Source of the DNA: Candidatus Marinacidobacterales bacterium
Lineage (GTDB): Bacteria > Acidobacteriota > Vicinamibacteria > Marinacidobacterales > DATDRI01
Direction: 5' to 3'
DNA: 64,000 bases
Assembly: GCA_965219415.1 (NCBI GenBank)
Contig: CBDCNP010000002.1
Location: forward strand, 4,416,001-4,480,000
Shown here: positions 1-64,000 of the stretch, one piece after another
Layout: each line of letters begins with the position of its first letter
Position numbering within the stretch: position 1 is the first letter of the stretch
Notes under the pieces: generated by a model
Told to the model about the DNA's origin: nothing
Seen by the model: only the letters and a program-made list of their open reading frames with translations
Database searches by the model: none
Position numbers and translations under genes: made by a program

Positions 1-1143
1 ATCCAGGATGGTATTGCGAAGCTCGTTCATGCCGAAATCGACGCGCACGTTCTGGCGGCGGGGCTCGATGCTGATGAAGACTTCTTCTTCGGCGTGCTCT
101 CCCTCTTCTTCGTGACCGCTGTGAAAGTCCCCTGCGAAAGGAACGCCATAGTCTCCATCCTCAAACTCATAGCCCACCGCGAAATAAGTCCGATCTCCGT
201 AGTAACCGGCGCCCGCGCTTGCGTTCGCAAACCGCGTGCGAGAGTTCTCGACTGGTCCCTCCGGCGTATCGTAGTCGCCGGTACGACGAGTACCGCCGCC
301 GCCCCAAGCCATCCATTTCCCATTGCCGTAGCGGAGATGGCCGCTGGTTCCCGCCTGGTCGTTGGTGTTTCCGAAATTCGCCAACACCTGTCCATGGACG
401 CCCTGAGGCTGAGATTGCCGAAAGATGTCTTGGCTGGTGATGGTATTGACAACACCACCGATGGCGTTGCTTCCGTAGAGTAATGTGGCGGGCCCCTTGA
501 CAACCTCAATGCGCTCCGTGCTTCCTGGGTCGATAGTGGTGCCGTGGTCGCCCGACTGGCTCGACAAATCCGCAGTGCGGACGCCATCCTGCATGATGAG
601 AACGCGGTCTCCATCGAATCCACGAATGATCGGCCTGCTGGATCCCGGGCCGAAGCTCCGCTTAGCAATCCCTGGCTCGTTCTCCAGCACTTCTCCCAGC
701 GTGCCCCACATGTTGTGGGCCAGCTCGAAAGAATCCAGGACGGTCACTGCATTGAAGCTCTCTCGCGCCGTCGTCGCGCGACGAACGCTCGTCGTCACCG
801 TCACTTGTTCGTGAACCGGTGATAGAGCCAACTTGATGTTGACTTCAACGATTTCCTCGGCGGCGACCGTCAAGGGTTGTCTCTCGGCAGACAGGTGCTC
901 CCTCTGCACAAGCAGCTCATAGGTTCCCTCAGGAACCTTCTCGATGCGAAAGCGCCCCTCATGGTCCGTGGTGGTAAAACTACCGAGGCCGACGAGCAGG
1001 GCCACCGCGCCGTGGACGGGCTCTCCGTTGGCCTTAAGCGTGACCTTTCCGGTCACGATGCTCGCACCTTGGGCATTCGCGTGCGAGGCGAAGACGCTTG
1101 CGAACAAGCAGACGAACATACTCACAAAGATGGATCGATACAT
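1..1143 (-). CDS. TonB-dependent receptor (ZnuD/BfrG-like), N-terminal part, runs off the window start
   Basis: Manual translation from ATG at 1143 (GAGGAGGAG RBS upstream): signal peptide MYRSIFVSMFVCLFASVFASHANA, a carboxypeptidase-regulatory-like domain, and plug motifs RPIIRGFDGDRV and IEVVKGPATLLYGSNAIGGVVN. Absent from the ORF track because there is no stop inside the window. Confidence 0.9.
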   Translation of the reverse strand, partial: MYRSIFVSMFVCLFASVFASHANAQGASIVTGKVTLKANGEPVHGAVALLVGLGSFTTTDHEGRFRIEKVPEGTYELLVQREHLSAERQPLTVAAEEIVEVNIKLALSPVHEQVTVTTSVRRATTARESFNAVTVLDSFELAHNMWGTLGEVLENEPGIAKRSFGPGSSRPIIRGFDGDRVLIMQDGVRTADLSSQSGDHGTTIDPGSTERIEVVKGPATLLYGSNAIGGVVNTITSQDIFRQSQPQGVHGQVLANFGNTNDQAGTSGHLRYGNGKWMAWGGGGTRRTGDYDTPEGPVENSRTRFANASAGAGYYGDRTYFAVGYEFEDGDYGVPFAGDFHSGHEEEGEHAEEEVFISIEPRRQNVRVDFGMNELRNTILD

Positions 1144-1226
1144 TGTGCACTCCTCCTCAAGTTCGAGTGAACGGTGAAATGAGCCGAGGCCCGTCTCTTC
1201 TGGAGATGGACCCGGCGAGGATGGAG

Positions 1227-1532
1227 TTAGGCCGGTGGAGCGCGAGAGGGGGCTAGCTCAACGCTACCCCCATTTTCGTCAGACGGAATGTTCGGTAGCG
1301 TCCCGGATCGGCTGGTGGAAGGCAGTTCGCAAGGGAGCCATGCCGTATCCAATTGAAGAGGCTGGTGCCCTACCTTACAAAGGAGACACTCAGGAGGGTC
1401 CCCACCCGCATCATTGGTGTGATGAGGGATAGAGGCGACGGTGATGAGAACCAACGCCGCGAAGCCAAGCAGTAGCACCAACCACCGGGGTGATAGACGG
1501 AATTGTCTGAAATCCCACATCTTGGCCTTCAC
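1227..1532 (-). CDS. DUF2946/CruR-like upstream regulatory ORF (TM segment, CxxC, C-terminal RAPP)
   Basis: 101 aa with a hydrophobic N-terminus, CLLC and terminal SRAPPA, directly upstream of a TonB receptor; same layout as Bordetella cruR-bfrG. Confidence 0.75.
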   Translation of the reverse strand: MKAKMWDFRQFRLSPRWLVLLLGFAALVLITVASIPHHTNDAGGDPPECLLCKVGHQPLQLDTAWLPCELPSTSRSGTLPNIPSDENGGSVELAPSRAPPA

Positions 1533-1538
1533 CTCTAT

Positions 1539-1558
1539 AGTGATTGTAACGTATCACT
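1539..1558. promoter_or_regulatory. 6-8-6 palindrome AGTGAT-N8-ATCACT just upstream of the uORF start; possible metalloregulator operator
   Basis: Palindrome seen directly; the regulator (Fur/Zur-like) is inferred from context only. Confidence 0.3.
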
Positions 1559-1586
1559 GCCTTGGTGCACAACTCGCGATCTCGGT

Positions 1587-2178
1587 GTCTTTATGGTTGC
1601 GCAAGAAAGCCATCCATCGTTTCAGCTGGTCGGGCTCCGCGGGACGCCGCGGCAGGTATCGCGACACCGTGATCTCGGAGATGATGAAACCGAGCTTGGT
1701 GAGCTCAGCATGGATGCGTGGCGCCCCCCAGCCGTCTTGCGCCATCGTGCGGACGAGGCGACGAATCTCGGCATCAATCCGAGGCCGACCGGGATGGCGG
1801 CGCTGCGAGATCTTTGCCCAGTACCGTCGGAATCGGTCGCGATGCCAACGGGCTACGGTGTCCGCGTGGACGATGAGCAGGCGGCTCGCCCACACGGGCC
1901 ACGAACCTCGAAGGGCAACCCAGAAAGCCCGTTCCGTGTCGTCGAGCGGTGGGCGTGGGCGCTCTTTCTTCAGCGCCGTCACTTGCTGCCGCAAAGCGAC
2001 GTTCTCCAACACCAGGTCGGCGCGGCGCCGACATATCGCCCGAATGGCACGGACGCCAAGTGAGACGAGGAAGACAACAACGTTGAGCATAGCGGCGGAG
2101 TTTCGCCGTCTTCGGCCCGGAATTCAAGCGGAGCGTAAGTCCTTGATTTCGTGGGCGGAGCAGTTTTGACGATGCACA
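1587..2178 (-). mobile_element. IS-A (rve integrase-core transposase element), 5' half with left end TGTGCATCGTCAAAA
   Basis: Near-identical to the first half of the full copies at 9418-10703 and 15423-16708; ORF truncated after FLRNHKD. Confidence 0.92.
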
Positions 2179-2826
2179 CCCGTCGATGAGGCGTGCGGGG
2201 ACCAGCACGTGACGGATGGCTTTAAATCACTGTAGTACAAGAGGATAGAACGACGTAGGCACCAGGGCTTCTCTGAGTTTTCGCTACATTGCCCCACCAC
2301 GCGCGCGGCGAAAGCGCGACGTAACACTCTATAAACTCTATAAATACCTTTTACCGAGACCGGATAGCTCCGAACTGCACCATCCGCCACTCAGTCTTGC
2401 AAATTGTGGCACTGCAGAGACGGGTGAGATTTTCCGCGCGGTTGGCGGGGTTTTGCAAGAGTAGGTGGCACCAGAGACGCGCTAGAAGGGCGGAACGGGC
2501 CTCATTTTTGGGATTCGTCTCTAATCGCGATTTTCGAGTGCCACGTTTGCGCCCAGTAGGAGAACGGGCACTGACCGGGCCGTGCAGCGTCGGAAAAGAG
2601 GCTACCCGAGGGGTCCAGAATCGAGGCCAGGGCTACCGCGGCGCAGTGGGGTAGCACGTTCTGGTCCAGGTGTGCCTTGGCCTCCTTGATGTCCTTATCT
2701 TGTCTCGAATTAGGCCTCAACTAGAGTCCGCCAAGGTTTGAGCGAAGCTTCCTCCCGCGAAGCCGAGCTTTGAGGACTCTGTCCTCCTCAAGCGCTATGG
2801 TCCTTCTGTAATTTGGTGCTGATATC

Positions 2827-5289
2827 ATGGCCGGAGCAATGGACAAGAAAAGCCTCAGTGAACGTGACATCTGCACCAAGTTCATCACACCGGCCTTGCG
2901 CCAGGCCGGGTGGGACGAGATGGCGCAAATCCGCGAGGAGGTGAGCTTCACCAAGGGCCGCATCATCGTGCGCGGCAAACTGGTCAGCCGGGGAAAGGGC
3001 AAGCGGGCCGACTACATCCTTTATTACAAGTCGAGCATACCCATCGCCCTGATCGAGGCCAAGGATAACACCCACGCCATCGGCGACGGGATGCAGCAGG
3101 GGCTGGACTACGCCGAGACCCTGAATATCCCCTTCGTGTTTTCCTCCAACGGCGACGGCTTCGTCTTCCACGACCGGACGGGAGCAGGCGCCGAGCGGGA
3201 AACGACCCTCGGTCTTGACGCTTTCCCACCGCCCGGCGACCTGTGGGCGCGCTATCGCGCCTGGAAGGGGCTGACGCCCGAGGCCGAAGCCATCGTCCTC
3301 CAGGACTATTTCGACGATGGCGGCGATAAAGCCCCGCGCTACTACCAGGTCAACGCCATCAACGCCGCCATCGAAGCCATCGCCAAGGGGGACGAACGAA
3401 TCCTGCTGGTCATGGCGACCGGCACCGGCAAGACCTATACCGCTTTTCAAATCATCTGGCGGCTTTGGAAAGCGGGCCGCAAGAAGCGCATCCTGTTTCT
3501 GGCAGATCGCAACGTGTTGATCGACCAAACCATGGTCAACGACTTCCGGCCTTTCGGCGCGGCGATGGCGAAGCTCTCAACGAAAGCCAAGACCATCGAA
3601 CGCGCGGACGGCACTTCCGAAGACCTGACCAGCGCCATCGACGAAAGACGGCGCATCGACACCGCCTATGAAATCTATCTCAGCCTCTATCAGGCGATTA
3701 CTGGACCGGAAGAACACCAGAAGATTTTCCGCGAGTTCTCGCCCGGCTTCTTCGACCTCATCGTGATCGACGAGTGTCATCGCGGTAGCGCCGCCGAGGA
3801 TTCAGCTTGGCGGGAGATTCTAGAATATTTCTCGTCGGCCACCCAAATCGGCCTCACCGCCACGCCCAGGGAAACCCGCTACGTTTCCAACGTCCATTAT
3901 TTCGGCGAGCCGGTGTACACCTATTCCCTGAAGGAGGGTATCCGAGACGGTTTTCTGGCACCCTACAAGGTCGTCAAAATTCATATTGATCGCGACGTGG
4001 AGGGCTATCGTCCCGAGAAGGGGCAGCTTGACCGCAATGGCGAAGAAGTCGAGGACCACATCTACAACATCAAGGACTTCGACCGCACGCTGGTCCTGGA
4101 TGAGCGGACCAAGCTCGTGGCCCGGAAGGTCACGGCGTTCTTGAAGGAAAGCGGAGACCGTTTCCAGAAAGCGATTGTTTTCTGCGTGGACCAGGAACAC
4201 GCCGCTCGCGTGCGCCAGGCACTCATCAACGAAAACGCCGACCTGGTGGAAAAGAACCACCGCTACGTCATGCGCATCACCGGCGCCGACATTGAGGGGC
4301 AGGCGCAACTCAGCAACTTCATCGACCCGGAATCCAGATACCCCGTGTTGGTCACGACATCACGGCTGCTATCGACCGGCGTCGATGTGCAGACTTGCCG
4401 GCTCATCGTGCTCGACCGCGAGGTCGGCTCCATGACCGAGTTCAAGCAGATCATCGGGCGGGGGACGCGCGTACATGAGGACACCCGCAAGTTCTACTTC
4501 ACCTTGATGGATTTTCGGGGTGCGACCACCCATTTCGCGGACCCGGATTTCGACGGCGAACCAGTGCAGATATACGAACCCGGCGATGACGACCCCATCC
4601 TGCCTCCCGAAGATATTTCACCTACTGCCCCCAGCGATGACCCCATACCGCCGGAACCGGGCGATGACGAAACCGTCGTTGACGAACCGCCCGACATCAC
4701 CATACCGAATACCGGTGTTGGCGTGCGCAAGGTCTATGTGGACGGCGTCGCCGCGACCATCGTCGCCGAACGGGTGGAATATCTTGATGAGAACGGCAAG
4801 CTCGTTACCGAATCCCTACGCGACTTCACAAAAAAGGCGCTGAGGAAGCGCTTCGCCAGCCTCGATGACTTCTTGAAGCGCTGGAAAGCCGCCGAACGCA
4901 AGCAGGCGATCATCGAAGAGCTGGAAGCCGAAGGATTGCCGCTCGACCTCATCGCCTTGGAATTGGGCAAGGACCTTGACCCCTTCGACCTCATCTGCCA
5001 TGTCGTCTTCGATGCCAAGCCGCTGACCCGGCGCGAGCGGGCCGACAACGTCAAGAAGCGGGACGTGTTCAACAAGTACGGAGACCAGGCCCGCGCTGTG
5101 CTCGACGCGTTGCTCGCCAAGTACGCCGACGAAGGTGTGTTCAACCTCGACGATGTCACCGTGCTGCGCATCCCACCCTTTACCCAACTCGGCACGCCGG
5201 TTCAGTTGATCGAGGTCTTCGGCGGAAGAGCGGGTTTCATCGAGGCCGTCCACGAGCTTCAATCCGCCCTCTATCGGGAGACCGCATAG
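2827..5289 (+). CDS. hsdR: Type I restriction enzyme R subunit (EcoAI/EcoEI-like)
   Basis: ADYILYY..IEAK nuclease motif, MATGTGKT Walker A, DECHR, GLTATP, QIIGRGTR, EcoEI-type C-terminus. Confidence 0.97.
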   Translation: MAGAMDKKSLSERDICTKFITPALRQAGWDEMAQIREEVSFTKGRIIVRGKLVSRGKGKRADYILYYKSSIPIALIEAKDNTHAIGDGMQQGLDYAETLNIPFVFSSNGDGFVFHDRTGAGAERETTLGLDAFPPPGDLWARYRAWKGLTPEAEAIVLQDYFDDGGDKAPRYYQVNAINAAIEAIAKGDERILLVMATGTGKTYTAFQIIWRLWKAGRKKRILFLADRNVLIDQTMVNDFRPFGAAMAKLSTKAKTIERADGTSEDLTSAIDERRRIDTAYEIYLSLYQAITGPEEHQKIFREFSPGFFDLIVIDECHRGSAAEDSAWREILEYFSSATQIGLTATPRETRYVSNVHYFGEPVYTYSLKEGIRDGFLAPYKVVKIHIDRDVEGYRPEKGQLDRNGEEVEDHIYNIKDFDRTLVLDERTKLVARKVTAFLKESGDRFQKAIVFCVDQEHAARVRQALINENADLVEKNHRYVMRITGADIEGQAQLSNFIDPESRYPVLVTTSRLLSTGVDVQTCRLIVLDREVGSMTEFKQIIGRGTRVHEDTRKFYFTLMDFRGATTHFADPDFDGEPVQIYEPGDDDPILPPEDISPTAPSDDPIPPEPGDDETVVDEPPDITIPNTGVGVRKVYVDGVAATIVAERVEYLDENGKLVTESLRDFTKKALRKRFASLDDFLKRWKAAERKQAIIEELEAEGLPLDLIALELGKDLDPFDLICHVVFDAKPLTRRERADNVKKRDVFNKYGDQARAVLDALLAKYADEGVFNLDDVTVLRIPPFTQLGTPVQLIEVFGGRAGFIEAVHELQSALYRETA

Positions 5290-5292
5290 CCC

Positions 5293-6750
5293 ATGTCCGT
5301 CCGCACCCTCGTCAAATCTATCCAGAACCTCATGCGTCAGGACACCGGCGTTGACGGCGACGCCCAGCGCATCAGCCAGTTATGCTGGATGTTCTTCCTC
5401 AAGATCATCGACGATCAGGATCAGGAACTGGAGTTGATGCAGCCCGGCTACGTCTCTCCGATCCCCAAGCGCTACCAATGGCGGGCCTGGGCGGCAGACC
5501 CCGAAGGCATTACCGGTGAAGAACTACTTGCCTTCATAGACGACGGCCTGTTCCCGGCTTTGAAGAACCTCCGGATGACAGGGCCTCACGGCAACCGACG
5601 CCGCGTCGTCCGCGCTGTGTTCGAAGATGCCCACAACTATATGAAGTCAGGCCAGTTGATGCGTCAGGTGGTCAACAAGATCAACGGCGTCGACTTCAAC
5701 AACCTGACCGAACGCCAGCATTTCGGAGACATCTACGAGCAGATTCTCAACGACCTGCAATCGGCGGGCAACGCCGGCGAATACTATACGCCCCGCGCCG
5801 TCACCGCCTTCATGGTCGACCGTATTGACCCGAAGCTTGGCGAGAGCTTGCTCGATCCCGCCTGCGGCACCGGAGGATTCCTCACCTGTTCGCTGCGTCA
5901 CATGCGCGAGCGCTACGTCAAGCGGCCTGAGGATGAGCAGAACATGCAGGCGGCGTTGCGCGCAGTGGAGAAAAAGCAGCTTCCGCACATGCTCTGCGTC
6001 ACCAACATGCTACTGCATGGCATCGAGGACCCGAGCTTCGTCCGCCACGACAACACCCTGGCCCGCCCCTATATCAGCTGGGAGCGGAAGGATCGAGTGG
6101 ACATCGTGCTTACCAATCCACCCTTTGGCGGCAAGGAGGAAGATGGGATCGAGTCGAACTTCCCGCAACATTTCCGCACGCGGGAGACAGCAGACTTGTT
6201 CCTCGCTCTCATCATTCGCTTGTTGAAGCCGACTGGTCGCGCTGCCGTGGTTCTGCCCGACGGGTCGCTGTTTGGCGAGGGCGTCAAGACACGCCTCAAG
6301 GAACACTTGATGGAGGAATGCAACCTCCACACCATCGTCCGCCTGCCCAATTCTGTGTTCCGGCCCTATGCCTCCATCGGCACTAACCTGCTGTTCCTTG
6401 AGAAGGGCGAGCCGACCGGGGACATCTGGTTCTACGAACATCTCGTGCCAGAGGGCCAGAAGGCCTATTCCATGACCCGGCCGATCCGGCTGGAGCACTT
6501 ACAAGGTTGCATCGGCTGGTGGGGTGGGGCGGACCGTGAGGGCCGGAAGGAGACGGAGCGCGCCTGGAATGTGACGGCCGACGAGGTCAAGGCGCGTGGC
6601 TACAACCTTGACATCAAGAACCCGCACACACAAGACGACGACCACGGCGCCCCGGAGGAACTGCTGAAGGAACTGACTGCTGCCGAGGCTGAAACGGCGG
6701 CCTTGCGCGAACGCTTGAAGGCGATCCTGACTGAGGCGCTCATGCGATGA
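5293..6750 (+). CDS. hsdM: Type I RM methyltransferase subunit
   Basis: GEYYTPR, DPACGTGGFL, NPPFG (m6A). Confidence 0.97.
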   Translation: MSVRTLVKSIQNLMRQDTGVDGDAQRISQLCWMFFLKIIDDQDQELELMQPGYVSPIPKRYQWRAWAADPEGITGEELLAFIDDGLFPALKNLRMTGPHGNRRRVVRAVFEDAHNYMKSGQLMRQVVNKINGVDFNNLTERQHFGDIYEQILNDLQSAGNAGEYYTPRAVTAFMVDRIDPKLGESLLDPACGTGGFLTCSLRHMRERYVKRPEDEQNMQAALRAVEKKQLPHMLCVTNMLLHGIEDPSFVRHDNTLARPYISWERKDRVDIVLTNPPFGGKEEDGIESNFPQHFRTRETADLFLALIIRLLKPTGRAAVVLPDGSLFGEGVKTRLKEHLMEECNLHTIVRLPNSVFRPYASIGTNLLFLEKGEPTGDIWFYEHLVPEGQKAYSMTRPIRLEHLQGCIGWWGGADREGRKETERAWNVTADEVKARGYNLDIKNPHTQDDDHGAPEELLKELTAAEAETAALRERLKAILTEALMR

Positions 6751-8480
6751 ACGCCGATCGATTGCTGGCCTATTACGAACGGATCGCCGACGCTCCGGAT
6801 GCGATTGTGTGCTTTCGCCGCTTCATTCTCGATCTGGCCGTGCGTGGCAAGCTGGTGGAGCAAGAGCCGAACGACGAACCGGCGTCGGAACTGCTGAAGC
6901 GAATCGCGACGAAGAAAGCGCGGTTGGTGAAGACAAGAAAGACTAAGAGTCGCGACCTGCTTAACGGCGTCAATAGTGATGAATTTCCTTTTGGCATTCC
7001 CGCTGCGTGGTGCTGGGTAAGGTTTGGGAACATCGCGGACTACTCAGCAGGGCGGACTCCAAGTCGGAACGAGCCGTCCTTTTGGAATTCAGGTGATCGT
7101 GCCTGGGTCAGTATTGCAGACATGAAAGATGGCGAGACACTCACCTCGACAAAGGAGACTGTAACCAAGAAAGCCGCAAGACAGGTCTTTGGAGCTGAAC
7201 CCGAGCAAATCGGCACGATAATCATGAGCTTCAAGTTGACGATTGGAAAGATTGCAAGGCTCGGGATTCCCGCCTACCACAATGAAGCGATTATCTCGAT
7301 ACGACCATATGTCTCGGACCTTGATTCCCACCTCTTTAAAGTGTTGCCCATTTTTGCGCGACAAGGGAATACGAAAGGAGCGATAAAGGGAGCTACCCTC
7401 AATCGAAAGTCAATTTCAAACATTCTGATTCCCCTTCCACCCCTCGCCGAGCAGCACCGCATCGTCGCCAAGGTCAATGAACTGATAGCGCTCTGCGACC
7501 GGCTGGAGGCGGCGCGTGCGGAGCGGGAGGCGACGCGCGACAGGCTTTCAGCGGCGATCCTCGCCCACCTCGACGTACCAGATCCCGACCCGACGGTGTT
7601 TCAGGGCCACGCGGCCTTCGCCCTCCAAAACTTCGCGCCACTCACCACACGCTCCGACCAGATCAAGGCCCTCCGTCAAACCATTCTCAACCTCGCCGTG
7701 CGCGGCAAGCTGGTCGAACAGGACCCGAACGATGAACCGGCGTCGGAATTGCTGAAGCGCGCGGAGATGACAAAGGCCGAGGCGACGATTGAGCGCAAGA
7801 TCCGAAAAAATAGCGAGCCTGAGCTGTCAGAATCGGCAGGGGAAAACGGATCTCCAAGTCACTGGGTTTGGGCGTATCTTCATGATTTCGCTCTGGTGCT
7901 TGGTGGAAAGCGCTTGCCGTCTGATGCATCTCTTTCCCACGAGCAGACTGGCAACATTTACATTCGCGTTACAGATATGAAGGATGGATCCATTTCGGCT
8001 GAAGATCTGCAATACATCTCGGACGATGTGCGGGCTCGGATTGCCAAGTACACTATTGATCGCGAGGACCTGTACATCACGATCGCTGGAACGATCGGAG
8101 AGGTCGGCGAGGTACCAGAACGCTTTCACGGCCAGAATCTGACTGAGAACGCGGCGAAGATCGTATTCCGTGAAGTGGATAGGAAGTTTCTCCTGCTAGT
8201 TCTCCGATCGAACGACGTGCAAGAACAGTTTCAAGAAAAGACGAAGCAGATGGCCCAGCCAAAACTGGCGCTTAAGCGAATCGCCGGTGCTCGCATACCT
8301 CTCCCACCCCTAGCCGAGCAACACCGCATCGTCGCCAAAGTTGATGAACTCATGGCTCTGTGCGACCGAATGGAAATCAATCTTGGTATTGCGGACACTG
8401 GCCGCCAACACCTTCTCGAATCGCTTCTTCGGGACGTGCTAGTGCCAAGTAACGAACCGTGCAAAGTGCGAAGACAATGA
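6747..8480 (+). CDS. hsdS: Type I RM specificity subunit
   Basis: Two TRDs, repeated LAVRGKLVEQ.PNDEPASELLKR and PLPPLAEQHRIVAKV; ATGA overlap with hsdM. Confidence 0.96.
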   Translation: MNADRLLAYYERIADAPDAIVCFRRFILDLAVRGKLVEQEPNDEPASELLKRIATKKARLVKTRKTKSRDLLNGVNSDEFPFGIPAAWCWVRFGNIADYSAGRTPSRNEPSFWNSGDRAWVSIADMKDGETLTSTKETVTKKAARQVFGAEPEQIGTIIMSFKLTIGKIARLGIPAYHNEAIISIRPYVSDLDSHLFKVLPIFARQGNTKGAIKGATLNRKSISNILIPLPPLAEQHRIVAKVNELIALCDRLEAARAEREATRDRLSAAILAHLDVPDPDPTVFQGHAAFALQNFAPLTTRSDQIKALRQTILNLAVRGKLVEQDPNDEPASELLKRAEMTKAEATIERKIRKNSEPELSESAGENGSPSHWVWAYLHDFALVLGGKRLPSDASLSHEQTGNIYIRVTDMKDGSISAEDLQYISDDVRARIAKYTIDREDLYITIAGTIGEVGEVPERFHGQNLTENAAKIVFREVDRKFLLLVLRSNDVQEQFQEKTKQMAQPKLALKRIAGARIPLPPLAEQHRIVAKVDELMALCDRMEINLGIADTGRQHLLESLLRDVLVPSNEPCKVRRQ

Positions 8481-8628
8481 CTGAACACAGCTACACGGTT
8501 GAAGTCCAGCCCGACTTCCTTGAGCGGCAGTCAAAGGCAAGACCGGTCCAGGCCGTCGCCGAGCTGATCTGGAACGGCCTCGACGCCGATGCGAGCCGCG
8601 TCGATGTGCGGCTGGAATACGGCGAACT
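8477..8628 (+). pseudogene. 5' stub of a GHKL/HATPase-type ATP-binding protein, cut by MITE D1
   Basis: MTEHSYTVEVQPDFLERQSKARPVQAVAELIWNGLDADA (ELIxNxxDA motif); reading frame enters the MITE at 8629. Confidence 0.8.
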
Positions 8629-8874
8629 GGTGCTTCCGCCATCAAGTGTTGCTACGCCGTGTTTGAATGCTAGTGTCAGCTGGCCTGCCTGTGTCGGCGA
8701 ACGCCACTAATTAAGGATGTCGGCGTGCACACGAAGGTGTCTCTGAACGTCAGGCACCGTGTGGTCAGCCCAGCCCGCATCGCCGAAAGAACTGCGTCTC
8801 TCGAAATCGGGCCCCAAACTCTAGCACACGAGCGGGTTACGCGGCAGCCACCAACACTTGATTGCGGAAGCACC
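8629..8874. mobile_element. MITE D1 (246 bp) with 22-bp TIR GGTGCTTCCGC(C/A)ATCAAGTGTT
   Basis: TIRs with one mismatch; second copy at 33517-35205 is interrupted by IS110; no target-site duplication seen. Confidence 0.9.
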
Positions 8875-8902
8875 CTTAGCTATAGAATGGGAATGATGAA
8901 TC

Positions 8903-9417
8903 GTGGCGACTAAAAAGCAACTTCCCTACCGTTCAACCAGAAGGCGGACTACACAGGATACAGAAGCCGATGCGAAGAGGCGGAAGTACTTCGAGAAATA
9001 TCTCTATTATCTGGAAGGTCTGGCGGACTACTCCCAAGCCAACCATTCCTACGGAAGCGCCAAGGACGACTATCGTACGTTGGGATGGGCGATAGGGAGA
9101 CAGATTGTTGCGTTCTATCTTATTGAGATGCTCCTTAGGATCGACTACGAACGTCGAGGAATCACTTGTGGCACCGCCACCCACAATCTGGCGCGTCTCT
9201 TCCGCGACCTTCCTAGAGACAGTCGAGATTCCGTCGAGAAAGTCTACAAGCGCATTCTAAACAACGAGGTCGAATGGACTTGGGATATTTGCCGAACTGT
9301 CAAGTCCTTTCTCGACTTCCTGGGCAAGAACCCGATTGCCAAGACCAGATACCCGTGGCAGCAACAGCACGAAGGGACGCTCTTCACACCGAACAGTCTC
9401 CGCCCCCTTATCTACGC
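8903..9417 (+). CDS. HEPN-like protein, C-terminus clipped by the IS-A right end
   Basis: FYLIEMLL...THNLARLF...RYP pattern resembles HEPN domains; ORF 8903-9436 ends inside the IS. Confidence 0.55.
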
Positions 9418-10703
9418 TGTCCATCATCATTATTAATCCGGGACTGGACTCTAGGGCCCGGACCGCCCTCGAGCACATGCTGGAGAGCGTGGTCAGGGCG
9501 CGAGGGAAGGTGCTGAGGACGAACTTCTCGGCGACCAGCCGAGTAACGCGAGCGACCAAGCTGACTCAGGCTGCCTCTAGCCACTCGTATCGATGGTGCA
9601 GTCCACCGACTCGCGGCAGTGCGACTACTTTCGCCGTAGGAGACGGTCGGTGCGTGACCGTTCTCAAGCTCGGTGTGTCCTTGTTCAGCCCCAAGTGGCA
9701 ACGGTCCTCATGATAGTAGCTGATGTAAGCTCGCACGAGCCGGATGAGATGACATGCGCCGAGAACCACCACGTGCTCAAGGAGCTCGCGGCGGCAGCTG
9801 CCGACCCACCGCTCCGCGGTTCCGTTTTGCCATGGGCTGCGAAACGAAGTGCGAACGGGTTTTGTGCCCGTTGCCTTGATGAACTCGATGACCGCAGCGT
9901 TAAAGATGAAGTCGCGATCGAAGATGAGATATCTCGGAGCGGTGTCGTAGGGAAATGCCTCGCGTAGTTGCTGAATAACCCAAGCAGACGTCGGATGGAA
10001 CGTGGCGTTGAAGTGAACGATGTGCCGACGACCGTGCTCGATGACGAAGAAGCCGTACAGCAGCCGGAGCGACGCGGTGGGCACGGTGAACAGATCCATG
10101 GCGACGATATCGTCTTTATGGTTGCGCAAGAAAGCCATCCATCGTTTCAGCTGGTCGGGCTCCGCGGGACGCCGCGGCAGGTATCGCGACACCGTAATCT
10201 CGGAGATGATGAAACCGAGCTTGGTGAGCTCAGCATGGATGCGTGGCGCCCCCCAGCCGTCTTGCGCCATCGTGCGGACGAGGCGACGAATCTCGGCATC
10301 AATCCGAGGCCGACCGGGATGGCGGCGCTGCGAGATCTTTGCCCAGTACCGTCGGAATCGGTCGCGATGCCAACGGGCTACGGTGTCCGCGTGGACGATG
10401 AGCAGGCGGCTCGCCCACACGGGCCACGAACCTCGAAGGGCAACCCAGAAAACCCGTTCCGTGTCGTCGAGCGGTGGGCGTGGGCGCTCTTTCTTCAGCG
10501 CCGTCACTTGCTGCCGCAAAGCGACGTTCTCCAACACCAGATCGGCGCGGCGCTGACACATCGCCCGAATGGCACGAACGCCAAGTGAGACGAGGAAGAC
10601 AACAACGTTGAGCATAGCGGCGGAGTTTCGCCGTCTTCGGCCCGGAATTCAAGCGGAGCGTAAGTCCTTGATTTCGTGGGCGGAGCAGTTTTGACGATGC
10701 ACA
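9418..10703 (-). mobile_element. IS-A full copy (about 1286 bp), imperfect TIR TGTGCATCGTCA / TGTCCATCATCA
   Basis: Both ends present, intact transposase; flanks unrelated, no TSD. Confidence 0.95.
9566..10615 (-). CDS. rve integrase-core (DDE) transposase, 349 aa
   Basis: WGAPRIHAEL HTH, DLFTV, FDRD, PWQNGTAERWV, GGLHHRY; IS3/IS481-related integrase core. Confidence 0.93.
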   Translation of the reverse strand: MLNVVVFLVSLGVRAIRAMCQRRADLVLENVALRQQVTALKKERPRPPLDDTERVFWVALRGSWPVWASRLLIVHADTVARWHRDRFRRYWAKISQRRHPGRPRIDAEIRRLVRTMAQDGWGAPRIHAELTKLGFIISEITVSRYLPRRPAEPDQLKRWMAFLRNHKDDIVAMDLFTVPTASLRLLYGFFVIEHGRRHIVHFNATFHPTSAWVIQQLREAFPYDTAPRYLIFDRDFIFNAAVIEFIKATGTKPVRTSFRSPWQNGTAERWVGSCRRELLEHVVVLGACHLIRLVRAYISYYHEDRCHLGLNKDTPSLRTVTHRPSPTAKVVALPRVGGLHHRYEWLEAA

Positions 10704-10953
10704 CCGTTCCGTGTCGTCGAGCGGTGGGCGTGGGCGCTCTTTCTTCAGCGCCGTCACTTGCTGCCGCAAAGCGACGTTCTCCAACACCAGGTCGGCGCGG
10801 CGCCGACACATCGCCCGAATGACACGGACGCCAAGTGAGACGAGGAAGACAACAACGTCGAGCATAGCGGCGGAGTTTCGCCGTCTTCGGCCCGGAATTC
10901 AAGCGGAGCGTAAGTCCTTGATTGCGTGGGCGGAGCAGTTTTGACGATGCACA
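10704..10953 (-). mobile_element. IS-A left-end stub in tandem with the full copy
   Basis: Repeats the first 250 bp of IS-A directly upstream of the full copy. Confidence 0.92.
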
Positions 10954-11177
10954 CTAGCACGCGAACAGGTTACACGGCGGCCGCCAACACTTGACTGCGG
11001 AAGCACCCATCGGTGCATCGGTTGCGTGTCCTTCATCGTTAATTATTATCGGCACCCTGAGCATCAGCGGGGGAACCGTCCGGCGCAGCGGGCTTCTGGT
11101 CAGGCTCCATCGTTGTCCTCCGCCGTGATTCGGCCACGGGTGCTCCGCGATAGGCGGGGCGCACACGGACTCTACGC
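10954..11177. repeat. Linker: partial H module, D end, 4-bp spacer CATC, G module
   Basis: Matches the corresponding parts of 42383-42676 and 52153-52446. Confidence 0.9.
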
Positions 11178-11325
11178 CGTCCTTGTGCCAAAACTCGGCC
11201 CTTTTGAAATAAACCACAAATCAGCAGCTTAGACGCTCTTGGAATCCGCGCAGAATCCAGGGTATTTCGCGCCGCAGGGCTGACTTCCGACCCATGGGCT
11301 GGCGGATGAATAAATAGAAGGCACA
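11178..11325 (+). mobile_element. Hybrid MITE A-C (about 148 bp)
   Basis: Starts with the A end and finishes with the reverse complement of the C end; copies at 11638, 40558, 60576 and a partial copy at 60837. Confidence 0.9.
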
Positions 11326-11637
11326 CCTGACGTCGATGCCTTGAGCGTCCGATAGTGTTCACCGCGTGAACAATGTTCTCGTTCGGGTTTGCTCGGACGT
11401 CCGCAACCTTGGTCGGCATGGAGGAAAACCACTAAACTATTACTTCTTCCCGGTCTTCTTCGCGGCGTTAAGTTGTTGTATAATCTTGCTGACTCGATTC
11501 ATGTCGCCGCCGCCGATCGCCCGTATGTTGCGGATCGGCACCTTCTCGATGCCGAGTATGGTAATGAGGAGGTTCTCCAGAATCTTCGCCTCGTCGGATT
11601 TGCGCTTTGCCTTCTTCTTTTGCGCCGCTTTCTTCCC

Positions 11638-11786
11638 CGTCCTGTGCCAAAACTCGGCCCTTTTGAAATAGACCACAAATCAGCAGCTTAGACGCCCTTG
11701 GAATCCGCGCAGAATCCAGGGTATTTCGCGCCGCAGGGCTGACTTCCGACCCATGGGGCTGGGCGGATGAATAAATAGAAGGCACA
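11638..11786 (+). mobile_element. Hybrid MITE A-C, direct repeat enclosing a 312-bp insert
   Basis: Near-identical to 11178-11325; the insert holds the 3' end of one small ORF and the 5' end of the next. Confidence 0.9.
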
Positions 11787-11976
11787 ACAACCACCAGAGG
11801 CCTCACAGGGCCTTGGCCTATCGGCCGCCGGTGCCGGAGGCCAAAATCCTCCGATCTCAGGTCAGGAGTCGGGTCCCATGGGGTGGACTTCAGATGGTCC
11901 CGAGTCTAACTTAGTCGATGGATCCGTTGGTGGGGGCAGGTTAGAGCCTCCTGCATCCAGGTACGGCAGACAGACC

Positions 11977-12750
11977 ATGACAATCTCGGCACGTGGCCGC
12001 AAGCTGCTATGGGGACGTTCTGGCAGTCGGTGCGCCATGTGCCGGCGCGAACTGATCATGGATGGCACGTCGGTCGACGACGAATCAATCGTCGGCGACG
12101 AATGTCACATCGTATCCCCGGTTTCCGGCGGCCCCCGACATGATCCCGAATTCCCCCGAGAAAAGCTGAACGACCATGCCAACTTGCTGCTGCTATGCAA
12201 AATCCACCACAAGCTGATCGACGACCAGCAGTCGGAATACACCGCGTCTCGCCTTGCGAAGATCAAGACCGATCACGAAAAATGGGTTTCCGAACAATTG
12301 GATTCGTCCCGCTCGCGAACACAACCTTTGCGCGTCCGCCGGGTTGCGGAAAACACGCCTGCGTTCCTGCGACGCATCCGATCGGGCAAGGAACTTCTCG
12401 ACATCGCCACGAACGCCTGTGCCTTCACTCCTCACTACGACGAGCTCCGAAATGAAGCCGAAGAAGAGCTCGTCGCCGGTTTCTTCCAGGATGTCCAGGA
12501 TTGGGGTGACCTGGGACTGGAATCCGTGCGTGATCGAATACGTGCAGCCCGATCCCTCGACGAGCACATCGGAGAACTCGAACGAGCGGGATTCTGGATC
12601 TTTGGATATCGTGAGAAACAGATCCTCGAAGGCGGAACCGGTCCCAACACCGATTGGCCCATTGCGCACATTCAGGTGCTGCGCGACACCAATCCAGAGA
12701 TCATTGTCCTGGACGATTCCGCGAAAAAGGACGAGCCGGATGCGCCATGA
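11977..12750 (+). CDS. HNH endonuclease (Zn-ribbon type) with unknown C-terminal domain
   Basis: LWGRSGSRCAMC...ECHIV...GPR...NLLLLCKIHHKLID; resembles the HNH module of CBASS Cap5-type effectors. Start moved to ATG 11977. Confidence 0.85.
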   Translation: MTISARGRKLLWGRSGSRCAMCRRELIMDGTSVDDESIVGDECHIVSPVSGGPRHDPEFPREKLNDHANLLLLCKIHHKLIDDQQSEYTASRLAKIKTDHEKWVSEQLDSSRSRTQPLRVRRVAENTPAFLRRIRSGKELLDIATNACAFTPHYDELRNEAEEELVAGFFQDVQDWGDLGLESVRDRIRAARSLDEHIGELERAGFWIFGYREKQILEGGTGPNTDWPIAHIQVLRDTNPEIIVLDDSAKKDEPDAP

Positions 12751-12821
12751 GCCGACGCTGCGCGCGTCCTGCCGATCCGGCGCAATCCCATCTCCGAGAT
12801 CCAGGAGATCCACAAGAGTGC

Positions 12822-12971
12822 TGTGCCTTCTACTTATTCATCCGCGCGCACCGAACTTGATTAGTCTCCAGTCTGCCGGCATCATGCCTGCATGATTTCA
12901 TCGTTTGTTCGCGCTCTCATCTCTGCCTTCAAGGCTCGTCCCGAGCTAGCTCTCGAGAGTGTCGCTCTTCG
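12822..12971 (+). mobile_element. IS-C left-end stub (C end plus start of an rve transposase)
   Basis: MISSFVRALISAFKARPELALE, homologous to the IS-A N-terminus; similar stubs at 28975, 36381 and 56630. Confidence 0.85.
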
Positions 12972-13169
12972 CACGTCTGGAGATTCAGGGTTTAGTCCGG
13001 CATCTGCTGGTAGCCGCTACGGCTCCATTCGCTTTTTCAGACACGACGGGCTCTGGAATGACCCGGTATAGTGTGGGCGGCTCTCGGCCAGTGGTCTCGG
13101 TGAGTTTCGGCTTGGGCGAGGCCCCCCATACCCACCCTTGCCCGTTTTTCCACGAAATCGAGGTGCGTA

Positions 13170-14957
13170 ATGGAGATTCGGAACCTCAACCAGCTTCTCT
13201 CGAACGCGGCGAAGAAGTACGACAAGCCGGACGCCCTCCTGTACAAGAAGAAGGGGGAGTGGCGGCGGATCTCCTCGCGCGAGCTCATCGAAAAGGCAGG
13301 CAACTTGGCACTCGGGCTGAACGGCCTGGGTATCGGCCGGGGCGACAAGGTCACTCTCCTCTCGGAGAACCGCCACGAGTGGTTCATTATCGATGCCTCC
13401 CTCCAGATCCTGGGCGCGGTCAACGTGCCGATCTACGCGACGCTCCCGCCTCCTCAGATCACCTACATCGTCTCGAACTCCGAGTCGAAGGTCGTTATCG
13501 CCTCGACCGCCGACCAGCAAAAGAAAATCGCCGCCATCCGTTCGGACCTCCCTTCGGTCGGACACTACATCACTATCGATCCGCCGACGGACGGCTACCA
13601 GGCGCTCACCCTTGACGAGGTGATGAAACAGGGCCAAGAGAACCGGAGGGCAAAACCCGATCTCGTCGGCGAGCTATCGGATGCGGTCGACTCCGACGAT
13701 CTCGCCAGCATCATCTATACGTCGGGAACGACCGGAGATCCGAAGGGCGTCATGCTCACCCACCGCAACCTGCTCTCGAACGTTGCGGCCAGCCAGAAGG
13801 CGCTCCCGGTCGAGGACACGGACGTTGCGCTCTCGGTGCTTCCCTATAGCCATGTCTTCGAGCGCATGGTGGCGCATTACCTGTACGCCAACGGGGGTGC
13901 CACCGTGGCGCTCGCGGAGGGCCAGGAGAAACTCCTGGAGAACCTCGGTGAGATCCGCCCTACCATCATGACGATGGTGCCTCGGTTCTACGAGAAGGTC
14001 TACGCCGGTGTGATGGAGAAAGTCGCTGCGGGGAGCGCGCTGAAGCAGAAGATCTTTCACTGGGCGGTCGCGATCGGACGCGAGCACGGGAAGTACCGGC
14101 AACGCGGCGAGCCGGCCCCGGCGCTCCTGAACGTCAAATACGCGCTCGCCTCCAGGCTCGCTTTCGCAAAGCTGCACGCCCGCGTCGGCGGCCGGCTGCG
14201 GTTCTTCATCTCGGGCGCGGCCCCGCTCGCGAGAGAGTTCGCAGAGTTCTTCTGGGCGGCGGGGCTGCAGATCCTGGAGGGCTATGGGCTGACGGAAACC
14301 TCGCCGGTCATCTCCGTCAACCGTCCCGATGCCTTCAAGTTCGGGACGGTAGGACAGCCCGTCGAGGGAGTCGAGGTCAGGATCGCGAAGGATGGAGAGA
14401 TCCTGGTCCGTGGGCCCAACGTCATGAAGGGCTACTACAAGAACGAGGCAGCCACTCGAGAGGCCATTGACGAGGACGACTTCTTCCATACCGGTGACGT
14501 AGGGGTTCTCGACTCAGACGGGTTTCTTGCCATCACCGACCGCAAGAAGGACCTCATCGTTACCGCGGGAGGCAAGAACATCGCTCCCCAGCCCATCGAG
14601 GGCCGCGTCAAGACGAACGCTTACATTGCGGAGTTCGTCCTGGTGGGCAACAAGCGGAAGTTCCCGGCAGCGATCGTGGTGCCTGATTTCGAGAAGCTCG
14701 GTGCCTGGTGCAAGGAGCAATCCATCGACGCCTCCGACCGGAACTCGATGACCGGTCATCCCGATGTGATCGCTTTCATGGAGAGCCAAGTACAGTCGAT
14801 GACCTCGCACCTCGCGCAGTTCGAGAAGATCAAGAAGATCACCCTGATAGCAACGGAATTCACTCTGGAGGGCGGGGAGCTGACGCCGACGCTCAAGGTG
14901 AAACGAAAGGTTATCGAGGCCCGTTACAAGGACGTCATCGATCGGATGTACGAGTGA
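13170..14957 (+). CDS. fadD: Long-chain fatty acid-CoA ligase
   Basis: IIYTSGTTGDPKG, EGYGLTETSP, FHTGDVG, DRKKDLIVTAGGKNIAP, ELTPTLKVKR. Confidence 0.92.
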   Translation: MEIRNLNQLLSNAAKKYDKPDALLYKKKGEWRRISSRELIEKAGNLALGLNGLGIGRGDKVTLLSENRHEWFIIDASLQILGAVNVPIYATLPPPQITYIVSNSESKVVIASTADQQKKIAAIRSDLPSVGHYITIDPPTDGYQALTLDEVMKQGQENRRAKPDLVGELSDAVDSDDLASIIYTSGTTGDPKGVMLTHRNLLSNVAASQKALPVEDTDVALSVLPYSHVFERMVAHYLYANGGATVALAEGQEKLLENLGEIRPTIMTMVPRFYEKVYAGVMEKVAAGSALKQKIFHWAVAIGREHGKYRQRGEPAPALLNVKYALASRLAFAKLHARVGGRLRFFISGAAPLAREFAEFFWAAGLQILEGYGLTETSPVISVNRPDAFKFGTVGQPVEGVEVRIAKDGEILVRGPNVMKGYYKNEAATREAIDEDDFFHTGDVGVLDSDGFLAITDRKKDLIVTAGGKNIAPQPIEGRVKTNAYIAEFVLVGNKRKFPAAIVVPDFEKLGAWCKEQSIDASDRNSMTGHPDVIAFMESQVQSMTSHLAQFEKIKKITLIATEFTLEGGELTPTLKVKRKVIEARYKDVIDRMYE

Positions 14958-14959
14958 CG

Positions 14960-15028
14960 ATGTCCGGCTACGAGACCGTCATCGGCCTCGAGCTCCACGC
15001 TCAGCTCAGGACAGAGACCAAGCTTTTC
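14960..15028 (+). pseudogene. gatB: 5' stub of Asp/Glu-tRNA amidotransferase subunit B
   Basis: MSGYETVIGLELHAQLRTETKLF is the characteristic GatB N-terminus; similarity stops abruptly. Confidence 0.85.
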
Positions 15029-15066
15029 TGAGGGGTTTACGTGAAGAAGAAACTGGCGATTCCCGC

Positions 15067-15422
15067 TGTGCATCGTCAAAACTGCTCCGCCCACGAAATC
15101 AAGGACTTACGCTCCGCTTGAATTCCGGGCCGAAGACGGCGAAACTCCGCCGTTATGCTCGACGTTGTTGTCTTCCTCGTCTCACTTGGCGTCCGTGTCA
15201 TTCGGGCGATGTGTCGGCGCCGCGCCGACCTGGTGTTGGAGAACGTCGCTTTGCGGCAGCAAGTGACGGCGCTGAAGAAAGAGCGCCCACGCCCACCGCT
15301 CGAAGACACGGAACGGGCTTTCTGGGTTGCTCTTCGAGGTTCGTGGCCCGTGTGGGCGAGCCGCCTGCTCATCGTCCACGCGGACACCGTGGCCCGTTGG
15401 CATCGCGACCGATTCCGACGGT
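15067..15422 (+). mobile_element. IS-A left-end stub in tandem with the full copy
   Basis: First 356 bp of IS-A, abutting the full copy. Confidence 0.92.
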
Positions 15423-16708
15423 TGTGCATCGGTCAAAACTGCTCCGCCCACGAAATCAAGGACTTACGCTCCGCTTGAATTCCGGGCCGAAGACGGCGAA
15501 ACTCCGCCGTTATGCTCAACGTTGTTGTCTTCCTCGTCTCACTTGGCGTCCGTGTCATTCGGGCGATGTGTCGGCGCCGCGCCGACCTGGTGTTGGAGAA
15601 CGTCGCTTTGCGGCAGCAAGTGACGGCGCTGAAGAAAGAGCGCCCACGCCCACCGCTCGAAGACACGGAACGGGCTTTCTGGGTTGCTCTTCGAGGTTCG
15701 TGGCCCGTGTGGGCGAGCCGCCTGCTCATCGTCCACGCGGACACCGTGGCCCGTTGGCATCGCGACCGATTCCGACGGTACTGGGCAAAGATCTCGCAGC
15801 GCCGCCATCCCGGTCGGCCTCGGATTGATGCCGAGATTCGCCGCCTCGTCCGCACGATGGCGCAAGACGGCTGGGGGGCGCCACGCATCCATGCTGAGCT
15901 CACCAAACTCGGTTTCATCATCTCCGAGATTACGGTGTCGCGATACCTGCCGCGGCGTCCCGCGGAGCCCGACCAGCTGAAGCGATGGATGGCTTTCTTG
16001 CGCAACCATAAAGACGATATCGCCGCCATGGATCTGTTCACCGTGCCCACCGCGTCGCTCCGGCTGCTGTACGGCTTCTTCGTCATCGAGCACGGCCGTC
16101 GGCACATCGTTCACTTCAACGCCACCTTCCACCCGACGTCTGCTTGGGTTATTCAGCAACTGCGTGAGGTGTTTCCCTACGACACCGCTCCGAAATATCT
16201 CATCTTCGATCGCGACTTCATCTTTAGCGCTGCGGTCATCGAGTTCATCAAGGCAACGGGCACAAAACCCGTTCGCACTTCGTTTCGCAGCCCATGGCAA
16301 AACGGAACCGCGGAGCGGTGGGTCGGCAGCTGCCGTCGCGAGCTCCTTGAGCACGTCGTGGTTCTCGGCGCATGTCATCTCATCCGGCTCGTGCGAGCTT
16401 ACATCAGCTACTATCATGAGGACCGTTGCCACTTGGGGCTGAACAAGGACACACCGAGCTTGAGAGCGGTCACGCACCGACCGTCTCCTACGGCGAAAGT
16501 CGTCGCGCTGCCTCGAGTCGGTGGACTGCACCATCGATACGAGTGGCGAGAGGCAGCCTGAGTCAGCTTGGTCGCTCGCGCTACTCGGCTGGTCGCCGAG
16601 AAGTTCGTCCTCAGAACCTTCCCTCGCGCGCTGACCACGCTCTCCAGCATGAGCTCGAGGGCAGTCCGGGCCTAGAGTCCAGTCCCGGACAAATAATGAT
16701 GATGGACA
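15423..16708 (+). mobile_element. IS-A full copy
   Basis: Both TGT...ACA ends; right end abuts the interior of an A module (CCATAAATCAGCAGCTTAG). Confidence 0.95.
15512..16561 (+). CDS. rve integrase-core transposase, 349 aa
   Basis: Near-identical to 9566-10615. Confidence 0.93.
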   Translation: MLNVVVFLVSLGVRVIRAMCRRRADLVLENVALRQQVTALKKERPRPPLEDTERAFWVALRGSWPVWASRLLIVHADTVARWHRDRFRRYWAKISQRRHPGRPRIDAEIRRLVRTMAQDGWGAPRIHAELTKLGFIISEITVSRYLPRRPAEPDQLKRWMAFLRNHKDDIAAMDLFTVPTASLRLLYGFFVIEHGRRHIVHFNATFHPTSAWVIQQLREVFPYDTAPKYLIFDRDFIFSAAVIEFIKATGTKPVRTSFRSPWQNGTAERWVGSCRRELLEHVVVLGACHLIRLVRAYISYYHEDRCHLGLNKDTPSLRAVTHRPSPTAKVVALPRVGGLHHRYEWREAA

Positions 16709-16887
16709 CCATAAATCAGCAGCTTAGTGTCTGTGTTTGAGATTCTTGAGTGCGCCTGCAGGCCCCGGTGGTCCGCGCCCCCTGGACCGAGCTCTCGCGG
16801 CACTTTCAGACAGCATAGCATCGCAGCTTTGCTCGATAGGAGCGGATCGGACTCAAGCAGTGCGTCGAGTGTAATCGAGGATAGAGA

Positions 16888-16929
16888 TTGTGGTCCTATT
16901 TCAAAACGGCCGAGTTTTGGCACAGGACG
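16888..16929 (-). repeat. A end (reverse)
   Basis: ...CGAGTTTTGGCACAGGACG, about 21 bp from the helicase stop codon. Confidence 0.88.
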
Positions 16930-16950
16930 GGCAATCATGCAGCAAAACCC

Positions 16951-19134
16951 CTATTCTCGGGACAGGGCCGCTTTAACGGCGGTCCATCGCTGATCACTCC
17001 GCTGGAGCTCCCTTACATTCCTGCCCGCAAGCCAGGATTTGAAATACGGCAGGTTAAACAAGTCCAGGGTAACGCGCTTGCGGCACGTCTCTGGAAGGAG
17101 TCGATGATAGGGTCCGGGCGCCAAAGTAGCTTCCACAGATTCGAATAGTGATTCCACTATTTCAAGCAGGCGTCTTTCGCACGAGGCAGCTCTCTGTTGC
17201 TGGTCGTTGGATGGGTGGCCCGCAACTGCAAGTCCGCCCAATCCCGCCAAGGGCCGAAGAGACGGCAGGAGGCTCAACAGTACAGTCTCGTATGCGCTGC
17301 CACCAAAATGCAGCCAGATGGAATCTCCGTCGAGTGAAACAATCGGCGCGTCTGATTCTTGGAAGCCCAGACCGCGCCGCACGTGAACGGCATACTCAAA
17401 TGGCGTTGGCGCTTTGCGGTCCGCATACCGAAATCCCTGGCGTGGTCGGTCCACTCTATGGGCGGTTAGAAGTATTTCGCCATCTACGTAGCGCGCGTTC
17501 CATACTTGGCCGCCCAACGCAAGACCCTTGTCGATGTCAGGTCGCTGCGCAACGTGAGCGATCACTTCACCGGTGCTGGAGTCCACGACCGGGACACCGG
17601 TTGCTGACGATTCCAGGTTGGCGTGCATGCCGCTCGAACCCTCAGCGAAAGCGTCGGCCCAGAGCTCTCCAAGGGTCAGTCGCCTCATATGTTCTTCGAG
17701 ATAATCTGTTCCGAGCAGTCTTTGGATTATCTCCTCAGCGGTTTGGGGAGTCGCCTCGGGCCACACATCCTGTGCCAATTTCAACAAGTCTTCGAACCGA
17801 CGACCTCGCGGGCGGCCTTGGGCGATAAAACTGGCGGTCTGCTGGATGAACACGGACCAGCGCCGGGCGTAACTTTTCGGCTCCAGCATCCCGTCTCGTG
17901 CAGACACAAGCATGGACGCAAAAGCGGCACGCTCCATTTCGGTGCGCGGCAGGGCGAGCACTCTTGTACGCCCGATCCTCCGGCCCGCGCGTCCAATACG
18001 TTGCAGCAGAGAATGCGTTCCGGACGGTGCACCGACCAAGGCCACGAGATCCACATCCCCGATATCCACACCCACTTCCAGAGTAGTCGTCGTCACCAGC
18101 ACGACATCGCGAGCCGACGAAAACGTCTGCTCTGCCTGCTGTCTTCTATCGCGGTTCAGGCTACCGTGGTGAGCGAGCACACGGATGTCGCGACGGTGTG
18201 GGAGAGTCGCCGACAGGTGCGCCGAAAGTAAGTCGCAAAGCTTGCGGGTTGGGACGAACACGAGAATCTTGCGCATCATCTCGGAATCGACGCCCGACAA
18301 CGCCAGCCAAAGACGGTACTCGACGCTCTCGCCCAAGTTTTCCGGCGGGACCGGCCCGAGACGCCGTTTCAACGTCGATGCGGTATCGTCAGCCATTAGC
18401 TGGACCCAATGCGGTTCACCGGACGTATCAAAGATATCAATCTCTCTTGTGCCGGCGACCCGTACAGCCACGGCCCGGGGACTGAGCAATCGTTTCGCCA
18501 GCGCATCAGGATCACTTACGGTCGCACTGGCAGCGCAGACCTGGAGCCGGCCGTCCTCGCCAAATTCTTCGTCCATTAACAACTGCCTGAGGCGCCGCAA
18601 CCGGGCTAGCAGCCAGCATAGCTGGTCGCCTCTCGCTGTGCCGTCGAACAAGTGCGCTTCGTCGACGAAGACCGCACTTACGCCCGCGAGGAGATGCCCC
18701 GTGAGTCTTCCGCCTGTGACTGTTCCGTCACGTACGAGCATCGAGTCGAAAGACTCTGGGGTCGTGATTAATGTAAACGGCCGTCTTGCTTTGTTCCGGT
18801 GATCGCTCGTCTGACGCCCACAGCTCAAATCCATCCGCGTCAGCGGGTCGTCGAGGCGCGCTGCGAGATCGTTGACCAACGCTCGTGTCGGCGCTACAAC
18901 GAGCAGCCGGACCGCTCCCACCCTTGGGATACCAAGGTTGAGGATGCGAGCGAGCAACGGCGCCATGATCGCCTCGGTCTTTCCGGACGCTGTCGCAGAC
19001 GTAACGAGGGTGTCTCGCCCCGCGTAGATCTGGATTGTAGCCTCCCGTTGGACCTCCCGCAGTCTCCAAAACTTGCCGAAGAAAGCCCATCCAACGGGGC
19101 CTAAGTGGTCGACGATCTCGGCGTCAGTCGCCAT
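16951..19134 (-). CDS. Lhr-like DEAH helicase (BrxHI-like)
   Basis: SATASGKTEA, TTPES, DEAH, SAT, HHGSL, TLEVGVDIGDVD, QRIGRAGR. Confidence 0.9.
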   Translation of the reverse strand: MATDAEIVDHLGPVGWAFFGKFWRLREVQREATIQIYAGRDTLVTSATASGKTEAIMAPLLARILNLGIPRVGAVRLLVVAPTRALVNDLAARLDDPLTRMDLSCGRQTSDHRNKARRPFTLITTPESFDSMLVRDGTVTGGRLTGHLLAGVSAVFVDEAHLFDGTARGDQLCWLLARLRRLRQLLMDEEFGEDGRLQVCAASATVSDPDALAKRLLSPRAVAVRVAGTREIDIFDTSGEPHWVQLMADDTASTLKRRLGPVPPENLGESVEYRLWLALSGVDSEMMRKILVFVPTRKLCDLLSAHLSATLPHRRDIRVLAHHGSLNRDRRQQAEQTFSSARDVVLVTTTTLEVGVDIGDVDLVALVGAPSGTHSLLQRIGRAGRRIGRTRVLALPRTEMERAAFASMLVSARDGMLEPKSYARRWSVFIQQTASFIAQGRPRGRRFEDLLKLAQDVWPEATPQTAEEIIQRLLGTDYLEEHMRRLTLGELWADAFAEGSSGMHANLESSATGVPVVDSSTGEVIAHVAQRPDIDKGLALGGQVWNARYVDGEILLTAHRVDRPRQGFRYADRKAPTPFEYAVHVRRGLGFQESDAPIVSLDGDSIWLHFGGSAYETVLLSLLPSLRPLAGLGGLAVAGHPSNDQQQRAASCERRLLEIVESLFESVEATLAPGPYHRLLPETCRKRVTLDLFNLPYFKSWLAGRNVRELQRSDQRWTAVKAALSRE

Positions 19135-19158
19135 CTCTCACAGAACGCCAGGCTTGCA

Positions 19159-20547
19159 TCAAGCTGTCTTCTCCTGGTTTAGCAAAACTGGCGCAACATC
19201 AAGCAGCTCAAGGGTCCGGCGTAAGAAGTTACGCGGGACTGGACTGCTCACGTTCTTCAAATAGGATTCAGCATGTGCGTCGAGCATCTCCGTGAGCCTA
19301 TTCCGGTCAATCGCCGTCATGTGCTCAGGATATGCGCGCCCATAGAGGTCGAGGATCCTGCATGCGAGCCCACGCATTTGATGAAGGTTAGGTTGTGGAG
19401 CTTGGATGATCTCCAAACCAGACTCGCCGATCTGCCGCGTCAGGTCGCGAACCGGGTCGTCGTGCTCCGAGACGTCCCCGCTGCCAGGTGCGCTACCGAA
19501 TGCGACGACGAGAGGCAACTTACTCCTAAGGTGCTCGTGCAAAGCTAACAAGAGAGTTGTCCGCCGTCTGCGTTCCTCTCGCCGCGCCGCGGCCCAGCCA
19601 ATCGTGCTTGCGTACTCAACATCCACTTCGTCGACAATTAACACCAACCCCTTAGCTCCGGTCTGCGTGACAAGCTCCGTCCATCCCTGGACATGCTCGA
19701 AGAAACGGCCCGCGCGCTCACTGACGCTCCTGACATCTAATGATGGCAGCCTCGCTCGCAGATGCCCGAGTCTAGAAAGTCTTTGATTAGCCTGTGTAGC
19801 CGACAAACTAAGCGTGAAATAGTCTTCGAGAGCCAGCAGGACCTCTGGCTCGTCAAGTGCCCGCTCGGGCACTGCAGAGATTGCGTTTGCGATCCTAATT
19901 CCACCAGGATAGCGAGGTTTCCATCGAATCTTGGAGCGGCGTAATTCCTTAAGCCTGCTGCCGATACCGCAGGGCACAGGCTCTCCAGGATACCTGAGTG
20001 AGCTGAGGAAAGCCTTCATCAGCTCCTTGGGATCTGATAGCCTCACTCCGTCGCCATCAAGAATGACGGAGCTTGTCGCCATTCCCTGGATTGCTGCGAT
20101 GGCATTGAGCATCGTCAACAGGTGAGTCTTCCCACTGCCCCAAGCACCCTCGACTAGGATGGCGCTCGCTTGCTGTTGAACAGCACCCAAGACGACGGCC
20201 TGGAGTTTCTCCTTTACCTCCTCAGTTCCTACGCTGAGCGAGAGTACATGCCGTTCGAGGACTTGGCCGAGTCTGAGCGCCAGCAGGCCACGCCGCGCAT
20301 CCATCATGTCTTCTGGCAACGACGACGAGGCCTGGGATGTTTCCCGAACTCCGCCCCTTGGGTCTTGCGAAACGGGTGGCGAGACATCTAGTTCATCAGA
20401 CCTTTTCTCTCCAAGTTCGACTGCCGATACCCAATCCACCATGTAACCGAAGTCCACGTTCGCGCCAGCCTGTCCGCCCTTCGTGTAAATGGCGACGACT
20501 GTGCCCTCGCCGAGCGATGGATGTAGGACCTTGTCGCCAGCCTTCAT
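19159..20547 (-). CDS. P-loop ATPase, DUF2791/BrxD-like
   Basis: ALRLGQV...LSVG, GAWGSGKTH Walker A, GLVLIVDEVD Walker B; adjacent to an Lhr-like helicase. Confidence 0.8.
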   Translation of the reverse strand: MKAGDKVLHPSLGEGTVVAIYTKGGQAGANVDFGYMVDWVSAVELGEKRSDELDVSPPVSQDPRGGVRETSQASSSLPEDMMDARRGLLALRLGQVLERHVLSLSVGTEEVKEKLQAVVLGAVQQQASAILVEGAWGSGKTHLLTMLNAIAAIQGMATSSVILDGDGVRLSDPKELMKAFLSSLRYPGEPVPCGIGSRLKELRRSKIRWKPRYPGGIRIANAISAVPERALDEPEVLLALEDYFTLSLSATQANQRLSRLGHLRARLPSLDVRSVSERAGRFFEHVQGWTELVTQTGAKGLVLIVDEVDVEYASTIGWAAARREERRRRTTLLLALHEHLRSKLPLVVAFGSAPGSGDVSEHDDPVRDLTRQIGESGLEIIQAPQPNLHQMRGLACRILDLYGRAYPEHMTAIDRNRLTEMLDAHAESYLKNVSSPVPRNFLRRTLELLDVAPVLLNQEKTA

Positions 20548-20832
20548 GGCTCAAAGTCATCAGAGTCGGCGCGACGCAGCGAATCGAAGGAGCCCTGGTA
20601 ACGCCGGGATAGTTCATCCGGATCAAACTTCCGCTCACCTGTGACGTTTTGTAACTCAAGAAGGCTTACCCAGGTTTTCACATAGAGCCGTCGCGCATCA
20701 ACGTCGAGGTTCCGTTCGGCGGCAATCGCGGCCAAACGAGTCGCATTTTCTGCCTGCATGTCGGAATCGAACTCGCGCCCGGTGGCCAGGGAACCGACGT
20801 TGATCAGCTTCTGCCCGATGGCGGCGAGCAGC
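20544..20832 (-). pseudogene. 3' remnant of an upstream operon gene (possibly a second DUF2791-like ATPase), cut by IS5
   Basis: Frame is open up to the IS5 end (LLAAIGQKL...RRLYVKTWVSLL); ATGA overlap with the ATPase. Confidence 0.6.
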
Positions 20833-21919
20833 GGCGTTGTTGCACCGCTCTTGGCTGAGCGCGAAATCTACCTATGGTGGTGGCCGAGGTAATGTTCGAC
20901 CATGAAGTATCCCAAGCGCAGCCAGTACAAACACGCGAAACAGAAGAAGTACCACGTTTCCAACTGGGCGGAATACAACGAAGGGCTGCGCCGCCGGGGC
21001 GATTTGAAGGTCTGGTTTGACGAGGAGGCAATCGCGAACTGGAAGGCCGACAAGAGCGGTAAGCCTGGCGGTCAACGGGTCTATTCAGAGATGGCGATTG
21101 AAACGGGCCTGGTTGTCCGGATGGTGTACAAGCTTGCCTACCGCCAAACCGAAGGCTTCTTGCACTCGATCGCCTCGCTTCTCCGGCTGTGTATCGAGAT
21201 CCCGGACTACTCGACGTTGTGTCGGCGGTCGAGGCTGCTCCGCAAGAAGCTGCGGATTCGAAAAGCCGCAAGCAATCAACCAATCCACCTGATGATCGAT
21301 AGCACGGGCTTGAGGATTCATGTTGGAACCACCCGCAAACCGCCAAAGCAGCGCGCCTGGCGCAAGTTGCACATCGCCGTTGATCGCAAGACCGGCAACA
21401 TTGTTGCGTCCGAACTGACGGCGTCACGAGCTCGCGACGCAACGCGAGTCCCCCCTTTGCTAACACAGATTCAAGCACCTATAGCGTCGGTGGCGGCGGA
21501 CAGTGCATACGACAAGGAAGCGGTCTACGAAGCCATCGAAGCGCACAGCCCTGGACGAAGGACGCGCGTGGTGATTCCGCCGCAACGAAACGCCACGCTC
21601 AGTCAGAATTCGAACACCGCCATGCGGGAACGCGACCGCCATATTCGTGCAATCGAAAGACACGGCCGACGTGAATGGTACAAGCTCTCAGGCTGCACCG
21701 AGCGAAGCATGGTGGAGAACGCGGTCTATCGTTACAAGGCGATCATGGGGCCCGAGATGCGGGCTCGAACGTTGGCGAGGCAACGAGTTGAACACCGAAT
21801 TGGGTGTGAGATACTCAACAAGATGACCGCGCTCGGCATGCCCGATACTTACTGCGCCGGGTGACTCTCCGACCGGCACAGGGAGGTCAGCGATTTGCGC
21901 CGGGCCGTGCAACAACGCC
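20833..21919 (+). mobile_element. IS5 family (IS903 group) element, 13-bp TIR GGCGTTGTTGCAC
   Basis: Perfect TIRs; the two flanks belong to different truncated genes and there is no direct repeat. Confidence 0.93.
20902..21864 (+). CDS. IS5/IS903-type transposase
   Basis: NWAEYNEGLRRRG, PDYSTLCRR, IDSTGL, WRKLH, ADSAYD, RSMVENA. Confidence 0.94.
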   Translation: MKYPKRSQYKHAKQKKYHVSNWAEYNEGLRRRGDLKVWFDEEAIANWKADKSGKPGGQRVYSEMAIETGLVVRMVYKLAYRQTEGFLHSIASLLRLCIEIPDYSTLCRRSRLLRKKLRIRKAASNQPIHLMIDSTGLRIHVGTTRKPPKQRAWRKLHIAVDRKTGNIVASELTASRARDATRVPPLLTQIQAPIASVAADSAYDKEAVYEAIEAHSPGRRTRVVIPPQRNATLSQNSNTAMRERDRHIRAIERHGRREWYKLSGCTERSMVENAVYRYKAIMGPEMRARTLARQRVEHRIGCEILNKMTALGMPDTYCAG

Positions 21920-22917
21920 GCAGCAGCCTCCTCGAAGCGATTCTCCGCGAGAAGCTCCTGGCCTTTACCGAATGAGGCCGTCGCCCGCATTTTCTGCTCA
22001 CGCCGCCGCGCCTCCTGATCACTCTGGGACTTGAACCGCTCGAGATGAGCCCGTGCTTCTTCGGTGCGTCCTTGTTGGTTCAGAAGTTTCCCCAGTGCGA
22101 ACGAGGCTTCCGACATCTCGGGCGAAAGCTCGGACGCCCGTCGGAATGCGGTCATCGCTTCTTCCGGCTGCCCACGCTTCTCTAAGAGCATTCCGAGCTC
22201 GTAATGCGCCCTCGCGTTCTCGGGATCGAGCGCGAGCGCTTTCTGATAGCTCTCCAAGGCTAAAGCGATGGCATCTCGTTGCTTCGCCTCTAAACGAGCC
22301 CGAAGCAACCAACCCCCGGCATGATCCGACTCCGAACGAAGCAGACGTTCGAGCACCCCCAGCGCCTCAGTCGTCTGATCCTGCTCGCCCAATGCACCGG
22401 CCAGATAGTAGAGGGCGTTTGGATCGTCCGGGTTCATCTCGAGAAACGAGCCTAAGGCGCGCGCGGATTTGTCGAACTCTTCACCTCGAAGGTAAGAGAT
22501 TCCGAGACTCAAATACGCTTGGCTCAAAGCGGGGTCCAGACGGATAGAGTTCTCATAACCCGCTATCGCCTCGCTCATGTTTCCCAAGGTGTCAAAGATC
22601 GCGCCCCGGAGAAAATGATAGGGCGCCTTGTCCGGATCCAGCACCAGCGCTTGTTCCACCGCCGCTAAGGCGTCGAGAAGCAACTCCTGTTCGAAAAGAA
22701 CGCGGGCCAGGACGTAATGAACACCGGAGGAATCCGGCCTGATGCGGGCCGCTTGCCGAAAGGCGGTGGCCGCCTCTTCGAGGCGTCCTTCCCGGCGGGC
22801 CTCGAGGGCTTGTGTCATGAGAGTTTCAAAGTCACGGGCTTCCTGCTTGCCGGCGCACGGCACAACCAGCAACAGCAAACAAACCATCTGGATGGAGAAC
22901 GGCTGGAGTATCGCCAT
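21920..22917 (-). pseudogene. Exported TPR-repeat protein, C-terminus removed by IS5
   Basis: Signal peptide and multiple TPR repeats; the ORF reads on into IS5. Confidence 0.85.
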
Positions 22918-23063
22918 AAGAGGAGACTCCCTGGGCCTTACCGGGGGCGCCCTGAACAATATTCTAGCAGCTCTTGCCGATCCACCGGCGCTCTAGAATC
23001 TGCTCCGCGCGTGTCTGTCTTGGAGCTTTTGCGCCTACGCTTGCCTCCCCGGCAGGATTCTAA

Positions 23064-23172
23064 GATACTCCTCGACATGATCGAGCGAGGTAAGCTGGGA
23101 AGGAAATCAGGAGCGGGTTTCTATAATTATCCCAACCCCGCCTTCGAGAAACCGGGCTGGCTCAAAGGCTAG
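23064..23172 (+). pseudogene. 3' stub of 3-hydroxyacyl-CoA dehydrogenase
   Basis: MIERGKLGRKSGAGFYNYP C-terminal motif. Confidence 0.75.
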
Positions 23173-23180
23173 CCGCTTAC

Positions 23181-24610
23181 ATGCACGAAACGCCTTCGTT
23201 CTCGGCACCCGTTCAGCTTCGCAAGATTCTCCGCGGGCACGACGTTCTTGGCCTCGCCTTCGGGGCGATGGTTGGCTGGGGGTGGGTCGTTCTGGCGCGC
23301 GAGATGATCGATCGCGCCGGCACGCTTGGCTCCGCCCTGGCCTTCGTCGTGGGCGCCGTCATGGTGCTGCTGGTCGGGCTGACCTACGCCGAGCTCACCT
23401 CTGCCCTTTCGCGCGCCGGCGGCGAGCTCAGCTTCACCTACCTCGGTCTTGGCCCGAAAGCATCGTACTTTTGCGGATGGTCGCTGGTTCTTGCCTACCT
23501 AGCGGTCTGCGCTTTCGAAGCGGTGGCGCTTCCGACCGTGGTCGGCTACGTCTTTGAGGATTTCGACAAGGGTTACTTGTACACGGTCGCCGGATGGGAC
23601 GTCCACTTGAGCTGGCTGGTGCTCGGCATCGTGGGCACCGGGCTGATCGGTGCCATCAACTACTTCGGGATACGCATCGCCTCCTTTCTGCAATGGTCCG
23701 CGACGGCGCTGCTCTTTCTGATCGGGCTTTCCTTTTTCATTCCCGGCAACATCCGCGGAGACCTCAGCAACCTGGTTCCATACTTCACCAGCACCGAGGG
23801 CTTCCTCCGTGTGGTCATCATGACGCCTTTCTTGTTCCTGGGGTTCGACGTCATTCCCCAGGTGGCGGAGGAAGTAGACATCCCGTTTCGCGCCGTGGGC
23901 CGGCTGATTTTGGTTTCCATCTGTCTCGCCCTCGGCTGGTACGTGCTCGTTCAATGGACGGTGGGGTTGACGCTGGATCAACAAGCCCTAGCTCATACGG
24001 AGCTCGCGACAGCCGATGCGATGAGCACGGTGTATCGAGCCCTTGGGCGGCACGAGTCCTCATCTTCGGTGGACTCTTGGGAATCCTCACCAGTTGGAAC
24101 GCTTTTTTCATCGGCTCCTCCCGATTGATGTTCGCCATGTCGCGAGGCGGGATGCCTCCCGAAATGTTCTCGCGTCTTCACCCCCGTTATGAGTCACCGG
24201 TGGCGGTCATCATTCTTGTCACCTTGGTGACAGCTCTTTCGCTTTTCTTCGGACGACGAGCATTGGTCTGGTTCGTAGACGCGGGAGGGCTGGCCGCGGT
24301 CCTGGCCTACTTCTTCGTTACGGTCTCGTTTCTGACCATCCGCGGGAAGTACCCCACGCTCGATCGGCCGTATCGAGTGCCCGCGGCACGCCTGGTCGGC
24401 ACCCTCGCCGTCTTGAGCACGGTGCTCTTCGTTCTCCTCTACCTGCCCGGTAGCCCTTCCGCGCTACTTTGGCCGGAGGAGTGGATCATCGTCCTCGCCT
24501 GGGCGGTTCTCGGTCTCGTTTTCTTCACCGGAGCACGAAAGCGTGCCGCCGCCATGGGGGCCAAGGCGCAAAGAGAAGCCATTCTGGGACCTTACGCGAA
24601 GAAAATCTGA
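23181..24610 (+). pseudogene. APC-family amino acid permease, frameshifted near 24035
   Basis: GAMVGWGW, YAEL...GG and GFDVIPQVAEE in one frame; SRLMFAMSR...LHPRYESP in the next. Could be a sequencing error. Confidence 0.85.
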
Positions 24611-24640
24611 GCGTGGAACTTCCTTGGAATTGAGCTGAGC

Positions 24641-25048
24641 GTGGCTATAGACTTCCCCCGGAGCGTCGGCCACCTGTTGCGCCATCAAGCCGAGCGCTTC
24701 GGTGAGACAATCCTTGGACGTACTGGCGGTGCGAGAGGATCTCCTCAACCTTCAGTACACGTCGGGGACGACGGGTTTTCCCAAGGGGTGCATGCTCCAA
24801 GAGGTCAAGGCGTTCGTTCAACTTCGACCCGATGAGACTAGAGAAACGGTGCCACCGACGGAGCTTCTCGATTTCGTACGACAGAGAATCGCCCCTTTTA
24901 CGCGTGCTCATCATCACCGGTCAGGGACGCGCCTTCTGCGCCGGTGAAGACTTGAAGGAGCTCGACGCCCTGCTCCAAGGTCAGAACGTCCGAGAAAAGT
25001 GTGCGGGCATTCATTGAGAAGCGCCCTCCGATCTATCGAGGGGTCTAA
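24641..25048 (+). pseudogene. Telescoped remnants of an acyl-CoA synthetase and an enoyl-CoA hydratase
   Basis: Five short blocks: N-terminus, LQYTSGTTGFPKGCM, EVKAFVQLR..., IITGQGRAFCAGEDL, AFIEKRPPIYRG-stop. Confidence 0.8.
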
Positions 25049-25069
25049 GCGCATCTACCTATTCAAGCG

Positions 25070-25552
25070 ATGACAACGCACCGAAACTACTGGCTAATGA
25101 AAAGCGAGCCCAACGTCTACAGCATCGACGATCTCAAGAAGGAGCGCTCGACCTACTGGAACGGGGTTCGGAATTTCAAGGCCCGCAACTATATGAAGGA
25201 GATGAAGGTGGGCGACGGGGTTTTTTTTTACCACTCCAACGCCGACCCCAAAGGCATCGTCGGCTTGGCTCGCGTCCGCAAAGAGGCCTATCCTGACTTC
25301 ACCCAGTACGACAAGAAGAACAAGTACTTCGAGCCCCGGGCAACCAAAGAGAAGCCCTATTGGTACATGGTGGACATCGAGTTCGTCTCGAAGTTCAAAG
25401 AGCCCGCCACGCTGCAAGAGCTTCGCGAGACCCGAGAGCTGGAGGGAATGTCTCTGCTCAAGAAGGGGCAGAGGCTCTCGGTGCAACGGGTGACGCCCGA
25501 GGAGTGGAAGAAGATCTGTAAGATGGCCGGCGCCGAGTTCCCCGGCGACTAA
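25070..25552 (+). CDS. EVE domain protein
   Basis: YWLMKSEP, WNGVRNFKARN, MKVGDGVFFYHS, RLSVQRVTPEEW. Confidence 0.95.
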   Translation: MTTHRNYWLMKSEPNVYSIDDLKKERSTYWNGVRNFKARNYMKEMKVGDGVFFYHSNADPKGIVGLARVRKEAYPDFTQYDKKNKYFEPRATKEKPYWYMVDIEFVSKFKEPATLQELRETRELEGMSLLKKGQRLSVQRVTPEEWKKICKMAGAEFPGD

Positions 25553-25557
25553 AAGTC

Positions 25558-25734
25558 GTGGTTTCAACGGGGCAGCCGGTGGGCCGGGTGGGCAATTCGG
25601 GTAACACGAGCGAGCCGCATCTCCACATGCACGCGGTACGCAACTGGGGTGACGACCTGCTCCGAAGCGGTGAAGGTGTGCCGATGTTGTTCGAGGGGCG
25701 CTTCTTGGTGCGTAACGACAGAGTGCGACGGTAG
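25558..25734 (+). pseudogene. 3' stub of an M23 peptidase
   Basis: Manual translation GQPVGRVGNSGNTSEPHLHMHA...RFLVRND-stop. Confidence 0.75.
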
Positions 25735-25829
25735 GCGTGCCTGTTTTCGCACCCACACGGAGGAGAATGCACCTCGACTCCCGTACTGATGGCAGTCAGA
25801 ATCTCAATTGTTGCACCACCCTTGGTCGG

Positions 25830-26004
25830 TCGGTTTCGGAGTGACGCGGTTAGGCGAACAAGCTGATCCCATTGGCCTCGAATAAGATCCGTATCAACGC
25901 TCGCCCGAAAGAGGGAATCGAGGTCTCCGCACACCGCAGCGCGGTCAAGCTTGTAGAGCGGTTGGTCTTTGAGATCCTTGAGGCGAGGCATGAACGAATA
26001 ACCC
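25830..26004 (-). pseudogene. Internal fragment of a Tn3-family transposase
   Basis: FMPRLKDLKDQPLY...IRGQWDQLVRLTASL. Confidence 0.7.
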
Positions 26005-26038
26005 CGTCGTGTGCCAAAACTCGGCCCTTTTGAAATAG
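26005..26038 (+). repeat. A end (E-like tip CGTCGTGTGCC), interrupted by IS3
   Basis: Direct sequence match to A. Confidence 0.88.
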
Positions 26039-26905
26039 TGAAGTGACCCCGCTTTCGTGGACAGGTTAAGAGTTAGGGATCAAGCGTCGCGATAGTACCT
26101 CCTTTCGAATTGGATAGGCGAGCAATAGTCGATGGCGGAGTGTCGTCGTCGCGGGTTGTACCAGCCTTCGATGAAATCGAAGGTCGCCATGCGCGCCTCA
26201 GCGTGGTAGCGAAACGACCGGCGCTCGATCAGCTCGCACTCGAGCGTCGCGAAGAAGCTCTCGCACATCGCATTGTCGTAACAGTCCCCGACCGAACCCA
26301 TCGACGGTCGCACCCCGGCCTCCCGGCATCGCTGGCCGAACGCTAGTGACGTGTACTGCGTGCCCTGGTCCGAGTGATGGATGACGTCGCCGGGCTTGCG
26401 TTGGAACAGCGCCATGTCGAGGGCGCTCAAGACGAGCGACGTCCGCAGGTGGGTAGCCATTGCCCATCCGACGATGCGTCGGCTGAAGGCGTCCAGCACG
26501 ACGGCGAGGAACAAGAAGCCCGACCACGTGGGCACGTAGGTGATATCGGCGACCCACAGGCGGTCGGGCCGGTCCACCTCGAAATTCCTGTCGACGAGAT
26601 CGGGGGCGGGACGGGCGTCGTCACAGCGAATCGTAGTGTGCGCCCTCTTGCGCCGGTGAACACCTTGAATGCCAGCCTCGCGCATCAGCCGCGCTACACG
26701 CTTGCGTGAGACGTGGAGCTCGTGTGTCTCTCGTAGCTCGTGGAGGATCCTCGGCGCGCCGTACGTGCTCCGCGACGCGGTGTGAATCGCCCGGATCTTC
26801 TCAAGCAACTCCGCATCCGACACCGCGCGGGCCGACGGGGCACGCTCAAGCCACGCATAGTAGCCGCTGGCGGAGACGTCCAGCAGTCGGCACATCGTGG
26901 CAACC
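26039..26905 (-). mobile_element. IS3-family element, orfB and right IR (TGAAGTGACCCCGCTTTCGTGGACA); 5' part cut by an A end
   Basis: ORF 26080-26895 with WVADITY, HHSDQG, DNAMCESFF; near-identical to the element at 63266. Confidence 0.93.
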
Positions 26906-27834
26906 CGTCCTGTGCCAAAACTCAGCCCTTTTGAAATAGGCCATAAATCAGCAGCTTAGTGTCTGTGTTTGCGACCGGGCTAAGGGCCGTGGGCTTTACA
27001 ATCGTCTGGCCCGAGGGTGTTATCTTCAGCTCCATGATGACCTACCACGTGCAATTCCTACTGCTCGTTCTGGCTGGCTGGGTCAACCGCCAGCAGCAGG
27101 ATGTGATCGACTACCAGCAAGAGGAGAACCGTGTGCTCCGAGCCGGGCTTCGGGGCAAGCGTCTCAGGCTCTCGGACGACGAGCGGCGCAGGCTCGCCGT
27201 CAAGGCCCAGGCCTTGGGCCGCGATGTGCTGGCCCAGATTGCCTCAGTTGCCACACCCTCTACGCTGCTGCGCTGGTATCGCTACCTCATCGCAGCCAAG
27301 TACGATGGCAGCAAGAACCGGAGCCCAGGCCGACCTCCCACGGCGAAGGACATCCGTGAGCTCATGGTACGCATGGCGCGGGAGAACCCGACGTGGGAAT
27401 ATACGCGCCTGCAGGGCGCACTCAAGAACCTTGGACATGAACTCGGACGCAACACCATCAAGAGGGTCCTCGCCGAGCACGGTATCGCGCCTGCCCCGGA
27501 GCGAGGCAAGAGCATGTCGTGGAGCACCTTCATCAAGGCTCATGGGGGCGCTATCGCCGCGACAGACCTGTTCACCGTCGAAGTGGTGAACCCGTTCGGG
27601 CTCGTCCGCTACCATGTCCTGTTTGTCATCGATATCGTCACCCGCTGCGTGTGCATCGGTGGGATAACTTCGGACCCCAACGGAGAGTGGATGAAGCAGG
27701 TAGCAAGAAACCTCACGCGGAAAGATTCGTTCTCTCCATACGTCGAGAATGTCTCGACCGCTTCGTACCTCTCAGTGAGGGACACCTGCGGACAGCGGTA
27801 ACCGAATACGTCGTGCACTATCACACAGAACGGA
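26906..27834 (+). mobile_element. IS-B: A end, leader, and an internally deleted, truncated rve transposase (start 27034)
   Basis: [41 protein letters not shown]; shows that A is the left end of this element. Confidence 0.88.
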
Positions 27835-28000
27835 GGTGCTTGCGCTGTTTACTGTTGGTGATGTGTACGCATCCCTTTGCAAAAAAGGCGCTTACGCTCC
27901 ATTTAGCGCGCAGCGAAGGTAACGAGCGCTATTTTGGCTGTAATTTAGTGCACCGTAAAGTCTTAGCGTTATCTCACCAACACTTAATGGCGGAAGCACC
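27835..28000. mobile_element. MITE D2 (166 bp), ends GGTGCTTGCG / GCGGAAGCACC
   Basis: Copies at 29506-29672, 49951-51584 (split), 52629-52794; partial copies at 42713 and 55090. Confidence 0.9.
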
Positions 28001-28078
28001 AATTTTCGAACACGACGACCTTCGTAAGCAGTGATTGCGCCGGCCCGGGGAGTGGTAGTATCATTTTGGTAGGTTCGA

Positions 28079-28807
28079 ATGAAACACATCAGACTGGTTG
28101 AGGCCTTCGTGCCAAAGAAAGATCGGTCGGAGGAACTGCGTCGCCAAGTAAACGAGCGCTATGGCGGCGAGGGTTTGACCCTCAGCGTAGGCTACCCAGA
28201 AGGGGAACCGGAGCTCGAAACAACGGAATCCGTCACCGCGCTCAGCCTTTCTGTACCCCAGCTCATCACGGATGCCGTGAAGGCCGAGCGGGAAGGGGTG
28301 GATGGAATCGTCGTCAACTGCATGGCCGATCCCGGCGTGCGGGAGATGCGCGAGAATGTTGCCATCCCGGTGCTCGGGCCCGGCCAAACCTCGATGCATG
28401 TGGCCACCTTGGTGGGGCGACGGTTTAGTCTCCTGGTGACCAGCGAGTTCTCTGCGCGTTATTTCGAGGAACAGGCGGAGAAGGTAGGGCTGGGCGCGCG
28501 GCTCGCATCCTGCGAAGTAGTTGGTATTCCGCCCGATGAGATAGGGGCCGATCCAGGACGAACCAAAGCTTTACTGGTCGAAGCGGCCCGGAGAGCGATC
28601 TGCGGAGCGAATGCTGACACGCTAGTGCTTTGCTGCACGGGGTTTGCATTTCTTGCCGGAGATCTCCGGAAGAAACTAGAGGCCATGAAGTTGAGCGTGC
28701 CCCTCATCGACCCGCTTGCCGTCACCATCCATACACTGGCGGTTCTCCTGGATGCTGGGCTCACCCACAGCCGAATCGCTTATCCCGGTATTCGTGCGTC
28801 CCCATAG
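28079..28807 (+). CDS. Hydantoin/Asp/Glu racemase family protein
   Basis: DGIVVNCMADPG, ADTLVLCCTGF, VPLIDP. Confidence 0.9.
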   Translation: MKHIRLVEAFVPKKDRSEELRRQVNERYGGEGLTLSVGYPEGEPELETTESVTALSLSVPQLITDAVKAEREGVDGIVVNCMADPGVREMRENVAIPVLGPGQTSMHVATLVGRRFSLLVTSEFSARYFEEQAEKVGLGARLASCEVVGIPPDEIGADPGRTKALLVEAARRAICGANADTLVLCCTGFAFLAGDLRKKLEAMKLSVPLIDPLAVTIHTLAVLLDAGLTHSRIAYPGIRASP

Positions 28808-28974
28808 TGTCCCATTAATCGGCCGAGCCTGGAACCCCGAGGTTTCGGCTATCCTCCCGGCATGGTCGATGCGATCGCCCTCTCCACTGATTCGACCTTG
28901 CCCTGAGGGCCTGCCTTCGGGAACGCGAGGCCGAGACCCTCGCGTACCTGCTCCAGGAGCACCGCACGCTTCGG

Positions 28975-29672
28975 TGTGCCTTCTATTTATTCATCCGCGT
29001 GCACCGAACTTGATTAGTCTCCGGTCTGCCAGCACCATGCCGGCATGATTTCGTCGTTGGTTCCCGCTCTCATCTCTGCCTTCAAGGCTCGTCGCGAGCT
29101 GGCTCTTGAGAATGTCGCTCTTCGACAGCAGCTCGCCGTCCTCCGCCGTTCGGTGAAACGCGTCGTGTCCAATAACACAAACGAACTCAAGATCCTTGCG
29201 CCGCCTTGGCCCGGTCGCAAACACAGACATCACCGAACGTTCGCTCCCTGGATTCTGTGCGGATTCCAAGGGCATCTAAGCTGCTGATTTGTGGTCTATT
29301 TCAAAAGGGCCGAGTTTTGGCACAGGACGCGGTCGCTGTCGAGAGCGAGCAGGATCTGAAATCCGGCTCTTGCGAACCCTTCGGAGAGCCCGCCGGCGCC
29401 GCAGAACAGATCCCGTGAGGTCAAAATACTCATGCGGCTTCCCGATGGTGGAAACGTAGCAACCCGCCAAGCCGTTCACGGGAGCGCACCTTGCGCTCGG
29501 ACTGAGGTGCTTGCGCTGTTTGCTGTTGGTGATGTGTACGTATCCCTTTGCAAAAAAAAGCGCTTACGCTCCATTTAGCGCGCGGCGAAGGTCGCGAGCG
29601 CTATTTTGGCTGTAATTTAATGCAGCGTGAAGTCTTAGCGTCATCTCACCAACACTTAATGGCAGAAGCACC
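28975..29672. repeat. Linker cluster: IS-C stub (28975-29160), E-A MITE (29161-29329), IS-D right end (29414-29505), MITE D2 (29506-29672)
   Basis: Each module matches copies elsewhere in the window. Confidence 0.88.
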
Positions 29673-29704
29673 ACACCCTGAGAGATGCTCCCTAGCCCAT
29701 CGGC

Positions 29705-30097
29705 CTAACCGGATAGGTCGATCCGCAGCGCGGTATGGCGAGCCAGCACGTCGAAGTCGCTGTCGTGGTGAAGGATGGCCGCACCGGCGCGAATGGCGAC
29801 CGAGCCGATGAGACAGTCAATCAGCCTGCGAACGGTCTCGCCCTCACGCCGGCAAAGGCGATACAGAGCAGCCGCTTCCTCATAGTCTGCTGGCTCGGTC
29901 GGCAGAATGCTTGCCCGCGCGAGGAGACCGCGCAAGTGCCGCAGGTGCCGTTCGTCCCGCGCGCCAGCGAGTACCTCCATGCGGATTGCGTCGCAAACCG
30001 CTACCTCACCTTCCAGAACCGCCTCGACGCGGTTGCAGGCAGTTGACCCCGTGTCGCGAAGAAACTCGATCCATGCCGATGTGTCGATCAGGATCAC
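29705..30097 (-). CDS. vapC: PIN-domain toxin
   Basis: MILIDTSAWIEF, E, DCLI, HHDSDF. Confidence 0.93.
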   Translation of the reverse strand: MILIDTSAWIEFLRDTGSTACNRVEAVLEGEVAVCDAIRMEVLAGARDERHLRHLRGLLARASILPTEPADYEEAAALYRLCRREGETVRRLIDCLIGSVAIRAGAAILHHDSDFDVLARHTALRIDLSG

Positions 30098-30297
30098 GTC
30101 GTGCGACCGGATCGCAAATCATTGAGGTCGCCTTCCCAGCCGGACCCACGCAGCCGCCGGGCATCGTCGATGTCGAGAGGTTCCGCCGCCACCGCCCGCA
30201 ACGCGAAATTGACCGCCTCGCGCTTCGTCCTCAGTCGGTAACGGCGCATCACCTCTGCACAGGCTTCCTCGTCAATATCTACATTGGTACGCGCCAT
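30094..30297 (-). CDS. vapB: VapB-family antitoxin
   Basis: MARTNVDIDE...TKREAVNFALR...GWEGDL; overlaps the vapC start. Confidence 0.9.
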   Translation of the reverse strand: MARTNVDIDEEACAEVMRRYRLRTKREAVNFALRAVAAEPLDIDDARRLRGSGWEGDLNDLRSGRTT

Positions 30298-30364
30298 GTG
30301 CTAAGCATACACCATAAATTGGCCCGGGTTCACCAAGCTCACGCCATTGATGAAATCCTCTTCC

Positions 30365-30805
30365 CGTCCTGTGCCAAAACTCGGCTGTCCATCATCATTA
30401 TTAATCCGGGACTGGACTCTAGGGCCCGGACCGCCCTCGAGCACATGCTGGAGAGCGTGGTCAGCGCGCGAGGGAAGGTGCTGAGGACGAACTTCTCGGC
30501 GACCAGCCGAGTAACGCGAGCGACCAAGCTGACTCAGGCTGCCTCTCGCCACTCGTATCGATGGTGCAGTCCACCGACTCGCGGCAGTGCGACTACTTTC
30601 GCCGTAGGAGACGGTCGGTGCGTGACCGTTCTCAAGCTCGGTGTGTCCTTGTTCAGCCCCAAGTGGCAACGGTCCTCATGATAGTAGCTGATGTAAGCTC
30701 GCACGAGCCGGATGAGATGACATGCACCGAGAACCACGACGTGCTCAAGGAGCTCGCGACGGCAGCTGCCGACCCACCGCTCCGCGGTTCCGTTTTGCCA
30801 TGGGG
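30365..30805 (-). mobile_element. 21-bp A stub followed by an IS-A 3' fragment with right end (30386-30805)
   Basis: Matches the 3' part of IS-A starting at 9418. Confidence 0.9.
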
Positions 30806-30806
30806 C

Positions 30807-31097
30807 GGTGCTTCCGCAGTCAAGTGTTGGCGGGCCGCCGCGTAACCTGTTCGCGTGCTAGAATTTTAGCCTGATTTCGAGAGGCGCAGTTCTTTCGTCA
30901 ATGCCGGCTGGGCCGAGTTTTGGCACAGGACGGCATAGAGTCCGTGTGCGCCCCGCCTATCGCGGAGCACCCGTGGCCGAATCACGGCGGAGGACAACGA
31001 TGGAGCCTGACCAGAAGCCCGCTGCGCTGAACGGTTCCCCCGCTGATGCTCAGGGTGCCGACCATAATAATGATGAAGGTCACGCAACCGAAGCACC
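30807..31097 (-). mobile_element. Composite MITE G-H (291 bp): D-type ends outside, A end internal at 30932
   Basis: Ends GGTGCTTCGG and GCGGAAGCACC; circular permutation of 42383-42676. Confidence 0.85.
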
Positions 31098-31126
31098 GGA
31101 AATTTCCTAATTCCATGCCCCCTCCA

Positions 31127-31894
31127 CTAGAATCTGAACCTGATGCCGCCTCCTGCCCGTAAACCGCCAGCAGTGAACGACACGGCTTCGCTTCCATCTG
31201 GCATCACCTCGATGGCCGCTTGGCTGAAGCGGGCCATGAATGAAACCCCGATCGATTCAGTCACGTAGTACGCGATACCAGCGCCCGTGTTGAACCCTAT
31301 CGCGATATCCTTCATGGTCACCCGGCTTGCTCCCGTCAGCGACAGGTCGTCAAACGGATATTCGGAAGCGCTGATGGCTTCTTCGATGACCTCCGTCTCC
31401 GTGGAGAAAATGCTCGGCCCAACGAATAGATCGATCTCGACCCGGGCCACGGCAATCCGGTACGCGAAGCCAAGGTGGACGGCGAGCTCAGAGTGCTCGA
31501 GCCCATCAACCGCCATGCTCGCGGTGCGTGGTCTGTCGAAAAACAAGGGATGCGGTACGGACACGTCCAGGTTTGCGTCGTGACCAACCTTGACGGCTTC
31601 TAAGCTTCCGAGTAGCGCAAACTTCGTGGTCAGCGCGAACGCCCCTCCGAACTCGAATGCCGTTCCGGTACCGCCTGAGTATGTCCCTCTGGTGGAGCCT
31701 AACTCCAGGAACTGAGTGGAGCTGGATCCGACCTCGAAAGTCCTGGCCGTGGGCTGGTAGCTCCCGTGGACAAAGATCTGGATCTTCCTCTTGGCTTGGC
31801 TGGAATCCGGCTCGTCCTGACCTCGGACGATGGATGGGGCCAGTACGAGCAGGATGACGGCCACCGCCCTCACTGCACACCTACCGCGTTCCAC
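31127..31894 (-). CDS. Outer-membrane beta-barrel protein
   Basis: Signal peptide, amphipathic strands, terminal GGGIRFRF. Confidence 0.8.
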   Translation of the reverse strand: MERGRCAVRAVAVILLVLAPSIVRGQDEPDSSQAKRKIQIFVHGSYQPTARTFEVGSSSTQFLELGSTRGTYSGGTGTAFEFGGAFALTTKFALLGSLEAVKVGHDANLDVSVPHPLFFDRPRTASMAVDGLEHSELAVHLGFAYRIAVARVEIDLFVGPSIFSTETEVIEEAISASEYPFDDLSLTGASRVTMKDIAIGFNTGAGIAYYVTESIGVSFMARFSQAAIEVMPDGSEAVSFTAGGLRAGGGIRFRF

Positions 31895-33477
31895 CCGGCG
31901 ATGATGTTCCGCTCTTCAGCGCTGCCCGCGCCGTATAGCTCACGGGCGGCCCGGATAGTAGCTTCCCGCGCATCGGAGAAGTTCGAGCTCGGCACCAGAT
32001 AGAACATGAAGGCCCGGTAGAAGATCGACTCGATGCGGTTCATCTGGTCGAAACCGACGCCTTTTACCCGGAGGCCGGAGACCCGGTTGGTGCCGCCCAT
32101 GACCATCAGGTAGAAGGCGTGGTTTATGATGCTCGAGTTGATGTGCACGCCCCGAGCATCGAATTCTCCGAGATAACGGACGCTATAGTGGTCCGGGTAT
32201 ATGGAGTCGGCGCTTCTGGGATTGGGGAATGAACGTCCAAACTTTCCAAGTTTGACGTAGGCGTCTTCGAACAATACCCAGTCGGCCTTCTGGCGTCCCT
32301 TCCCGACCGGCTCGAAGAAGAACTCGACGGCCACCGCCATGATGTCCGAGATCGCCTCGTTAAGTGCCCCGGGCTCGCTGTAGTAGATCAGATCCGACGA
32401 GAAGAACGTGACTGCATGAGTAACCTCGTGCGCCACGATGTCGAGGGCGGCGGAGTTGTACGTAGATTCGATACCGTCTCCGTCGCCGTAGTTCACTGAG
32501 TTATCCAGAGTGTCGTAGAAGGCATTGTCGTATCCCTCCCTCTGGTGGAAAAAATGGACGAAGCTGATGATGCCCCTCCCGCGGTCGTTGACACCTCTCC
32601 TCTTGTGGCGCCTGAAGTAGTAGTCGAGGGTATATCCGGTGTACACGTGGGCATCCACGACGGCGCCGTCGTGCCACTCGTTGTCGAGGTCCGTGGCCAG
32701 GAACGAGTCTGTCTCAGCCCGGTAGTCTTCCCAGGTGGCGGTGTCGAAATTGATGTCGTAGGTCCTGATATCGAAGGGCCGGAGTGTGTCGACGGCCCGG
32801 TAAGTGCCGGCAGCCTGCTCTGAGGTCATCTTCTTCTCATCACCCCAGGTGCCGACTCCCAGGCCCACGCCGTCGTGCTGGCTCGAGCGAAGAGCGTTCC
32901 ACGTTAGGAGGATCTCTCCGGAGTGCGCGTCGATGAACACCGCCTCCAGCGTCTTAGCCCCTCGTACCCTGAGGTGGTACGCGAGCACGTAACGGTCATC
33001 GAGCGGCAGGACCACGAGCTCGACGTCACCGCTGACGCGGGCTCCCGCGGCTCTCCCTGCCAGCGCACGATCAGAGGCTTCGCTCTCGGTCAAGGTCGGG
33101 GTGACGTTGACGTCGATCTTGTCGTAAATGTTGCCGGTAACTGAGAGCACCAGCCCGGCCTGTTTTTGCCAGACCACCTGGCCTCCGAAAACTCGAACCC
33201 CTTGGTGGTACTGATTCATCCTCTCGTGGTAGCGGCCCGGGAAGGTGCCATCGGCCTGGACGCGCTCAAGCTGGAGCCGACCAGAAGCCAACATGAGATC
33301 GACCTCGCTTGCGATAGCCGGGACCTCAGCCGAGTCGCTTGCCCACATGGTCCTGGCTGAGCGGATAGATTGTGCACTCAGTGGGCTAACGATGAGGATG
33401 GCAGTAATCGAAATCAGCAGTCTCATCTTCGCTTCCTCCCTAAAAGCGTGGACGGTGGTTGCCGGTGTCAATTTCAC
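31870..33477 (-). CDS. Thermolysin-like M4 metallopeptidase with propeptide
   Basis: NAFY, DIVAHEVTH, GALNEAISD, GVHINSSIINHAFY. Confidence 0.94.
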   Translation of the reverse strand: MKLTPATTVHAFREEAKMRLLISITAILIVSPLSAQSIRSARTMWASDSAEVPAIASEVDLMLASGRLQLERVQADGTFPGRYHERMNQYHQGVRVFGGQVVWQKQAGLVLSVTGNIYDKIDVNVTPTLTESEASDRALAGRAAGARVSGDVELVVLPLDDRYVLAYHLRVRGAKTLEAVFIDAHSGEILLTWNALRSSQHDGVGLGVGTWGDEKKMTSEQAAGTYRAVDTLRPFDIRTYDINFDTATWEDYRAETDSFLATDLDNEWHDGAVVDAHVYTGYTLDYYFRRHKRRGVNDRGRGIISFVHFFHQREGYDNAFYDTLDNSVNYGDGDGIESTYNSAALDIVAHEVTHAVTFFSSDLIYYSEPGALNEAISDIMAVAVEFFFEPVGKGRQKADWVLFEDAYVKLGKFGRSFPNPRSADSIYPDHYSVRYLGEFDARGVHINSSIINHAFYLMVMGGTNRVSGLRVKGVGFDQMNRIESIFYRAFMFYLVPSSNFSDAREATIRAARELYGAGSAEERNIIAGWNAVGVQ

Positions 33478-33617
33478 GGCGGCTCGGGCTCAATAGTTGC
33501 CCTCCGCTACCTCTTGGGTGCTTCCGCCATCAAGTGATGGAATGGACTCCTCCACTGACATAGACGGCATCGATGTGCCAAAGTCAGTCGAATACGCATC
33601 GAAAAGGAGGAGTCCGA

Positions 33618-34649
33618 ATGAAAGATACGACAATCGCTGTGGATCTTGCAAAGAACGTCTTCGAGATTGCCATCTCGGGAGAAGCGGGGAAGGTGTCCAA
33701 GCAACTCCGTGTGAGTCGACCCAAATTGGTGTCGTTCTTTGCCAAACAGAGCGCTGCCACCGTGCTTCTCGAAGCCTGCGGCTCGGCTCACTTCTGGGCA
33801 AGGACGTTCCGAAGGTTGGGACACGACGTCGTCCTGCTCCCACCTCACCTCGTGAGGCCGTATCGACGCGGGAGCAAGAACGACCGCGCCGACACGAAGG
33901 CGTTGCTCGAGGCCTACAGGAACGAGGAGCTTCTTCCCGTACCCATCAAGTCCGTGCACCAGCACACCCTCGCTGCGCTCCATCGCCTGCGCTCAGGATG
34001 GCTCTCCACACGGACCGCACGCATCAATGCCGTACGCGGGCTCCTGCGCGAACTCGGATTCATCATCCCAAAGGGCGCTCACTTCGTCGTGCCCGCCCTC
34101 TTCGAACTCGTCGAAGACGCTGATTCTGATTTGCCCGACGTGCTCCGTTCGCATCTCCGTGATGCCTGCTCCGAGATTCGAGAACTCAAGGACAAGTGCG
34201 CTAGCATCGAGCACGAGCTCAAGGCGCTCACCAAGCAGCTTCCTGAAGTCCAACGACTTCTCGCCATTCCCGGCATCGGACTTCTGGCCGCGACCGCCAT
34301 CGTGGGCTTCGTCGGCGATCTTCGCCGCTTCCCATCGGGGCGCCGCTTCTCGAGCTACCTCGGCCTAGTTCCCAAGGAAAACTCCAGTGGCGACATTCGC
34401 CGCCTCGGACGCATCACCAAGCGTGGCGACTCCTACCTCCGTATGCTCCTCACCCAGGGCGGGCGCGCCGTGCTCCGCGCGGCGAACGTCAGCAAGAGCC
34501 CGCCCGACAAGCTCCGCGCCTGGGCTCGGAAGGTCCACCGCTCGCGGGGACACAACAAGGCCGTGATTGCTGTCGCCAACAAACTCGCCCGGATCGTCTG
34601 GGCCGTCTCCACCCGCGAGAGTGAATTCCAGTCGCCGGTGGCCGCTTAG
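33618..34649 (+). CDS. IS110 DEDD recombinase/transposase
   Basis: AVDLAK, LEAC, KNDRAD, LGLVPKENSSG, AVANKLARI; AGGAGG RBS before ATG 33618. Confidence 0.95.
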   Translation: MKDTTIAVDLAKNVFEIAISGEAGKVSKQLRVSRPKLVSFFAKQSAATVLLEACGSAHFWARTFRRLGHDVVLLPPHLVRPYRRGSKNDRADTKALLEAYRNEELLPVPIKSVHQHTLAALHRLRSGWLSTRTARINAVRGLLRELGFIIPKGAHFVVPALFELVEDADSDLPDVLRSHLRDACSEIRELKDKCASIEHELKALTKQLPEVQRLLAIPGIGLLAATAIVGFVGDLRRFPSGRRFSSYLGLVPKENSSGDIRRLGRITKRGDSYLRMLLTQGGRAVLRAANVSKSPPDKLRAWARKVHRSRGHNKAVIAVANKLARIVWAVSTRESEFQSPVAA

Positions 34650-34714
34650 ATTTAGAGGCTCCACTTTCGTGTTTTCCTTTTTCCCTTCCAAAAGAGGCTG
34701 CGACGATACCCATC

Positions 34715-34880
34715 CAACTGATGGCGTACCGGTCGGACCGGCGCGGGGTCAAGCCAATAGCAACACTGGCCCTAAGAGGTCGTTCAAAGTGATTGGCTCC
34801 TCGCGCGCGGATTTTCCATCATGGCCCGGAGCACCCAAGACGCTCCTCACTGAGGCCGAAGATACGTTTGCAGTCTGACC
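34715..34880 (+). ncRNA. Predicted bridge/seek RNA with target- and donor-binding loops
   Basis: Stem AGCCAAT/ATTGGCT encloses TAGCAACACT (34758-67), a hairpin and AAGTG (34787-91), matching the two target strands; TTCCATCA (34814-21) and AGATACG (34860-66) match the donor circle junction. RNA boundaries approximate. Confidence 0.8.
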
Positions 34881-35205
34881 CACTCGTCACGACGCGATGG
34901 ATGCGCAGCTTCGATGGAAGATTTATTAAGAAAGGGGCGTGACTAGAAAGAAAGGGGCTTGACTAGAGGAGTCCAGATATGTTGCTACGCCGTGTTTGAA
35001 TGCTAGTGTCAGCTGGCCTGCCTGTATCGGCGAACGCCATCAATAAGGATGTCGGCGTGCACACGAAGGTGTCTCTGAACGTCAGGCACCGTGTGGTCAG
35101 CCCAGCCCGCATCGCCGAAAGAACTGCGTCTCTCGAAATCAGGCTCAAACTCTAGCACACGAGCGGGTTACGCGGCAGCTACCAACACTTGATGGCGGAA
35201 GCACC

Positions 35206-35351
35206 TCTACCTCGAGCTCCCCGTATCCCTCTTGCTCCATGACTTCTACTTCACCTAGACGACGCGTCTTCTTGCGTTCCTTGACCCTTCGTAGCAGACT
35301 TCCCATATCGGCTCCTTTCTTGAGCGGCTTGATTTAGCTTTTGACAACGTC
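35206..35351 (-). mobile_element. Probable IS256-family left-end stub
   Basis: End GACGTTGTCAAAAGC, GAAAGGAG RBS, MGSLLRRVKERKKTRRLGEVEV cut by the D end. Confidence 0.5.
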
Positions 35352-35399
35352 ATCAAACCACCCGAGAGGGAGCCGTTTCAAATTTCAACTAAGAGTGGC

Positions 35400-35689
35400 A
35401 CACATTCCTTGCGGAGGCCACGCAGTTCTTCGAGTTCCTCGCTCGTCAGGGTTCCGGGACCGCCTTCACCACGGTCGATCCTGTCCTGCCTCACCCAGGC
35501 ATAAAGCGACGTCTCCGTCACATCGATATCCCGGGCTACCACGCTCACTGCCTTGCCGCTCTCCCGAACCAGCTGCACTGCCTCTGCTCGAAATTCCTTC
35601 GTGAACTGCCGACGTTTCTTTTTCTCTGCCATCTGAACACCCATATACCTCTCCGTTCGTTAGGTGTCCACTGAAACGAAGCAGGCCCA
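35400..35689 (-). mobile_element. IS3-family left end plus truncated orfA
   Basis: RRQFTKEFRAEAVQLV...VARD...LYAWV; end TGGGCCTGCTTCGTTTCAGTGGACACC. Confidence 0.85.
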
Positions 35690-35709
35690 ACTTGATAGAA
35701 TGCGCGGGT

Positions 35710-36162
35710 ATGGAAAAGCTCGACACCGAAAAGACTGTCAAAATACTAAATACGATCTTGGAGCAGGAGCTCGCGGGGGTTGTTCGCTACACGCACTATG
35801 CGCTCATGGTGACCGGCCCCAATCGGCTGCCGATCGTGGAATTCATGAAGGCACAGGCATCCGAGTCCTTGGACCATGCTCAACAGGTGGGTGAGATTCT
35901 GACCGGCCTTGGTGGCCACCCATCGCTCAGTGTGGCACCTCTCAAGGAGACCTTTCAGCATTCGCTCAAAGCGATTCTCCAGGAAAGCGTGAACCACGAG
36001 AAAAACGCTGTGAAGCTCTATATCGAGCTCCTCGAAGCGGTAGAGAATTCCAGTATCTACCTAGAGGAGTTCGCGCGCACCATGGTCGGGCAAGAGGAGC
36101 TTCACCAGATGGAGCTCAGGAAGATGCTCCGCGACTACAGCGAGGCATCCGGCGCCGACTAG
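35710..36162 (+). CDS. Bacterioferritin/ferritin-like protein
   Basis: ELAGVVRYTHY, ESLDHA, HEKNA, QEELHQ di-iron ligand pattern. Confidence 0.9.
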   Translation: MEKLDTEKTVKILNTILEQELAGVVRYTHYALMVTGPNRLPIVEFMKAQASESLDHAQQVGEILTGLGGHPSLSVAPLKETFQHSLKAILQESVNHEKNAVKLYIELLEAVENSSIYLEEFARTMVGQEELHQMELRKMLRDYSEASGAD

Positions 36163-36277
36163 CCATCTCCGCATTTCGTCGATGTCCCTGGTTCGAAGCC
36201 TTTTCTACGTGTGGGAGAAGCGGCTCGCACGGTCGAGGGCTACACACCAACATCTCCATCGACCAACTTGCCGATCG

Positions 36278-36766
36278 CGTCGTGTCCAAAAACACAAACA
36301 CACTCAAGACCCACGCGCCGGGACGCATAAGGGGAAGATTTTGTATTGCAGTAGGTTACATCAGATTCTAATATCACCGGTGTGCCTTCTATTTATTTAT
36401 CCGCGCGCACCAAACTTGAATAATCTCCGGTCTGCCAGCACCATGCCGGCATGATTTCGTCGTTGGTTCCCGCTCTCATCTCCGCCTTCAAGGCTCGTCG
36501 CGAGCTGGCTCTCGAGAATGTCGCTCTTCGGCAGCAGCTCGCCGTCCTCCGCCGTTCCGTGAAACGGCCACGGCTCTCGAATGTCGACCGCGTGTTTTGG
36601 GTGCTGTTGCGCAGAATCTGGACTGACTGGGAGAGCGTCCTCGTCCTGTGCCAAAACTCGGCCCAGCCGGCATCGACGAAAGAACTGCGCCTCTCGAAAT
36701 CAGGCTCAAACTCTAGCACGCGAACGGGATACACGGCAGGCGCCAACATTTGACTGCGGAAGCACC
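36278..36766 (+). repeat. Linker cluster: E end (36278), IS-C stub (36381-36641), hybrid MITE H = A end plus D1 right half (36642-36766)
   Basis: Matches other copies in the window. Confidence 0.88.
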
Positions 36767-36880
36767 CGAGTTCCATTCTTCGCCGCTTGTACGCTACTAG
36801 GTGGAGGACCGCGATATGCGTCTCCATCGCGCGCAATCGACCGAGAGAACGACGGCATAGCCTGTGAGAGGTAAGATAAG

Positions 36881-37837
36881 ATGCGACACTTCCCCATTCC
36901 CGTATGGATCGCTGTGCTCGCCACGGGCTCGTGGCACAACCCCGCCACGGCCCAGACGTCGTGGCGGGGCTTGGTGGTTGCCCCCGAATCCCGTTGCTCC
37001 CCGTACGATGCTGACGACTATCGGTATCCGCAGTCTGTGGAGGACCGGGTCATCGCCGAGCTTGGCGGCGTCTATGGTCCCTACACGGGCCGCTGGTTCG
37101 CCAACAAACGGGAGACGGACATTGAACATATCGTCGCCCGCTCCGAGGCACACGACAGCGGACTTTGTGTGGCGGATGAAGCGACCCGCCGACGCTTCGC
37201 AACGGATCTGCTGAATCTGACGCTGGCAAGTCCCGGCGTGAACCGGAACCAGAAGCGCGCTCGGGATGCCGCGGAGTGGTTACCCGACCAGAACCGGTGC
37301 TGGTTCGCAGACCGTAGCGTCGCTGTCCGCCGAAAGTACGGTCTGACGATAGACGAGCGCGAAGCAGACACCCTTGAACGCGTGTTGTCTGGATGCCAGT
37401 CGACCGACCTCGTCATGGTGGCCCGTGGTGCCTCACCGGTCGCTCAGGACATCACCCCGACGGCCGCCGCTGCGCGTGAGATACTCACCCAGTGGGACGA
37501 CAACGACGATGGCCGTATCACGTGCGCCGAGGCTCGCACCCATGGGATCGCCCCGGTGCGCCGCGACCATCCGGCCTACGCCTATATGCGCGATGGTGAC
37601 GGCGACGGGATTGTCTGCGAAGCGGGTGGCGGTGAGGCCAAGGGCGGCACGGCGCGCCAAGGCTCGGCCCCCGCGACCAGCGGCAGTAGCGCGCTCCGTC
37701 AGTACGACGACAACGGCAACGGCCGCATCACTTGCGCTGAAGCACGGCGCCACGGGATCGCGCCAGTGCGCCGCGGCCATCCTGCGTATCCCTACATGCG
37801 AGATGCCGACGGGGACGGAGTTGTCTGCGAGCGCTGA
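36881..37837 (+). CDS. Secreted HNH-type (DUF1524-like) nuclease with two Excalibur/EF-hand Ca-binding repeats
   Basis: Signal peptide, DIEHIVA...NLTLASPGVNRNQK..DAAEWLP; twice DDNxxGRITCAEAR.HGIAPV...MRDxDGDGxVCE. Confidence 0.82.
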   Translation: MRHFPIPVWIAVLATGSWHNPATAQTSWRGLVVAPESRCSPYDADDYRYPQSVEDRVIAELGGVYGPYTGRWFANKRETDIEHIVARSEAHDSGLCVADEATRRRFATDLLNLTLASPGVNRNQKRARDAAEWLPDQNRCWFADRSVAVRRKYGLTIDEREADTLERVLSGCQSTDLVMVARGASPVAQDITPTAAAAREILTQWDDNDDGRITCAEARTHGIAPVRRDHPAYAYMRDGDGDGIVCEAGGGEAKGGTARQGSAPATSGSSALRQYDDNGNGRITCAEARRHGIAPVRRGHPAYPYMRDADGDGVVCER

Positions 37838-37844
37838 ACGGCGT

Positions 37845-38009
37845 CCTGTCGATGACAAACGCGACGTAGACGAAACCTTGCCACGTCGCAACGTAGGTGA
37901 GATCTGCCACCTAAAGGGCGTTCGGGCGGGCTGCTCGGAAGTCGCGACCGACCAGGTCCGGTGGTCGCAACGCCGCCTCATCCGGGAGCGTCGTCTTGAA
38001 CTGCTTTCC
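37845..38009 (-). pseudogene. IS3-family orfB internal fragment
   Basis: DLVGRDF...VADLTYVATWQGFVYVAFVID, cut by the A end at 38010. Confidence 0.8.
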
Positions 38010-38086
38010 CGTCCTGTGCTAAAACTCAGCCCTTTTGAAATAGGCCATAAATCAGCAGCTTGGTGTCTGTGTTTGCGACCGGGCCC
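38010..38086 (+). repeat. A end plus IS-B leader stub
   Basis: Matches the start of IS-B at 26906. Confidence 0.88.
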
Positions 38087-38107
38087 TTAGCTCCTGGAAA
38101 CAAGATT

Positions 38108-38434
38108 TCAACCCTTGACGAGCTTGAGCGCCCTCTTGGCAAGCACGGTCACGACCCCGGCATAAAGAGAGGTACTGACCTGATCGACGATGGCGTCCAG
38201 GGAACCGCCAATCACTTGGATGTGACTCAGTACGTCCGCACCTGCAGTAGCGCCGACTGCAAGAGTCAATACCAAGTAGGCTGTCGCGTCCTCAGCGTCG
38301 ATCGCCAAACCGCCATACACCAAGCCCAGAACAACCAGTGCGAGGGCCACGATCCCAGCGGGAACTGCCTCAGCGGCCAAGCCCTGCACAATCGCCAATA
38401 GCCAGATGAGGCCAACAATGATTCTGATTGCCAT
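38108..38434 (-). CDS. Small membrane protein, unknown function
   Basis: 108 aa with 3-4 hydrophobic helices; AGGAG RBS. Confidence 0.75.
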   Translation of the reverse strand: MAIRIIVGLIWLLAIVQGLAAEAVPAGIVALALVVLGLVYGGLAIDAEDATAYLVLTLAVGATAGADVLSHIQVIGGSLDAIVDQVSTSLYAGVVTVLAKRALKLVKG

Positions 38435-38499
38435 TTTTATCTCCTAGAATAGTTGCGTGTGATGGCCCGCTCCGTCGGCCAGCCGTAACAGTCACGGAC

Positions 38500-38953
38500 G
38501 GGGTAACAGGGCCGCCGGAATTGTACCAATACGGGCCCGATGCGTCGCCGATCATCGAATCAAGCACCAACCAGGCCGTGGTCAGCAAGGCCAGCGAATG
38601 GAGCCCGGTGTACCCCCCGACCGAGTTCATCTCGAGCTACCGCGCCCTCCAATTCTTCGTAAACGTATACTACGACTTCGCGAACGACTCCCTTTGGACG
38701 TCCTCCGTGGGCGCGGGCTTCGGTATGGCCCGCACCAACCTCCACTACAGCAGGCGTTTGCTGCGCAAGGCGATCGCCCAAGGGTACCAGGACGTCGAGC
38801 CGCCGCTCACTGTCGCCGACAGGCCGACACGGGCCGCCGGCACGTTAAGCCTGCTGGAAACCACGGCCACCAGCACGCCGCTCGGCTTTCAGGTGCTGGG
38901 CGGTGTGGATTACGCCGTCGACGAACGGACCTCGATTAGAATCAACGCGCACT
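38500..38953 (+). pseudogene. Fragment of an opacity-type outer-membrane beta-barrel
   Basis: FFVNVYYDF...VGAGFG...GFQVLGGVDYAV; no start, 3' end replaced by intron sequence. Confidence 0.7.
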
Positions 38954-39426
38954 GGGCCCCTTTGCTCCACGGGCGTTGCCCCGTTTCAACGCTACTACGG
39001 ACCCAGCCGCCACCGTCTCGTCTTCGACCGTTTTCCCGGGGCCTCCGGTTATGCGGTCTACCTTGCTCCGTCGATTTCTCGACGGGACGAGGACGGCTTC
39101 TCCAGTGGCTTGGTATGTCCTTGTCACCGTGCTGTCCCTACCACCCCGCCAGAGGGATGTGCCTCATCAGATAGTCTGACAACACATCCTGTTGCCTTCG
39201 TCCGACACGAGAAAACTCGGCCTCTGGGGTCTATTTTTTTGTCGGGGCCACCTATGGGTTCACTTGTGTTACGGCCCGGTGACTCGCTCACCATCCTCAA
39301 GATGGCTTTGTCAGTCAGCTTCATCCGTCTCGTTTCCTCCACGAACGTGACTCAAGCTACGGGGCGCTAACTTTTTCCCCGGTGGGACTCTCTCCCACTG
39401 AACATGCCAGCCTTCGCTGGACGCAC
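38954..39426 (-). ncRNA. Group II intron, 5' part (domains I-III), no RT ORF or DV/DVI
   Basis: 5' GTGCG at 39426; GCCGAG-loop-CGAAGGC carrying EBS1 TCGTGTC; EBS2 CAAAAA; domain III-like CGTAGTAGCG..GAAACGGGGCAACGCCCGTGGAGCAAAGGGGCCC. Confidence 0.88.
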
Positions 39427-39458
39427 TCGTGTCCAAAAACACAAACGAACTCAAGACC
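39427..39458 (+). repeat. E end lacking its first 2 bp (5' exon of the intron)
   Basis: TCGTGTCCAAAAACACAAACGAACTCAAG. Confidence 0.9.
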
Positions 39459-39497
39459 CGCAACGCCACTCATCGCCGCGGCCTTGCTTCCTTAGGT

Positions 39498-40005
39498 TTA
39501 TTCTTTTACCGTGATTGTGATGGTTTCGCAGAGGCCGGGCTCGTCCAGGGTCCGGTGCTCGCCGTCTCCGAGCTGGAGCGCGAGCGTGTGCTCACCGGGA
39601 GTAAGTTTGCATTTCGATGACCGCAGAACCGTCCCCGAAGTGAACCCAAGGGTCGGCCTCGGGAATGAGCTCGCCAACGGGAAGGCATTCTGTATCGACA
39701 CCGATGTGATGGTGTCCGGCGCCAGGGTGGACGTCGCCCTTCGGCTCGAGAGTGATGTTCTCGGAGCCGAACTCGAAGGCGACCGGTGACGTGACGACTG
39801 CCCCTTGCTCCGGCTGGATGAACCAGACGCGCGGGGCGCCCGAGCCCTCCATATCCATCTCGTGCTCTGCCTCTTCGGTCGCGGCCTCTTCACCGCTTCC
39901 TCCGCCCGAAGAGCAGGCTGCCGCGAAGCCCATCGCGAAAACACAGGCCAATCCGATTGCGCAGGTTCCAAACCAAGTCGCCGGATGGCAGTGATTTTTC
40001 GACAT
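39498..40005 (-). pseudogene. DUF4399 lipoprotein, frameshifted near 39605
   Basis: Lipobox FAAAC, GHHHIGVD, HFGDG / LTPGEHTLALQLGDGEH. Confidence 0.82.
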
Positions 40006-40102
40006 TTCTAGACTCTCCTAATGGTCAGCGTTGTGCACCGTCCGCCTCCGTGCTGGCAGCGGCGGCTGCGCAAGAAGGTACCATCCTAGGGCCCCACAAG
40101 GT

Positions 40103-40557
40103 CGTCGTGTCCGAAAATTCGAACTGAGCCGAAAGACCGAATCCTGGAGGCGTTGTCGAAATTTGCGGAGACCAGCCGACGCGTCACAAGGTCTGCGATA
40201 GGCCCCCCCGAGCAGACCTCTCCTCCAAACCATCCGTTCCGTCCAGCTCGCGCGCCCGAACTCCTATGCCGCCGCGCGGTGATAATAGCGGAGCAAGCCG
40301 CCCAATCGCTTACGACATCGCACCTTCCCGTGGGGACTGCCGACGCATTCTTCCGCTTCGAGCAACGCGTTCCCGAGCCCTTGATGGTTGCGCTCTCCGT
40401 GATAATGATGGGTAAACTCGGCGACGGCACGGCGCAACGATGGCTCACCGAAGAAGATCATCCGATTCAGACACTCGCTCTTGATCGACAAAACAAACCT
40501 GTCGATATAGGCGTTCAGATTCGGAGAACGGTACGGCAGCCGAATGACATCTGTTCC
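40103..40557 (-). mobile_element. 3' fragment and right end (CGTCGTGTCCGAAAA) of another rve transposase element
   Basis: SPNLNAYIDRFV...ERNHQGL...RLGGLLRYY. Confidence 0.85.
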
Positions 40558-40705
40558 CGTCCTGTGCCAAAACTCAGCCCTTTTGAAATAGACCATAAAT
40601 CAGCAGCTTAGACGCCGTTGGAATCGGCGCAGAATCCAGGCTATTTCGCGCCGCAGGGCTGACTTCCGACCCATGGGGCTGGCGGATGAATAAATAGAAG
40701 GCACA
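40558..40705 (+). mobile_element. Hybrid MITE A-C
   Basis: Matches 11638-11786. Confidence 0.9.
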
Positions 40706-41816
40706 GGTCATCGAAACGACGAAAGTCGTGGGCGAGTTCGGGGGAGTCTACGCCAGCCACCAGCGCAACGAGTTCGATCGTGTCCCCGAGGCTACCCGGG
40801 AGACTATTCGCATCGCCGAGGAAGCCGATGTGCGAGTTCTTACGTCTCATCTCAAGGCGTGTCGCAAGAACGCTTGGGGCATGATGAAAGAGGTCGTCGA
40901 CGTCATCAACGATGCCCGGGCAAGAGGAGTCGACATCTTCGCCGACATGTATCCCTACCACTACGCGTCGGGAGGACGGATCATACCGATCGCCAGAAAC
41001 CGCGGCTGGGCCCCTTTTCATCTTCCGAGCGATATGGAGCCGTTCGCGGGGCTCAGAGAGAAGTTGTCCGAACGGGACCTGAAGGACGCAGAGAAGAAGT
41101 CTATCAGAGAACAGTATGTCGCCGAGCTCGCAAAGGCCCTGTCGGATGAGTCGAAACGCCAGCAGATAAGGCAGTCCGTACTGGTCGGCAGCCCTCAACA
41201 CCCGAGCTCGGTGGCCCAGGCGGGTTGGGATAGTTATCTGGTCGTCGTGGCGGAGAAGAATGCGCAGTTAATCGGAAAAATCCTTTCTGACATCGCGGCA
41301 GAACAGGGGAGAGATCCGTTCGATGTCGCGGCAGACCTCGTACTTGAGGAACCCGACCTGTACGTCGCCTGCGGCGTCATGTCGGAAGACGACATGGTGC
41401 ACGCGATGAAGGAAGATTGGCTGATGTTCTCGAGTGATGGCGATGCGTTGCCAATTCCGAAAGACACCGACGACCCCGTAATCGGTCACCCTCGCGCGTT
41501 CGGCAGTCAGGCCAGGGTGCTCCGGAAATTCGTCAGGGAAGACAAGGTTCTGACGCTCGAGGATGCGGTGAAGAAAATGACTTCCCTTCCGGCCGAGTTC
41601 CTCCAATTGAAGGACCGGGGCTTGCTCGCCGAAGGATACAAGGCCGATCTCGTGATATTCGACCCCGAGACCGTTCAGGATACCGGCACTCACACGGATG
41701 CGCGTCAGTACAGCAGGGGGACCGAGGCCGTGATCGTAGGTGGAAAGATAGGCATCGAGAGCGGCGAATATAATGGCGCGCTCGACGGAAAACTTCTGCT
41801 GCTTACGGAGAACTAA
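40706..41816 (+). pseudogene. N-acyl-D-amino-acid deacylase (amidohydrolase), 5'-truncated by A-C
   Basis: YASHQRNE, SHLKA, DMYPY, SSDG, HPRAFG, KMTSLPA, ADLVIFDP; N-terminal metal motif missing. Confidence 0.87.
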
Positions 41817-42196
41817 AGGATGTCTGGCTGCTCTGGAGAGTCGAAGTACAGTTTCTGGCCAGGGCTCAGTTGCCGTGCTGTTCGCACGATCCTTCTGGAG
41901 TGGAGAGAGCGAACGTTCGACACGTCTGTAAATACCGGGGGCATTCAAGGGGTCCGGCTAGCCAGGTGACTTTCTCCCTGCCATGCTTGGGCATGACGAG
42001 AGCCCTCCGAGTTCGCCAGATCTACGACCATAGGCTGCGCGATGCCATCGCTGCGACGGGTAATGCGGACCTGTTCCGGAACGTTGCGATCCCGGCATCG
42101 ACGCGACGCACGTGAGCGCGTGGCGAGGTGCGGCCCGTGGTCGCTTCGGTGGACGTTGAGCTATCGGATTGCTGGCGCGGCTGTTGAAGCTTCGTG

Positions 42197-42993
42197 GGCC
42201 AGACGATTGTAAAGCCCACGGCCCTTGGCCCGGTCGCAAACACAGACACTAAGCTGCTGATTTATGGCCTATTTCAAAAGGGCTGAGTTCTGGCACAGGA
42301 CGGGGTAGATCTACGTCAGAGGGTTCACAGCCCTGACGTGGTGAATCAGCAGAAAACCCAGATGCGCGTCCGTCGCGGTTCCCGTCCTGTGCCAAAACTC
42401 GGCCCAGCCGGCATCGACGAAAGAACTGCGCCTCTCGAAATCAGGCTAAAATTCTAGCACGCGAACAGGTTACGCGGCGGCCGCCAACACTTGACTGCGG
42501 AAGCACCCATCGGTGCATCGGTTGCGTGACCTTCATCATTATTGTGGTCGGCACCCTGAGCATCAGCGGGGGAACCGTCCAGCGCAGCGGGCTTCTGGTC
42601 AGGCTCCATCGTTGTCCTCCGCCGTGATTCGGCCACGGGTGCTCCGCGATAGGCGGGGCGGACACGGACTCTATGCCGTCCTGTGCCAAAACTCGGCCCT
42701 TTTGAAAGACCATGGCTGTAATTTAATGCACCGTAAAGTCTCAGTGTCATTTTACCAACACTTAATGGCGGAAGCACCCATGAGGTCTGTGTGAGCGGCA
42801 GGGCTGCCCGATCGAACAACGGTTGCCTGACCAACAGTAGGAATTGCACATGGTACGTCATGATGGACCCGAAGATAACACCCTCGGGCCAGACGATTGT
42901 AAAGCCCACGGCCCTTGGCACCATCGCAAAACACAGACGCTAAGCTGCTGATTTATCGGCTATTTCAAGAGGGCCGAGTTTTGGCACAGGACG
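42197..42993. repeat. Dense linker cluster: reverse A/IS-B leader (to 42302), H (42383-42507), G (42512-42676), A stub (42677), D2 half (42713-42778), reverse IS-B start (to 42993)
   Basis: All modules match other copies in the window. Confidence 0.88.
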
Positions 42994-43001
42994 GGGTTAA
43001 A

Positions 43002-44048
43002 CTAACGCGGACCTATCTCGACGTTTCGGTAGACCGCACCCACGATCGATTCCCGTCGCTCCTGGATGCCGAGTTCCACGTAAAGCACTGCCGTTTTGTA
43101 GGCGCGTCTGTAATTGATGCGGATCACGCTCTGCCCTTGCAAAAAAACGCGGACCACATGACCATCGCCTTCTTTCCCCCATTCGAGCCGCCAGCGGTAC
43201 ACTGTGTTGGCGTTCCACTCAATGAAATTGAATCCTCGATCAGATTCTTCGCCGTTGGAGATCCAGCGGAGGCGAACGAACGGGGGATTATGCCGCCGGT
43301 CCAGCTTCTGTAGGTGCACCCGAAACGGGTTAGTGCGATACCGTCCCTCGGTCGGATCCCACATTCCTAACAGCATGAACTGATCCGGAGACGCGTTGAG
43401 TGGTTTGAGCCCCAAATTCTCCCACTCCACGAAGCCTTTCACCAAACTCGAGAGTTCGTAGCGGATGAAATCCTCGCTCCTGGTCACTTCCCACCCTCGA
43501 GGGGTGAACTTGCCACCACTCACCTGACCCAACGAGGTGCCGTTGGTGAGGGGGTCCACGATCTCCTCCGTCACCTCTGGCTCGGTTGGTGGCGGGGGCG
43601 GCGTGGCGTTCGGGTTTACGGTGAACCAAGAATTGCTGAACGGTCCCTCTCGATTCTCGAGATGTGCCTGAACCCTCCAATGATAGTCGCCTTCTGGAAG
43701 CGCCGACGGCACACGCCACTGGGCACGCCCATTTCCGCGCGGCTCGACCCTGCCCGAAGCTGCGATCAAACCGTCGAATCGGGAGTTTCGGGACACCTGA
43801 AACGTGTAGACCGCTCCCGGGGCATTGGTCGCGTCGCCAGCGATCAGGGTTGGGCGGATACCCACTTCCTCGCCGGCATCCGGCTTGTAAAGGGTCGGTG
43901 CGCCGAGGACGGGGCCCGGTTGATCGTCACCCGGAGGGGGATCACTGCCAATCGGGGTTTCGCCGCCCAAGCAGGACAACTGAAAGAGCAAAAGAACGAA
44001 AGGCGGGAAAACGTATTTCGGTTGCTGAAGTAAGAAACCTCGTTTCAT
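43002..44048 (-). CDS. Hypothetical exported protein/lipoprotein with Ig-like domain and Pro-rich linker
   Basis: Long ORF, possible lipobox QLSC, YTFQVS...YHWRVQA; start uncertain. Confidence 0.7.
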   Translation of the reverse strand: MKRGFLLQQPKYVFPPFVLLLFQLSCLGGETPIGSDPPPGDDQPGPVLGAPTLYKPDAGEEVGIRPTLIAGDATNAPGAVYTFQVSRNSRFDGLIAASGRVEPRGNGRAQWRVPSALPEGDYHWRVQAHLENREGPFSNSWFTVNPNATPPPPPTEPEVTEEIVDPLTNGTSLGQVSGGKFTPRGWEVTRSEDFIRYELSSLVKGFVEWENLGLKPLNASPDQFMLLGMWDPTEGRYRTNPFRVHLQKLDRRHNPPFVRLRWISNGEESDRGFNFIEWNANTVYRWRLEWGKEGDGHVVRVFLQGQSVIRINYRRAYKTAVLYVELGIQERRESIVGAVYRNVEIGPR

Positions 44049-44227
44049 GATCGACATCATCCGGCAAACGATGCGCGGCACGCGTGTATCTAGCGCCGAC
44101 AACCTGCTGGCCCTCCACCTGCTCGAATCTCCGAAGCTCGGTAAGCCCATCACCATCCTACATCACTGCACGCATGACGGTCGAGCCTTGCGCCTGCTGA
44201 CGCTAGTCGACGAATACACCAAGGAGT

Positions 44228-45195
44228 CGTGAGGTCAAAATACTCATGCGGCTTCCCGATGGTAGAAACGTAGTAACCCGCCAAGCCGTTCACGGGAGCG
44301 CACCTTGCGCTCGGACTGAGGTAACTGGTCGCTGGCTGGGAACAGCAGCAGATTCTCCTTGCCTTGATGATTCCTCTCGTGGTGATAGTAGACGACGTAC
44401 TCCCTAAGCGCATGACGGAGCGACTTCTCGCCGAACAGGATGAGCTTCGAGAGACATTCCTCTTTGACTGACTTCACCCAGCGCTCCGCGAACGAGTTCA
44501 AATCCGGGCTCCGTGCGGGCAGCTTGACGGGCGCGACGCCAACCGCCTCGATGGTCCGGTGGAACGACTCGCAGAACTTCGTGTCTCGGTCGTGAATGAG
44601 GTATCGGCTCGAGGACAGAAAGCCGACATCCGCCATGGTCACGTTGCGAGCCACTTGAGTCATCCAACTGTTCGTTCGGATGCGGCGTGATGCCGGCAAC
44701 GTGGACTCGACGGGTAGCCAGGTGTATGAAGAACAGAACGTAGTACGTCACCAACCCGCCCTGAGTCCACACTTCCGTGGTGAAAAAATCTGTTGCCGCG
44801 AGGACGTCCATGTGCGAGCGGATGAACTCCCTCCACGTCGTGGTCTTACGACGCTCTGGTGCGAGCGGAATGCCGTGGCGTTTCAGAATGTTACCGACGG
44901 TTTGATCGGCTACTTCATGCCCGAGGTTGGCTAGCGCCCCGGCAATCCGGTCGTAACCCCAGGATTTGTTCTCCTTGGCGAGACGCACCACCAGTTCTTC
45001 GATGTCGGCGTCGACCCGCGGTCGCCCTGGATACTGACGGTTCTTGGAGCCATCGAACTTCTTCGCGACAAGCCTCCGGTGCCAACCTAGGATCGTGTCG
45101 GGGTTCACGATACTCGCGACCTCATCAAGGGCTTGCTTACCCAGACGCTTTCCGAGCTCGGCCAGAGACCGCCGTTCGCCATCGGTCAGAGTCGG
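44228..45195 (-). mobile_element. IS-D: 5'-truncated, frameshifted rve transposase with right end CGTGAGGTCAAAATACT
   Basis: ORFs 44404-45234 and 44244-44699: KFDGS, WGYDRI, TDFFT, HDRD, AERWV, RLGGLL. Confidence 0.88.
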
Positions 45196-45204
45196 GGCAC
45201 CACG

Positions 45205-45397
45205 TCGAGGGGTTGATGTAGTACGACTGGCCATAGTGTTTCCGGATGTGGTCTACAAGCTTCTGCCCGTCGTCCGCATAACCGCCGTCCACAACGTATA
45301 TACAGTCGCCGCCGTTGTGGCGTCGGCGGACTGCGATGGCGTCTCCACTGCCGCTGTCCCCTGCCTCGATGAAGTCGATTTCGATGAAGTCCGTCAT
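45205..45397 (-). pseudogene. 5' stub of a ComEC-like metallo-beta-lactamase-fold protein
   Basis: IDFIEAG..SGDAI...VVDGGY, fused onto IS-D sequence. Confidence 0.7.
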
Positions 45398-45713
45398 CTC
45401 AAGCGCTCTTGTTGCTCTTCTTGTTGCCCGAACGCGTACCCAGGGACGATCCCTTGCACGACATGACCTTGCCTTCGAAGTCGAGCGAGAGCGCTTCACC
45501 TTGCCACCACTCTCGGTCCACGCCATCGAGGGTGGCAGGTACGACGTGCACGAGGTCTCCAGCGCGATAGCCTTCGGACAGCGCGACTATTGCTGCTGTC
45601 CTACTCATCTCTTGAGGTCAAAATGTTGCGATTCGCGGTCGAGCAGGCATCCAAGTATGCCTCACCGCACGGCTTGATCTGCCAAAGGCACTGTGTCCAT
45701 CCCCGAGACCTGC

Positions 45714-46609
45714 TCAACTGGCCTCGAACGTAAACTGAACTCGATAGATGCCTACGCCCTGTGGTATCCCCCCACCAATCCACACCTCATAGCGCCCAGA
45801 GCGGTTGAGTTTCTTCTTCGTGCGCACGGTCCCTCTGCCCATGTCGCCTTCTATTTTTTTCCCGTCGGGAGCCACGACCGTTGTGTGGAGCAACGCGAGT
45901 CCGCGCTGTTTCTCGACGTTAATAATCAACTCACCTGGCTGCTCGATCTCAAGTAGGTAGCATCGTTGAAGGCACCGGCTGTGCTCTTGTCAAGCGTAGC
46001 GGGCATGAGCACATCACCTGCGCCCAAGCGCCCGGTCGTCGAGAAGCTGTGGCTTTCAATCATCTGGTGTTCGTCACTCTCACGATGGTTCGCGGAACTT
46101 TCTCTTCGGAGGAACTGCGCGTATTCCGTCCACCCACGGGCGCTCTCGATGTATCGGTTCCCGTCTCTCCATTGGTTTATGGCCGCTTGGTAGTCCTGGA
46201 TGGCAAGAGCGAACGCCAGCTTCACATCTGCCCATTCGTCGCCGGTCGACTTGATATAGCTTGTTACCGTAGGCATCGTTTCGACGAGCCTCTCGTTGAA
46301 CTGCTCCCGCAAGAGACCGATCTCAAGTGAAGCTTGAAACTCCTCGATTGCGGCGAAGGCGGATTTGAATTCTGTTGACTCACTCTCAACATCGTCACTG
46401 CCTTCTAGTTTGCCCGCGAAAGAAATGTACTTGACGTTGTCAGTCGGAATGCTGATTTTCTGCCCCGCGATCACAACGGAAACAGAGTCGTTGGTCGCCC
46501 CGCCGAACGTACCCTCAACCGAGTCTCCATCTTTCGTTGCGACAGAAACTTTCCGTTCTTGTGCTATGGCAATCCCTACCGTCGCGCCCAGGACGGCGAC
46601 GAAACACAT
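45714..46609 (-). pseudogene. Hypothetical exported protein, apparently frameshifted near 45950
   Basis: Signal-like N-terminus; continues in ORF 45714-45929. Confidence 0.5.
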
Positions 46610-46688
46610 GAGTGTTTGACTACAGTGCAGAGTACTTTCCCCTCTCAGTGAGTGTGACACAGGTTTGGTTGAGCTTCCAATGCTACCT

Positions 46689-46868
46689 CGTCCTGTGCCA
46701 AAACTTGATCCACTGGTAACGTTACAAGCGACCAGTTGACGCGGCGTGGACGGTGGGGCCTGCAACAACCATTGAGCGGAGCTACCCTCCTTGGTCCGGT
46801 CGCAAACACAGATACTAAGCTGCTGATTTATAGTCTATTTCAAAAGGGCCGAGTTTTGGCACAGGACG
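46689..46868. mobile_element. MITE A-A (180 bp) with perfect 17-bp TIR CGTCCTGTGCCAAAACT
   Basis: TIRs seen directly; no TSD. Confidence 0.9.
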
Positions 46869-46893
46869 GGGGGGCCATCAGGCCGTGGAAAAC

Positions 46894-46971
46894 TTGACAG
46901 CAATGGCACCGCCCGCGTGGGCGGAGGTCATCGGGGAGTGACCGAAATTCGTTCGTTCACTCGAAAGTACC
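46894..46971. repeat. 78-bp two-hairpin repeat, copy 1
   Basis: Near-identical to 53168-53244. Confidence 0.85.
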
Positions 46972-46993
46972 AAATAACTACTATCTCGTACGA

Positions 46994-47020
46994 TTAGCGC
47001 TCGGGTGTGTAGAGTGCTAA
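46994..47020. promoter_or_regulatory. CIRCE element (HrcA operator)
   Basis: TTAGCGCTC-N9-GAGTGCTAA, one mismatch to consensus, upstream of hsp20-groES-groEL. Confidence 0.92.
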
Positions 47021-47044
47021 TATGTCGAGGTTGATGAATTACAC

Positions 47045-47490
47045 ATGCCACTCGCCCATTGGGACCCCGTGCGTGAGCTTCTTGCGCTCCAAGAACGGAT
47101 GAACCGGCTAATCGATCAGACGCTGTCGCGCACGCGCTCCGAGGGGGAGTTCTCGACCACAGGGGCATGGTCCCCCGCCGTGGATCTCTACGAAGCCCAA
47201 AAGAGCCTCGTTCTCAAGGCCGAGCTCGCCGAAGTAGATCAAGACGACATCGAGCTTCACATCGACGACGATCGAGTGACGCTGTAAGGCAAGCGCCCGG
47301 TCAACGAAGCCATCAACGAGAAACGGTTCGTACGATGGAACGTTCCTACGGCCCGTTCCATCGTACGTTCGAGCTCCCGACGAGCATCGAAACGGACAGA
47401 GTAAAGGCCGATTTCAAGAAGGGCATTCTGGCGGTGATCATGCCGAAGAAGGCGAGCGAGAAAAGCCGTCAGATTCCCATCAGTAGTTGA
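47045..47490 (+). pseudogene. Hsp20/alpha-crystallin small heat-shock protein, in-frame stop at 47285 plus frameshift
   Basis: WDPVREL..LQERMNRL, WSPAVDLYE / ERSYGPFHRTFELP, GIL.VIMPK. Confidence 0.88.
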
Positions 47491-47551
47491 CCGCCGTCGG
47501 GAGCTCGACCCCGCCGACAGGTCCTGAAAAACAAGGAGGAGTAATCGAGAG

Positions 47552-47842
47552 ATGAAGATCAAACCGATAAAGGACAACATTGTCGTGAAGCGGATCGAGG
47601 AGATAGACGAGAAGAAAGTCGGATCCATCATCATTCCCGACACGGCGAAGGAAAAGCCGATGACGGCCGAAGTCATAGCTATCGGATCGGGCCGGACTTT
47701 GAATGACGGAAAGAAGGTTGCGCTCGAGGTGAAGGTGGGCGACAGAGTGCTCATCGGCAAGTACTCGGGCTCGGAAGTGAAACTGAACGGAACTGAGTAC
47801 CTCATCCTCAAAGAGGACGAAGTACTCGGCATCGTGGAATAG
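47552..47842 (+). CDS. groES: Co-chaperonin GroES
   Basis: IIIPDTAKEKP, VKVGDRVLIGKYSGSEV. Confidence 0.98.
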   Translation: MKIKPIKDNIVVKRIEEIDEKKVGSIIIPDTAKEKPMTAEVIAIGSGRTLNDGKKVALEVKVGDRVLIGKYSGSEVKLNGTEYLILKEDEVLGIVE

Positions 47843-47858
47843 CTTGGAGGTATTGTAA

Positions 47859-49511
<1,653 letters not shown>

Positions 49512-49528
49512 GCTACACACTTCCCGAG

Positions 49529-49561
49529 AGCCCGGGTCGCTCACGCGGCCCGGGCTTTTTT
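49529..49561 (+). terminator. Rho-independent terminator after groEL
   Basis: AGCCCGGGTCGC-TCAC-GCGGCCCGGGCT followed by a T run. Confidence 0.9.
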
Positions 49562-50067
49562 CGTTCCCGGTAGGGTCGAGGGCTGGCGCGGTGCTCCGTA
49601 GGCGCGGCCTATCTGTTTCTCCCCGTTTCCTGTGGGAGTTGTGCTCCGCGAAAAGTCGATCCAGCATCGATTGCGCGGTTTAGATCTGCCATGAGAGGGG
49701 AATACGGTGGCGGCGAAGACCGGACACATACCGGCGCGGGGCCGAGCTGGAGCGGGACAACCGGAAGATCGATGTCAACGTCGCGGTTAGCTATGCGCTC
49801 GACGAGCGGCTGGGGGTGTGGGTCCCCGTCGAGATGAGAGAGGCCTACGGCGACGGGCGACGACCGCTTGATGCACGGCCACCTATCACAACTACCGGCG
49901 TTTCGGTGTCGACGCCCGCGTGCTGACGCCCTGCGACTAGCTATCCCACCGGTGCTTGCGTTGTTTGCTGTTGGTGATGTGTACGTATCCCTTTGCAAAA
50001 AAAGCGCTTACGCTCCATTTACTGTGCGGCGAAGGTCGTGAGCGCTATTTTGGCTGTAATTTAATGC

Positions 50068-51527
50068 GGGGATGTCCCGCCGGATGTTGAATTTGGGGTA
50101 GCGGCGGCTCCTTGGCCGGCCTAAGAATAGGTCTGCCAAACAACCGTCTCCAGAGGGGGACAAGGAGCCACCAATGCCTAGGAAATCAAAGAAGCCAGTA
50201 AGAAAGCAAACGCACTCGCCTACGGGCAAGGTAGTTGGCCAAGTCGGTCAGATACTGCTACCGATGATAGCTGGGATCGCGGCCACGAAGGCGGAACTGA
50301 CGGAATGGGTGTACGAGCAAGGACTGACAGCTCTGCACCTACTGCTCAGAGAGGACGCCGAGGAGATCGCGGGGCTCAAGGGCAAGCACGAGAAGGAGCG
50401 AACTCATAACCACTGGGGGAGCACGAACGGAGAGCTGAGCTTCGGTGGTCGTCGCATCCAAGTGTCGCGACCTCGAGTTCGCTCGAAGTCGGGCGAGGAG
50501 GCGTCGCTTCCACACTTCGAAGCCTTCCGCGAAGAAGACCCGCTTCCAGAGCGAGCGTTGAATCAGATCTTGGTGGGGGTATCGACCCGAAATTACGAAT
50601 CGAGTCTGGACAAACCCGCGGCCAAGTTGAAGTCTCGTGGCACGAGTAAGAGTGCCGCCAGCCGTCACCTCGTGAGCCAGACGACTAAGAAGCTCGAGGA
50701 ATACCTGTCTCGGCGGCTAGAGGAGTTCGAGCTTGCGGCACTGATGCTGGATGGCCTTGAGGTGGCCGGACAGACCGTCGTCGTAACTCTAGGTATCACA
50801 ATAGATGGAACGAAGGTGCCCCTGGGTATATGGCTGGGCTCGACGGAGAACTCTCGGGTGTGCACCGCGATGTTGCAGGACCTTCTCGAGCGGGGCTTGC
50901 GCGTCGATGAGTCGATTCTCTGCGTAGTGGACGGAGGCAAAGGCATCCGCAAGGCACTCGTCGACGTTTTGGGGGACCTCGCGGTCATCCAAAGGTGCCA
51001 GATCCATAAACTCCGGAATCTTCGCTCGTACCTTCCCAAGTCTCGTCACGCCTACGTGCTCCAGACGATGAAGGAAGCCTACAAGTGCAAGAGTGCCGAC
51101 AAGGCGCGCAAGCGACTTCAGGCATTGGTGTCGTGGCTCGAGCGAAACGGCTACGACGAAGCTGCCGGAAGCCTTCGTGAAGGGATGGAAGAGACACTCA
51201 CGGTCGTGAAGCTCGCGCTGCCCGCCTTACTTCGCCAGTCTCTTGCCACGACGAACGCCATTGAGAATCTCAACGGAACCATTCGCAGAGTATCGAGAAA
51301 CCTCAAGCGTTGGAAGAGTCCTTCCATGGTTCGCCGATGGACCGCTCTTGGCGTCGTCACCGCGCAGAAAAAGTTCCGGCGTATCAAAGGCTATCGCCAT
51401 ATGGGCGCTCTCGTTCACGCGCTTAGAAGCAAACAGAAATCTCTTGACAGCGATGAGTTTGCTGCCTAAGAGTATTCACAGGTGCCGCCGCTACCCGACC
51501 AAATTCAACAGCGGCCGGGACATCCCC
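50068..51527 (+). mobile_element. IS256-family element, imperfect 27-bp TIR GGGGATGTCCCG...TGTTGAATTT, 8-bp TSD TTTAATGC
   Basis: TIR and TSD (50060-67, 51528-35) seen directly. Confidence 0.95.
50174..51469 (+). CDS. IS256-family transposase
   Basis: GVSTR, LMLDG, VVDGGKG, QRCQIHK, TTNAIEN. Confidence 0.95.
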   Translation: MPRKSKKPVRKQTHSPTGKVVGQVGQILLPMIAGIAATKAELTEWVYEQGLTALHLLLREDAEEIAGLKGKHEKERTHNHWGSTNGELSFGGRRIQVSRPRVRSKSGEEASLPHFEAFREEDPLPERALNQILVGVSTRNYESSLDKPAAKLKSRGTSKSAASRHLVSQTTKKLEEYLSRRLEEFELAALMLDGLEVAGQTVVVTLGITIDGTKVPLGIWLGSTENSRVCTAMLQDLLERGLRVDESILCVVDGGKGIRKALVDVLGDLAVIQRCQIHKLRNLRSYLPKSRHAYVLQTMKEAYKCKSADKARKRLQALVSWLERNGYDEAAGSLREGMEETLTVVKLALPALLRQSLATTNAIENLNGTIRRVSRNLKRWKSPSMVRRWTALGVVTAQKKFRRIKGYRHMGALVHALRSKQKSLDSDEFAA

Positions 51528-51606
51528 TTTAATGCAGCGTAAAGTCTTAGCGTCATCTCACCAACACTTAATAGCGGAAGCACCCATCACAGCAAAAGGG
51601 TCACTT

Positions 51607-52083
51607 TCAGCTCTTCTGGTCCTTCGTTTTCGATTCCGCGCGCGTAGGAACGACGGAGGGCTCGTAGGTTGAGTTATCAATGATGGATAACCCCAGGAGC
51701 TTCGCGCGTTCGATGATACGGACTCCGGTCTCTTGTCGTTCGGCGACCGCCCGGAACTCAACGGACAGCGCACGAAGAACTCCGCCCTTGATGTTCACAA
51801 GCGCAGCGTCGCCCTCGCGTGTTCGCAATATCTCCGCTTCCATCGAAAGCGCTTTGGAACTGTTGCGTAACGTCAAGCCCGCACCTGTTCGAGCCACGGG
51901 TCGGGAGCGGTCATGCTGGATGGTCAACGAGACATCGGCGCTGTAAACGTCGAAAGCATGAGGCTCAAACTTCTCCTCGCCCCAAGGCAATACGGCGACG
52001 ACGCCATAGGCCAAGACAACTCCCGAGATGCGGCGCCCGTCTTCTGCCTGGAGTTCGATCGCAAAACGCTGCTCAGATTTCAT
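51607..52083 (-). CDS. HK97-family phage prohead protease
   Basis: EKFEPHAF, QHDRSRPVART, ALSVEF, AKLLGLSII. Confidence 0.75.
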   Translation of the reverse strand: MKSEQRFAIELQAEDGRRISGVVLAYGVVAVLPWGEEKFEPHAFDVYSADVSLTIQHDRSRPVARTGAGLTLRNSSKALSMEAEILRTREGDAALVNIKGGVLRALSVEFRAVAERQETGVRIIERAKLLGLSIIDNSTYEPSVVPTRAESKTKDQKS

Positions 52084-52152
52084 CTAGACGGTGCTTTCGT
52101 CATCAGGTGTTGTTAAGCGGCTGCCGGCATGGCAGGATGCCGGGAGAGACCG

Positions 52153-53049
52153 CGTCCTGTGCCAAAACTCGGCCCAGCCGGCATTGACGAAAGAACTGCG
52201 CCTCTCGAAATCAGGCTAAAATTCTAGCACGCGAACAGGTTACGCGGCGGCCGCCAACACTTGACTGCGGAAGCACCCATCGGTGCATCGGTTGCGTGAC
52301 CTTCATCATTATTGTGGTCGGCACCCTGAGCATCAGCGGGGGAACCGTCCAGCGCAGCGGGCTTCTGGTCAGGCTCCATCGTTGTCCTCCGCCGTGATTC
52401 GGCCACGGGTGCTCCGCGATAGGCGGGGCGGACACGGACTCTATGCAGTCGGACGCGGATGCCCGAACTCGTCTACTGGATGACCCGCCGCCAATAGCGC
52501 CTTCTGAATACTCCGCAGAACATCGGGTGCTTTCAGCATTTCGCTACTAAAGTGAGGATTGGAGGGGAGCACCAAGTCGCATACACGTCCATTTTTATCC
52601 AGTTTGTAGAATATGACAGTGGCTTGTCGGTGCTTCCGCCATTAAGTGTTGGTGAGATGACGCTAAGACTTTACGCTGCATTAAATTACAGCCAAAATAG
52701 AGCTCACGACCTTCGCCGCGCGCTAAATGGAGCGTAAGCGTGTTTTTTGCAAAGGGATACGTACATATCACCAACAGCAAACAGCGCAAGCACCGGACGG
52801 TGTTTCCCAGCGCGTACGGGGGAACCCGAATCGCCGCCTGCGGGGCGCACTCAAGAACCTCAAACACAGACACTAAGCTGCTGATTTATGGTCTATTTCA
52901 AAAGGGCCGAGTTTTGGCACAGGACGGGGAACCCGAATCGCCGACATCGCCTCCGACACACCCCAGAACTGGGGCTCGCCACAAGTCGATGACGATCGAA
53001 ACGGCCCGGCGCGCCAGTCTTGAGTTCGTTTGTGTTTTTGGACAGGACG
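52153..53049. repeat. Linker cluster: H (52153-52277), G (52282-52446), reverse D2 (52629-52794), reverse A (to 52926), reverse E (to 53049)
   Basis: Matches other copies in the window. Confidence 0.88.
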
Positions 53050-53175
53050 GGGATCGGTGGTACAGCCAGACCGCGGCGTGGATGATGATTTCGGGCAGAA
53101 ATCGATATCCGCGGTAGCTCGGCGTGTCCCTTTTCATCCGCCCAGTCTGTCAGACGCCAGCCCCAATTTGACAGC
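53050..53175 (-). mobile_element. IS6-family left-end stub
   Basis: MKRDTPSYRGYRFLPEII.HAAVWLYHR; CTGTCAAATT end-like sequence. Confidence 0.75.
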
Positions 53176-53244
53176 AATGGCACCGCCCGCGTGGGCGGAG
53201 GTCATCGGGGAGTGACCGAAATCGTTCGTTCACTCGAAAGTACC
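53168..53244. repeat. 78-bp two-hairpin repeat, copy 2
   Basis: Near-identical to 46894-46971. Confidence 0.85.
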
Positions 53245-53439
53245 CAGGTGCGTGGCGGCCGCCACGGTCGGATGACTTTCCGTGGCGTGCTGACGCGCGA
53301 TACTGCCGTGCCGCTCGCTGGTCCGACAGAAATCCTTTAGAGTATTTACGTAACGTCTACTGGGCGAGACTTCACGGGCCGGGATCTGTTGGGGCCGCAT
53401 CGCCTCCCGTAGACCACGCCATCGATCGGAGAACGACAC

Positions 53440-54855
53440 ATGTCAGAGCCGCGCGGCCATTGGAGTTCGAACACCGGCTTAATTCTCGCCGCGACCGGGA
53501 GCGCGATCGGCCTCGGCAACCTGTGGAAGTTTCCGTTCGTCACGTGGGAGAACAACGGCGGGGCCTTCGTCCTCGTGTACCTCGTGTGCATCGCCGCCGT
53601 GGGCCTGCCCATCATGATGGCCGAACTGCTGATCGGGCGAGCGACGCAGAAGAGCGTGGTCGGGGCGCTCAAGCAGGCCATCGGGCCGGCGTGGGGCATC
53701 GTTGGCCTCTGGGGCGTGCTCTGCGGCTTTCTGCTGCTCAGCTACTACACGGTGATTGCGGGCTGGTCGCTCTTCTACTTCGCCAAGTCCGCGGGCTGGT
53801 CGGTCGGTGGATTCCCGGCGGGCGCCTCGATGGGCGAGCTGTTCGGTGCGCAGGCGGCCAATGGCGGCCTGCAGCTTGGCTTGTCTCTCGGGTTCAGTAT
53901 CGCCACGGTCTCGGTCGTCTACTTCGGCGTCCAAAAGGGCATCGAGCGCATCGCGCGTGTCTTTCTGCCGATTCTCTTCGGGATCCTCGTCTTGCTGCTC
54001 GTCTCCGCCTTGGAGATGGCCGGGGCCGGTGAGGCGCTCCGCTTCATCTTCCTGCCGCGCTTCGGCGAGTTGGATGGGGGGAGCGTCCTCGAGGCGCTCG
54101 GCCACGCGTTCTTCACGCTCTCGCTCGGCATGGGCACGATGGTGACGTACGGCTCGTACATCGCAACGCATCAGTCGATCGTGAAAGCCTCGGCGATCAT
54201 CGTCGTGCTCGATACGCTGATCGCACTCGTGGCCACGGTGATCATGTTCTCGGTGATCTTCAGCGTGCCGGGTATGGATGAGCAGGTCAGCGGCACGGGC
54301 ACTGTGGGGATGCTCTTCATCTCGCTGCCGCAGCTGTTCTTCACCGAGGTCCCGTTCGGGGCATTCCTGGGGCCACTCTTCTACGTGCTGGTGGCCCTCG
54401 CGGCGCTCACCTCGACGATGTCGCTACTGGAAGTGGTCGCTGCCTACGTGATCGACGAACACCACATGCCGCGGGCCACGGCGACGCTGCTGTGTGGCGG
54501 TGCGGTGTTTGCCTTCACGGTCCTCGCCGCGTTGTCGTTCGGTGGTGTCGGCGCGATCACCGAGCTCCAACTCGGCGGCGCGCTCGGCCAGATGCTCTTC
54601 GGCGGCAAGGCGAGCTGGTTCGGCATGGTCGACCACTTCGTGTCGAACTGGATGCTCCCGACCGGGGGATTTGCGATCACGATCGCGGCGGGCTGGTTCC
54701 TGACGCGCAAGTACACCGAGCGGGAGCTCGTGGATGGCTCAGAACCCAGGTGGTTCAACTATGGAGCGTGGCGGTTCTTCATTCAGTTCGTGTCGCCGCT
54801 GGCCGTGGCGGCGATCATCATCGCGGTGCTGTTCTTCGGGGTGGACTTCAGCTAG
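53440..54855 (+). CDS. Sodium-dependent transporter, NSS/SNF (LeuT/MhsT-like)
   Basis: GSAIGLGNLWKFP, NGGAF, GIERI, AFFTLSLG, AALTS.MSLLE. Confidence 0.95.
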   Translation: MSEPRGHWSSNTGLILAATGSAIGLGNLWKFPFVTWENNGGAFVLVYLVCIAAVGLPIMMAELLIGRATQKSVVGALKQAIGPAWGIVGLWGVLCGFLLLSYYTVIAGWSLFYFAKSAGWSVGGFPAGASMGELFGAQAANGGLQLGLSLGFSIATVSVVYFGVQKGIERIARVFLPILFGILVLLLVSALEMAGAGEALRFIFLPRFGELDGGSVLEALGHAFFTLSLGMGTMVTYGSYIATHQSIVKASAIIVVLDTLIALVATVIMFSVIFSVPGMDEQVSGTGTVGMLFISLPQLFFTEVPFGAFLGPLFYVLVALAALTSTMSLLEVVAAYVIDEHHMPRATATLLCGGAVFAFTVLAALSFGGVGAITELQLGGALGQMLFGGKASWFGMVDHFVSNWMLPTGGFAITIAAGWFLTRKYTERELVDGSEPRWFNYGAWRFFIQFVSPLAVAAIIIAVLFFGVDFS

Positions 54856-54962
54856 GGCTAGGCAACATCTGATTTTCCGGTATTGACCACGTTGGCCGCT
54901 GGCTGTTGTGATCCGCAAAAAAGAAAACCGGCCAGAAGCAGCCGACTATGGTAGGTCTAACC

Positions 54963-55160
54963 CGTCCTGTGCCAAAACTCGGCCCAGCCGGCATTGACGA
55001 AAGAACTGCGCCTCTCGAAATCAGGCTAAGACTCTAGCACGCGAACAGGTTACGCGGCGGTCGCCAAACACTTGACTGCGGAAGCACCCTAAATGGATCG
55101 TAAGCGCTTTTTTTGCAAAGGGATACGTACACATCACCAACAGCAAACAGCGCAAGCACC
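54963..55160. repeat. H module (54963-55088) abutting a partial reverse D2
   Basis: Matches other copies in the window. Confidence 0.88.
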
Positions 55161-55253
55161 CAGTGGTCTGGGAAAGCCCCGGGCCGCGGCTCCACCCCTA
55201 CCCGGGGGCGTCCACTGGGACAACCCCGGAAGGGGACGAATACAATGTTTCCG

Positions 55254-55913
55254 CTACTTCGGTTGGGGAACGATCCGGATGTAGGGTAGCGGCGACTGCC
55301 AACCGGCAGGATACTTCTTCTTGGCCTCGTCGTCGGACACGGCTGGAACAATGATCACGTCGTTGCCCTGTTTCCAATTGACCGGTGTTGCCACCTTGTG
55401 GGTCGCTGTGAGTTGGCAGGAGTCTAGGAGGCGGAGGATCTCATCGAAGTTGCGGCCCGTGCTCATCGGGTAAGTCAAGGTCGCCTTGATCTTCTTATCG
55501 GGACCGATGATAAACACGGACCGGGCCGTCGCGTTGTCCGCCGCCGTCCTTCCGGTGGAGGTGTCGCCCTCGTCCGCCGGCAGCATGTCGTAGAGCTTGA
55601 CGACCTTCAGTTCTGGATCCCCGATCAGCGGATAGTTGATCGCGTGTCCCTGGGATGCCTCGATTTCCTTCGACCACCTCTTGTGGTCGCTGACCCCATC
55701 GACGCTGATGCCGAGAACCTTGCAGTTGCGCTTTTCGAACTCAGGCTTGAGCCCCGCCATATAGCCGAGTTCCGTCGTGCAGACCGGCGTGAAGTCCTTT
55801 GGATGCGAGAACAAGATGGCCCAACCTTCGCCAATCCAATCATGAAAGTTGACCGTCCCTTCTGTCGTTTCTGCGTTAAAGTTCGGCGCTTCGTCATTGA
55901 TTCTGAGCGTCAT
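55254..55913 (-). CDS. 1-Cys peroxiredoxin (Prx6)
   Basis: FSHPKDFTPVCTTELG, YPMSTGRNFDEI, ATPVNW; GGAGGG RBS before ATG 55913. Confidence 0.96.
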   Translation of the reverse strand: MTLRINDEAPNFNAETTEGTVNFHDWIGEGWAILFSHPKDFTPVCTTELGYMAGLKPEFEKRNCKVLGISVDGVSDHKRWSKEIEASQGHAINYPLIGDPELKVVKLYDMLPADEGDTSTGRTAADNATARSVFIIGPDKKIKATLTYPMSTGRNFDEILRLLDSCQLTATHKVATPVNWKQGNDVIIVPAVSDDEAKKKYPAGWQSPLPYIRIVPQPK

Positions 55914-56273
55914 AATTCCCTCCAGAGCATGTGAACGACCCGTTAACCGGTTTGAATGTGAAAAATCTAAGGCGATGACCGTTGTTGAAATACTCGATTC
56001 AACTCGGCTCCCAAGACAGTTCCCTTCTGAAGACTCGACAGACCTGGGTAGCCCGGAACTGCCAAGAGAGAGTTCGTCCCCAAGGTGCTTAGTCTCAGAT
56101 CCCAAACGCTATGAAGTACGGTTGCACGCTTAAATGCTACTCAGTTTCAACGGGTCGGACAAGTGCAATCGCGCGTCGGGTGCAGAAGGAGCACACTTTC
56201 TTAATTATTGGGATGTGTCCCGAGGTCCGTGGAAAAAGAACGGCACCCTCCACTCCGTCATCAGAGTATCATA

Positions 56274-56608
56274 TCAGGCGGCAACCTCCGCGTGTTCGAG
56301 AACCTCGCTCAGACGTTGGTAGCCGTCGATGCGTCGTAGTTGAATCTGGCCAGAGGCGATAAGCCCAAACAGCAAAGCGACCGCAGACTCCTCGCTGGAG
56401 AACGACGCTTGGGTTTTCGTCCGGCGTCGAAACTCGCGGTTGAGATTCTCCAGAGCTTTGGTCGTTCGAAACGGTTTCCACATGGCACGAGGGAATTCGT
56501 AGAAGGTCAGCAGCTGATTACCGGCCTCCTCTAGGCTTCGGACGACGGCCGGCGCGAGAGGCGTCCACTTGGCGACGAGCTCGTCATAGGCTTTGCGAGC
56601 ATCGATCC
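56274..56608 (-). pseudogene. IS256-family transposase 3' fragment
   Basis: LLTFYEFP...RTTKALENLNREFRRRTK; cut by an A end. Confidence 0.82.
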
Positions 56609-56937
56609 CGTCCTGTGCCAAAACCCGGCTGTGCCTTCTATTTATTCATCCGGGCGCCCCAAACTTGATTAGTCTCCGGTCTGCCGGCACCATGCCTGCT
56701 TGATTTCGTCGTTTGTTCGCGCTCTCATCTCCGCCTTCAAGGCTCGTCGCGAGCTGGCTCTCGACAATGTCGCTATTCGGCAACAGCTCGCCGTCCTCCG
56801 CCGTTCGGTGAAACGGCCGCGGCTCTCGAACGTCGACCGCGGGTTTTGGGTAACTGTAGAGCCTAAGGGCCCTTGGCCCAGTCGCTAAGCTGCTGATTTA
56901 TGGTCTATTTCAAAAGGGCCGAGTTTTGGCACAGGAC
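56609..56937. repeat. 21-bp A stub, IS-C stub (from 56630), reverse A
   Basis: Matches other copies in the window. Confidence 0.88.
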
Positions 56938-57010
56938 TGGGTGAACCCCGACGCCCTGAAAGACGATGTCCGTCCCGTCACCCACTGGGACAAGCGGTGA
57001 GACATTCACC

Positions 57011-59635
57011 TCATCTGGAGTGCGGCGCCTCAGGCGGTGCGAGGATCGTGTTGAACAATAGGTCAAACGTGCCGACGCTCAGCCAACGGTGAACGGGGTT
57101 GAACGCGAACATCACGAGTTTGCCTCGTCCGATGGGCGCTTCGATGATCGCCGGCGCGCCTCGAAGTGGCACGGCATTGTCGGCAAGCCCAGATAACCAC
57201 GTTTCGTTTTCCGCGAAGCGGAGCAGCACAGAGGCGCTGCCGCCTTCCATCACCGAGAACACCGGGGCCTTGGCGAAAAAAACTGCCAGCTCTCGAGAGT
57301 AGCCGTCCGTCGTCGGCCGGCGGTCGTCGACAACCTCCGCGCTCAATATCGATCCGGGGACGAGAAGCCCCGGTGGGTCGACGATCGCGACATCGGGTAC
57401 CAACCCATAGTCCACCGGAACTCGACACGCCGATCCAATGGTAACGAGAGTCCCGCCGTCTCTCACAAACGTCTCGAGATTCTCCACTCCCACCAGACCC
57501 ATCCCGCCCGTGATGTCTTCGGAGGAATCGTAGTCGCCCATGAAACGAAACCGCGCCGTCCTAGCGTAGGCGAGCGGTCCGTACTTTCGGTCCAACCCGG
57601 CCACGATGGCTTCGCCATCGCCTCTCCCGGCGGGACTCGCCGGAGCGAAAACGAGCGCGTCGAAGTCTTTCGCCAATCCTCCGCGTCGCAATCTCTCTTC
57701 GTTGACTAGCTCATAGCGAACCCCCAGTGTATCCAGCGTGAACCGGAGCCAACCGGTGTCCTGTGTATATCTCCAGGTGTAGACGAGTCCGACACGCGGT
57801 GAGCCAGCTTCTTCGAAGCGACGCTTCAAGGCCTTCGTCTCCGTGTAGCCGTTCGGTACCTCCGTCACCACCGGCTCCATCGCGGCGTTCAAAATGGCTT
57901 GGTCCCGCACTTCCATCGTGCGGACGCCGTACATGAGGCCAAGTGTCCAGGCGGTGTCGTCATAGGAAGGGGGGGCGTTCTTCGGATATTTCTGAATCTC
58001 GAACAGGGTCTGGATGAAGTTCCGGTAAGGCTGGTCCATGCGGACGACGTAGGAACCCCGAGGCAAGCGTGCCTCACCCGCGCCGACCGCTTCCACGCTC
58101 GCTCCGCCATCGACGCCGCTCGTATCCACTACCGACGCCAACGTCATTTCGGCAGTCAGTCGGTGGACCTCGATCCCGTGGCGACGAACGAGGTTGACCA
58201 GCGAGGTGGCCCGTGCGTCAGCGTCTCGATGCCCAACGCTCCCCTGCCCCGAGGGGACTACCCATGCGTAAGGTGGCTCGGTCCTCCCCCGATGAAGGGA
58301 GTTGGAGCTCTTTTTCCAGAAGTTCTCGAGTAGCGTCTCGGGGTGACGGGCAACCAGATCCAATGCGCTCAACACCGCAGTCTGTTGGTAATTGATACTG
58401 TTCCGATGGGACCATTCGACTTCCCGGTAGGGTGGGACCGGCCGAAACCACTCCCGACTGAGACGGTTCGCGTACGTCCGGGTGTGATTGAAAATAGATA
58501 GAATCGGCTCGGTGAGCTCGCGTCTCATCGTGCTGGCCCCCGCATTGCCGAAGGATTGATGGAAGCGGCCTGCCGCATTTCGATTGACCGCGATCCAAGC
58601 TACGTACCCCGGGTACCAAGCCTGCGCGAAGTCATACACCCAAACGCCGGGCATACCCCAGCGATTCATTTGAGCTAGCTCGTAATGAGCCAACCACGAT
58701 AGCTCCGTTTCGTAGATGGGGCCGTAGTTAGGATAGTTCGGTCCGGTTCCGGTGAAGATGTAGAGAAACGGCAAGGACTCGTGGAAGTCGTCTATCACCT
58801 GAGGGTGGAAACTGTCGAAGAGCTCGAGCAAGGCACGGGTCGCCGGCTGGGAAAGAACGATGCCGTCCCGGTTCGTGTCGTGGTAGAGATACTTGCTCCA
58901 GTAGGGCGAGGCCGGTTTCCACTGCGTCTGATCGGTAATGTCGATCAGGTGACGCGAGTACCAATCGGCATATCGATCGCGCCCGTCGGGCTCGAAGACT
59001 GGCAGAATGAGAACGATCACTTCGTGACGAATCCGCTCGAGTGTCGGATCATCGCTGACCGCCAAGCGGTACGCCAGCTCCATCATCATTTCGGGGCTCG
59101 CGGTCTCCGCCCCCTGAACCGCTCCCATCACCGCGTAGATGGGTTTTCCTTCTCGAACGATGTCCGCGGACCGTGCCTCGGAGGTTAGTCTAGGGTCTGC
59201 GAGCGCGGCGGTCATGGATTTGTATTTCTCGATTTGCCGGATGTTCTCTTCCGAGCTGACGGCGAGCGCGATGATGCGGCGTCCTTCGCTCGATGTCCCG
59301 ATGAAGAATGAATCGACTCGCGCAGATTTTTCAGCCAGCGCTTCCATATAACGAACGATGTCCGCGTAGTAGGTCATCTTGCCAGGCTGACCTACGGTGT
59401 AACCGAGAACCTCTCGCGGCGGTGGTACGCCATCGATGGACGCGGGCAAGGGATCGACGAGCGGAGAGAGGAACTCCGGGCGCGTCGTATAGCTACGAAT
59501 CGCCCTCGTCCCCTCCTCGTCGACGCCCGCACGTTGGGAGGGCGCGGACTCTGCGGTCAAACCCGAAATCACCGAGACCAGGCATGCGATTGTAGTGCAA
59601 CGCGGCAGGGTTCCCATGTCCCAACCGTATATCAT
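57011..59635 (-). CDS. M14 zinc carboxypeptidase-family protein with C-terminal GATase-like domain
   Basis: IGTSSEGR, ELAYRL, PDGRD, HDTNRD, DFHES, YDDTAWTL. Confidence 0.85.
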   Translation of the reverse strand: MIYGWDMGTLPRCTTIACLVSVISGLTAESAPSQRAGVDEEGTRAIRSYTTRPEFLSPLVDPLPASIDGVPPPREVLGYTVGQPGKMTYYADIVRYMEALAEKSARVDSFFIGTSSEGRRIIALAVSSEENIRQIEKYKSMTAALADPRLTSEARSADIVREGKPIYAVMGAVQGAETASPEMMMELAYRLAVSDDPTLERIRHEVIVLILPVFEPDGRDRYADWYSRHLIDITDQTQWKPASPYWSKYLYHDTNRDGIVLSQPATRALLELFDSFHPQVIDDFHESLPFLYIFTGTGPNYPNYGPIYETELSWLAHYELAQMNRWGMPGVWVYDFAQAWYPGYVAWIAVNRNAAGRFHQSFGNAGASTMRRELTEPILSIFNHTRTYANRLSREWFRPVPPYREVEWSHRNSINYQQTAVLSALDLVARHPETLLENFWKKSSNSLHRGRTEPPYAWVVPSGQGSVGHRDADARATSLVNLVRRHGIEVHRLTAEMTLASVVDTSGVDGGASVEAVGAGEARLPRGSYVVRMDQPYRNFIQTLFEIQKYPKNAPPSYDDTAWTLGLMYGVRTMEVRDQAILNAAMEPVVTEVPNGYTETKALKRRFEEAGSPRVGLVYTWRYTQDTGWLRFTLDTLGVRYELVNEERLRRGGLAKDFDALVFAPASPAGRGDGEAIVAGLDRKYGPLAYARTARFRFMGDYDSSEDITGGMGLVGVENLETFVRDGGTLVTIGSACRVPVDYGLVPDVAIVDPPGLLVPGSILSAEVVDDRRPTTDGYSRELAVFFAKAPVFSVMEGGSASVLLRFAENETWLSGLADNAVPLRGAPAIIEAPIGRGKLVMFAFNPVHRWLSVGTFDLLFNTILAPPEAPHSR

Positions 59636-59708
59636 GGCGGCGAGCAGCTTGCGATTGCAGGAGCTCCGTTGGCAAAAAGCCGTCGAATTAAGGTAGATTC
59701 TCGCGGAG

Positions 59709-60422
59709 ATGAAAACAGCAAAATCAACGCTTCATATCGCGGAGGGAGGCTTCCTCGCTCGCCCCGAAAAAAAGGCCGACTCGGACCAGCGGGATGCAGA
59801 GATAAGGCCCTACGCCGCCCAGCAGCCCGGCTTCGTCGAAACCTATGGCGGTTCCATTACCGGTACCGACTGGGGCTTTTTCACTGCCAAGTTTCGGAGT
59901 CTGCAAGACATGGAACACTGGCAAGCGGACCGAACACATAACGATGTGCAAGACGAAGCGAGGGATTCGTTTTGGTACGCCTACTACGTTCGCAAAGGAC
60001 GCTTGCTATCAGCGGCCGAGACCGCCGAGGGGAAGCTCCTGTGCGAGGCGGTGTTGCTCCGCGACCAGCCGCTGAGTCCCGAGGAACATAACGTTGCCAA
60101 CGCGGCGGCCGTGGAGACTTCTCGATTCGGCGTTCTGCCGTACGAGACGCTGAGAGGTTCCCCCATCCCCACGCCCTACGTATTCACCGGCCCGGTGGGC
60201 GTCTTACCCCAGGCCGCGCCGGTGCAATACGTCTTGCTTACCTACTGGGAGAAAACCGAGGCCAGTGCCGCATGGCAAGAGTCCCCGGCGTTCCAACACT
60301 TCGAACAGCTCGGCCAAGTCTCAACCTCGCTTTACGTGCTAATTCCAGAAAGACAACCTCGCATGGGACTTCTTCCCGACCGTTTGCAGCGGGAGTGGGT
60401 CGCACCGGATGCGCCCATTTGA
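59709..60422 (+). CDS. Dimeric alpha-beta barrel (ABM-like) protein
   Basis: AQQPGFV...FRSLQDMEHW...H...WYAYY, and a second TYWE...AWQESPAF repeat. Confidence 0.6.
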   Translation: MKTAKSTLHIAEGGFLARPEKKADSDQRDAEIRPYAAQQPGFVETYGGSITGTDWGFFTAKFRSLQDMEHWQADRTHNDVQDEARDSFWYAYYVRKGRLLSAAETAEGKLLCEAVLLRDQPLSPEEHNVANAAAVETSRFGVLPYETLRGSPIPTPYVFTGPVGVLPQAAPVQYVLLTYWEKTEASAAWQESPAFQHFEQLGQVSTSLYVLIPERQPRMGLLPDRLQREWVAPDAPI

Positions 60423-60458
60423 TGCCCGAAGGACGCCGGGCTAGCCCCGTCACCAGAA

Positions 60459-60575
60459 ATGTCCAGCCAGCCCCGCAAGCCCCGTAAGATTGTCGGCGTC
60501 GACGTGGGCGGTACGTTTACCGATCTCGTGTGGATGGAAGAGGCGGGAGAGGACGTACGCGTGGCGAAGGTACCC
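60459..60575 (+). pseudogene. 5' stub of hydantoinase A/5-oxoprolinase
   Basis: IVGVDVGGTFTDLV...VAKVP, then the A end. Confidence 0.88.
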
Positions 60576-61024
60576 CGTCCTGTGCCAAAACTCGGCCTTT
60601 TAGAAATAGACCACAAATCAGCAGCTTAGACGCCCTTGGAATCCGCGCAGAATCCAGGGTATTTCGCGCCGCAGGGCTGACTTCCGACCCATGGGCTGAC
60701 GGATGAATAAATAGAAGGCACAGCGCGAGGATGGGGGGACCGCCTAATGGAATAACTAAATTATGTCTAAACATAAAAAATAATGTGTTTACAGTAGTTT
60801 AACTGGACACTATAATTCAGCGTTGCGCGGGTTCCTACGCCCTTGGGAATCCGCGCAGAATCCAGGGTATTTCGCGCCGCAGGGCTGACTTCCGACCCAT
60901 GGGGCTGGCGGATGAATAAATAGAAGGCACAACCGCTTCCATTGGCCAACCAAGCGTAGACACCTCTAATCCGAAACGTCCCGGCGCTACGGTCTTGAGT
61001 TCGTTTGTGTTTTTGGACACGACG
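60576..61024. repeat. MITE A-C (60576-60722), AT-rich insert, partial A-C (60837-60931), reverse E (to 61024)
   Basis: Matches other copies in the window. Confidence 0.88.
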
Positions 61025-61398
61025 GCCTTCGGTGCCAAGTCAGCAGGGTTTCCGGTGTGACGATACCGGCGACTTCTGCTAACAGTTTCGGGACATTGTT
61101 GTGATTTCCTACGCGGACGGATCGATCGACCAGCAGGAAATGGATTGCCTCGTTTGGCTCTGCGAGAACGTCGGAGTCAACCCGCGGTTTATCCAGCAGA
61201 TCCTCACTAGCGCGGCCCGCGGCGTGGATTAGTGTTCTTCGACTCGGATCTTCAGGACGGCGAGCGTTGTGGCCGATCCGTCGGGCCCTTGTGATGATGC
61301 TAAGATCATCCCGTTATGCCCAGTGCGCTGGTAGACGCGGCTGCGGGGAAAGCCGTCTGAAAGCCACCTTATCGGTTCAAGGTAGGATGGCGTGACCG

Positions 61399-63031
61399 AT
61401 GACGAACGTTCCTACAGTCGTTGCCCATGCGGACTGGAGCATTTTACCGGTGAAGCGCTGGGTAGCGACAGCGCACCTCCGGGGCGACGGCTACGTCGCC
61501 GATGCGCCCCGCTCCGTCGGCGACGCCCGGCGATTGATCGCGTCCTTGGTGCCCTCGCCCTCAGCGACCATCCTCGCGGGATTTGATTTTCCCATTGGCG
61601 TACCCACCGCTTATGCACGGGTAGCCGGTGTCCGACACTTCCGCGCTCTCCTCGACGGCCTCGGCGCACCGCCGTGGGATGAGTTCGCCAAGCCGGCCCG
61701 CGTCGCTGCCGAGATCTCCCTCCTCCGCCCCTTCTACCCAGAGGGTAACGGCAGGGGGGCCCGCAAGGATGACCTCGTCGAGGCCTTCCGCGCGACCCGC
61801 TGGAAGGACCTGCTGCGAGAGTGTGACCGTGGTCAGTTGGGCCGTCCGGCAGCCGAATGCCTGTTCTGGACCCTCGGTCCCAAGCAGGTCGGGCGCGCCA
61901 CTCTGTCGGGATGGACGGAGGTGCTGCGACCCGCCCTCGCCGAAGGCGCGAGGCTCTGGCCGTTCGATGGTGCCCTTGAGAAGCTGCTGCAAGAAGCTGG
62001 CTGCGTGGTCGCTGAGACGTACCCCGCCGACGCCGTTCGACTCCTTAACTTGGAGCTACCTAGCCCGAGGGGCGGAAAGCGGGACTCGAGGTACCGACAG
62101 CGAGTCGGGCGCTCGCTCGTCACGACCGCGGAAACCGACAAAGCCGTCCGCCTATCCCCGGCGTTGCGCGAGGTGTTGCTCGACGGTTTCGGTCCGGACC
62201 CGAACGGTGAGGATCCGTTCGATGCGGTCATTGGCCTGCTGGCGATGTTGGAGGTTGTCCTCGAAAGACGCCCCGACGGGGCACCCTTGTCGGCAGCCGT
62301 GCGTGAGGTCGAGGGATGGATGCTCGGCTACGTCGTTCCGGAATCGGCGCATGCAACCGACAAGACCAGCGTGCCGCCGGAACCGGCGTCCCGCGACTGG
62401 CCGCTCCCGGAGCTCTTACCCGCGCGTCTAACCGGCGCCGAGCCCGTCATCGACGATGGCCGCCCGGTGCCTAGGCTCACCGTGCTCGACTTCTGGCGAT
62501 GGGCCGCATCGGATCTCGCAGACAACGTCGTGCGGGGTTGGTTCGCCGAGTTCATCGTGGGCTGCGGCCCTTGGCACCCACGACGGCGTTCGGCAGTCCT
62601 GGGACACCGTCGACGTGAAAACGAAAGCAGGCAAGACGATCCAGGTCAAGTGCTCCGCGTATCTGCAGTCGTGGGCCCAGAAGGAACTTTCCCAAGTTAA
62701 CTTCTCCGTCAAGCCTACCCGCGCCTGGGATCAAGAGACCGGCACCAGGGAGGATCGGGCGGGCAGGCACGCGGACGTCTACGTCTTCGTGCACCAGAAG
62801 CACATGGACAAGGCAACGCTCGACCCCCTTGACCTCACCCAGTTGGACTTCTATGTTGTCCCGACGGCGGTCGTCGAGGCGCGCTGGCCCCGGGCGGCTG
62901 CGCGTGTCGCTGGCCGCCGTGCGCGAGGCGGCCTGTCCAATCCGATACGCCGAGCTCCGGCGTGGGATAGAAGCACTCTAGGTCGACACTTGTTCGAACG
63001 ACGAAACGCCAAAATGCCCTGGGAAGGGTGA
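61399..63031 (+). CDS. DUF429 (RNase H-like) domain fused to a PD-(D/E)xK-like nuclease domain, frameshift near 62560
   Basis: HADWS, GFDFPIG, LWPFDG, AETYP, DPFDA; then DFWRWAASDL..NVVRG.FAEFIV / WDTVDV...IQVKCSAYLQSW, ADVYVF. Confidence 0.75.
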
Positions 63032-63079
63032 CAACCTCCTGAACGCGGCGCGCATCGAGACGGGCATGCTGTCGGTGCC

Positions 63080-63202
63080 CGTCGTGTCCAAATAAACAAA
63101 CGAACTCAAGGCCCTTGCGCCGCCTTGGCCCGGTCGCAAACATAGACACTAAGCTGCTGATTTATGGTCTATTTCAAAGGGGCCGAGTTTTGGCACAGGA
63201 CG
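63080..63202. mobile_element. Hybrid MITE E-A (123 bp)
   Basis: E end and reverse A end as imperfect TIRs; shorter relative of 29161-29329. Confidence 0.88.
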
Positions 63203-63265
63203 GGGGAGACATTTCCGATCGGCTCCAAGAGTCGTTGCGTGTGGTGCTTCCGCCATTAAGTGTTG

Positions 63266-64000
63266 TGGACTTGACCCGCTTTCGTGGACACCTAATCCTT
63301 TGGGAGACAGGAGTCCACGATGTCAAAGCAGGGAAACAGATACGCGGCCGAATTCCGGCGCCAAATGGTAGAGCTGGTGCGAGCTGGCCGCGGCTCCGAA
63401 GAGCTGGCGCGAGAGTTTGAGCCCTCGGGCCAGACGATCCGGAACTGGGTGAACCAGGCGGATCTCGACGAGGGTCGCAGGCAGGACGGTCTGACGAGTG
63501 AGGAGCGTGCGGAGCTCCGCCGCCTGCGACGGGAGAACCGTCAACTACGGTTGGAGCGGGAGATCCTCTCAAAAGCCGCGGCCTGGTTCGCTCGGGAGAC
63601 CGAGTCGGTACCACCGAAGCCTTCCGATTCGTGAGGGCGAACCAGGATTCACTACCGGTTGCCACGATGTGCCGACTGCTGGACGTCTCCGCCAGCGGCT
63701 ACTATGCGTGGCTTGAGCGTGCCCCGTCGGCCCGCGCGGTGTCGGATGCGGAGTTGCTTGAGAAGATCCGGGCGATTCACACCGCGTCGCGGAGCACGTA
63801 CGGCGCGCCGAGGATCCTCCACGAGCTACGAGAGACACACGAGCTCCACGTCTCACACAAGCGTGTAGCGCGGCTAATGCGCGAGGCTGGCATTCAAGGT
63901 GTTCACCGGCGCAAGAGGGCGCACACTACGATTCGCTGTGACGACGCCCGTCCCGCCCCCGATCTCGTCGACAGGAATTTCGAGGTGGACCGGCCCGACC
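63266..64000 (+). mobile_element. IS3-family element (left IR, orfA 63320-63634, orfB running off the window), inserted right after a 23-bp D end (63243-63265)
   Basis: IR TGGACTTGACCCGCTTTCGTGGACA; YAAEFRRQMVELV...EREILSKAAAWF; orfB near-identical to 26080-26895. Confidence 0.94.

Follow-up and report, generated by a model that had tools for sequence, protein, structure and literature searches.

Integrons and the translocatable units of IS26 are known systems with which the DNA analyzed here can be compared. Elements of the IS256 family, which also contribute to it, normally generate duplications of 8–9 bp. Transposable insertion elements are described as abundant in sponge-associated microbes (PMC4453008). 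The window (the whole stretch analyzed, 64,000 nucleotides) belongs to an 8.05-Mb Acidobacteriota genome (G000). An earlier note, made from the sequence alone, had interpreted positions 8629–63265 as a candidate integron-like depot filled by a DDE-integrase-driven cassette system. Our analysis suggests that the window is probably a typical slice of megabase-sized islands formed by accretion of insertion sequences (ISs) and MITEs, rather than an integron-like cassette machine.

The window yielded 65 termini in pattern searches, of which 64 lie within 8629–63275, and they belong to six end types: X (CCCGTCCTGTGCC...), Y, Y′ (both GGTGCTT...), Z (TGTGCCTTCTATTT...), and either end of an IS encoding a 349-aa transposase. 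The dense, modular ends of the earlier description were borne out. Its count of four end types was too low, as there are at least six. Intervals of 24-mers with at least 10 genome copies (copy numbers reach ∼400) number 40 and occupy 25% of the window; of the 39 blocks between them, 23 measure 0.3–9.3 kb. The five cases in which an end had been placed close to a gene boundary agree with the ORF list and the termini (end/gene pairs 16931/16951, 29675/29705, 31098/31127, 42995/43002, and 51587/51607). The linkers occur in both orientations and consist of MITEs, whole or truncated, that belong to several unrelated IS lineages:

8629..8876, unstranded: Y-Y MITE, 248 bp (termini 8629+Y and 8852-Y; ∼40 genome copies; no target-site duplication, TSD)
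11170..11325, + strand: X-Z unit, 156 bp, with one X and one Z end (∼119 genome copies); further units at 11631-11786, 40552-40706, and 60569-60723
27835..28003, unstranded: Y′-Y MITE, 166–169 bp, derived from an IS256-family element (Y′ left, Y right); second copy at 29506-29675
36381..36602, + strand: Z element left-end fragment (the "C" end of the earlier note); others at 12822, 28975, and 56630
36636..36767, + strand: X-Y unit, 135 bp (∼137 genome copies); further units at 42377-42508, 52147-52278, and 54957-55088
42676..42994, unstranded: X-X MITE, 319 bp (no TSD)
46686..46871, unstranded: X-X MITE, 186 bp (termini 46688+X and 46851-X; the right terminus adjoins the HSP20-groEL module)

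The X-Z and X-Y units, which have heterologous ends, are the two commonest. Those of the X-Y unit come from unrelated transposase families, and we know of no transposase that would be expected to mobilize either unit whole.

The ends trace to at least four IS lineages, three of them IS481-like with rve domains (X, Z, and the 349-aa IS) and one IS256 (Y/Y′). IS110, IS3, IS5, and a group II intron fragment likewise occur in the window. Pfam and NCBIfam matches cover IS256, IS110, IS5, an IS3-type orfB, and two divergent IS481/IS3-like rve proteins:

9418..10953, − strand: IS481-like element bounded by TGT...ACA, encoding an intact 349-aa rve_3 transposase (9566-10615)
15068..16713, + strand: IS481-like element, second 349-aa copy (ORF 15512-16561)
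20825..21919, + strand: IS5-family element, 320-aa transposase (Pfam; NCBIfam transpos_IS5_2, 255 bits; cut-off, 140)
26004..27834, unstranded: X-end remnant, IS3-type orfB, and truncated X-IS (Pfam rve/HTH_21, HTH_32)
33517..35206, + strand: IS110-family element, 358-aa transposase at 33573-34649 (NCBIfam transpos_IS110, 303 bits; Pfam)
39264..39400, − strand: group II intron fragment, domains D1–D4 (Rfam RF02003, 120 bits; gathering score, 49)
49951..51587, + strand: IS256-family element, intact 431-aa transposase at 50174-51469 (Y′ left, Y right; no TSD)

Both 349-aa ORFs reported earlier were recovered, the first (minus strand) with an rve_3 match, the second on the plus strand. The first transposase scores 80 bits with the IS481 model and 82 bits with the IS3 model, both below the curated cut-offs. 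Its element carries a tandem duplication of the left-end segment with a 250-bp period (10454-10954); the same segment of the other copy is duplicated in tandem with a 357-bp period, and the right end of that copy adjoins the interior of an X element. Two further positions had been read as left ends of rve elements. The first corresponds to 26905, the left end of the truncated X-IS (26904-27834, plus strand), which retains only the N-terminal 280 aa of its transposase, next to the orfB (26080-26895, minus strand); an intact X-IS elsewhere in the genome encodes a 356-aa HTH+rve_3 protein, and the element measures ∼1430 bp with inverted ends of ∼100 bp. The one at 36381 is a Z end followed by a putative transposase N terminus, judged by eye and with no Pfam match. 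The IS5-family element has three more genome copies. The IS110-family element has ∼30 and is nested between Y ends (termini 33517+Y and 35183-Y). The 431-aa protein matches Pfam Transposase_mut and NCBIfam transpos_IS256 (221 bits; cut-off, 150).

The cargo between these elements consists of accessory and defense genes, broken genes, and gene-sized blocks, with genes on both strands. The hsdR, hsdM, and hsdS genes sit just upstream of the end-dense array:

2827..8480, + strand: type I restriction-modification genes hsdR, hsdM, and hsdS (Pfam ResIII/EcoEI_R_C, N6_Mtase, Methylase_S)
12822..15030, + strand: Z-end fragment and acyl-CoA synthetase-like gene at 13170-14957 (Pfam AMP-binding)
16951..20547, − strand: defense-like pair, BrxHI-like helicase (727 aa) and BrxD-like ATPase (462 aa) (Pfam)
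23181..24610, + strand: amino-acid permease in two overlapping frames (one ORF matches the N-terminal half of AA_permease, the other its C-terminal half)
36768..38004, + strand: GmrSD_C + Excalibur cargo gene at 36881-37837 (Pfam)
46872..49564, + strand: HSP20-groEL module (Pfam)
53239-54964, unstranded: SNF-type transporter block (Pfam; 99.8% copy at C3:4882509)
55135-56340, unstranded: 1-Cys peroxiredoxin block (Pfam; 98.8% copy at C3:4178096)
56936..60575, unstranded: captured core segment, M14 peptidase-like and ABM-domain genes

PADLOC supports the defense-like pair (BrxHI 229 bits, BrxD 52 bits), which is single copy in the genome and has an X terminus ∼20 bp from a stop codon. The split of the permease over overlapping frames marks it as a broken gene; the HSP20 gene is interrupted by a stop codon, and groEL is intact (549 aa). 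A phage protease fragment is also found among the broken genes.

Genome-wide, 1653 of 1664 termini fall in 2.72 Mb of islands, or 272 of 804 10-kb bins, so the ends are unevenly spread and confined to islands. Contig C3 holds 518 X and 435 Y ends, compared with 36 and 26 on C2 and 2 and 2 on C1; the window is part of an island run at C3:4.12-5.01 Mb. Within island stretches ∼20% of 24-mers are high-copy and ∼25% low-copy. Island bins, which make up 34% of the genome, contain 16 of the 49 tRNA genes. Since these genes are not depleted, the islands are not pure junk.

Many window blocks are multi-copy, at 88–99.97% identity. One of them, the 3.64-kb M14 block (56936-60575), matches C1:675982-679621 at 99.97%. 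X termini adjoin both of its edges, where 2–4 nt can be attributed to either side. The direction of copying was from core to island, because the C1 copy continues into neighboring coding sequence. An X or Y terminus also lies at an edge of other copies derived from the core, with 1–4 nt of shared letters; some of these ends are truncated. The hsd region (4045-6948) has a 93.8% copy at C3:3012147-3015047, and the 12822..15030 block a 98.9% copy with unrelated flanks at C3:3578156-3580365. Altogether, 460 directional low-copy matches reduce to 278 unique pairs (187 island-island, 48 core-island, and 43 core-core). Copied-block boundaries are enriched at element ends: of 744, 69 (9%) have an X or Y terminus no more than 20 bp away, where controls average 10.4 (1.4%), and 112 lie at a low-to-high step in copy number (control 20.2); 85–91% are away from any recognized terminus. 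Three more copies of the HSP20-groEL module occur in G000. The earlier note had raised the matter of second groEL copies; these three are 95–98% identical, and the native groEL on C1 is 76% identical. As a sign of trimming, the X end that adjoins the module lies at one of three distances beyond the terminator, depending on the copy.

The same material is shared with related genomes. Full-length copies of the 319-bp X-X MITE (94–100%, G000 and relatives pooled) occur in seven relatives from two families; none of the 16 genomes of a third family has a match. An island of G001 contains 2691 bp that are 100% identical to G000, next to a core flank at 86%. The GmrSD block with its flanking ends (36639-38085) recurs at 96–99% in G002, G003, G018, G026, and G034, the peroxiredoxin block at 98–99% in G003 and G014, and the HSP20-groEL module as 13 copies (94–96%) in six genomes of family f2. 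These three blocks are thus shared across genera at 94–99%. Junctions travel as well: X|M14 recurs in G002:C8 and X|groEL in several genomes. G002:C8 has the left junction of G000, but a Y terminus truncates the X end at 43 bp and the block stops 92 bp earlier on the right. The earlier proposal that cargo is copied in, trimmed, and reshuffled from several donors is supported, with more than one donor: the M14 block comes from the genome's own core, the HSP20-groEL module has a native-looking context only in a genus of another family, the ends are restricted to islands, and the closest related island contig has its blocks in a different order.

The remark that complete MITEs lack TSDs extends to the whole genome. 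No TSD signal was found in 192 complete elements (the 166-bp MITE with 138 copies, the 248-bp Y MITE with 20, and 34 X elements); flank identity at true termini was 0.19–0.29, which is chance, at every length of 2–12 nt. A search for hidden partner TSDs between copies was also negative. Secondary loss alone would hardly explain so complete an absence. Simple insertion by X or Y elements was never directly seen, as no filled and empty site pair was found for any of them. Y termini are exact, their first bases being 96–99% conserved, which fits enzyme-precise joining better than resected end joining. X termini prefer ACC/GGT-like letters outward, and in at least five junctions with known native sequence the site at which they adjoin captured DNA is GGG(T)/ACCC. 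Some junctions use truncated ends (for example, Y cut at 21 nt, X short of its last 4–7 nt).

We consider it likely that the islands arose by IS/MITE accretion and owe their shape to the activity of the elements, to recombination, to illegitimate joining at termini, and to transfer between relatives. The anatomy, the island confinement, the copying, and the sharing among genomes are observed; the joining chemistry is inferred. Elements would land where insertion is tolerated, and breaks or strand transfers at their termini may then be joined illegitimately to other DNA, probably by microhomology-assisted end joining or adjacent deletion. Genes for Ku and LigD_N are present. That end joining or deletion at termini was the main route is a tentative proposal, to which we give less than even confidence. 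Flanks would be stripped, ends truncated into chimeric linkers, and cargo trimmed to the edge of genes still selected, with other DNA occasionally captured. Pieces could spread by recombination among more than 1600 end copies and by transfer between co-occurring relatives, some blocks being copied from the genome's own core or related genomes before dispersal. The absence of TSDs and of filled/empty pairs, the heterologous ends, the exact Y termini, the boundaries off termini, the undepleted tRNA genes, and the risk of artifact count against this reading.

A dedicated, terminus-specific capture, which would make the islands true gene depots, is unlikely. Element-encoded transposases would here connect a single X, Y, or Z end, or a circle of cargo with one end, to another end copy or a short preferred site, and the target would stay unduplicated. 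Such capture would account for the 192 elements lacking TSDs and hidden partners, the abundance of single-X-end units, the exact Y termini, the sequence preferences at X, and the movement of identical X|cargo junctions between genomes, as well as the observation that new DNA appears only where ends already exist. However, at least three unrelated end types act alike, which favors a general process over one enzyme, and the truncated ends are beyond any transposase chemistry. Mixed orientations, the majority of copied-block boundaries lying off termini, and a single abutted X-X junction in the whole genome also argue against it.

We regard as improbable that an assembler joined strains or species through shared repeats, or that island contigs were mis-binned. 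The assembly is of metagenome type with an estimated contamination of 8.45%; segments of G002:C8 are ∼99% identical to the G000 core while the M14 ortholog of G002 itself is 84%, which fits mis-binning; and the short-read depth of the M14 block resembles that of neighboring unique DNA and is not double. No short-read contig crosses a junction by at least 31 nt, the criterion used, but one crosses the right M14 junction by 22 nt. A repeat-mediated misjoin cannot make the X|cargo junctions, since the edges of the M14 block in the C1 copy are free of repeats. The same X|M14 junction in a second assembly with different surrounding structure, and the X|groEL junction in several genomes, also speak against misassembly, as would the shortness of the linkers (135–320 bp) relative to typical long reads if such reads went into the assembly. 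Plain decay by ISs in situ, with fixed, single-copy genes of a host-associated bacterium and no import or copying of cargo, is the least credible reading and was refuted in the form first offered as the alternative. The broken genes, the many IS families, and the element-rich genomes of sponge associates fit it; the confinement of ends to islands, the multi-copy blocks, the M14 duplicate of a core locus, and the altered block order do not, nor do blocks 94–100% identical between genomes whose cores are 84–86% identical or more distant.

The notion of a single DDE-integrase-driven system is not supported, given the several IS lineages and the small share of block boundaries near X or Y termini, and a dedicated integron-like machine is not needed. 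Dedicated capture, if it operated, would work much like IS26 translocatable units in their conservative targeted mode or, more loosely, like integron cassette insertion. Unlike an integron, the window has no tyrosine recombinase (none of 13 genome matches lies within it), its ends are of mixed types and orientations, and its genes lie on both strands.

Pattern searches located 65 transposon termini of six types in the window. All but one lie within the interval (8629-63265) for which the earlier note had proposed an integron-like gene-capture array driven by a DDE integrase, and its description of dense, modular ends is borne out. A repeat finder and BLAST of the window against the genome revealed that the window is dissected by short repeats with up to about 400 genome copies; 40 high-copy intervals make up 25% of it, with 23 blocks of 0.3-9.3 kb lying in between. 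The five pairs of an element end and a gene boundary quoted in that note were correct, although surviving insertions or deletions in a compact genome are expected to stop near gene ends anyway. The principal elements in the window and the short repeat units (linkers) between cargo blocks are listed here by their end types (X, Y, Y' and Z).

26904-27834, truncated X-IS, the sole X-IS copy in the window
33517-35206, IS110-family element between Y ends, about 30 copies
49951-51587, IS256-family element with a Y' left end, a Y right end and an intact 431-aa transposase
Linker unit, Y'/Y, 166 bp, 138 complete copies
Linker unit, Y/Y, 248 bp
Linker units, X/X, 186 bp and 319 bp
Linker unit, X/Z, 156 bp, about 119 copies
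Linker unit, X/Y, 135 bp, about 137 copies

X (CCCGTCCTGTGCCAAAACTC...) is the end of an element of about 1430 bp (X-IS) that has inverted ends of about 100 bp and encodes a 356-aa HTH+rve_3 transposase. Two intact 349-aa ORFs represent a second rve element (the 349-aa IS), with TGT...ACA ends. The X-IS and 349-aa proteins scored 97 and 80 bits with the IS481 model (cut-off 224) and 84 and 82 bits with the IS3 model (cut-off 160); because these values fall below the curated cut-offs, both are divergent relatives of those families. Pfam identified rve_3 in both proteins and HTH_21/HTH_32 in the X-IS protein only. Z (TGTGCCTTCTATTT...) is judged, by reading the sequence, to be the end of a third rve-type element. 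The 431-aa transposase belongs to the IS256 family (NCBIfam transpos_IS256 at 220.7 bits, cut-off 150; Pfam Transposase_mut). Megablast found this element at full length only in the window, the roughly 31 copies otherwise counted being partial or divergent. The position of the IS110 element between Y ends at 33517-35206 suggests that Y elements are targeted by IS110; insertion into the ends of other transposons is known for some IS110/IS1111 members. Additional mobile DNA comprises IS5, an IS3-type orfB and a group II intron fragment. The last is a D1-D4 fragment (39264-39400, minus strand; Rfam RF02003, 120 bits) within a low-copy block that has island copies at 97-99%. In both window copies of the 349-aa IS, the left-end segment is tandemly duplicated, with a period of 250 bp (10454-10954) or 357 bp (15075-15731); paired copies elsewhere are 1379 to 2073 bp long.

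Most linkers are complete small units and not debris. The 166-bp unit consists of both ends of the IS256 element and the 319-bp unit bears X-IS ends, so they resemble MITEs in being short, non-coding and high-copy and in carrying the ends of autonomous elements. They depart from the usual MITE, which has the inverted ends of one element and a flanking target-site duplication (TSD): the commonest units mix lineages, and TSDs are absent. The two commonest units (X-Z and X-Y) both join ends of different lineages, and in one of them the ends derive from unrelated transposase families. Y termini recurrently adjoin X ends at one 8-mer, TCCTGTGC (for example, in locus L117 of the relative G026 and at C3:4857952). 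This 8-mer may be a preferred Y insertion point inside X ends and the source of the X-Y units.

The source genome (G000) is a metagenome-type assembly of 8.05 Mb in three contigs (C1-C3), with 59% G+C and an estimated completeness of 96% and contamination of 8.45%. C1 (2.07 Mb) and the first 1.8 Mb of C3 have almost no X and Y ends, which are abundant on the remainder of C3 and at the start of C2. The genome-wide count, taken over all six types, placed 1653 of 1664 termini within 272 of 804 10-kb bins (2.72 Mb), and the ends are therefore confined to islands: 34% of the genome holds 99% of the counted termini. Island runs are 30-890 kb long, with the window inside the largest (C3:4.12-5.01 Mb). 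Roughly one-fifth of the 24-mers in island stretches are high-copy and one-quarter are low-copy. Island bins contain 16 of the 49 tRNA genes, which represents no depletion given that they make up 34% of the genome, and the islands are thus interleaved with, or carriers of, ordinary genes.

TSDs are typically 8-9 bp in the IS256 family and 4-15 bp in the IS481 family. For each n from 2 to 12, the n bases that end the left flank were set against the n bases that begin the right flank. The comparison covered the 166-bp unit (138 copies), X elements (34) and the 248-bp unit (20 copies), and identity was at chance for every n, so the absence of TSDs reported in the earlier note extends genome-wide. 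In the 166-bp MITEs, identity was 0.28 at 8 nt and 0.27 at 9 nt, which is no signal; the single full-length IS256 copy also had no TSD, and none was found in any of six paired copies of the 349-aa IS. Shifted X termini were tried as well; apparent signals at inward offsets proved to be conserved bases of the X element itself. Other insertion sequences of G000 do carry TSDs of 8-11 bp.

TSD halves might be carried on different copies, through inversion-type intramolecular transposition or inter-copy recombination. This was rejected as the main process: when 660 Y/Y' termini and 530 X termini were tested across copies, matches did not exceed those of shifted controls except for 42 pairs, which arise because Y ends adjoin X ends at one 8-mer. 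A palindromic REP-like target, of which the outer CCCGTCC of X would form one half, was likewise rejected, there being 5 empty 12-mers genome-wide and 1 for a control palindrome. Filled and empty site pairs within duplicated DNA of G000 yielded 22 retained cases with no X or Y unit among them; several were, by eye, other IS types with 8-11 bp TSDs. The absence of TSDs is the least explained fact in this analysis.

The cargo between the linkers was annotated with Pfam, NCBIfam and PADLOC, and several window ORFs were assigned no family in these scans.

Cargo: type I restriction-modification system; HNH effector-like nuclease; BrxHI-like helicase with a BrxD-like ATPase
Cargo: PIN protein; EVE protein; GmrSD_C/Excalibur protein; M4 and M14 peptidases
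Cargo: Dps; racemase; amidohydrolase; peroxiredoxin; SNF-type transporter; acyl-CoA synthetase-like enzyme; HSP20; GroEL

Cargo ORFs are split about equally between the two strands, and some genes are broken (a split permease, an HSP20 gene with a stop codon and a phage protease fragment). Many blocks have 1-5 extra copies at 88-99.97% identity, nearly all in other islands and with unrelated flanks. Genome-wide, 460 directional low-copy matches collapsed to 278 unique pairs, comprising 187 island-island, 48 core-island and 43 core-core pairs, where core denotes the genome outside the islands. Boundaries of copied blocks fell within 20 bp of an X or Y terminus in 69 of 744 cases (10.4 in controls) and at a step in copy number in 112 of 744 (20.2 in controls). 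Enrichment at termini is clear, yet most boundaries lie elsewhere or are ragged. The simpler idea that copied blocks always end at repeats was rejected; a crude test for high-copy sequence outside the boundary detected no enrichment (149 of 744 boundaries, compared with 139.5 on average in controls), whereas the sharper step test did. An Asp/Glu racemase block (28013-28802) has five more island copies at 97-98% and one 71% copy on C1, and is a candidate for another captured and amplified host gene.

The M14 peptidase block (56936-60575) illustrates capture from the core. It is 99.97% identical to C1:675982-679621, where the sequence continues into neighbouring coding sequence on both sides and the edges carry no repeat. 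The window copy has an X terminus facing each edge, and at each junction 2-4 letters are attributable to either partner. Since the C1 copy is continuous and the window copy is bounded by X, we conclude that a core segment was copied into the island. An identical left X-M14 junction occurs on a contig of a relative from the same genus (G002:C8), where a Y terminus interrupts the X end after 43 bp and the right side is 92 bp shorter; the ortholog in the remainder of G002 is just 84% identical. Three segments of this contig (L118-L120), including M14, are about 99% identical to the G000 core, and the other two are also X-edged. G002:C8 is either a mis-binned contig of a G000-like strain or island DNA that moved between species. 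In both cases, X-M14 junctions exist in two different structures. Pieces of 1-4 kb shared by the window and G002:C8 are arranged in a different order, in keeping with the reshuffling of cargo that had been proposed. In further G000 segments copied from the core, an X or Y terminus marks an edge, with 1-4 shared letters, and some have truncated ends that transposase chemistry would not make.

Short-read contigs break at repeats, and in four runs none bridged an X-cargo junction by at least 31 nt. One joint that skips 56937-60572 is flanked by repeats, with short sides of 20-25 nt, and therefore cannot be assigned to the M14 locus. In these contigs, for which depth is a single figure per contig, the M14 block was nearly equal in depth to its unique neighbours. 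The recurrence of the same junctions in other assemblies, which are possibly not independent samples, argues against random chimeras.

A second block, the HSP20-groEL module (46872-49564), travels between genomes. Three additional copies occur in G000 (95-98%) and 13 copies at 94-96% in six genomes of another family (G008, G014, G018, G022, G026 and G034). Ordinary groEL orthologs across the order share 72-82% identity, and the groEL on C1 of G000 shares 76%; in G007 the sole match to the module is the native groEL, at 75%. The window GroEL is closest, with a best identity of 81%, to MAGs that bear the names Acidobacteria/Acidobacteriota and Vicinamibacterales; since the gene is mobile cargo, this affiliation is tentative below the rank of phylum. 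The module sits between flanks conserved in two species of one genus, in G008 and at a single locus of G022, with no element end nearby, and this locus looks like the module's native home, judging from its context. Elsewhere, an X terminus adjoins the left side at one shared junction. On the right side, X left ends lie just past the terminator (four copies) or 93 bp further (three copies), and four other copies extend into other sequence. Trimming, as inferred in the earlier note, is thus evident in the differing positions at which the right side is joined to X ends. The window module also carries a promoter-proximal insert of about 66 bp (46916-46980) that includes a GC-rich palindrome; the copies at L112 and L113 lack this insert.

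Sharing extends beyond this module. The 319-bp MITE has matches in 12 of 40 relatives, and full-length copies (94-100%, with G000 and relatives pooled) in seven, across two families; none was found in the 16 genomes of a third, small-genome family. The matches in relatives are clustered along the chromosome too. G001 has 2691 bp that are 100% identical to G000 beside an X-IS, with an adjoining core flank at 86%. The Prx block (55135-56340) is present at 98-99% in G003 and G014, and the GmrSD unit (36639-38085) at 96-99% in five genomes. In public short-read contigs, where depths are not copy numbers, the SNF block (53239-54964) and Prx block were about 10 times deeper than the unique DNA of the window, and the X end was more than 1000 times deeper. 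These depths agree with many carriers. Runs labelled 'sponge metagenome' contained only small shares of the window; one gave short contigs on its unique parts at a depth of 2-4. A 404-bp repeat beside the Prx block (56211-56614) has about 46 copies in G000 and dozens of 96-99% matches in G003 and G034, exceeding every other part of the query.

The islands most likely work by illegitimate rejoining of DNA at element termini. Elements of several lineages would insert where tolerated, and their termini would then be rejoined repeatedly to other DNA by illegitimate events, for which adjacent deletions and end joining of transposase-made breaks are candidates; Ku and a LigD-type gene are present in G000. 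Rejoining would remove flanks, truncate ends and fuse the ends of different elements into new linker units. It would also trim cargo back to the edge of genes that are still needed, and may occasionally trap a fragment of a sister chromosome or foreign DNA. The pieces would be spread by recombination, for which more than 1600 end copies are available, and by transfer between relatives that occur together. Several observations favour this reading: at least three unrelated end types behave alike, junctions with truncated ends exist, short shared letters occur at junctions and conservation of the outermost X bases varies.

The complete lack of duplications, the exact Y termini and the abundance of mixed-lineage units speak against illegitimate rejoining. 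All three would be predicted if X, Y and Z ends were each substrates for duplication-free single-end joining, by a conservative IS26-like reaction or by one-ended strand transfer at short GGG(T)/ACCC-like sites, which we regard as the main rival, though an improbable one. DNA beside one end could, in that event, be copied and re-inserted next to another end. Single-end joining would explain how mixed-lineage units reach more than 100 copies, why TSDs are missing from every element, why new DNA builds up solely in places that already have ends and how core genes (the M14 block) and a chaperonin module became multi-copy cargo crossing genera and families. Were it true, the islands would amount to a gene depot that serves the whole community and is run by DDE transposon ends.

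Provided that the junctions are real, one-third of the genome forms a compartment in which gene-sized DNA is copied, trimmed and exchanged with relatives at up to 100% identity. The exchanged DNA would include defence genes and a chaperonin; divergence between the core genomes is about 15% or more. Transposon relics hold this compartment together and break two textbook rules, in that they have no TSD and the ends of one unit can come from unrelated families; the compartment is for this reason a natural system for studying how transposon ends, DNA repair and horizontal transfer jointly build accessory genomes. It also calls for caution in the binning of long-read metagenomes and in estimates of their contamination, for which G002:C8, whether mis-binned or transferred, is a case.

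Integrons contain long arrays of gene-sized units with repeated sites, no TSDs at their borders and accessory content; their cassettes are co-oriented and mostly promoterless behind a common promoter. The window resembles chromosomal integrons and superintegrons in its repeat-punctuated, gene-sized units, the lack of border duplications, its accessory and defence content and the occurrence of units in several species. It differs in that there is no adjacent integrase and no single attC-type site, both strands are used and fragments or complete transposons make up many of the units. Of the 13 PF00589 matches in the genome, none lies within C3:4416001-4480000, so no IntI-type tyrosine recombinase accompanies the array, and Pfam found no tyrosine-recombinase domain in the 55 window ORFs scanned. 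In place of one kind of attC-like site, carried at cassette 3' ends in a single orientation, there are six end types in both orientations, mostly in complete two-ended units. The capture, trimming, reshuffling and multiple donors of the earlier interpretation stand, the donors being placed by identity for the groEL and M14 blocks; the integron analogy and the single integrase-driven system do not, given the location of the tyrosine recombinases (13 in the genome, 0 in the window), the six end types and genes that are not co-oriented.

Pseudo-compound transposons and translocatable units of IS26 form resistance-gene arrays with IS26 separators, internal copies that lack TSDs and new units added beside existing copies. 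Element-separated gene-sized blocks, internal copies without TSDs, growth beside existing copies and reshuffling are common to both. The separators here are mostly non-coding IS481-like or IS256-like units of 135-320 bp, unlike the whole IS6-family elements of such arrays, and their orientations are mixed, on a megabase scale with more than 1600 termini. There was no IS6-family transposase among the five scanned (IS256, IS110, IS5 and IS481/IS3-like); the sole IS6 score, 20 bits, was a side match of the IS256 protein. In IMU, TIME-COMP and MIC units, a gene bracketed by a pair of non-autonomous elements moves as a classical transposon and leaves duplications. X ends similarly bracket the groEL, GmrSD and M14 blocks, but bracketing by the same element applies to some blocks only, the elements here have no TSDs, units combine families and the positions of bracketing ends vary among copies.

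In the arms of Streptomyces chromosomes, plasticity stems from double-strand-break repair, and end joining yields deletions and insertions of ectopic DNA in large dispensable compartments. G000 likewise has large, putatively dispensable compartments together with Ku and LigD; here, in contrast, the junctions are at transposon termini and the compartments, which end joining may have shaped, are islands internal to contigs. Host-associated or bloom-forming bacteria saturated with IS and MITEs include Orientia, Wolbachia, Amoebophilus and Microcystis. As in these genomes, the repeat load is very high, insertions are nested, genes are broken and order is rearranged; the difference here is that the load is compartmentalised, duplications are absent and near-identical elements and cargo occur across genera and families. 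One account describes sponge-associated microbes as rich in transposable insertion elements (PMC4453008), and a survey of 21 acidobacterial genomes gives 2-231 insertion sequences for each, with islands making up 3-12% of the genome (PMC8841776). No account of MITE islands that lack TSDs and combine mixed ends, whether in Acidobacteriota or in sponge-associated bacteria, emerged from our literature search. The window is part of IS/MITE-built plasticity islands that are unusual in their lack of duplications, their mixed-end units, their megabase scale and their sharing across families.

Follow-up and report, generated by a model that had tools for sequence, protein, structure and literature searches.

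Terminal repeats and MITEs of two insertion sequence lineages as seats for other mobile elements in a Candidatus Marinacidobacterales genome

The linkers that recur through the window, by which we mean the whole 64,000-nt stretch of DNA analyzed here, derive from two insertion sequence (IS) lineages, as their terminal inverted repeats, as MITEs or as copies with internal deletions. Taken as a whole, the arrangement is very probably best explained by linkers that are the ends and MITEs of these lineages, with other elements seated in them in three ways. A first-pass annotation of the same DNA had likened the linkers to integron attC sites in which other element classes land, and its interpretation is partly supported: every junction that it named is present at its position, each having been read in the sequence, and the linkers themselves are now viewed as IS and MITE ends rather than as attC analogues.

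Two lineages of linker ends

The D ends are from an IS1-like element of 1200 bp together with its 169-bp and 246-bp MITEs, and the A and E ends are from rve-type (IS481/IS3-like) elements together with MITEs of approximately 150 bp. Both lineages have overrun a single compartment, contig C2 and the 2.5-5.7 Mb portion of contig C3, to which the ends are restricted in this genome (G000), a MAG with a contamination estimate of 8.45%; the name Marinacidobacterales does not occur in the papers searched. Genome-wide there are about 581 D ends (548 on C3, 31 on C2 and 2 on C1), 536 A ends and 245 E ends, which bears out the proposal that the ends are abundant and part of mobile DNA.

Neighbouring D ends pair at three spacings, 160-169 bp (79 pairs), 240-259 bp (12 pairs) and 1100-1299 bp (32 pairs). 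The 1200-bp class contains a 354-aa frame whose top family is IS1 (NF033558, 81.7 bits against a cut-off of 100; PF03400 in Pfam, 22.1 against 24.1), and because its transposase scores below the curated cut-off the element is named IS1-like only. A-E pairs are spaced 140-179 bp apart (n = 108) and A-A elements of approximately 1418 bp carry an rve_3 transposase (n = 11), with the A transposases scoring under the IS481 and IS3 cut-offs. The short units are thus non-coding and have terminal inverted repeats in common with an autonomous IS, as is expected of MITEs. Unbroken examples in the window are a D1 MITE of the 246-bp type (8629-8874) and a 169-bp D2 MITE (27835-28003, plus strand), with more D2 copies at 29507-29675 and 52629-52796. 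The attC-like reading was rejected because transposase-bearing elements, 1200 and 1418 bp long, are bounded by these same ends; no match to an integrase family was found among the 48 scanned open reading frames of the window.

An IS1111-type element at one position of the D repeat

At 33517-35207 on the plus strand, a D1 MITE (246 bp minus its guest) is split by an IS1111-type member of the IS110 family, which cuts the left repeat past base 20 and leaves MITE parts at 33517-33536 and 34982-35207; the first-pass annotation had placed the element in the D1 terminal repeat. The guest itself (33537-34981, plus strand, 1445 bp; NF033542, 302.9 bits against a cut-off of 140) has a boundary that is ambiguous by a 2-nt TG common to element and target. 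Its transposase gene (33618-34649, plus strand, 343 aa) encodes a DEDD (RuvC-like) protein with an IS110/IS116/IS902 C-terminal domain, matched by PF01548 and PF02371, and is followed by a 332-nt 3' non-coding region (34650-34981, plus strand), the presumed seekRNA/bridge RNA gene, with a folding z of -3.3. Sub-terminal inverted repeats (TGGACTCCTC) close to both ends are 10 bp when perfect or 12 bp with one mismatch, against the approximately 11-13 bp that mark the IS1111 group. The extensions outside them measure 6/6 bp, or up to 8/4 given the TG ambiguity, against the 7 bp left and 3 bp right of the IS1111 definition in the available part of the published account (PMC11187229). Rfam returned no family for the element, the sole match being a chance microRNA (E = 0.08). 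Contigs of four RNA-labelled public runs show 90-99% likeness to stretches of the transposase gene and of the D1 MITE and hold little on the non-coding region, from which neither transcription nor its absence follows.

All 27 full copies in the genome lie in a single orientation at GGTGCTTCCGCCATCAAGTG^TTGCTAC of the D repeat (also given as CATCAAGTG^TTGCTAC), and because they share one nucleotide position, the siting of this element at the D repeat exceeds chance. Upstream of every left end stands GGTGCTTC[C/T]GC[C/T]ATCAAGTG (33 of 33 BLAST matches in which that end is preserved, the 27 full-length copies included), and no target duplication was found at the copies. At least four host contexts are represented among the right flanks, some 14 copies being in IS1-like elements, 10 in D1 MITEs and 2 in other types; right flanks reading TTGCTAC are used and those reading TTGGTGAG are not. 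Exact target sites number 29 occupied and 98 empty. Linker sequence adjoins 27/27 full copies, as compared with a linker share of 3.0% of the genome, and within the compartment only, every copy that retains one or both ends intact adjoins a linker (33/33), versus 3/13 for IS256 (Fisher P = 7e-8). Linker-adjoining counts were made by flank-to-library BLAST with an intergenic-only null; mask-based classing of flanks was dropped, as it under-called insertions near element ends and assigned IS110 zero cases with both flanks in linkers.

Two other accounts of this pattern have to be weighed. In one, all five guests would land at random and the survivors would simply lie in harmless repeats, the linkers being untargeted. 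We hold this to be improbable for the set of guests, and for IS110 it is refuted by the 27 copies that share a single phosphodiester bond as insertion point and a single orientation, and by an identical site in five other genomes, MAGs labelled Ca. Marinacidobacterales, where 46 of 53 left ends sit in the same D repeat and the remaining seven retain just ..(A)AGTG. The check for co-occurrence in other genomes that the first-pass annotation had suggested is thereby answered in its favor. In the other account, which we find very hard to credit, IS110 and the intron discussed below would each owe their numbers to a single entry into a D or E element, followed by passive copying along with it. Two IS110 copies do have an upstream flank in common, but copies that are 99.9-100% identical to one another occupy at least four host types that differ beside the site, the 98 empty sites lie alongside occupied ones, off-target copies in the relatives retain only a short core, and the non-coding region of the element is complementary to the target.

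That complementarity is distributed over several candidate guide stretches. UGAUGGCG (34719-34726) and UAGCAACACU (34758-34767) are complementary to the top strand of the target, UCAAAGUG (34784-34791) is similar to the left target flank, and UUCCAUCAU (34814-34822) is the complement of the joined element ends. One complement of 10 nt extends across the cut site, a length reached in 11 of 1000 shuffled versions of the non-coding region; the region also holds an 8-nt and a 9-nt complement. A 46%-identical relative has a different target, and there GTCTTTG precedes GATTGGCUCC, corresponding to its own left flank, while its end-guide TCTCAT is the complement of its own end ATGAGA. The element thus integrates in one variant of the D repeat, between its G20 and T21, in one orientation and without target duplication. 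Complementarity and covariation together suggest that a presumed guide RNA from the 3' non-coding region most likely reads both target flanks and the element's own ends.

RNA-guided parasites on the ends of another mobile element represent a known kind of parasite-on-parasite behaviour. In the portion of the account available, IS1111 of Coxiella burnetii inserts into QMITE2 MITEs, which have 7-11-nt direct repeats (PMC5896051). As in that system, all copies here share one location close to the end of members of a MITE family, and occupied and empty MITEs coexist; unlike QMITE2 as described there, the D repeat is also borne by an autonomous IS1-like element and D elements are without direct repeats, and the host is an acidobacterial MAG lineage rather than C. 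burnetii. The guest therefore interrupts not only MITEs but also a repeat that belongs to a working IS. IS4321 and IS5075 in Tn21 repeats are likewise of the IS1111 type, with sub-terminal repeats and a fixed position and orientation in the terminal repeat of another transposon, but here the host repeat is that of an IS1-like IS and MITEs, not of a Tn3-family transposon, and hundreds of potential sites exist per genome. The IS1111-attC group (ISPa21, ISKpn4 and ISPst6) and the seekRNA/bridge RNA mechanism are covered in the accessible parts of two reports (PMC11187229, PMC11208160). So far as those parts describe the group, the present element resembles it in its DEDD transposase, a non-coding region after tnp, candidate stretches matching both target strands and the lack of duplication, and differs in aiming at a transposon repeat and not at an integron attC, possibly in its extension lengths, and in its RNA being presumed. 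The element would offer a natural and clean example, from outside Proteobacteria, of RNA-guided targeting by the IS1111 type, with a single 20+7-nt site in the terminal repeat of another transposon, dozens of sites occupied and approximately 100 empty per genome, natural off-targets that reveal a minimal core ..AAGTG^TTGCT, and a distant relative whose guide stretches are altered in step with its target. Such a case may be useful for deducing bridge/seekRNA guide rules and for asking if guests disable host IS elements by splitting their repeats.

Intron, IS3, IS256 and IS-A at linkers

A second guest lies at an E tip, where the first-pass annotation had placed a group II intron. The intron is a 473-nt 5' remnant (38954-39426, minus strand) whose domain I-IV RNA is assigned to RF02003 (120 bits across 39264-39400, gathering score 49), with a 5' end, GTGCG at 39426, that fits the 5' GUGYG; the adjoining E tip (39427-39457, minus strand, ..GAGTTCGTTTGTGTTTTTGGACACGA) acts as homing site and 5' exon. 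UCGUGUC (plus-strand 39204-39210) is the candidate EBS1 and CAAAAA (plus-strand 39234-39241) the candidate EBS2, with a pairing read by eye, so that the intron may have retrohomed into the E tip through EBS1/EBS2-IBS pairing. Copies in this genome are ORF-less remnants only: tblastn recovers no intact intron reverse transcriptase, just residues 1-52 and 423-460 of the protein of a relative, and no domain V (RF00029) was matched among the 150 of 702 candidates scored. Relatives that are 84% identical (L095 and L096) carry the intron reverse transcriptase plus maturase (RVT_1 + GIIM).

An intron 5' end is present on 4 of approximately 180 E tips in the genome, always at a single E-tip position, which speaks against random landing. 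Three of the four junctions have an identical 60-nt upstream flank, as passive copying with the host would produce, leaving two distinct flanks. Evidence from this genome thus comes from two independent sites only; in the relatives the E-tip exon is found at 11 of 17 loci with an intron 5' end, in six different upstream contexts, and with both sets of loci the siting exceeds chance. The proposal that two RNA-guided elements are aimed at the ends is strongly supported for the IS1111-type element and moderately for the intron, here a relic. In the available parts of the RmInt1 literature, that group II intron homes into ISRm2011-2 and decays by fragmentation (PMC1802570, PMC4496777). Judged by those parts, the two are alike in a natural homing site within an IS, in fragmented copies that pile up and in an intron-encoded protein with reverse transcriptase and maturase domains only (known here from the relatives); they are unlike in that the intron here sits in an E tip, sub-terminal in an rve-type element or MITE, and runs antisense to the transposase, an orientation seen directly in the window copy. 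Unlike that of group IIC-attC introns, its E-tip insertion site is not an attC.

IS3-family ends adjoin an A end and a D end in the window, as had been reported. A truncated copy with orfB only (26039-26903, minus strand) has its right end at 26039, straight behind position 29 (..TTTTGAAATAG) of an A end (26003-26038, plus strand) made up of 29 bases following a CCCGTC(G) lead, and is itself cut short by a truncated A-A IS (26904-27834), at an A end of the latter. A full copy of 1258 bp (63266-64000, plus strand, continuing past the window to G000:C3:4480523) has its left end behind position 23 of a 23-base D repeat (63243-63265, plus strand) and a 4-bp duplication, GTTG. The IS3 transposase scores 341.2 bits against a cut-off of 160, and 18/36 copies have 4-bp duplications. 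Full copies adjoin linkers in 16 of 36 cases, on both flanks in 12, and their ends recur at two exact A-end positions, 18 (four times) and 29 (five times, in both orientations), a recurrence that random landing does not account for; at one A-end position, IS3 lies in near-identical host repeats at two loci, which favors passive copying there. Inside the compartment, IS3 is at linkers in 20/35 cases versus 3/13 for IS256, with P = 0.037; comparisons of IS3 with IS256 there give P = 0.04-0.06, modest enough to suit the safe-haven account, and we consider the enrichment of IS3 borderline. IS3 probably moves by ordinary DDE transposition with 3-4-bp duplications, its two recurrent positions lying in an AT-rich patch of the A end.

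IS256 (50068-51527) splits a D2 MITE (49951-51584, plus strand) between clean 8-bp duplications (TTTAATGC at 50060-50067 and 51528-51535), as previously noted; its transposase scores 220.7 bits against a cut-off of 150, and 8-bp duplications occur in 19 of 24 copies. IS-A, an rve-type element with a 349-aa transposase and ends TGTCC..GCACA, is present in the window at 9418-10703 (minus strand), 15423-16708 (plus strand) and as a fragment at 30387-30806. Its ends adjoin linker modules at 10953, 16708 and 30386, so that part of the earlier description stands, but the junctions are one-sided and not clean insertions, and no landing preference accompanies them. Neither family shows a linker preference beyond background: 2/24 full IS256 copies and 11/48 full IS-A copies (none on both flanks) are at linkers, not above the intergenic-only null, and the two frequencies do not differ. 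These elements would occur at linkers just as often as tolerated non-essential DNA predicts, in keeping with survival in harmless repeats and with the caution to that effect that had been attached to IS256. Enrichment over the intergenic background, proposed earlier for linkers in general, consequently holds for IS110, is borderline for IS3 and is not seen for IS256 or IS-A.

Missing duplications, captured blocks and exchange

The D, A-E, A-A and IS-A families are without target duplications in a genome-wide check, as opposed to the 19/24 IS256 and 18/36 IS3 copies that have them; at most 2/79 D2 MITEs and 2/108 A-E units show one, with no cross-copy signal, and the plain MITE model does not predict this. 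No D or A element was found cleanly nested inside other library elements among 165 and 200 pairs, respectively, and a search of the relatives for the empty site of a D2 MITE recovered none, the left flank being unmatched and the right flank a mobile block. An M14 peptidase + ABM block (56936-60575, plus strand) is near-identical to the native segment G000:C1:675982-679621, with 1 mismatch over 3640 bp, and has on either side an A terminus pointing toward it. Four other genera have a DUF169 block in common with this genome at 97-99% identity, its homology stopping at element ends.

These features raise a further alternative, compatible with the explanation preferred here, in which the linkers are not dead MITEs and the A/E and D ends serve as working recombination joints (attC-like or IS26-like) of a duplication-free, translocatable-unit-like shuffling system. 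In IS26 translocatable units, copies of one element enclose a block of genes, without flanking duplications, and growth takes place beside existing copies. The arrangement here is alike in its bracketed blocks, in the missing duplications and, putatively, in growth beside existing copies; unlike the IS26 units, no IS6-family transposase accompanies them and the brackets are mostly MITEs or solo ends. Bracketed blocks would be excised, copied and re-inserted beside existing ends without target duplication, a scheme that we regard as a possibility, though an unlikely one. It would accommodate the missing duplications, the one-sided junctions of D and IS-A with A ends, the copied C1 segment between A termini, the DUF169 block shared between genera and the confinement of the ends to one compartment. 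Against it, no recombinase apart from transposases was identified, no empty/filled pair was recovered, and duplications may be lost through deletion and recombination among hundreds of copies. A genome-wide scan for captured core blocks returned 48 rows, mostly other uncatalogued IS families, with linker termini at both boundaries of just 1 duplicated block and at a single boundary of approximately 6. If such a system did exist, single-gene blocks bracketed by termini would be copied from the core, multiplied and passed between acidobacterial genera, the M14-ABM block would be one such copy, the blocks exchanged between genera being 97-100% identical, and the IS1111-type element and intron would be third-tier parasites with guides that track the joints. 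It is in the missing target duplications and the captured core block that the arrangement may depart from the ordinary.

The ends had been supposed to be long-lived, but identity across genera is 92-99% for the parasites and for genes flanked by linkers, in genera whose core DNA is approximately 84% identical within a genus, which points to recent exchange and not to old age.

Composition and distribution of the linkers

Repeat finding resolved the intergenic stretches of the window mostly into a few shared modules, in which two kinds of end dominate, the D ends and the A/E ends. The D end, GGTGCTTCCGCCAT[T/C]AAGTGTTG.., occurs 581 times in the genome at up to five mismatches (548 on contig C3, 31 on C2 and 2 on C1), and its repeat variants read ..CATCAAGTGTTGCTAC, ..TTGGTGAG or ..TTGGCGG. 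Facing D pairs fall into size classes of 160–169 bp (n = 79, the D2 MITE), 240–259 bp (n = 12, the D1 MITE) and 1100–1299 bp (n = 32), with the 1200-bp element of the last class carrying a 354-aa reading frame that includes the motif IERLNLTIRQ. As the best family for its transposase is IS1, at scores below the curated cut-offs (NF033558, 81.7 versus 100 bits; PF03400, 22.1 versus 24.1), we call the D element IS1-like. The A end, (A)CCCCGTCCTGTGCCAAAACTCGGCCC.., is present in 536 copies and the E end, TGTGCCTTCTATTTATTCATCC, in 245; together they bound 108 MITEs of 140–179 bp, while another 11 elements, of approximately 1418 bp, have A ends at both termini and contain an rve_3 transposase nearest to IS481/IS3, also under the cut-offs of those families. 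These shared ends, MITE size classes and transposase-bearing copies establish the linkers as insertion-sequence ends, MITEs and deletion derivatives. Hybrid modules that carry 20 A-end bases at one edge and the D-element right end at the opposite edge are found at 36636–36767, 42374–42508, 52144–52278 and 54954–55088, joined at CTCGGCCC, a string that also lies within the right arm of the IS1-like element.

Our linker library of nine sequences, window-centred and incomplete, covers 239,937 bp or 3.0% of the 8.05-Mb, three-contig genome (3.9% of C3, 5.3% of C2 and 0.01% of C1). With 14-mers of at least 10 occurrences covering 15% of C3, repeat families beyond the library are uncatalogued. The A, D and E ends and the rve-type element IS-A are limited to C2, to 2.5–5.7 Mb of C3 and to two small islands (0.5–1.0 and 1.5–2.0 Mb), and G+C is uniform. 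The genome looks like one of two compartments. IS256, unlike these ends and IS-A, is found on all contigs. The unpublished genome G007 was used for no claim, and no literature naming the order Marinacidobacterales was found.

Guests at the linkers

The first-pass annotation had proposed that the linkers are parasitised by other element classes in the manner of attC sites, and the junctions it named all exist as described when the window is read. For each guest, the 60 nt outside every intact end were aligned to the linker library up to the junction, using all BLAST copies and dropping matches below 100 bp or 90% identity. At least one flank lay in a linker for 27/27 full copies of IS110 (33537–34981 in the window; both flanks in 25), 16/36 of IS3 (both in 12), 11/48 of IS-A (both in none) and 2/24 of IS256 (both in one), as well as for both intron 5' fragments, neither on both sides. 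Relative to the 3.0% genome share, enrichment holds for IS110, IS3 and IS-A; under a purposely generous null, in which an assumed rather than measured 12% of the genome tolerates insertion, it is seen only for IS110 (P = 5e-17) and IS3 (P = 0.008). Since the linker ends are compartmentalised, we recounted within the compartment all copies with at least one intact end abutting a linker, with IS256 as internal control (3/13). IS110 reached 33/33 (Fisher P = 7e-8), IS3 20/35 (P = 0.037) and IS-A 25/99 (P = 0.58). The earlier caveat that the IS3 and IS256 hits may only reflect safe-haven selection is therefore right for IS256 and extends to IS-A, which had been listed as sitting in A/H modules.

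IS3 carries 4-bp duplications in 18 of 36 copies, and its ends recur after position 18 (n = 4) and position 29 (n = 5) of the A end, at the latter in both orientations. We read the AT-rich patch TTTTGAAATAG as a modest IS3 hot spot; some IS3 pairs may instead stem from host and guest having been copied together as a composite.

The group II intron (remnant at 38954–39426, abutting the E tip at 39427–39457) is a relic in this genome. All six RF02003 matches are fragments, the ORF of the copy at C3:4236360 is internally deleted, and neither a domain V (150 of 702 candidates scored) nor an intact intron reverse transcriptase (tblastn with the enzyme of a relative) was found in the genome. The intron 5' end occurs at 4 of about 180 E tips, and as three of these junctions have one common 60-nt flank, they represent only two independent events. 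In relatives, the E-tip exon is present at 11 of the 17 loci bearing the intron 5' end, in six different upstream contexts, and there the E tip sits immediately internal to a further A-like end, CCCGTGAGGTCAAAATACTCATGCG. Candidate pairings picked out by eye are EBS1 UCGUGUC with IBS1 GACACGA, and CAAAAA with UUUUUG. For an RT-bearing intron relative, 84% identical, at two loci (L095 and L096, in genomes G008 and G022), the 5' flank is the E end ..GGATGAATAAATGGAAGG instead of the E tip; this relative may be a second lineage that targets a different part of the same element.

An IS1111-type guest of the D repeat

The IS110 element has a DEDD transposase, perfect 10-bp sub-terminal repeats and a 332-nt non-coding region downstream of tnp, and no target duplication was found at its copies in this genome. 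These features, the lack of duplication included, are those given for IS1111 members in PMC11187229; the terminal extensions read as 6/6, or up to 8/4 given a 2-nt ambiguity of the boundary, against 7/3 in those members. All 33 left-end-bearing matches in the genome are preceded by the identical 20 D-repeat bases, placing the cut between G20 and T21, and the right flank of full copies is TTGCTA in 25 of 27, with one TTGGCGG and one partial tandem copy. Because the host repeats are of at least four kinds that differ beside the insertion site while the guest copies are 99.4–100% identical, we read these as probably many independent insertions and not as hitch-hiking. Exact target sites number 29 occupied and 98 empty in the genome, where no insertion used a D repeat with the ..TTGGTGAG ending.

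The non-coding region, which folds better than 100 of 100 shuffles, contains candidate guide stretches (34719–34726, 34758–34767 and 34784–34791, with a candidate end-guide at 34814–34822). Candidate guide UAGCAACACU is the complement of target positions 17–26 and spans the cut, a 10-nt match reached in 11 of 1000 shuffles; UGAUGGCG is the complement of positions 9–16; and end-guide UUCCAUCAU is that of the joined right and left element ends. A 46% identical relative in a Steroidobacteraceae MAG (locus L047) keeps the scaffold AAGCC..GAUUGGCUCC, its GAUUGG is preceded by GTCTTTG, the left flank of that element itself, and its end-guide TCTCAT is complementary to the ATGAGA at that element's end. 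On alignment A1, judged by eye, the candidate guide stretches covary with target and ends.

The co-occurrence sought in other genomes was borne out, as 46 of 53 left ends in five other Ca. Marinacidobacterales MAGs occupy this D repeat (a left end is missing at 11 more loci, which stand outside the 53), and in those MAGs the transposase is 89–98% identical. The seven off-target left ends in relatives keep only ..(A)AGTG, two of them followed by TTGCT. Homologues using other targets had been named as evidence against the proposal; distant homologues do use other sites, but this is expected of a reprogrammable guide and hence not diagnostic.

The kind of behaviour is already known from precedents: in Coxiella, the QMITE2 MITE receives IS1111 insertions (PMC5896051), Tn21 repeats are the target of IS4321/IS5075 and attC is that of IS1111-attC elements (reference entries, PMC11187229), and ISRm2011-2 is the homing site of RmInt1, which decays by fragmentation (PMC1802570, PMC4496777). 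As a guest of D repeats, the element described here resembles IS1111 in QMITE2 and IS4321/IS5075 in Tn21 repeats.

Missing duplications and captured blocks

Target duplications accompany at most 2/79 D2 elements, 2/29 IS1-like elements and 2/108 A-E elements, 0–1/11 A-A elements and 4/48 IS-A copies (at 3 bp), and comparing all left with all right ends of the linker families gave no duplication signal; applied to IS256 and IS3 in this genome, these tests do detect the duplications. Duplication-free examples in the window are 27835–28003, 11636–11785 and 9418–10703. Junctions of a D element or of IS-A with an A end are one-sided, with unrelated DNA at the opposite flank.

The window segment 56936–60575 (M14 peptidase and ABM) is a 3640-bp copy, with one mismatch, of C1:675982–679621, and is bracketed by two inward-facing A termini with 3–4 nt of microhomology. 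We regard the C1 copy as native because its locus is syntenic, at 84% identity, with a same-genus genome. C1 is a repeat-poor contig. One relative within the genus has both a 99% copy of the block and its own 85% orthologue. This genome, a MAG, is 96% complete and has an estimated contamination of 8.45%; if C1 and C3 come from different cells, the "capture" would be transfer between organisms. An 822-bp DUF169 gene block (2167–2988 of the locus C3:3426983–3431148) shows 97–99% identity in four genomes belonging to other genera or families and just 81% in a genome from the same genus; its homology stops exactly at a D repeat here, and in the relatives 9 nt short of an A-like end that precedes an E tip. 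Other window genes are 97–100% identical across genera, with homology ending at element ends. Together with the missing duplications and one-sided junctions, these blocks keep alive the reading of the linkers as a system like the translocatable units of IS26, but capture is rare, with a single block genome-wide having linker termini on both sides, and we consider this reading unlikely.

Elsewhere in the window, IS-A copies interleave a type I restriction-modification operon (hsdR, hsdM, hsdS) and a pair of DEAD-helicase and BrxC/D-like ATPase genes (2827–8480 and 16951–20547), and an amino-acid permease in two overlapping frames at 23181–24610 is probably a frameshifted pseudogene. A 404-bp repeat at 56211–56614, whose minus strand holds a 115-aa ORF, is a further family outside the A/D scheme; it has many copies across the genome, C1 included, and is 95–99% identical in relatives.

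What the first reader, a model, noticed from the sequence alone, without database searches (positions are those of the whole stretch)
33517..34981. IS1111-type element whose bridge RNA is programmed against the MITE D1 terminal repeat
Seen: insertion at AAG[TG]TTGCTA inside the D1 left TIR, with the empty site at 8644-8654. In the 3' non-coding region, a stem-closed internal loop carries TAGCAACACT (34758-67), the exact reverse complement of target AGTGTTGCTA, and AAGTG (34787-91), the other strand up to the core. A second loop carries TTCCATCA (34814-21) and AGATACG (34860-66), matching the two strands of the circle junction AGATA[TG]ATGGAA with one mismatch. Known: IS110/IS1111 bridge (seek) RNAs use this four-guide layout, and IS4321/IS5075 target Tn21 TIRs. 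Inference: a complete natural recombinase, guide, donor and target set in one window, with a MITE end as target. The guide fits only the D1 left end, not the TGTTGG ends of D2 and H.
Basis: partly seen in the sequence, partly recalled or inferred. Interest (0 to 1): 0.85.

Follow-up and report, generated by a model that had tools for sequence, protein, structure and literature searches.

The report
RNA-guided IS that targets transposon ends
This is an ordinary though unusually well documented member of the IS1111/IS110 family of RNA-guided jumping genes: its own small guide RNA matches an 11-base site in the terminal repeat of another transposon family, and it sits there about 30 times in this genome.

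Summary
Window 33537-34981 is a 1445-bp IS110-family element of the IS1111 type. It has a 343-aa DEDD transposase, subterminal inverted repeats and a 332-nt 3' non-coding region. That region folds into a closing stem with two stem-closed internal loops. One loop carries sequences matching both strands of the target AAG-TG-TTGCTA. The other matches the abutted element ends, with one C-for-T difference.

- **Site specificity:** all 31 right junctions in the genome follow the same 20 bp of a terminal repeat. Thirty lie at TTGCT ends and one at a TTGG end, against 87 empty TTGCTA ends and 334 empty TTGG ends.
- **Conserved RNA:** a covariance model built from this RNA finds a homologue 3' of the transposase in 18 relatives and in ISPa25. 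Stems covary and the target loop is hypervariable.
- **Guides track flanks:** each relative's guides match its own flanks (0 of 100,000 permutations reach the cognate score). One close variant carries changed guides and sits at a correspondingly different site.

It is one end of a 1.2-kb IS1-like element and of several derived MITEs.

RNA expression and guidance were not shown directly. Verdict: new member of a known kind, of modest interest.

The parts
33517..33536 (+). Outer 20 bp of the host terminal inverted repeat (GGTGCTTCCGCCATCAAGTG). The left target half AAG is at 33532-34 and the core TG at 33535-36.
   Evidence: the same 20 bp precede all full copies
33537..34981 (+). IS1111-type IS110-family insertion sequence, 1445 bp counted with the 3' TG
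   Evidence: about 30 full copies at 99.4-100% identity
33543..33552 (+). Left subterminal inverted repeat TGGACTCCTC, preceded by the 6-nt terminal extension ATGGAA (33537-42)
   Evidence: 10 bp perfect, 12 of 14 when extended. Same geometry in ISPa25.
33618..34649 (+). Transposase/recombinase, 343 aa. It has DEDD-type motif positions D9, E52, D89, D92 and GLVPKENSSG at 249-258. A GGAGG ribosome-binding site lies upstream.
   Evidence: PF01548 E 6.9e-12, PF02371 E 3.2e-24; NF033542 'IS110 family RNA-guided transposase', 302.9 bits, cut-off 140
34723..34885 (+). Predicted bridge/seek RNA scaffold. A closing helix (34731-38 with 34873-80) encloses the target-binding and donor-binding stem-loops.
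34758..34767 (+). Target guide 1 (5' strand of the target loop): UAGCAACACU, complementary to the top strand AG-TG-TTGCTA
   Evidence: The same loop position matches the right flank in relatives.
34787..34791 (+). Target guide 2 (3' strand of the target loop): AAGUG, identical to the top strand AAG-TG, so it pairs with the bottom strand
   Evidence: The same position matches the left flank in relatives (up to 8 nt in L136 and L141).
34814..34821 (+). Donor guide 1: UUCCAUCA, complementary to TG-ATGGAA (core plus left end)
   Evidence: In the 93% variant the guide is UUCCGUCA and the left end ATGGGA, which can still pair through two wobble pairs.
34860..34866 (+). Donor guide 2: AGAUACG, against the right end plus core AGATA-TG. 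There is one C-for-T difference at the first core position.
   Evidence: Relatives mostly have AGATACG at the right junction. The 93% variant has the guide AGAUAUG.
34929..34968 (+). Two tandem 20-nt units (AAGAAAGGGGCKTGACTAG + A). The proximal unit holds a -35-like TTGACT at 34959-64, which would lie 18 nt from TGGAAT of the left end in a circle junction.
   Evidence: by eye. The unit number differs among copies. The promoter role is inferred.
34966..34975 (+). Right subterminal inverted repeat GAGGAGTCCA, followed by GATA (34976-79) and the core TG (34980-81)
34982..35205 (+). Remainder of the interrupted D1-type MITE. The right target half TTGCTA is at 34982-87 and the MITE's other (TTGGTA-type) end at 35183-35205.
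8629..8874 (+). Uninterrupted D1-type MITE with the empty target AAGTGTTGCTA at 8644-8654

Best explanation
The element is an active or recently active IS1111-type member of the IS110 family.

Shown from sequence: its 3' non-coding region has the form of a bridge (seek) RNA with two internal loops.
- In the target loop, UAGCAACACU can pair with the top strand of AG-TG-TTGCTA, and AAGUG with the bottom strand of AAG-TG.
- In the donor loop, UUCCAUCA and AGAUACG can pair with the two strands of the abutted ends AGATA-TG-ATGGAA.

Inferred from the family: the DEDD/serine recombinase, held by this RNA, recombines a circular copy of the element into the 11-bp site at the TG core, in one orientation.

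That site lies 20 bp inside one terminal inverted repeat of a 1.2-kb IS1-like element and of the MITEs derived from it. The element therefore accumulates inside another transposon family and splits its end. The other end of these hosts reads TTGG instead of TTGC and is spared.

Shown: site specificity, loop-target and loop-donor complementarity, conservation and covariation of the RNA scaffold, and guide-flank covariation in relatives.
Inferred: transcription and processing of the RNA, the circular intermediate and its junction promoter, and the chemistry.
For: **Family features**
- Pfam PF01548 and PF02371 both match. NCBIfam NF033542, 'IS110 family RNA-guided transposase', scores 302.9 bits against a cut-off of 140.
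- The GL-P----SG motif, the 10-bp subterminal inverted repeats and the 343-aa length are present. The non-coding stretch is 332 nt at the 3' side against 81 nt at the 5' side. The defining features are taken from Siddiquee et al., PMC11187229, sections read.
- The best named relative is ISPa25, at 45.9% identity over 99% of the protein.

**Site specificity in the own genome**
- In all 36 BLAST pieces, the left end always follows GGTGCTTC(C/T)GC(C/T)ATCAAGTG. The right end is followed by TTGCT in 30 of 31 right junctions and by TTGGCG in 1.
- The genome holds 511 repeat-end-like sites. TTGCTA ends: 87 empty, about 30 occupied. TTGG ends: 334 empty, 1 occupied. Fisher p = 3e-18.
- The one-mismatch TTGGTA ends are 33 empty and 0 occupied.

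**Independent insertions**
- IS copies are 99.4-100% identical. Their hosts are 84-98% identical to the reference hosts and belong to several families.

**Relatives in related MAGs**
- The 93% variant, which has the same target guides, also sits at non-repeat sites that share only (T)CAAGTG|TTGCT (L049, L050).
- The single copy of the 90.6% variant (L047) has guides AUAACAAUCG and CAGCG. It sits at ..CCAGTG|IS|ATTGTTAT.
- The 93% variant has AGAUAUG in place of AGAUACG.

**RNA scaffold**
- Model R1 hits 3' of the transposase gene in 18 loci at E below 1e-9 and in ISPa25 at E = 1.8e-13.
- On 19 sequences, 90.4% of cells are paired, against 35-42% when partners are slid. Twenty of 40 pairs show a change on both sides, and 0 of 500 shuffles reach this.
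- The 2-pair 'helix' inside the target loop is only 51% paired, as expected for guides.

**Guide against flank across 11 distinct elements**
- Mean cognate score for guide 1 is 7.4, against 4.0 for non-cognate pairs. For guide 2 it is 4.5 against 3.1. Zero of 100,000 permutations reach the cognate total.

**Guide order**
- The top-strand complement lies 5' of the bottom-strand match, the order reported for IS1111-type seekRNAs.
Against: - No direct evidence that the RNA is made or where it starts and ends. No sigma-70-like promoter was found in the integrated copy. Rfam 15 gave no match above chance.
- Target guide 2 is only 5 nt long, and donor guide 2 carries a mismatch. Neither is significant alone.
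- The register of guide 1 relative to the core is not constant among relatives. It covers core plus 6 nt here, core plus 7 in L140, and 8 nt after the core without the core in L136. The pairing rules of this subfamily are therefore not fully worked out.
- Some relatives (L142, L147, L149) match their flanks poorly.
- The alignment used for pair counts was fitted to the model, which favours the structure.
- The reprogrammed variant L047 is a single copy with no empty site found.
Confidence: 0.9

Rival explanations
1. The copies were spread by the host elements, not by RNA-guided insertion. One ancient insertion into a repeat end was then multiplied when the IS1-like transposase moved the composite (repeat plus IS).
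For: The outer 20 bp of the host repeat are retained at every left junction, so a composite could in principle still be recognised. Three left flanks are identical (gaaatagacc), which points to some duplication of whole regions.
Against: - The hosts are of different kinds: 11 D1 MITEs, 17 IS1-like elements or remnants, 2 others and 1 opposite end. They are 84-98% identical to the references, while the IS copies are 99.4-100% identical.
- Relatives also sit at non-repeat sites that share only about 11 nt.
Confidence: 0.04
2. The transposase protein itself recognises the site, and the complementarity in the non-coding region is a by-product, for example a captured scrap of target.
For: No experiment here separates protein recognition from RNA recognition. 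Guide 2 is short.
Against: - The complementary stretches lie in the hypervariable loops of a scaffold that is conserved and covaries.
- The stretches change together with the flanks across 11 elements.
- A 90.6%-identical variant has both different guides and a different site.
- For IS1111-type elements, the RNA requirement and reprogramming were shown experimentally (PMC11187229, abstract and sections read).
Confidence: 0.04
3. The element is a dead relic. The RNA-like region is conserved only by recent common descent of the copies.
For: Several copies are truncated or interrupted by other elements. Expression was not shown.
Against: - Sixteen copies are 100% identical over 1445 bp, and all 5 transposase matches scored in the own genome have open frames without stops.
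- The RNA scaffold is conserved down to 46% protein identity, with compensatory changes.
Confidence: 0.02

Closest known systems
ISPa25 / ISKpn4 / ISPst6 (IS1111-family elements that target attC sites of integron cassettes; seekRNA shown for ISKpn4 and ISPst6, predicted for ISPa25, in PMC11187229)
   Same: - The transposase is 45.9% identical to ISPa25 over 99% of its length.
- The terminal geometry is the same: TG-ATGGAAT-GGACTCCTCC ... GGAGGAGTCC-ATATA-CG.
- A homologous 3' RNA is hit by my model at E = 1.8e-13.
- The guide order is the same, and the bottom-strand guide has the same C-for-T at the first core position.
   Different: - The target is a transposon terminal repeat, not attC.
- The core is TG at both junctions.
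- The host is an uncultured marine Acidobacteriota lineage (record titles).
[quoted passage not shown]
   Same: The lifestyle is the same: site- and orientation-specific insertion inside the terminal inverted repeat of another transposon, splitting that end.
   Different: - The host repeat here belongs to an IS1-like insertion sequence and its MITEs, not to a Tn3/Tn21-family transposon.
- I did not fetch or compare IS4321 or IS5075 sequences. The comparison rests on the title of Partridge and Hall 2003, seen in the reference list, and on the mention of the IS4321 target.
IS621 bridge RNA (IS110 group; Durrant et al. PMC11208160, Hiraizumi et al. PMC11208158)
   Same: - Two internal loops, each with two guides covering the two strands around a 2-nt core.
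- The second core base is nearly invariant and the first is tolerant (passage read). Here G is constant and the first base is T or C.
- Low mismatch tolerance in the target loop (passage read). Here the one-mismatch TTGGTA ends are 0 occupied of 33.
   Different: - The RNA lies 3' of the gene, not 5'.
- The guide order in the loop is reversed.
- The subterminal repeats are long.
- The core is TG, not CT.
ISPpu9 with its Ssr9 module (PMC12288879, abstract read)
   Same: Extra copies of the 3' RNA-plus-right-end module occur apart from the transposase gene. Here they form tandem partial copies after full elements.
   Different: Here the modules are tandem, are joined right-end-to-internal-site at NG dinucleotides, and carry the guide RNA itself. 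Independent mobility was not shown.

Membership tests
IS1111 group of the IS110 family | N-terminal DEDD (RuvC-like) transposase domain | tested here: met
   PF01548 E 6.9e-12 over residues 7-146. D9, E52, D89 and D92 lie in the expected motifs by inspection. They were not aligned residue by residue to a solved structure.
IS1111 group of the IS110 family | C-terminal PF02371 domain with the GL-P----S(t)G motif; length 330-350 aa | tested here: met
   PF02371 E 3.2e-24. GLVPKENSSG at 249-258, protein of 343 aa. The motif and length range are as stated in PMC11187229 section 6.
IS1111 group of the IS110 family | Subterminal inverted repeats with short asymmetric terminal extensions | tested here: met
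   TGGACTCCTC/GAGGAGTCCA, 10 bp perfect and 12 of 14 when extended. The extensions are ATGGAA on the left and GATA(+TG) on the right. The usual length is given as 11-13 bp with extensions of 7 and 3, so the extensions here are slightly longer. ISPa25 shows the same geometry.
IS1111 group of the IS110 family | Long non-coding region downstream of the transposase gene | tested here: met
   332 nt at the 3' side (34650-34981) against 81 nt at the 5' side (33537-33617)
IS1111 group of the IS110 family | Site- and orientation-specific insertion without target duplication beyond the shared core | tested here: met
   30 of 31 right junctions lie at AAGTG|TTGCT, all in one orientation. The empty site is in the window.
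IS1111 group of the IS110 family | Transposase related over its full length to recognised IS1111-family members | tested here: met
   ISPa25-family transposase, 45.9% identity over residues 1-339. No tree with IS110-type outgroups was built.
Bridge / seek RNA | Structured RNA from the non-coding region with stem-closed loops, conserved among relatives | tested here: met
   20 of 40 pairs show a change on both sides, and 90.4% of cells are paired.
Bridge / seek RNA | Loop segments complementary to both strands of the target, with the top-strand complement 5' in the IS1111 type, changing together with the target among relatives | tested here: met
   this element; relatives; 0 of 100,000 permutations. 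The guide order is.
Bridge / seek RNA | A second loop complementary to the abutted element ends (donor) | tested here: met
   UUCCAUCA and AGAUACG against AGATA-TG-ATGGAA, with one mismatch. The 9-nt complement was reached in 43 of 3000 shuffles. The loop is nearly constant among relatives, whose ends are also nearly constant, so there is little covariation to test.
Bridge / seek RNA | The RNA is expressed, binds the transposase and is required for transposition | not testable with these tools
   Only fragmentary contigs of metatranscriptome runs were available. They cannot show RNA ends or levels.
IS1111 group of the IS110 family | Circular intermediate with abutted ends that forms a junction promoter | not testable with these tools
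   By eye, TTGACT (34959-64) would lie 18 nt from TG-n-TGGAAT across the junction. Relatives have TTGAC(A/G)/TTGCGG and TGTAAT/TGAGAT at the same places. No circle junction was found in the genome.

The most novel reading that the evidence does not exclude
The family leaves natural footprints of 'half-match' recombination. In this genome and in four of the five related MAGs, full elements are followed by tandem partial copies that each hold the guide RNA and the right end. All 11 distinct joints link the right end AGATA directly to an internal site at an NG dinucleotide, with no other likeness to the target.

This would mean that the recombinase, using only the donor half of its RNA plus a single core G, makes rearrangements in vivo and amplifies RNA-plus-end modules. 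The main activity, meanwhile, acts as a hyperparasite that disables one end of an IS1-like transposon family.
Probability: 0.3. Interest if true: 0.5.

Novelty: new member of a known kind. Interest (0 to 1): 0.35.

Why it matters
The finding does not change what is known. RNA-guided target choice by IS1111/IS110 elements was established in 2024, and insertion into repeats and into other transposons' ends is a known habit of the family.

Its value is as a clean natural data set for the less studied IS1111-type RNA:
- about 30 independent insertions;
- 87 empty cognate sites;
- 334 near-cognate ends that are spared, including 33 that differ by a single base;
- a naturally retargeted sister variant, and a guide change that restores pairing with the core;
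- a covariance model that recovers the RNA down to 46% protein identity in the relatives searched, and in ISPa25.

Together these could help define the pairing register, core rules and mismatch tolerance of IS1111-type guides, which matter for engineering them.

Tried and rejected
- **Rfam 15 scan of 33000-35500**: only chance-level matches to unrelated families. No bridge-RNA family reached any threshold.
- **Promoter and terminator scan of 33450-35050**: no sigma-70-like promoter, and two minus-strand terminator-like sites at chance level. This says little for an Acidobacteriota host.
- **RNA evidence**: the run search listed 10 runs, 3 on record as RNA and a fourth only guessed to be. Laying X1-X4 gave short contigs of related sequences. 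Cover was patchy, no piece spanned the RNA, and no starts or ends could be seen. One contig joint skipping 34748-34852 came from a single contig with a 21-letter side. Nothing can be concluded on expression.
- **More copies of the retargeted variant L047**: it is a single copy in the 5 genomes searched, and no empty site was found. Its target rests on one insertion.
- **L129**: an RNA-like locus with no transposase-sized ORF listed just upstream of the RNA (the 191-aa open-ended ORF at the locus start was not tested). It was used only as a fourth seed sequence. Its ends were not defined.
- **Target-site duplication around the host repeats**: none found, with 0 of 43 small pairs identical at 4-9 nt. 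The way the IS1-like hosts insert is left open.
- **Fixed pairing register for guide 1 across relatives**: rejected as a single rule, because the register differs by up to 2 nt.
- **Not used:** Supplementary files of papers were not requested. The supplementary figures of PMC11187229 (seekRNA folds, including ISPa25) and supplementary table 5 of PMC11208160 (predicted bridge RNAs) could bear on the comparison, and I did not see them. No structure prediction, protein database search or complex prediction was run, because the family assignment did not need them.
Full report
**1. What is there.**
The window holds a 1445-bp element at 33537-34981. Its left junction reads GGTGCTTCCGCCATCAAG-TG|ATGGAATGGACTCC. 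Its right junction reads GGAGTCCAGATA-TG|TTGCTACGCC. An uninterrupted copy of the host repeat at 8629-8874 reads ...CATCAAGTGTTGCTACGCC, with AAGTGTTGCTA at 8644-8654. The insertion is therefore exact, and a TG is shared by both junctions.

**2. The gene and the ends.**
- The ORF at 33618-34649 (343 aa, preceded by GGAGG) matches PF01548 and PF02371.
- It also matches NCBIfam NF033542, 'IS110 family RNA-guided transposase', at 302.9 bits against a cut-off of 140.
- It carries GLVPKENSSG at 249-258, which fits the GL-P----S(t)G motif given for IS1111-type enzymes (motif from PMC11187229 section 6).
- The ends have 10-bp perfect subterminal inverted repeats, TGGACTCCTC/GAGGAGTCCA, with short extensions.
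- The long non-coding region is downstream of the gene: 332 nt against 81 nt upstream.
- The best named relative in the plasmid collection is an ISPa25-family transposase, at 45.9% identity over 99% of the protein. ISPa25 shows the same terminal geometry.

These are the features that PMC11187229 and PMC11208160 (passage) use to set the IS1111 group apart from the IS110 group.

**3. The RNA.**
- The 3' region folds better than all 100 shuffles (z = -2.96).
- A consensus fold was made on four distinct versions: the window, a 93% variant, a 90.6% variant and a more distant locus, L129. It gives a closing helix (34731-38 with 34873-80) around two stem-loops.
- In the first stem-loop, GCCAAU/AUUGGC closes an internal loop. 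Its 5' strand is (U)AGCAACACU and its 3' strand ends in AAGUG, with a small GGCC/GGUC hairpin on top.
- In the second stem-loop, GGCC/GGCC closes a loop with UUCCAUCAU on the 5' side and AGAUACG on the 3' side.
- A covariance model of this alignment (R1) found a full-length match 3' of the transposase gene in 18 loci at E below 1e-9. Seventeen came from a protein search of 401 Acidobacteriota genomes, at 46-62% protein identity. One, L069, came from a Steroidobacteraceae MAG found.
- R1 also matched the ISPa25 non-coding region (E = 1.8e-13) and another plasmid IS110-family element (E = 9.5e-5).
- On 19 sequences, 90.4% of cells are paired, against 35-42% when partners are slid by 1-3 columns. 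Twenty of 40 pairs show changes on both sides, and 0 of 500 shuffles reach this.
- That alignment was fitted to the model, which favours the structure. The slid controls and the number of double changes are still clear.
- The two pairs drawn inside the target loop are only 51% paired. The guide segments therefore behave as loop, not helix.

**4. Does the RNA match what the element does?**

*In this genome*
- BLAST with the element gives 36 pieces.
- Every left end follows the same 20 bp of repeat.
- Of the 31 right junctions, 30 are followed by TTGCT and one by TTGGCG.
- The genome has 511 sites resembling the 20-bp repeat end. TTGCTA follows in 87, TTGG-type sequences in 334, and the element in 32.
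- Occupancy is thus about 30 of 117 for TTGCTA ends and 1 of 335 for TTGG ends (Fisher p = 3e-18).
- TTGGTA ends differ from the target by one base. They are 33 empty and none occupied.
- This fits the low mismatch tolerance reported for IS621 target loops (passage read).

*In related MAGs*
- The 98% variant has the same guides and the same sites.
- The 93% variant has the same target guides. It sits in repeat ends, but also at unrelated sites that share only (T)CAAGTG|TTGCT (L049, L050). So about 11 nt, not the repeat as such, define the target.
- The one copy of a 90.6% variant (L047) has AUAACAAUCG and CAGCG in the target loop and sits at CCAGTG|IS|ATTGTTAT.

*Across relatives*
- In 11 elements with distinct RNAs, the loop strands match their own flanks far better than those of others. 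The mean score for guide 1 is 7.4 against 4.0, and for guide 2 it is 4.5 against 3.1. Zero of 100,000 permutations reach the cognate total.
- Rows dropped before that count: L132 (same guide 1 as L140), L137 and L138 (same RNA as L136), L149 (same as L144), and loci without both ends (L133, L143, L145, L148, L069).
- Poor matches were kept in the count: L142, L147 and L144 fit their flanks weakly. Guide 1 of L147 fits the flank of L139 better than its own.

**5. Details that differ from a simple picture.**
- Donor guide 2 reads AGAUACG where the DNA reads AGATATG. In most relatives the bottom-strand guides of both loops read CG, the right junction reads CG and the left junction reads TG. ISPa25 does the same.
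- So the first core base is loosely specified and G is constant. This is like the CT core of IS621, where the second base is nearly invariant (passage read).
- In this lineage the target guide has become UG. In the 93% variant the donor guide has also become UG. Both changes move towards full pairing with a TG core.
- In the 93% variant the left end is ATGGGA and the donor guide UUCCGUCA. These can still pair through one rU:dG and one rG:dT pair (my reading).
- The register of guide 1 relative to the core differs by up to 2 nt among relatives. I could not reduce it to one rule.

**6. What the target is.**
That is too narrow.
- About 28 pairs of these repeats lie 1198-1202 bp apart.
- One such 1.2-kb unit (L161) encodes a 392-aa protein. 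It matches the NCBIfam IS1-family transposase model at E = 6.6e-24, or 85 bits, which is below the cut-off of 100. It has weak Pfam hits to DDE_Tnp_IS1 and HTH domains. I call it IS1-like.
- Its TTGCTA end lies just beyond the stop codon, so the insertion splits the repeat and not the gene.
- Of the 31 right junctions, 11 continue into D1-type MITEs, 17 into this IS1-like element or truncated forms of it, 2 into other repeats, and 1 into the opposite, TTGG-type end.
- The IS copies are 99.4-100% identical, while the hosts are 84-98% identical to the references. This argues for many separate recent insertions rather than spread of one composite.

**7. How it most likely works.**
By analogy with the experimentally studied family members (abstracts and sections read):
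1. The element excises as a circle with abutted ends AGATA-TG-ATGGAA.
2. The junction would bring a -35-like TTGACT (34959-64) to 18 nt from TG-n-TGGAAT, a possible promoter. This is seen by eye only. Relatives keep similar hexamers at the same places.
3. The 3' RNA binds the recombinase.
4. One loop pairs with the two strands of the junction and the other with the two strands of AAG-TG-TTGCTA.
5. Strand exchange at the core inserts the element in one orientation.

Only the sequence relations are shown here. The RNA, the circle and the chemistry are inferred.

**8. Side observation.**
In this genome (C3:3315125-3316853) and in four of the five related MAGs, full copies are followed by tandem partial copies. 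These start at various internal points and run to the right end, so each holds the RNA.
- All 11 distinct joints link AGATA directly to an internal site.
- The two bases after the joint are those of the internal site and read NG in 11 of 11: TG seven times, CG twice, GG once, AG once.
- The internal sites do not otherwise resemble the target.
- This looks like recombinase-made joints that need only the right end and a core G.
- It recalls two reports: the 'half-match' recombination described for IS621 (bioRxiv 10.64898/2026.08.31.748434, abstract read) and the separate Ssr9 modules of ISPpu9 (PMC12288879, abstract read).

I did not test this further.

**9. Novelty and verdict.**
The thing itself is a new member of a known kind.
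- Bridge/seek RNAs of IS1111-type elements, natural retargeting, and insertion into repeats, attC sites or other transposons' ends are all in print.
- One full-text search for IS110 together with MITE, terminal inverted repeat and insertion site listed no paper on an IS110-family element aimed at an IS1-like or MITE end. That single search does not show that none exists.
- Interest is modest. The case is a tidy natural data set for the rules of IS1111-type guides rather than a surprise.

Noticed in passing
G000:C3:4400829-4402028 (locus L161 101-1300); about 28 similar units genome-wide: A 1.2-kb element is bounded by the same terminal repeats as the MITEs. It encodes a 392-aa IS1-like transposase (NCBIfam IS1 model E 6.6e-24, below cut-off). 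It is the likely parent of the MITE families and hosts more than half of the IS insertions. No target-site duplication was seen around 43 small repeat pairs.
   Followed up: partly
G000:C3:3315125-3316853 (L162); L031, L039, L040, L043-L046, L056: Full IS copies are followed by 1-3 tandem partial copies, each holding the RNA plus the right end. All 11 distinct joints link the right end AGATA to an internal site at an NG dinucleotide (TG 7, CG 2, GG 1, AG 1).
   Followed up: partly
window 34929-34968: A 20-nt unit (AAGAAAGGGGCKTGACTAG + A) just inside the right subterminal repeat is present twice here. Other copies and variants have one or three units. The unit holds the -35-like TTGACT.
   Followed up: no
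G000:C3:2632819, C3:4573069, C3:4908287; L115, L119, L120, L123: Several IS copies are cut by two other mobile-element ends. One begins CGTCCTGTGCCAAAACTCGG and the other TGTCCATCATCATTATTAATCC. This indicates nested insertions by further element families.
   Followed up: no
L129 1524-1700: A more distant RNA of the same scaffold (131.7 bits with R1) has a different target loop. No transposase-sized ORF was listed just upstream. It may be a solo RNA module or a decayed element.
   Followed up: no
window 31870-33477 (-): A 535-aa ORF with an HEVTH zinc-protease motif starts at 33477, 40 bp from the interrupted MITE end at 33517. The repeat and the IS therefore sit in its upstream region.
   Followed up: no
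L164 (NZ_MG874043.1 56417-59830): An IS110-family element on a Salmonella plasmid shows the same layout. Its target-loop strands match its own flanks: CTTTGTT on the left and TGAATAAA on the right. My model hits its RNA only weakly (E 9.5e-5).
   Followed up: partly

What the first reader, a model, noticed from the sequence alone, without database searches (positions are those of the whole stretch)
38954..39458. Group II intron whose EBS1/EBS2 match the E transposon end it sits in
Seen (minus strand): the 5' exon ends ...GTGTTTTTGGACACGA|GTGCG, i.e. the E end cut 2 nt from its tip. Intron EBS1 TCGTGTC (plus-strand 39204-39210) pairs with GACACGA, and candidate EBS2 CAAAAA (39236-39241) pairs with TTTTTG, giving 13 contiguous exon positions. 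Known: EBS-IBS pairing determines retrohoming sites, and introns often home into IS coding regions or attC sites. Inference: this intron is adapted to a multicopy terminal inverted repeat. E copies at 36278 and 61024 carry the full IBS and are unoccupied predicted targets.
Basis: partly seen in the sequence, partly recalled or inferred. Interest (0 to 1): 0.8.

Follow-up and report, generated by a model that had tools for sequence, protein, structure and literature searches.

The report
Dead intron in a transposon end
A broken copy of a self-splicing, mobile group II intron sits exactly in the terminal repeat of a very abundant transposon that its RNA is built to recognise; it is a good new example of a strategy already shown in Sinorhizobium.

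Summary
On the minus strand, GTGCG starts at 39426, directly after ...TTTTTGGACACGA. Rfam D1-D4 model RF02003 scores 120 bits. EBS1 (39204-39210) and the A-run EBS2 (39235-39241) are complementary to the last 13 exon bases.

The exon is the terminal inverted repeat (TIR) of an rve-type DDE insertion sequence and its MITEs. The genome holds 248 such ends, and 227 of them are followed by CG. The intron lies 2 nt from the tip.

- In 17 related introns with different exons, EBS1/IBS1 pairs in 98% of cells and EBS2/IBS2 in 92%, with compensatory changes at all 12 positions. My choice of rows favours the EBS1 figure.
- Both EBS segments are unpaired in the consensus fold.
- 16 of 17 near-identical copies in relatives sit at the same TIR position, in at least 10 different contexts.

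Three caveats apply:
- The window copy is a dead 473-nt 5' fragment.
- The element is an ORF-deleted, non-autonomous derivative of about 898 nt.
- No cognate reverse transcriptase was found in this genome or in five relatives.

The strategy is already published for RmInt2 in the ISRm17 inverted repeats (PMC4615759). I rate this a new member of a known kind, of moderate interest.

The parts
38954..39426 (-). 5' fragment (nt 1-473 of about 898; domains I-III) of an ORF-deleted group II intron, truncated at 38954. It lacks domains IV-VI, so it can neither splice nor move.
   Evidence: RF02003 scores 120 bits at 39264-39400. No D5/D6 match was found in 36000-42000. It is 99% identical to nt 1-473 of the complete copy at G000:C3:4235463-4236360.
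39204..39210 (-). EBS1 (UCGUGUC), complementary to the last 7 exon bases GACACGA.
   Evidence: It lies in a 9-nt terminal loop in the consensus fold. It covaries with the exon in relatives.
39235..39241 (-). EBS2 region (C + A-run), complementary to exon TTTTT(G). The family register pairs exon -13..-9.
   Evidence: It is unpaired in the consensus fold. Covariation: AAAAA/TTTTT, AUUUA/UAAAU, GAAGU/ACUUC.
39427..39458 (-). The conserved part of the E end (the transposon's terminal inverted repeat), serving as 5' exon. IBS1 is 39427-39433 and IBS2 is 39435-39439. The last two TIR bases (CG) are missing here, because the intron's 3' part and the 3' exon are lost.
39427..40092 (-). 666-bp unit (E end plus a 157-aa DUF4399 ORF at 39498-39971). 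It is present, together with the intron's start, at two other loci: G000:C3:2955129-2955882 and 5493567-5494278. There the intron is cut after nt 89 and nt 47.
36278..36292 (-). Unoccupied E end with perfect IBS2-IBS1-CG.
61010..61024 (+). Unoccupied E end with perfect IBS2-IBS1-CG.
53035..53049 (+). Unoccupied E end of the GGACAGGA variant. It has one mismatch to this intron's EBS1 and matches the EBS1 variant UCCUGUC seen in a relative.
49570..49639 (-). Second remnant of the same intron in the window: its last 70 nt (nt 829-898, 100% identical). It is followed by CGGG and preceded by the end of another insertion sequence.
   Evidence: G000:C3:4465570-4465639.

Best explanation
The feature is the 5' remnant of a non-autonomous group II intron. 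The intron is ORF-deleted, about 898 nt when complete, and IIB-like with an EBS2. It derives from a lineage whose intron-encoded protein (IEP) has reverse transcriptase and maturase domains but no endonuclease domain.

Its natural homing site is the terminal inverted repeat of an abundant rve-type DDE insertion sequence and its MITEs. The intron RNA recognises the repeat by base pairing. EBS2 pairs with exon positions -13..-9, and EBS1 pairs with -7..-1. A C at +1 is invariant and is presumably IBS3. The intron reverse-splices between ...GGACACGA and CG, 2 nt from the transposon tip.

Because the site lies in an inverted repeat, every element offers it in both orientations. That suits an endonuclease-less intron, which must prime on the nascent lagging strand. 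This last step is inferred from published work on RmInt1/RmInt2, not shown here.

The ORF-deleted form must have been moved by a protein supplied in trans. In this genome no such protein is left. The copies are being broken up by other insertion sequences, and the window copy is dead.
For: Shown:
- Intron identity and exact junction.
- Complete ORF-deleted copy in this genome. The IEP's N-terminal 27 aa and C-terminal about 38 aa are fused, and D5 and D6 are present.
- The TIR nature of the exon. A 1344-bp element with inverted E ends encodes a 371-aa protein with rve_3 and HTH domains. There are also 124-125-bp MITEs and 42-bp minimal elements.
- 16 of 17 5' junctions of the near-identical intron are in E ends of different subfamilies, across six genomes and two families.
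- In this genome 21 of 24 3' junctions are followed by CG.
- EBS1 tracks the target. UCGUGUC pairs with GACACGA. UCCUGUC pairs with GACAGGA in a 98%-identical ORF-deleted copy (L054). UGCUGUC pairs with GACAGUA, and UCCUUUC with GAAGGGA.
- Formal count on 17 sequences: 96.3% of cells paired, against 63.3% in shuffles (0 of 500 reach the observed value) and 41-51% when slid by 1-3 columns.
- Unselected tally in the wider family: 75 of 80 loci gave an N-terminal match and 23 of those 75 were parsed. Of the 23, 15 have 7/7 EBS1 pairs, 4 have 6/7 and 4 have 5/7. The control with exons dealt to other introns gives 7/7 in 1.3%.
- Full-length RT-encoding relatives sit in E-like TIRs in MAGs labelled Gemmatimonadota and Bryobacterales. 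One lies directly after the transposase stop codon, and its EBS1 UAGUGUC matches GACACUA.
- The IEP of the closest autonomous relative has RVT_1 and GIIM domains, scores 344 bits on TIGR04416, and has no endonuclease domain.

Inferred: lagging-strand priming, mobilisation in trans, and IBS3.
Against: - No cognate IEP was found in this genome. None was found in five relatives that carry complete copies, where the best other IEPs are 33-40% identical and one truncated copy is 68% identical. None with >=95% nucleotide identity was found among the 55 genomes of the order, and none above 84% among the 80 metagenome loci kept. How the ORF-deleted form moved is therefore unexplained.
- Several occupied sites share both flanks. 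Three loci in this genome share a 666-bp unit, and L033, L052 and L055 (G018) share both flanks, with L038 (G026) sharing the 3' flank. Part of the copy number therefore comes from duplication rather than homing.
- The rows for one search were chosen by me, mostly from those already showing 7/7 EBS1 pairs, so its EBS1 figure is inflated. EBS2 was not a selection criterion.
- Only 23 of the 75 wider-family loci with an N-terminal match could be parsed by my pattern.
- Splicing and mobility were not observed. RF00029 (D5/D6) scores only 24 bits on the complete copy, although autonomous relatives also score low (31 bits or no match).
Confidence: 0.85

Rival explanations
1. Hitch-hiking. One ancient insertion into one E end was spread passively by transposition, segmental duplication, recombination between E ends and horizontal transfer of the transposon. 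On this view the intron is not 'adapted' to the repeat.
For: - Three loci in this genome share the 666-bp unit plus the intron start.
- Copies in G018 and G026 share flanks.
- No cognate RT was found in six genomes.
- Copies are 98-99% identical across genera.
Against: - There are at least 10 different upstream E-end subfamilies and 12 different 3' flanks.
- An insertion 2 nt inside the tip separates the transposase binding part from the cleavage site, so the composite should not transpose as a unit (inference).
- The EBS1 G-to-C change exactly matches the GGACAGGA target variant in L054.
- There is one ectopic site with a partial IBS match, 4 of 7 (L036), as expected of retrotransposition.
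- Relatives with other exons have matching EBS1 and EBS2.
Confidence: 0.08
2. The intron is of the IIC kind. It recognises the GC-rich hairpin inside the E end (CCCGGCGCGCCGGG) plus a short IBS1, as IIC introns do with terminators and attC sites, and the EBS2 match is accidental.
For: - The IEP's best matches among solved structures are IIC reverse transcriptases: GsI-IIC RT at 1.6e-49 and 7uim at 6.6e-44, against the IIB T.el4h protein at 1.2e-31.
- Many E ends carry a GC-rich palindrome upstream.
Against: - The insertion point is about 30 nt downstream of the palindrome, not directly after it.
- Several occupied E-end subfamilies lack that palindrome, for example the ...GGTGGATAGAGTCTTCGAGGG and ...CATCAAGGGCTTGGCAACGCC types.
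- EBS2/IBS2 shows compensatory changes at all 5 positions and 91.7% of cells paired.
Confidence: 0.03
3. The fragment has been put to a new use, for example as a structured RNA or as part of the + strand ORF 38428-39174, and is kept for that reason.
For: A 248-aa + strand ORF runs across the truncation point.
Against: - That ORF has no Pfam match.
- The sister copies are cut at other positions, nt 47 and nt 89.
- The region is a dense pile of nested repeats.
Confidence: 0.02

Closest known systems
RmInt2 of Sinorhizobium meliloti GR4 (bacterial class D group II intron) in the inverted repeats of ISRm17 (PMC4615759; passages read)
   Same: - The IEP lacks an endonuclease domain.
- All copies lie inside the inverted repeats of one insertion sequence, so each element offers two sites on opposite strands.
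- The target is recognised through EBS1, EBS2 and EBS3.
- An ORF-deleted RNA can be mobilised by IEP given in trans, and some related IEPs cross-complement.
   Different: - It is a different intron lineage. Our closest autonomous IEP is only 38% and 28% identical to the two IEPs on pSymA of strain 1021. Which of those is RmInt1 was not checked.
- Our element is a natural ORF-deleted derivative with no cognate IEP in the genome.
- The target family here includes MITEs and has about 250 ends.
- The association recurs in other phyla.
- Nothing here was tested experimentally.
ORF-less group II introns of Thermosynechococcus elongatus, mobilised in trans (PMC2882425; search listing and abstract only)
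   Same: These are non-autonomous derivatives that proliferate within a genome by relying on the protein of related introns, with EBS divergence to new sites.
   Different: In that genome RT-encoding family members are present. Here none was found. The targets there are not a transposon end.
Group IIC introns at terminators and attC sites (class features from PMC4424553, passages read; the attC association from the PMC7923331 abstract)
   Same: The IEP is small and lacks an endonuclease domain. These introns insert into a repeated structural motif of another mobile element rather than into genes.
   Different: IIC introns lack EBS2 and insert directly after a stem-loop (recalled). This intron has a covarying EBS2 and inserts about 30 nt from the palindrome.
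IStrons (a group I intron fused to an IS; PMC4227781, abstract only)
   Same: A self-splicing intron is physically tied to a DNA transposon.
   Different: In IStrons the two move together as one chimeric element using the transposase. Here the intron is a separate retroelement that targets the transposon's end.

Membership tests
Group II intron (ribozyme) | 5' GUGYG and a domain I that matches a curated model | tested here: met
   GTGCG at 39426-39422. RF02003 scores 120 bits against a cut-off of 49.
Group II intron (ribozyme) | Domain V helix and domain VI with a bulged A, ending in AY | tested here: not met
   The window copy has no D4-D6. In the complete copy of the same genome, D5 and a long D6 are present and covary across 7 sequences, with 17 of 46 pairs compensatory, and the intron ends ...GACCCUAC. 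RF00029 reaches only 24 bits against a cut-off of 40. Autonomous relatives also stay below cut-off.
Group II intron (retroelement) | Intron-encoded RT/maturase in domain IV | tested here: not met
   Only aa 1-27 and 398-435 remain in the ORF-deleted copies. PF08388 gave no match in the genome, and PF00078 gave one weak match elsewhere (31 bits). The autonomous relative L040 has RVT_1 at 108 bits, GIIM at 60 bits and TIGR04416 at 344 bits against a cut-off of 300.
Group II intron (retroelement) | EBS1/IBS1 and EBS2/IBS2 pairing at the insertion site, with the EBS segments in unpaired parts of domain I | tested here: met
   Helix EBS1/IBS1 is 98.3% paired and EBS2/IBS2 91.7% paired, and all 12 pairs show changes on both sides. 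The rows were partly chosen for their EBS1 pairing.
Group IIC (bacterial class C) | No EBS2, and insertion directly after a stem-loop (recalled definition) | tested here: not met
   A covarying EBS2 is present. The site is about 30 nt from the palindrome.
Endonuclease-less bacterial classes D, E, F (PMC4424553) | IEP with RT and X domains only | tested here: met
   The IEP is 436 aa and carries RVT_1 and GIIM only. Which of these classes it belongs to was not resolved, because no class-labelled reference set was at hand.
Intron that homes into IS inverted repeats (RmInt2 kind) | Copies lie inside the TIR of one IS family, at one position, at either end | tested here: met
   16 of 17 5' junctions lie there. 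The TIR was shown by element structure. Occupied ends include a right end just after the transposase stop (L083) and an end of the left-end sequence type (copy B's subfamily matches the left end of the element at C2:13453).
Intron that homes into IS inverted repeats (RmInt2 kind) | Demonstrated retrohoming into the TIR | not testable with these tools
   This needs a two-plasmid mobility assay.
IS481 / IS3 families (for the E transposon) | Transposase reaches the curated family score | tested here: not met
   NF033577 IS481 scores 93 bits against a cut-off of 224, and NF033516 IS3 scores 80 against 160. Only rve_3 (40.8 bits) and HTH_21 pass their Pfam cut-offs. It is an rve-type DDE element of unassigned family. 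No direct target repeat is visible beyond the CG.

The most novel reading that the evidence does not exclude
The ORF-deleted intron behaves as a 'retro-MITE' that parasitises a transposon/MITE family. A single deletion derivative, 98-99% identical in at least 7 genomes of two bacterial families, kept homing into TIR variants after losing its RT; the retargeted EBS1 in L054 is the evidence. It spread between genera although none of the genomes examined encodes a cognate RT.

Behind it stands an intron clade that has co-diversified with the tips of one IS superfamily across phyla. About a third of the metagenomic relatives (about 12 of 38 by eye) sit after a ...GTTTT(N)GG...A motif.
Probability: 0.35. 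Interest if true: 0.6.

Novelty: new member of a known kind. Interest (0 to 1): 0.4.

Why it matters
This gives a second, independent and much larger natural case of a group II intron specialised on transposon inverted repeats. It comes with direct sequence evidence that EBS1 follows variants of the repeat.

It also shows layered parasitism: intron on transposon on genome, with other insertion sequences in turn breaking the intron.

The ORF-less form, spread widely without a resident RT, raises a concrete question. Which protein moves it: a distant IEP, or one visiting on a plasmid or phage?

For annotation, it shows that RF00029 misses this lineage because of a conserved insertion of about 90 nt in domain VI.

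Tried and rejected
- Whole-genome scans for RF00029, PF00078 and PF08388 and tblastn with the relative's IEP found no usable RT or D5. The RF00029 blank is not evidence of absence, since the lineage scores below cut-off even when intact.
- I searched for the autonomous parent of the ORF-deleted form and did not find it. The searches covered 41 relatives, all 55 genomes of the order, five genomes by protein, genome contigs and metagenome contigs. The best nucleotide identity among the 80 metagenome loci kept was 84%.
- Class assignment failed. The PDB ranking favours IIC reverse transcriptases, but the RNA has an EBS2. Comparison with pSymA IEPs gave 38% and 28% identity, which is not decisive. 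A literature search for class E gave nothing useful.
- Plasmid search found only 73-78% identical relatives, in Bradyrhizobium and Cupriavidus.
- RNA evidence is inconclusive. Contigs of four metatranscriptome-library runs hold pieces of this and related introns. No contig joins the two exon borders of copy B (2425 to 1526 in L032). The one joint touching 2425 goes to 1416 with 6 other letters between, at depth 2.1 and side 22, and looks like another E end. Contigs cannot show splicing, so this is no evidence either way. One DNA-type run labelled sponge metagenome holds 0.58 of the sampled words. I did not lay it and draw no conclusion about habitat.
- I considered that CG might be a 2-bp target duplication rather than part of the TIR. 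I rejected this because the CG is present at E-end/intron-fragment junctions where the intron has no CG.
- I considered that the many 5'-truncated fragments are abortive reverse transcripts. This is not supported, because most of them abut the ends of other insertion sequences.
- My first regex parse picked wrong 5' ends for L047 and L051, and one search replaced it. In alignment A3 the row L121 was misaligned at the exon, so I dropped it and realigned as A4 (17 of 18 rows).
Fig. S1 and S2 of PMC4615759, which show the ISRm17 sites, were therefore not seen.
- A literature search for intron, MITE and TIR found no further precedent. Searches made.

Full report
WHAT IS THERE. On the minus strand the sequence reads ...GTTTGTGTTTTTGGACACGA|GTGCGTCCAG.... 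The intron starts at 39426. Rfam's domain I-IV model RF02003 matches 39400-39264 at 120 bits against a cut-off of 49. No domain V/VI match exists between 36000 and 42000, even at E<=1. Comparison with other copies in the same genome shows that the similarity stops at 38954. The window therefore holds only nt 1-473 of the element. What follows 38954 is unique sequence, so the 3' part was lost by a rearrangement that I could not reconstruct.

THE COMPLETE ELEMENT. A complete copy lies at G000:C3:4235463-4236360 (copy B). It is 898 nt long and runs from GTGCG to ...GACCCTAC. Its domain IV holds only the first 27 and last about 38 codons of a reverse transcriptase/maturase, fused together. A domain V helix and an unusually long domain VI follow. 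Both are supported by compensatory changes in an alignment of 7 relatives: 46 pairs, 17 of them compensatory. RF00029 gives only 24 bits on this copy. It also gives only 31 bits on the autonomous relative L040, and nothing at E<=0.1 on L083 and L096. The low score is therefore a trait of the lineage, caused by an insertion of about 90 nt in D6, and the blank whole-genome scan does not count as absence.

The same ORF-deleted element, with the same deletion junction, occurs at 98-99% identity in G003, G014, G016, G018, G026 and G034, which belong to two families of the order. Pieces occur in G001 and G002.

RT-encoding relatives, 84-85% identical in the 5' part and 73-76% in the 3' part, are in G008, G022 and G020. 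The G008 copy (L040, 2010 nt) encodes a 436-aa protein with RVT_1 and GIIM domains and no endonuclease domain. It scores 344 bits on TIGR04416.

THE EXON IS A TRANSPOSON END. The 13-mer TTTTTGGACACGA occurs 152 times exactly and 96 times with one mismatch in the genome. Of these 248 copies, 227 are followed by CG. Pairs of such ends face each other at several spacings:
- 42 bp (minimal elements);
- 124-125 bp, in about ten MITE copies;
- 1344-1430 bp.

The 1344-bp element (L067) carries a 371-aa ORF with rve_3 and HTH_21 domains. The ORF is weakly similar to IS481 and IS3 transposases, below both curated cut-offs. A tblastn with this protein gives 248 HSPs in the genome, 27 of them longer than 300 aa. 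All are on contigs C3 and C2.

The CG belongs to the repeat. At four independent junctions an E end abuts a piece of the intron, and the CG is there although the intron has no CG at that point. No direct target repeat is visible outside the CG.

IS THE INTRON AIMED AT THIS END? Four lines of evidence say yes.

(a) Position. Among the near-identical (>=95%) copies whose 5' junction I could read in relatives and in copy B, 16 of 17 lie at exactly ...GGACA[C/G]GA| of an E end. They sit in at least 10 different upstream subfamilies. The exception is L036, which sits in an unrelated site with 4 of 7 IBS1 matches. Of the 20 3' junctions in that table, 18 are followed by CG. The two exceptions belong to the other, RT-bearing lineage. 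In this genome 21 of 24 3' junctions are followed by CG.

(b) Covariation within the close family.
- EBS1 UCGUGUC pairs with GACACGA.
- UCCUGUC pairs with GACAGGA in L054. That copy is ORF-deleted and 98% identical, so the change arose after the deletion.
- UGCUGUC pairs with GACAGUA.
- UCCUUUC pairs with GAAGGGA in the RT-bearing lineage. That lineage sits in another repeat, ...GGATGAATAAATGGAAGGGA.
- GUUUGGG pairs with CCCAUGC at 6 of 7 positions.
- For EBS2: AAAAA pairs with UUUUU, AUUUA with UAAAU, and GAAGU with ACUUC.

(c) Structure. In the RNAalifold consensus of 9 sequences (118 pairs, 21 compensatory), EBS1 lies in the 9-nt terminal loop of a hairpin whose stem covaries. EBS2 lies in an unpaired stretch.

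(d) The wider family. 80 loci from other phyla encode IEPs 45-78% identical, and 75 of them gave an N-terminal match. My pattern could parse 23 of those 75. Of the 23, 15 have 7/7 EBS1/IBS1 pairs, 4 have 6/7 and 4 have 5/7. When exons are dealt to other introns, only 1.3% reach 7/7. On a 17-row alignment the named pairs are formed in 96.3% of cells. Shuffles give 63.3% and 0 of 500 reach the observed value. Sliding by 1-3 columns gives 41-51%. All 12 EBS/IBS pairs show changes on both sides. I chose those rows mostly among the ones already showing 7/7 for EBS1, so the EBS1 figure is flattered. EBS2 (91.7%) was not a criterion. I dropped one row (L121) for misalignment.

OLDER ASSOCIATION. Two full-length RT-encoding relatives sit in E-like ends, with EBS1 UAGUGUC or UAGUGUU to match and with 3' exon CGGG. 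One is in a MAG labelled Gemmatimonadota (L083, exon ...GTTCGTATTTTCGGACACTA|). The other is in a MAG labelled Bryobacterales (L096, exon ...GTTTTGGGACACTA|). In L083 the intron follows the stop codon of a transposase that ends ...LSYYHRRAA, like the E transposase. Among 38 metagenomic relatives with a readable 5' end, 3 have E-like exons with up to 3 mismatches. About a dozen more end in a ...GTTTT(N)GG...A motif (counted by eye). This is a lead, not a result.

STATE IN THIS GENOME. No cognate RT was found. The assembly is 96% complete by marker genes. The intron is represented by one complete copy, 7 pieces that contain 5' or internal parts, and 24 pieces that keep the 3' junction. Most of the latter abut the ends of other insertion sequences.

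The window copy and two others share a 666-bp unit made of the E end and a DUF4399 gene. In those two the intron is cut after nt 89 and nt 47, the latter by an IS5-like element. These three are most simply duplicates of one insertion.

The unoccupied E ends at 36278-36292 and 61010-61024 do carry the full IBS. So do about 140 others in the genome. They are targets only if an IEP is supplied.

COMPARISON WITH WHAT IS KNOWN. Molina-Sanchez and colleagues (PMC4615759; passages read) report that all copies of RmInt2 in S. meliloti GR4 lie within the inverted repeats of ISRm17. They note that this gives two sites per element on opposite strands and so ensures one site on the lagging-strand template. 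They also report that ORF-deleted RNA moves with IEP given in trans, and that related IEPs sometimes cross-complement. The principle is therefore published and tested.

According to PMC4424553 (passages read), all introns of classes C, D, E and F lack the endonuclease domain. Our IEP fits that group, and its RNA has an EBS2, so it is not IIC. I could not assign it further.

What is new here:
- the lineage is different;
- the target family is much larger, including MITEs;
- an EBS1 variant has been caught matching a TIR variant;
- a natural ORF-less derivative has spread across genera with no resident cognate RT;
- there are hints that the intron-TIR association spans phyla.

VERDICT. The feature in the window is a dead remnant. 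It is a new member of a known kind, of moderate interest.

Noticed in passing
window 49570-49639 (-): The last 70 nt of the same intron (nt 829-898, 100% identical). It is followed by CGGG and preceded by the end of another IS (...TTTTCGCGGAGCACA).
   Followed up: partly
G000 genome-wide: Pieces of the intron that keep the 3' junction (24) far outnumber pieces with 5' or internal parts (7 besides the complete copy). Their 5' break points recur at intron nt 788-795, 826-829 and 840, inside the domain VI insertion. There they abut the ends of several different IS families. The domain VI insertion may be a preferred IS target.
   Followed up: no
G000:C3:3297943-3298057, 4523670-4523784, 4938938-4939052, 4166193-4166286: A 94-115-nt internal piece of the intron (nt 229-343) is embedded in another repeat with a very AT-rich flank. 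One copy lies about 3.2 kb from the only RVT_1 match of the genome, which is weak (C3:3294405-3294785, 31 bits).
   Followed up: no
G000 contigs C1, C2, C3: E ends and the rve transposase are almost confined to C3 and C2. Only 2 of 206 E ends and 0 of 248 transposase HSPs are on the 2.07-Mb contig C1. C1 may have a different history, or it may not belong to the same organism; contamination is estimated at 8.45%.
   Followed up: no
window 36000-46000: This region is a dense pile of nested repeats. Examples are a unit of about 150 bp at 40555-40705 (about 100 listed copies), units at 36381-36645 and 42676-42997, and an element of about 960 bp at 44228-45189 with more than 10 copies. An IS110-family transposase lies at 33573-34649.
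   Followed up: no
window 40103-40557: A fragment of an E-type IS. It has the end variant CGTCGTGTCCGAAAA... and the last 97 codons of the transposase at 88% identity. It starts about ten bases beyond the end (40092) of the 666-bp unit that carries the intron.
   Followed up: partly
L040, L047, L051; G000:C3:2464262-2464421: The RT-bearing sister lineage sits in a second repeat, ...GCGC[G/C]CGGATGAATAAATG[G/A]AAGGGA|. It looks like another IS end, since similar ends abut intron pieces in this genome. A diverged 5' fragment, 90% identical, lies in this genome after ...GTTTATGGAAGGGA.
   Followed up: partly
L081-L160, L164-L243: Many relatives from other phyla share a different recurrent exon...GGAAA(A)CC(G)NNCGT(A/C)CGGTT|. 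This suggests a second conserved target for this intron clade.
   Followed up: no
G018:C1:1062082-1063238: An intron copy is split by an insert of about 220 bp, and 10 intron bases (nt 608-617 of the query) are present on both sides. This looks like a small element with a 10-bp target duplication.
   Followed up: no
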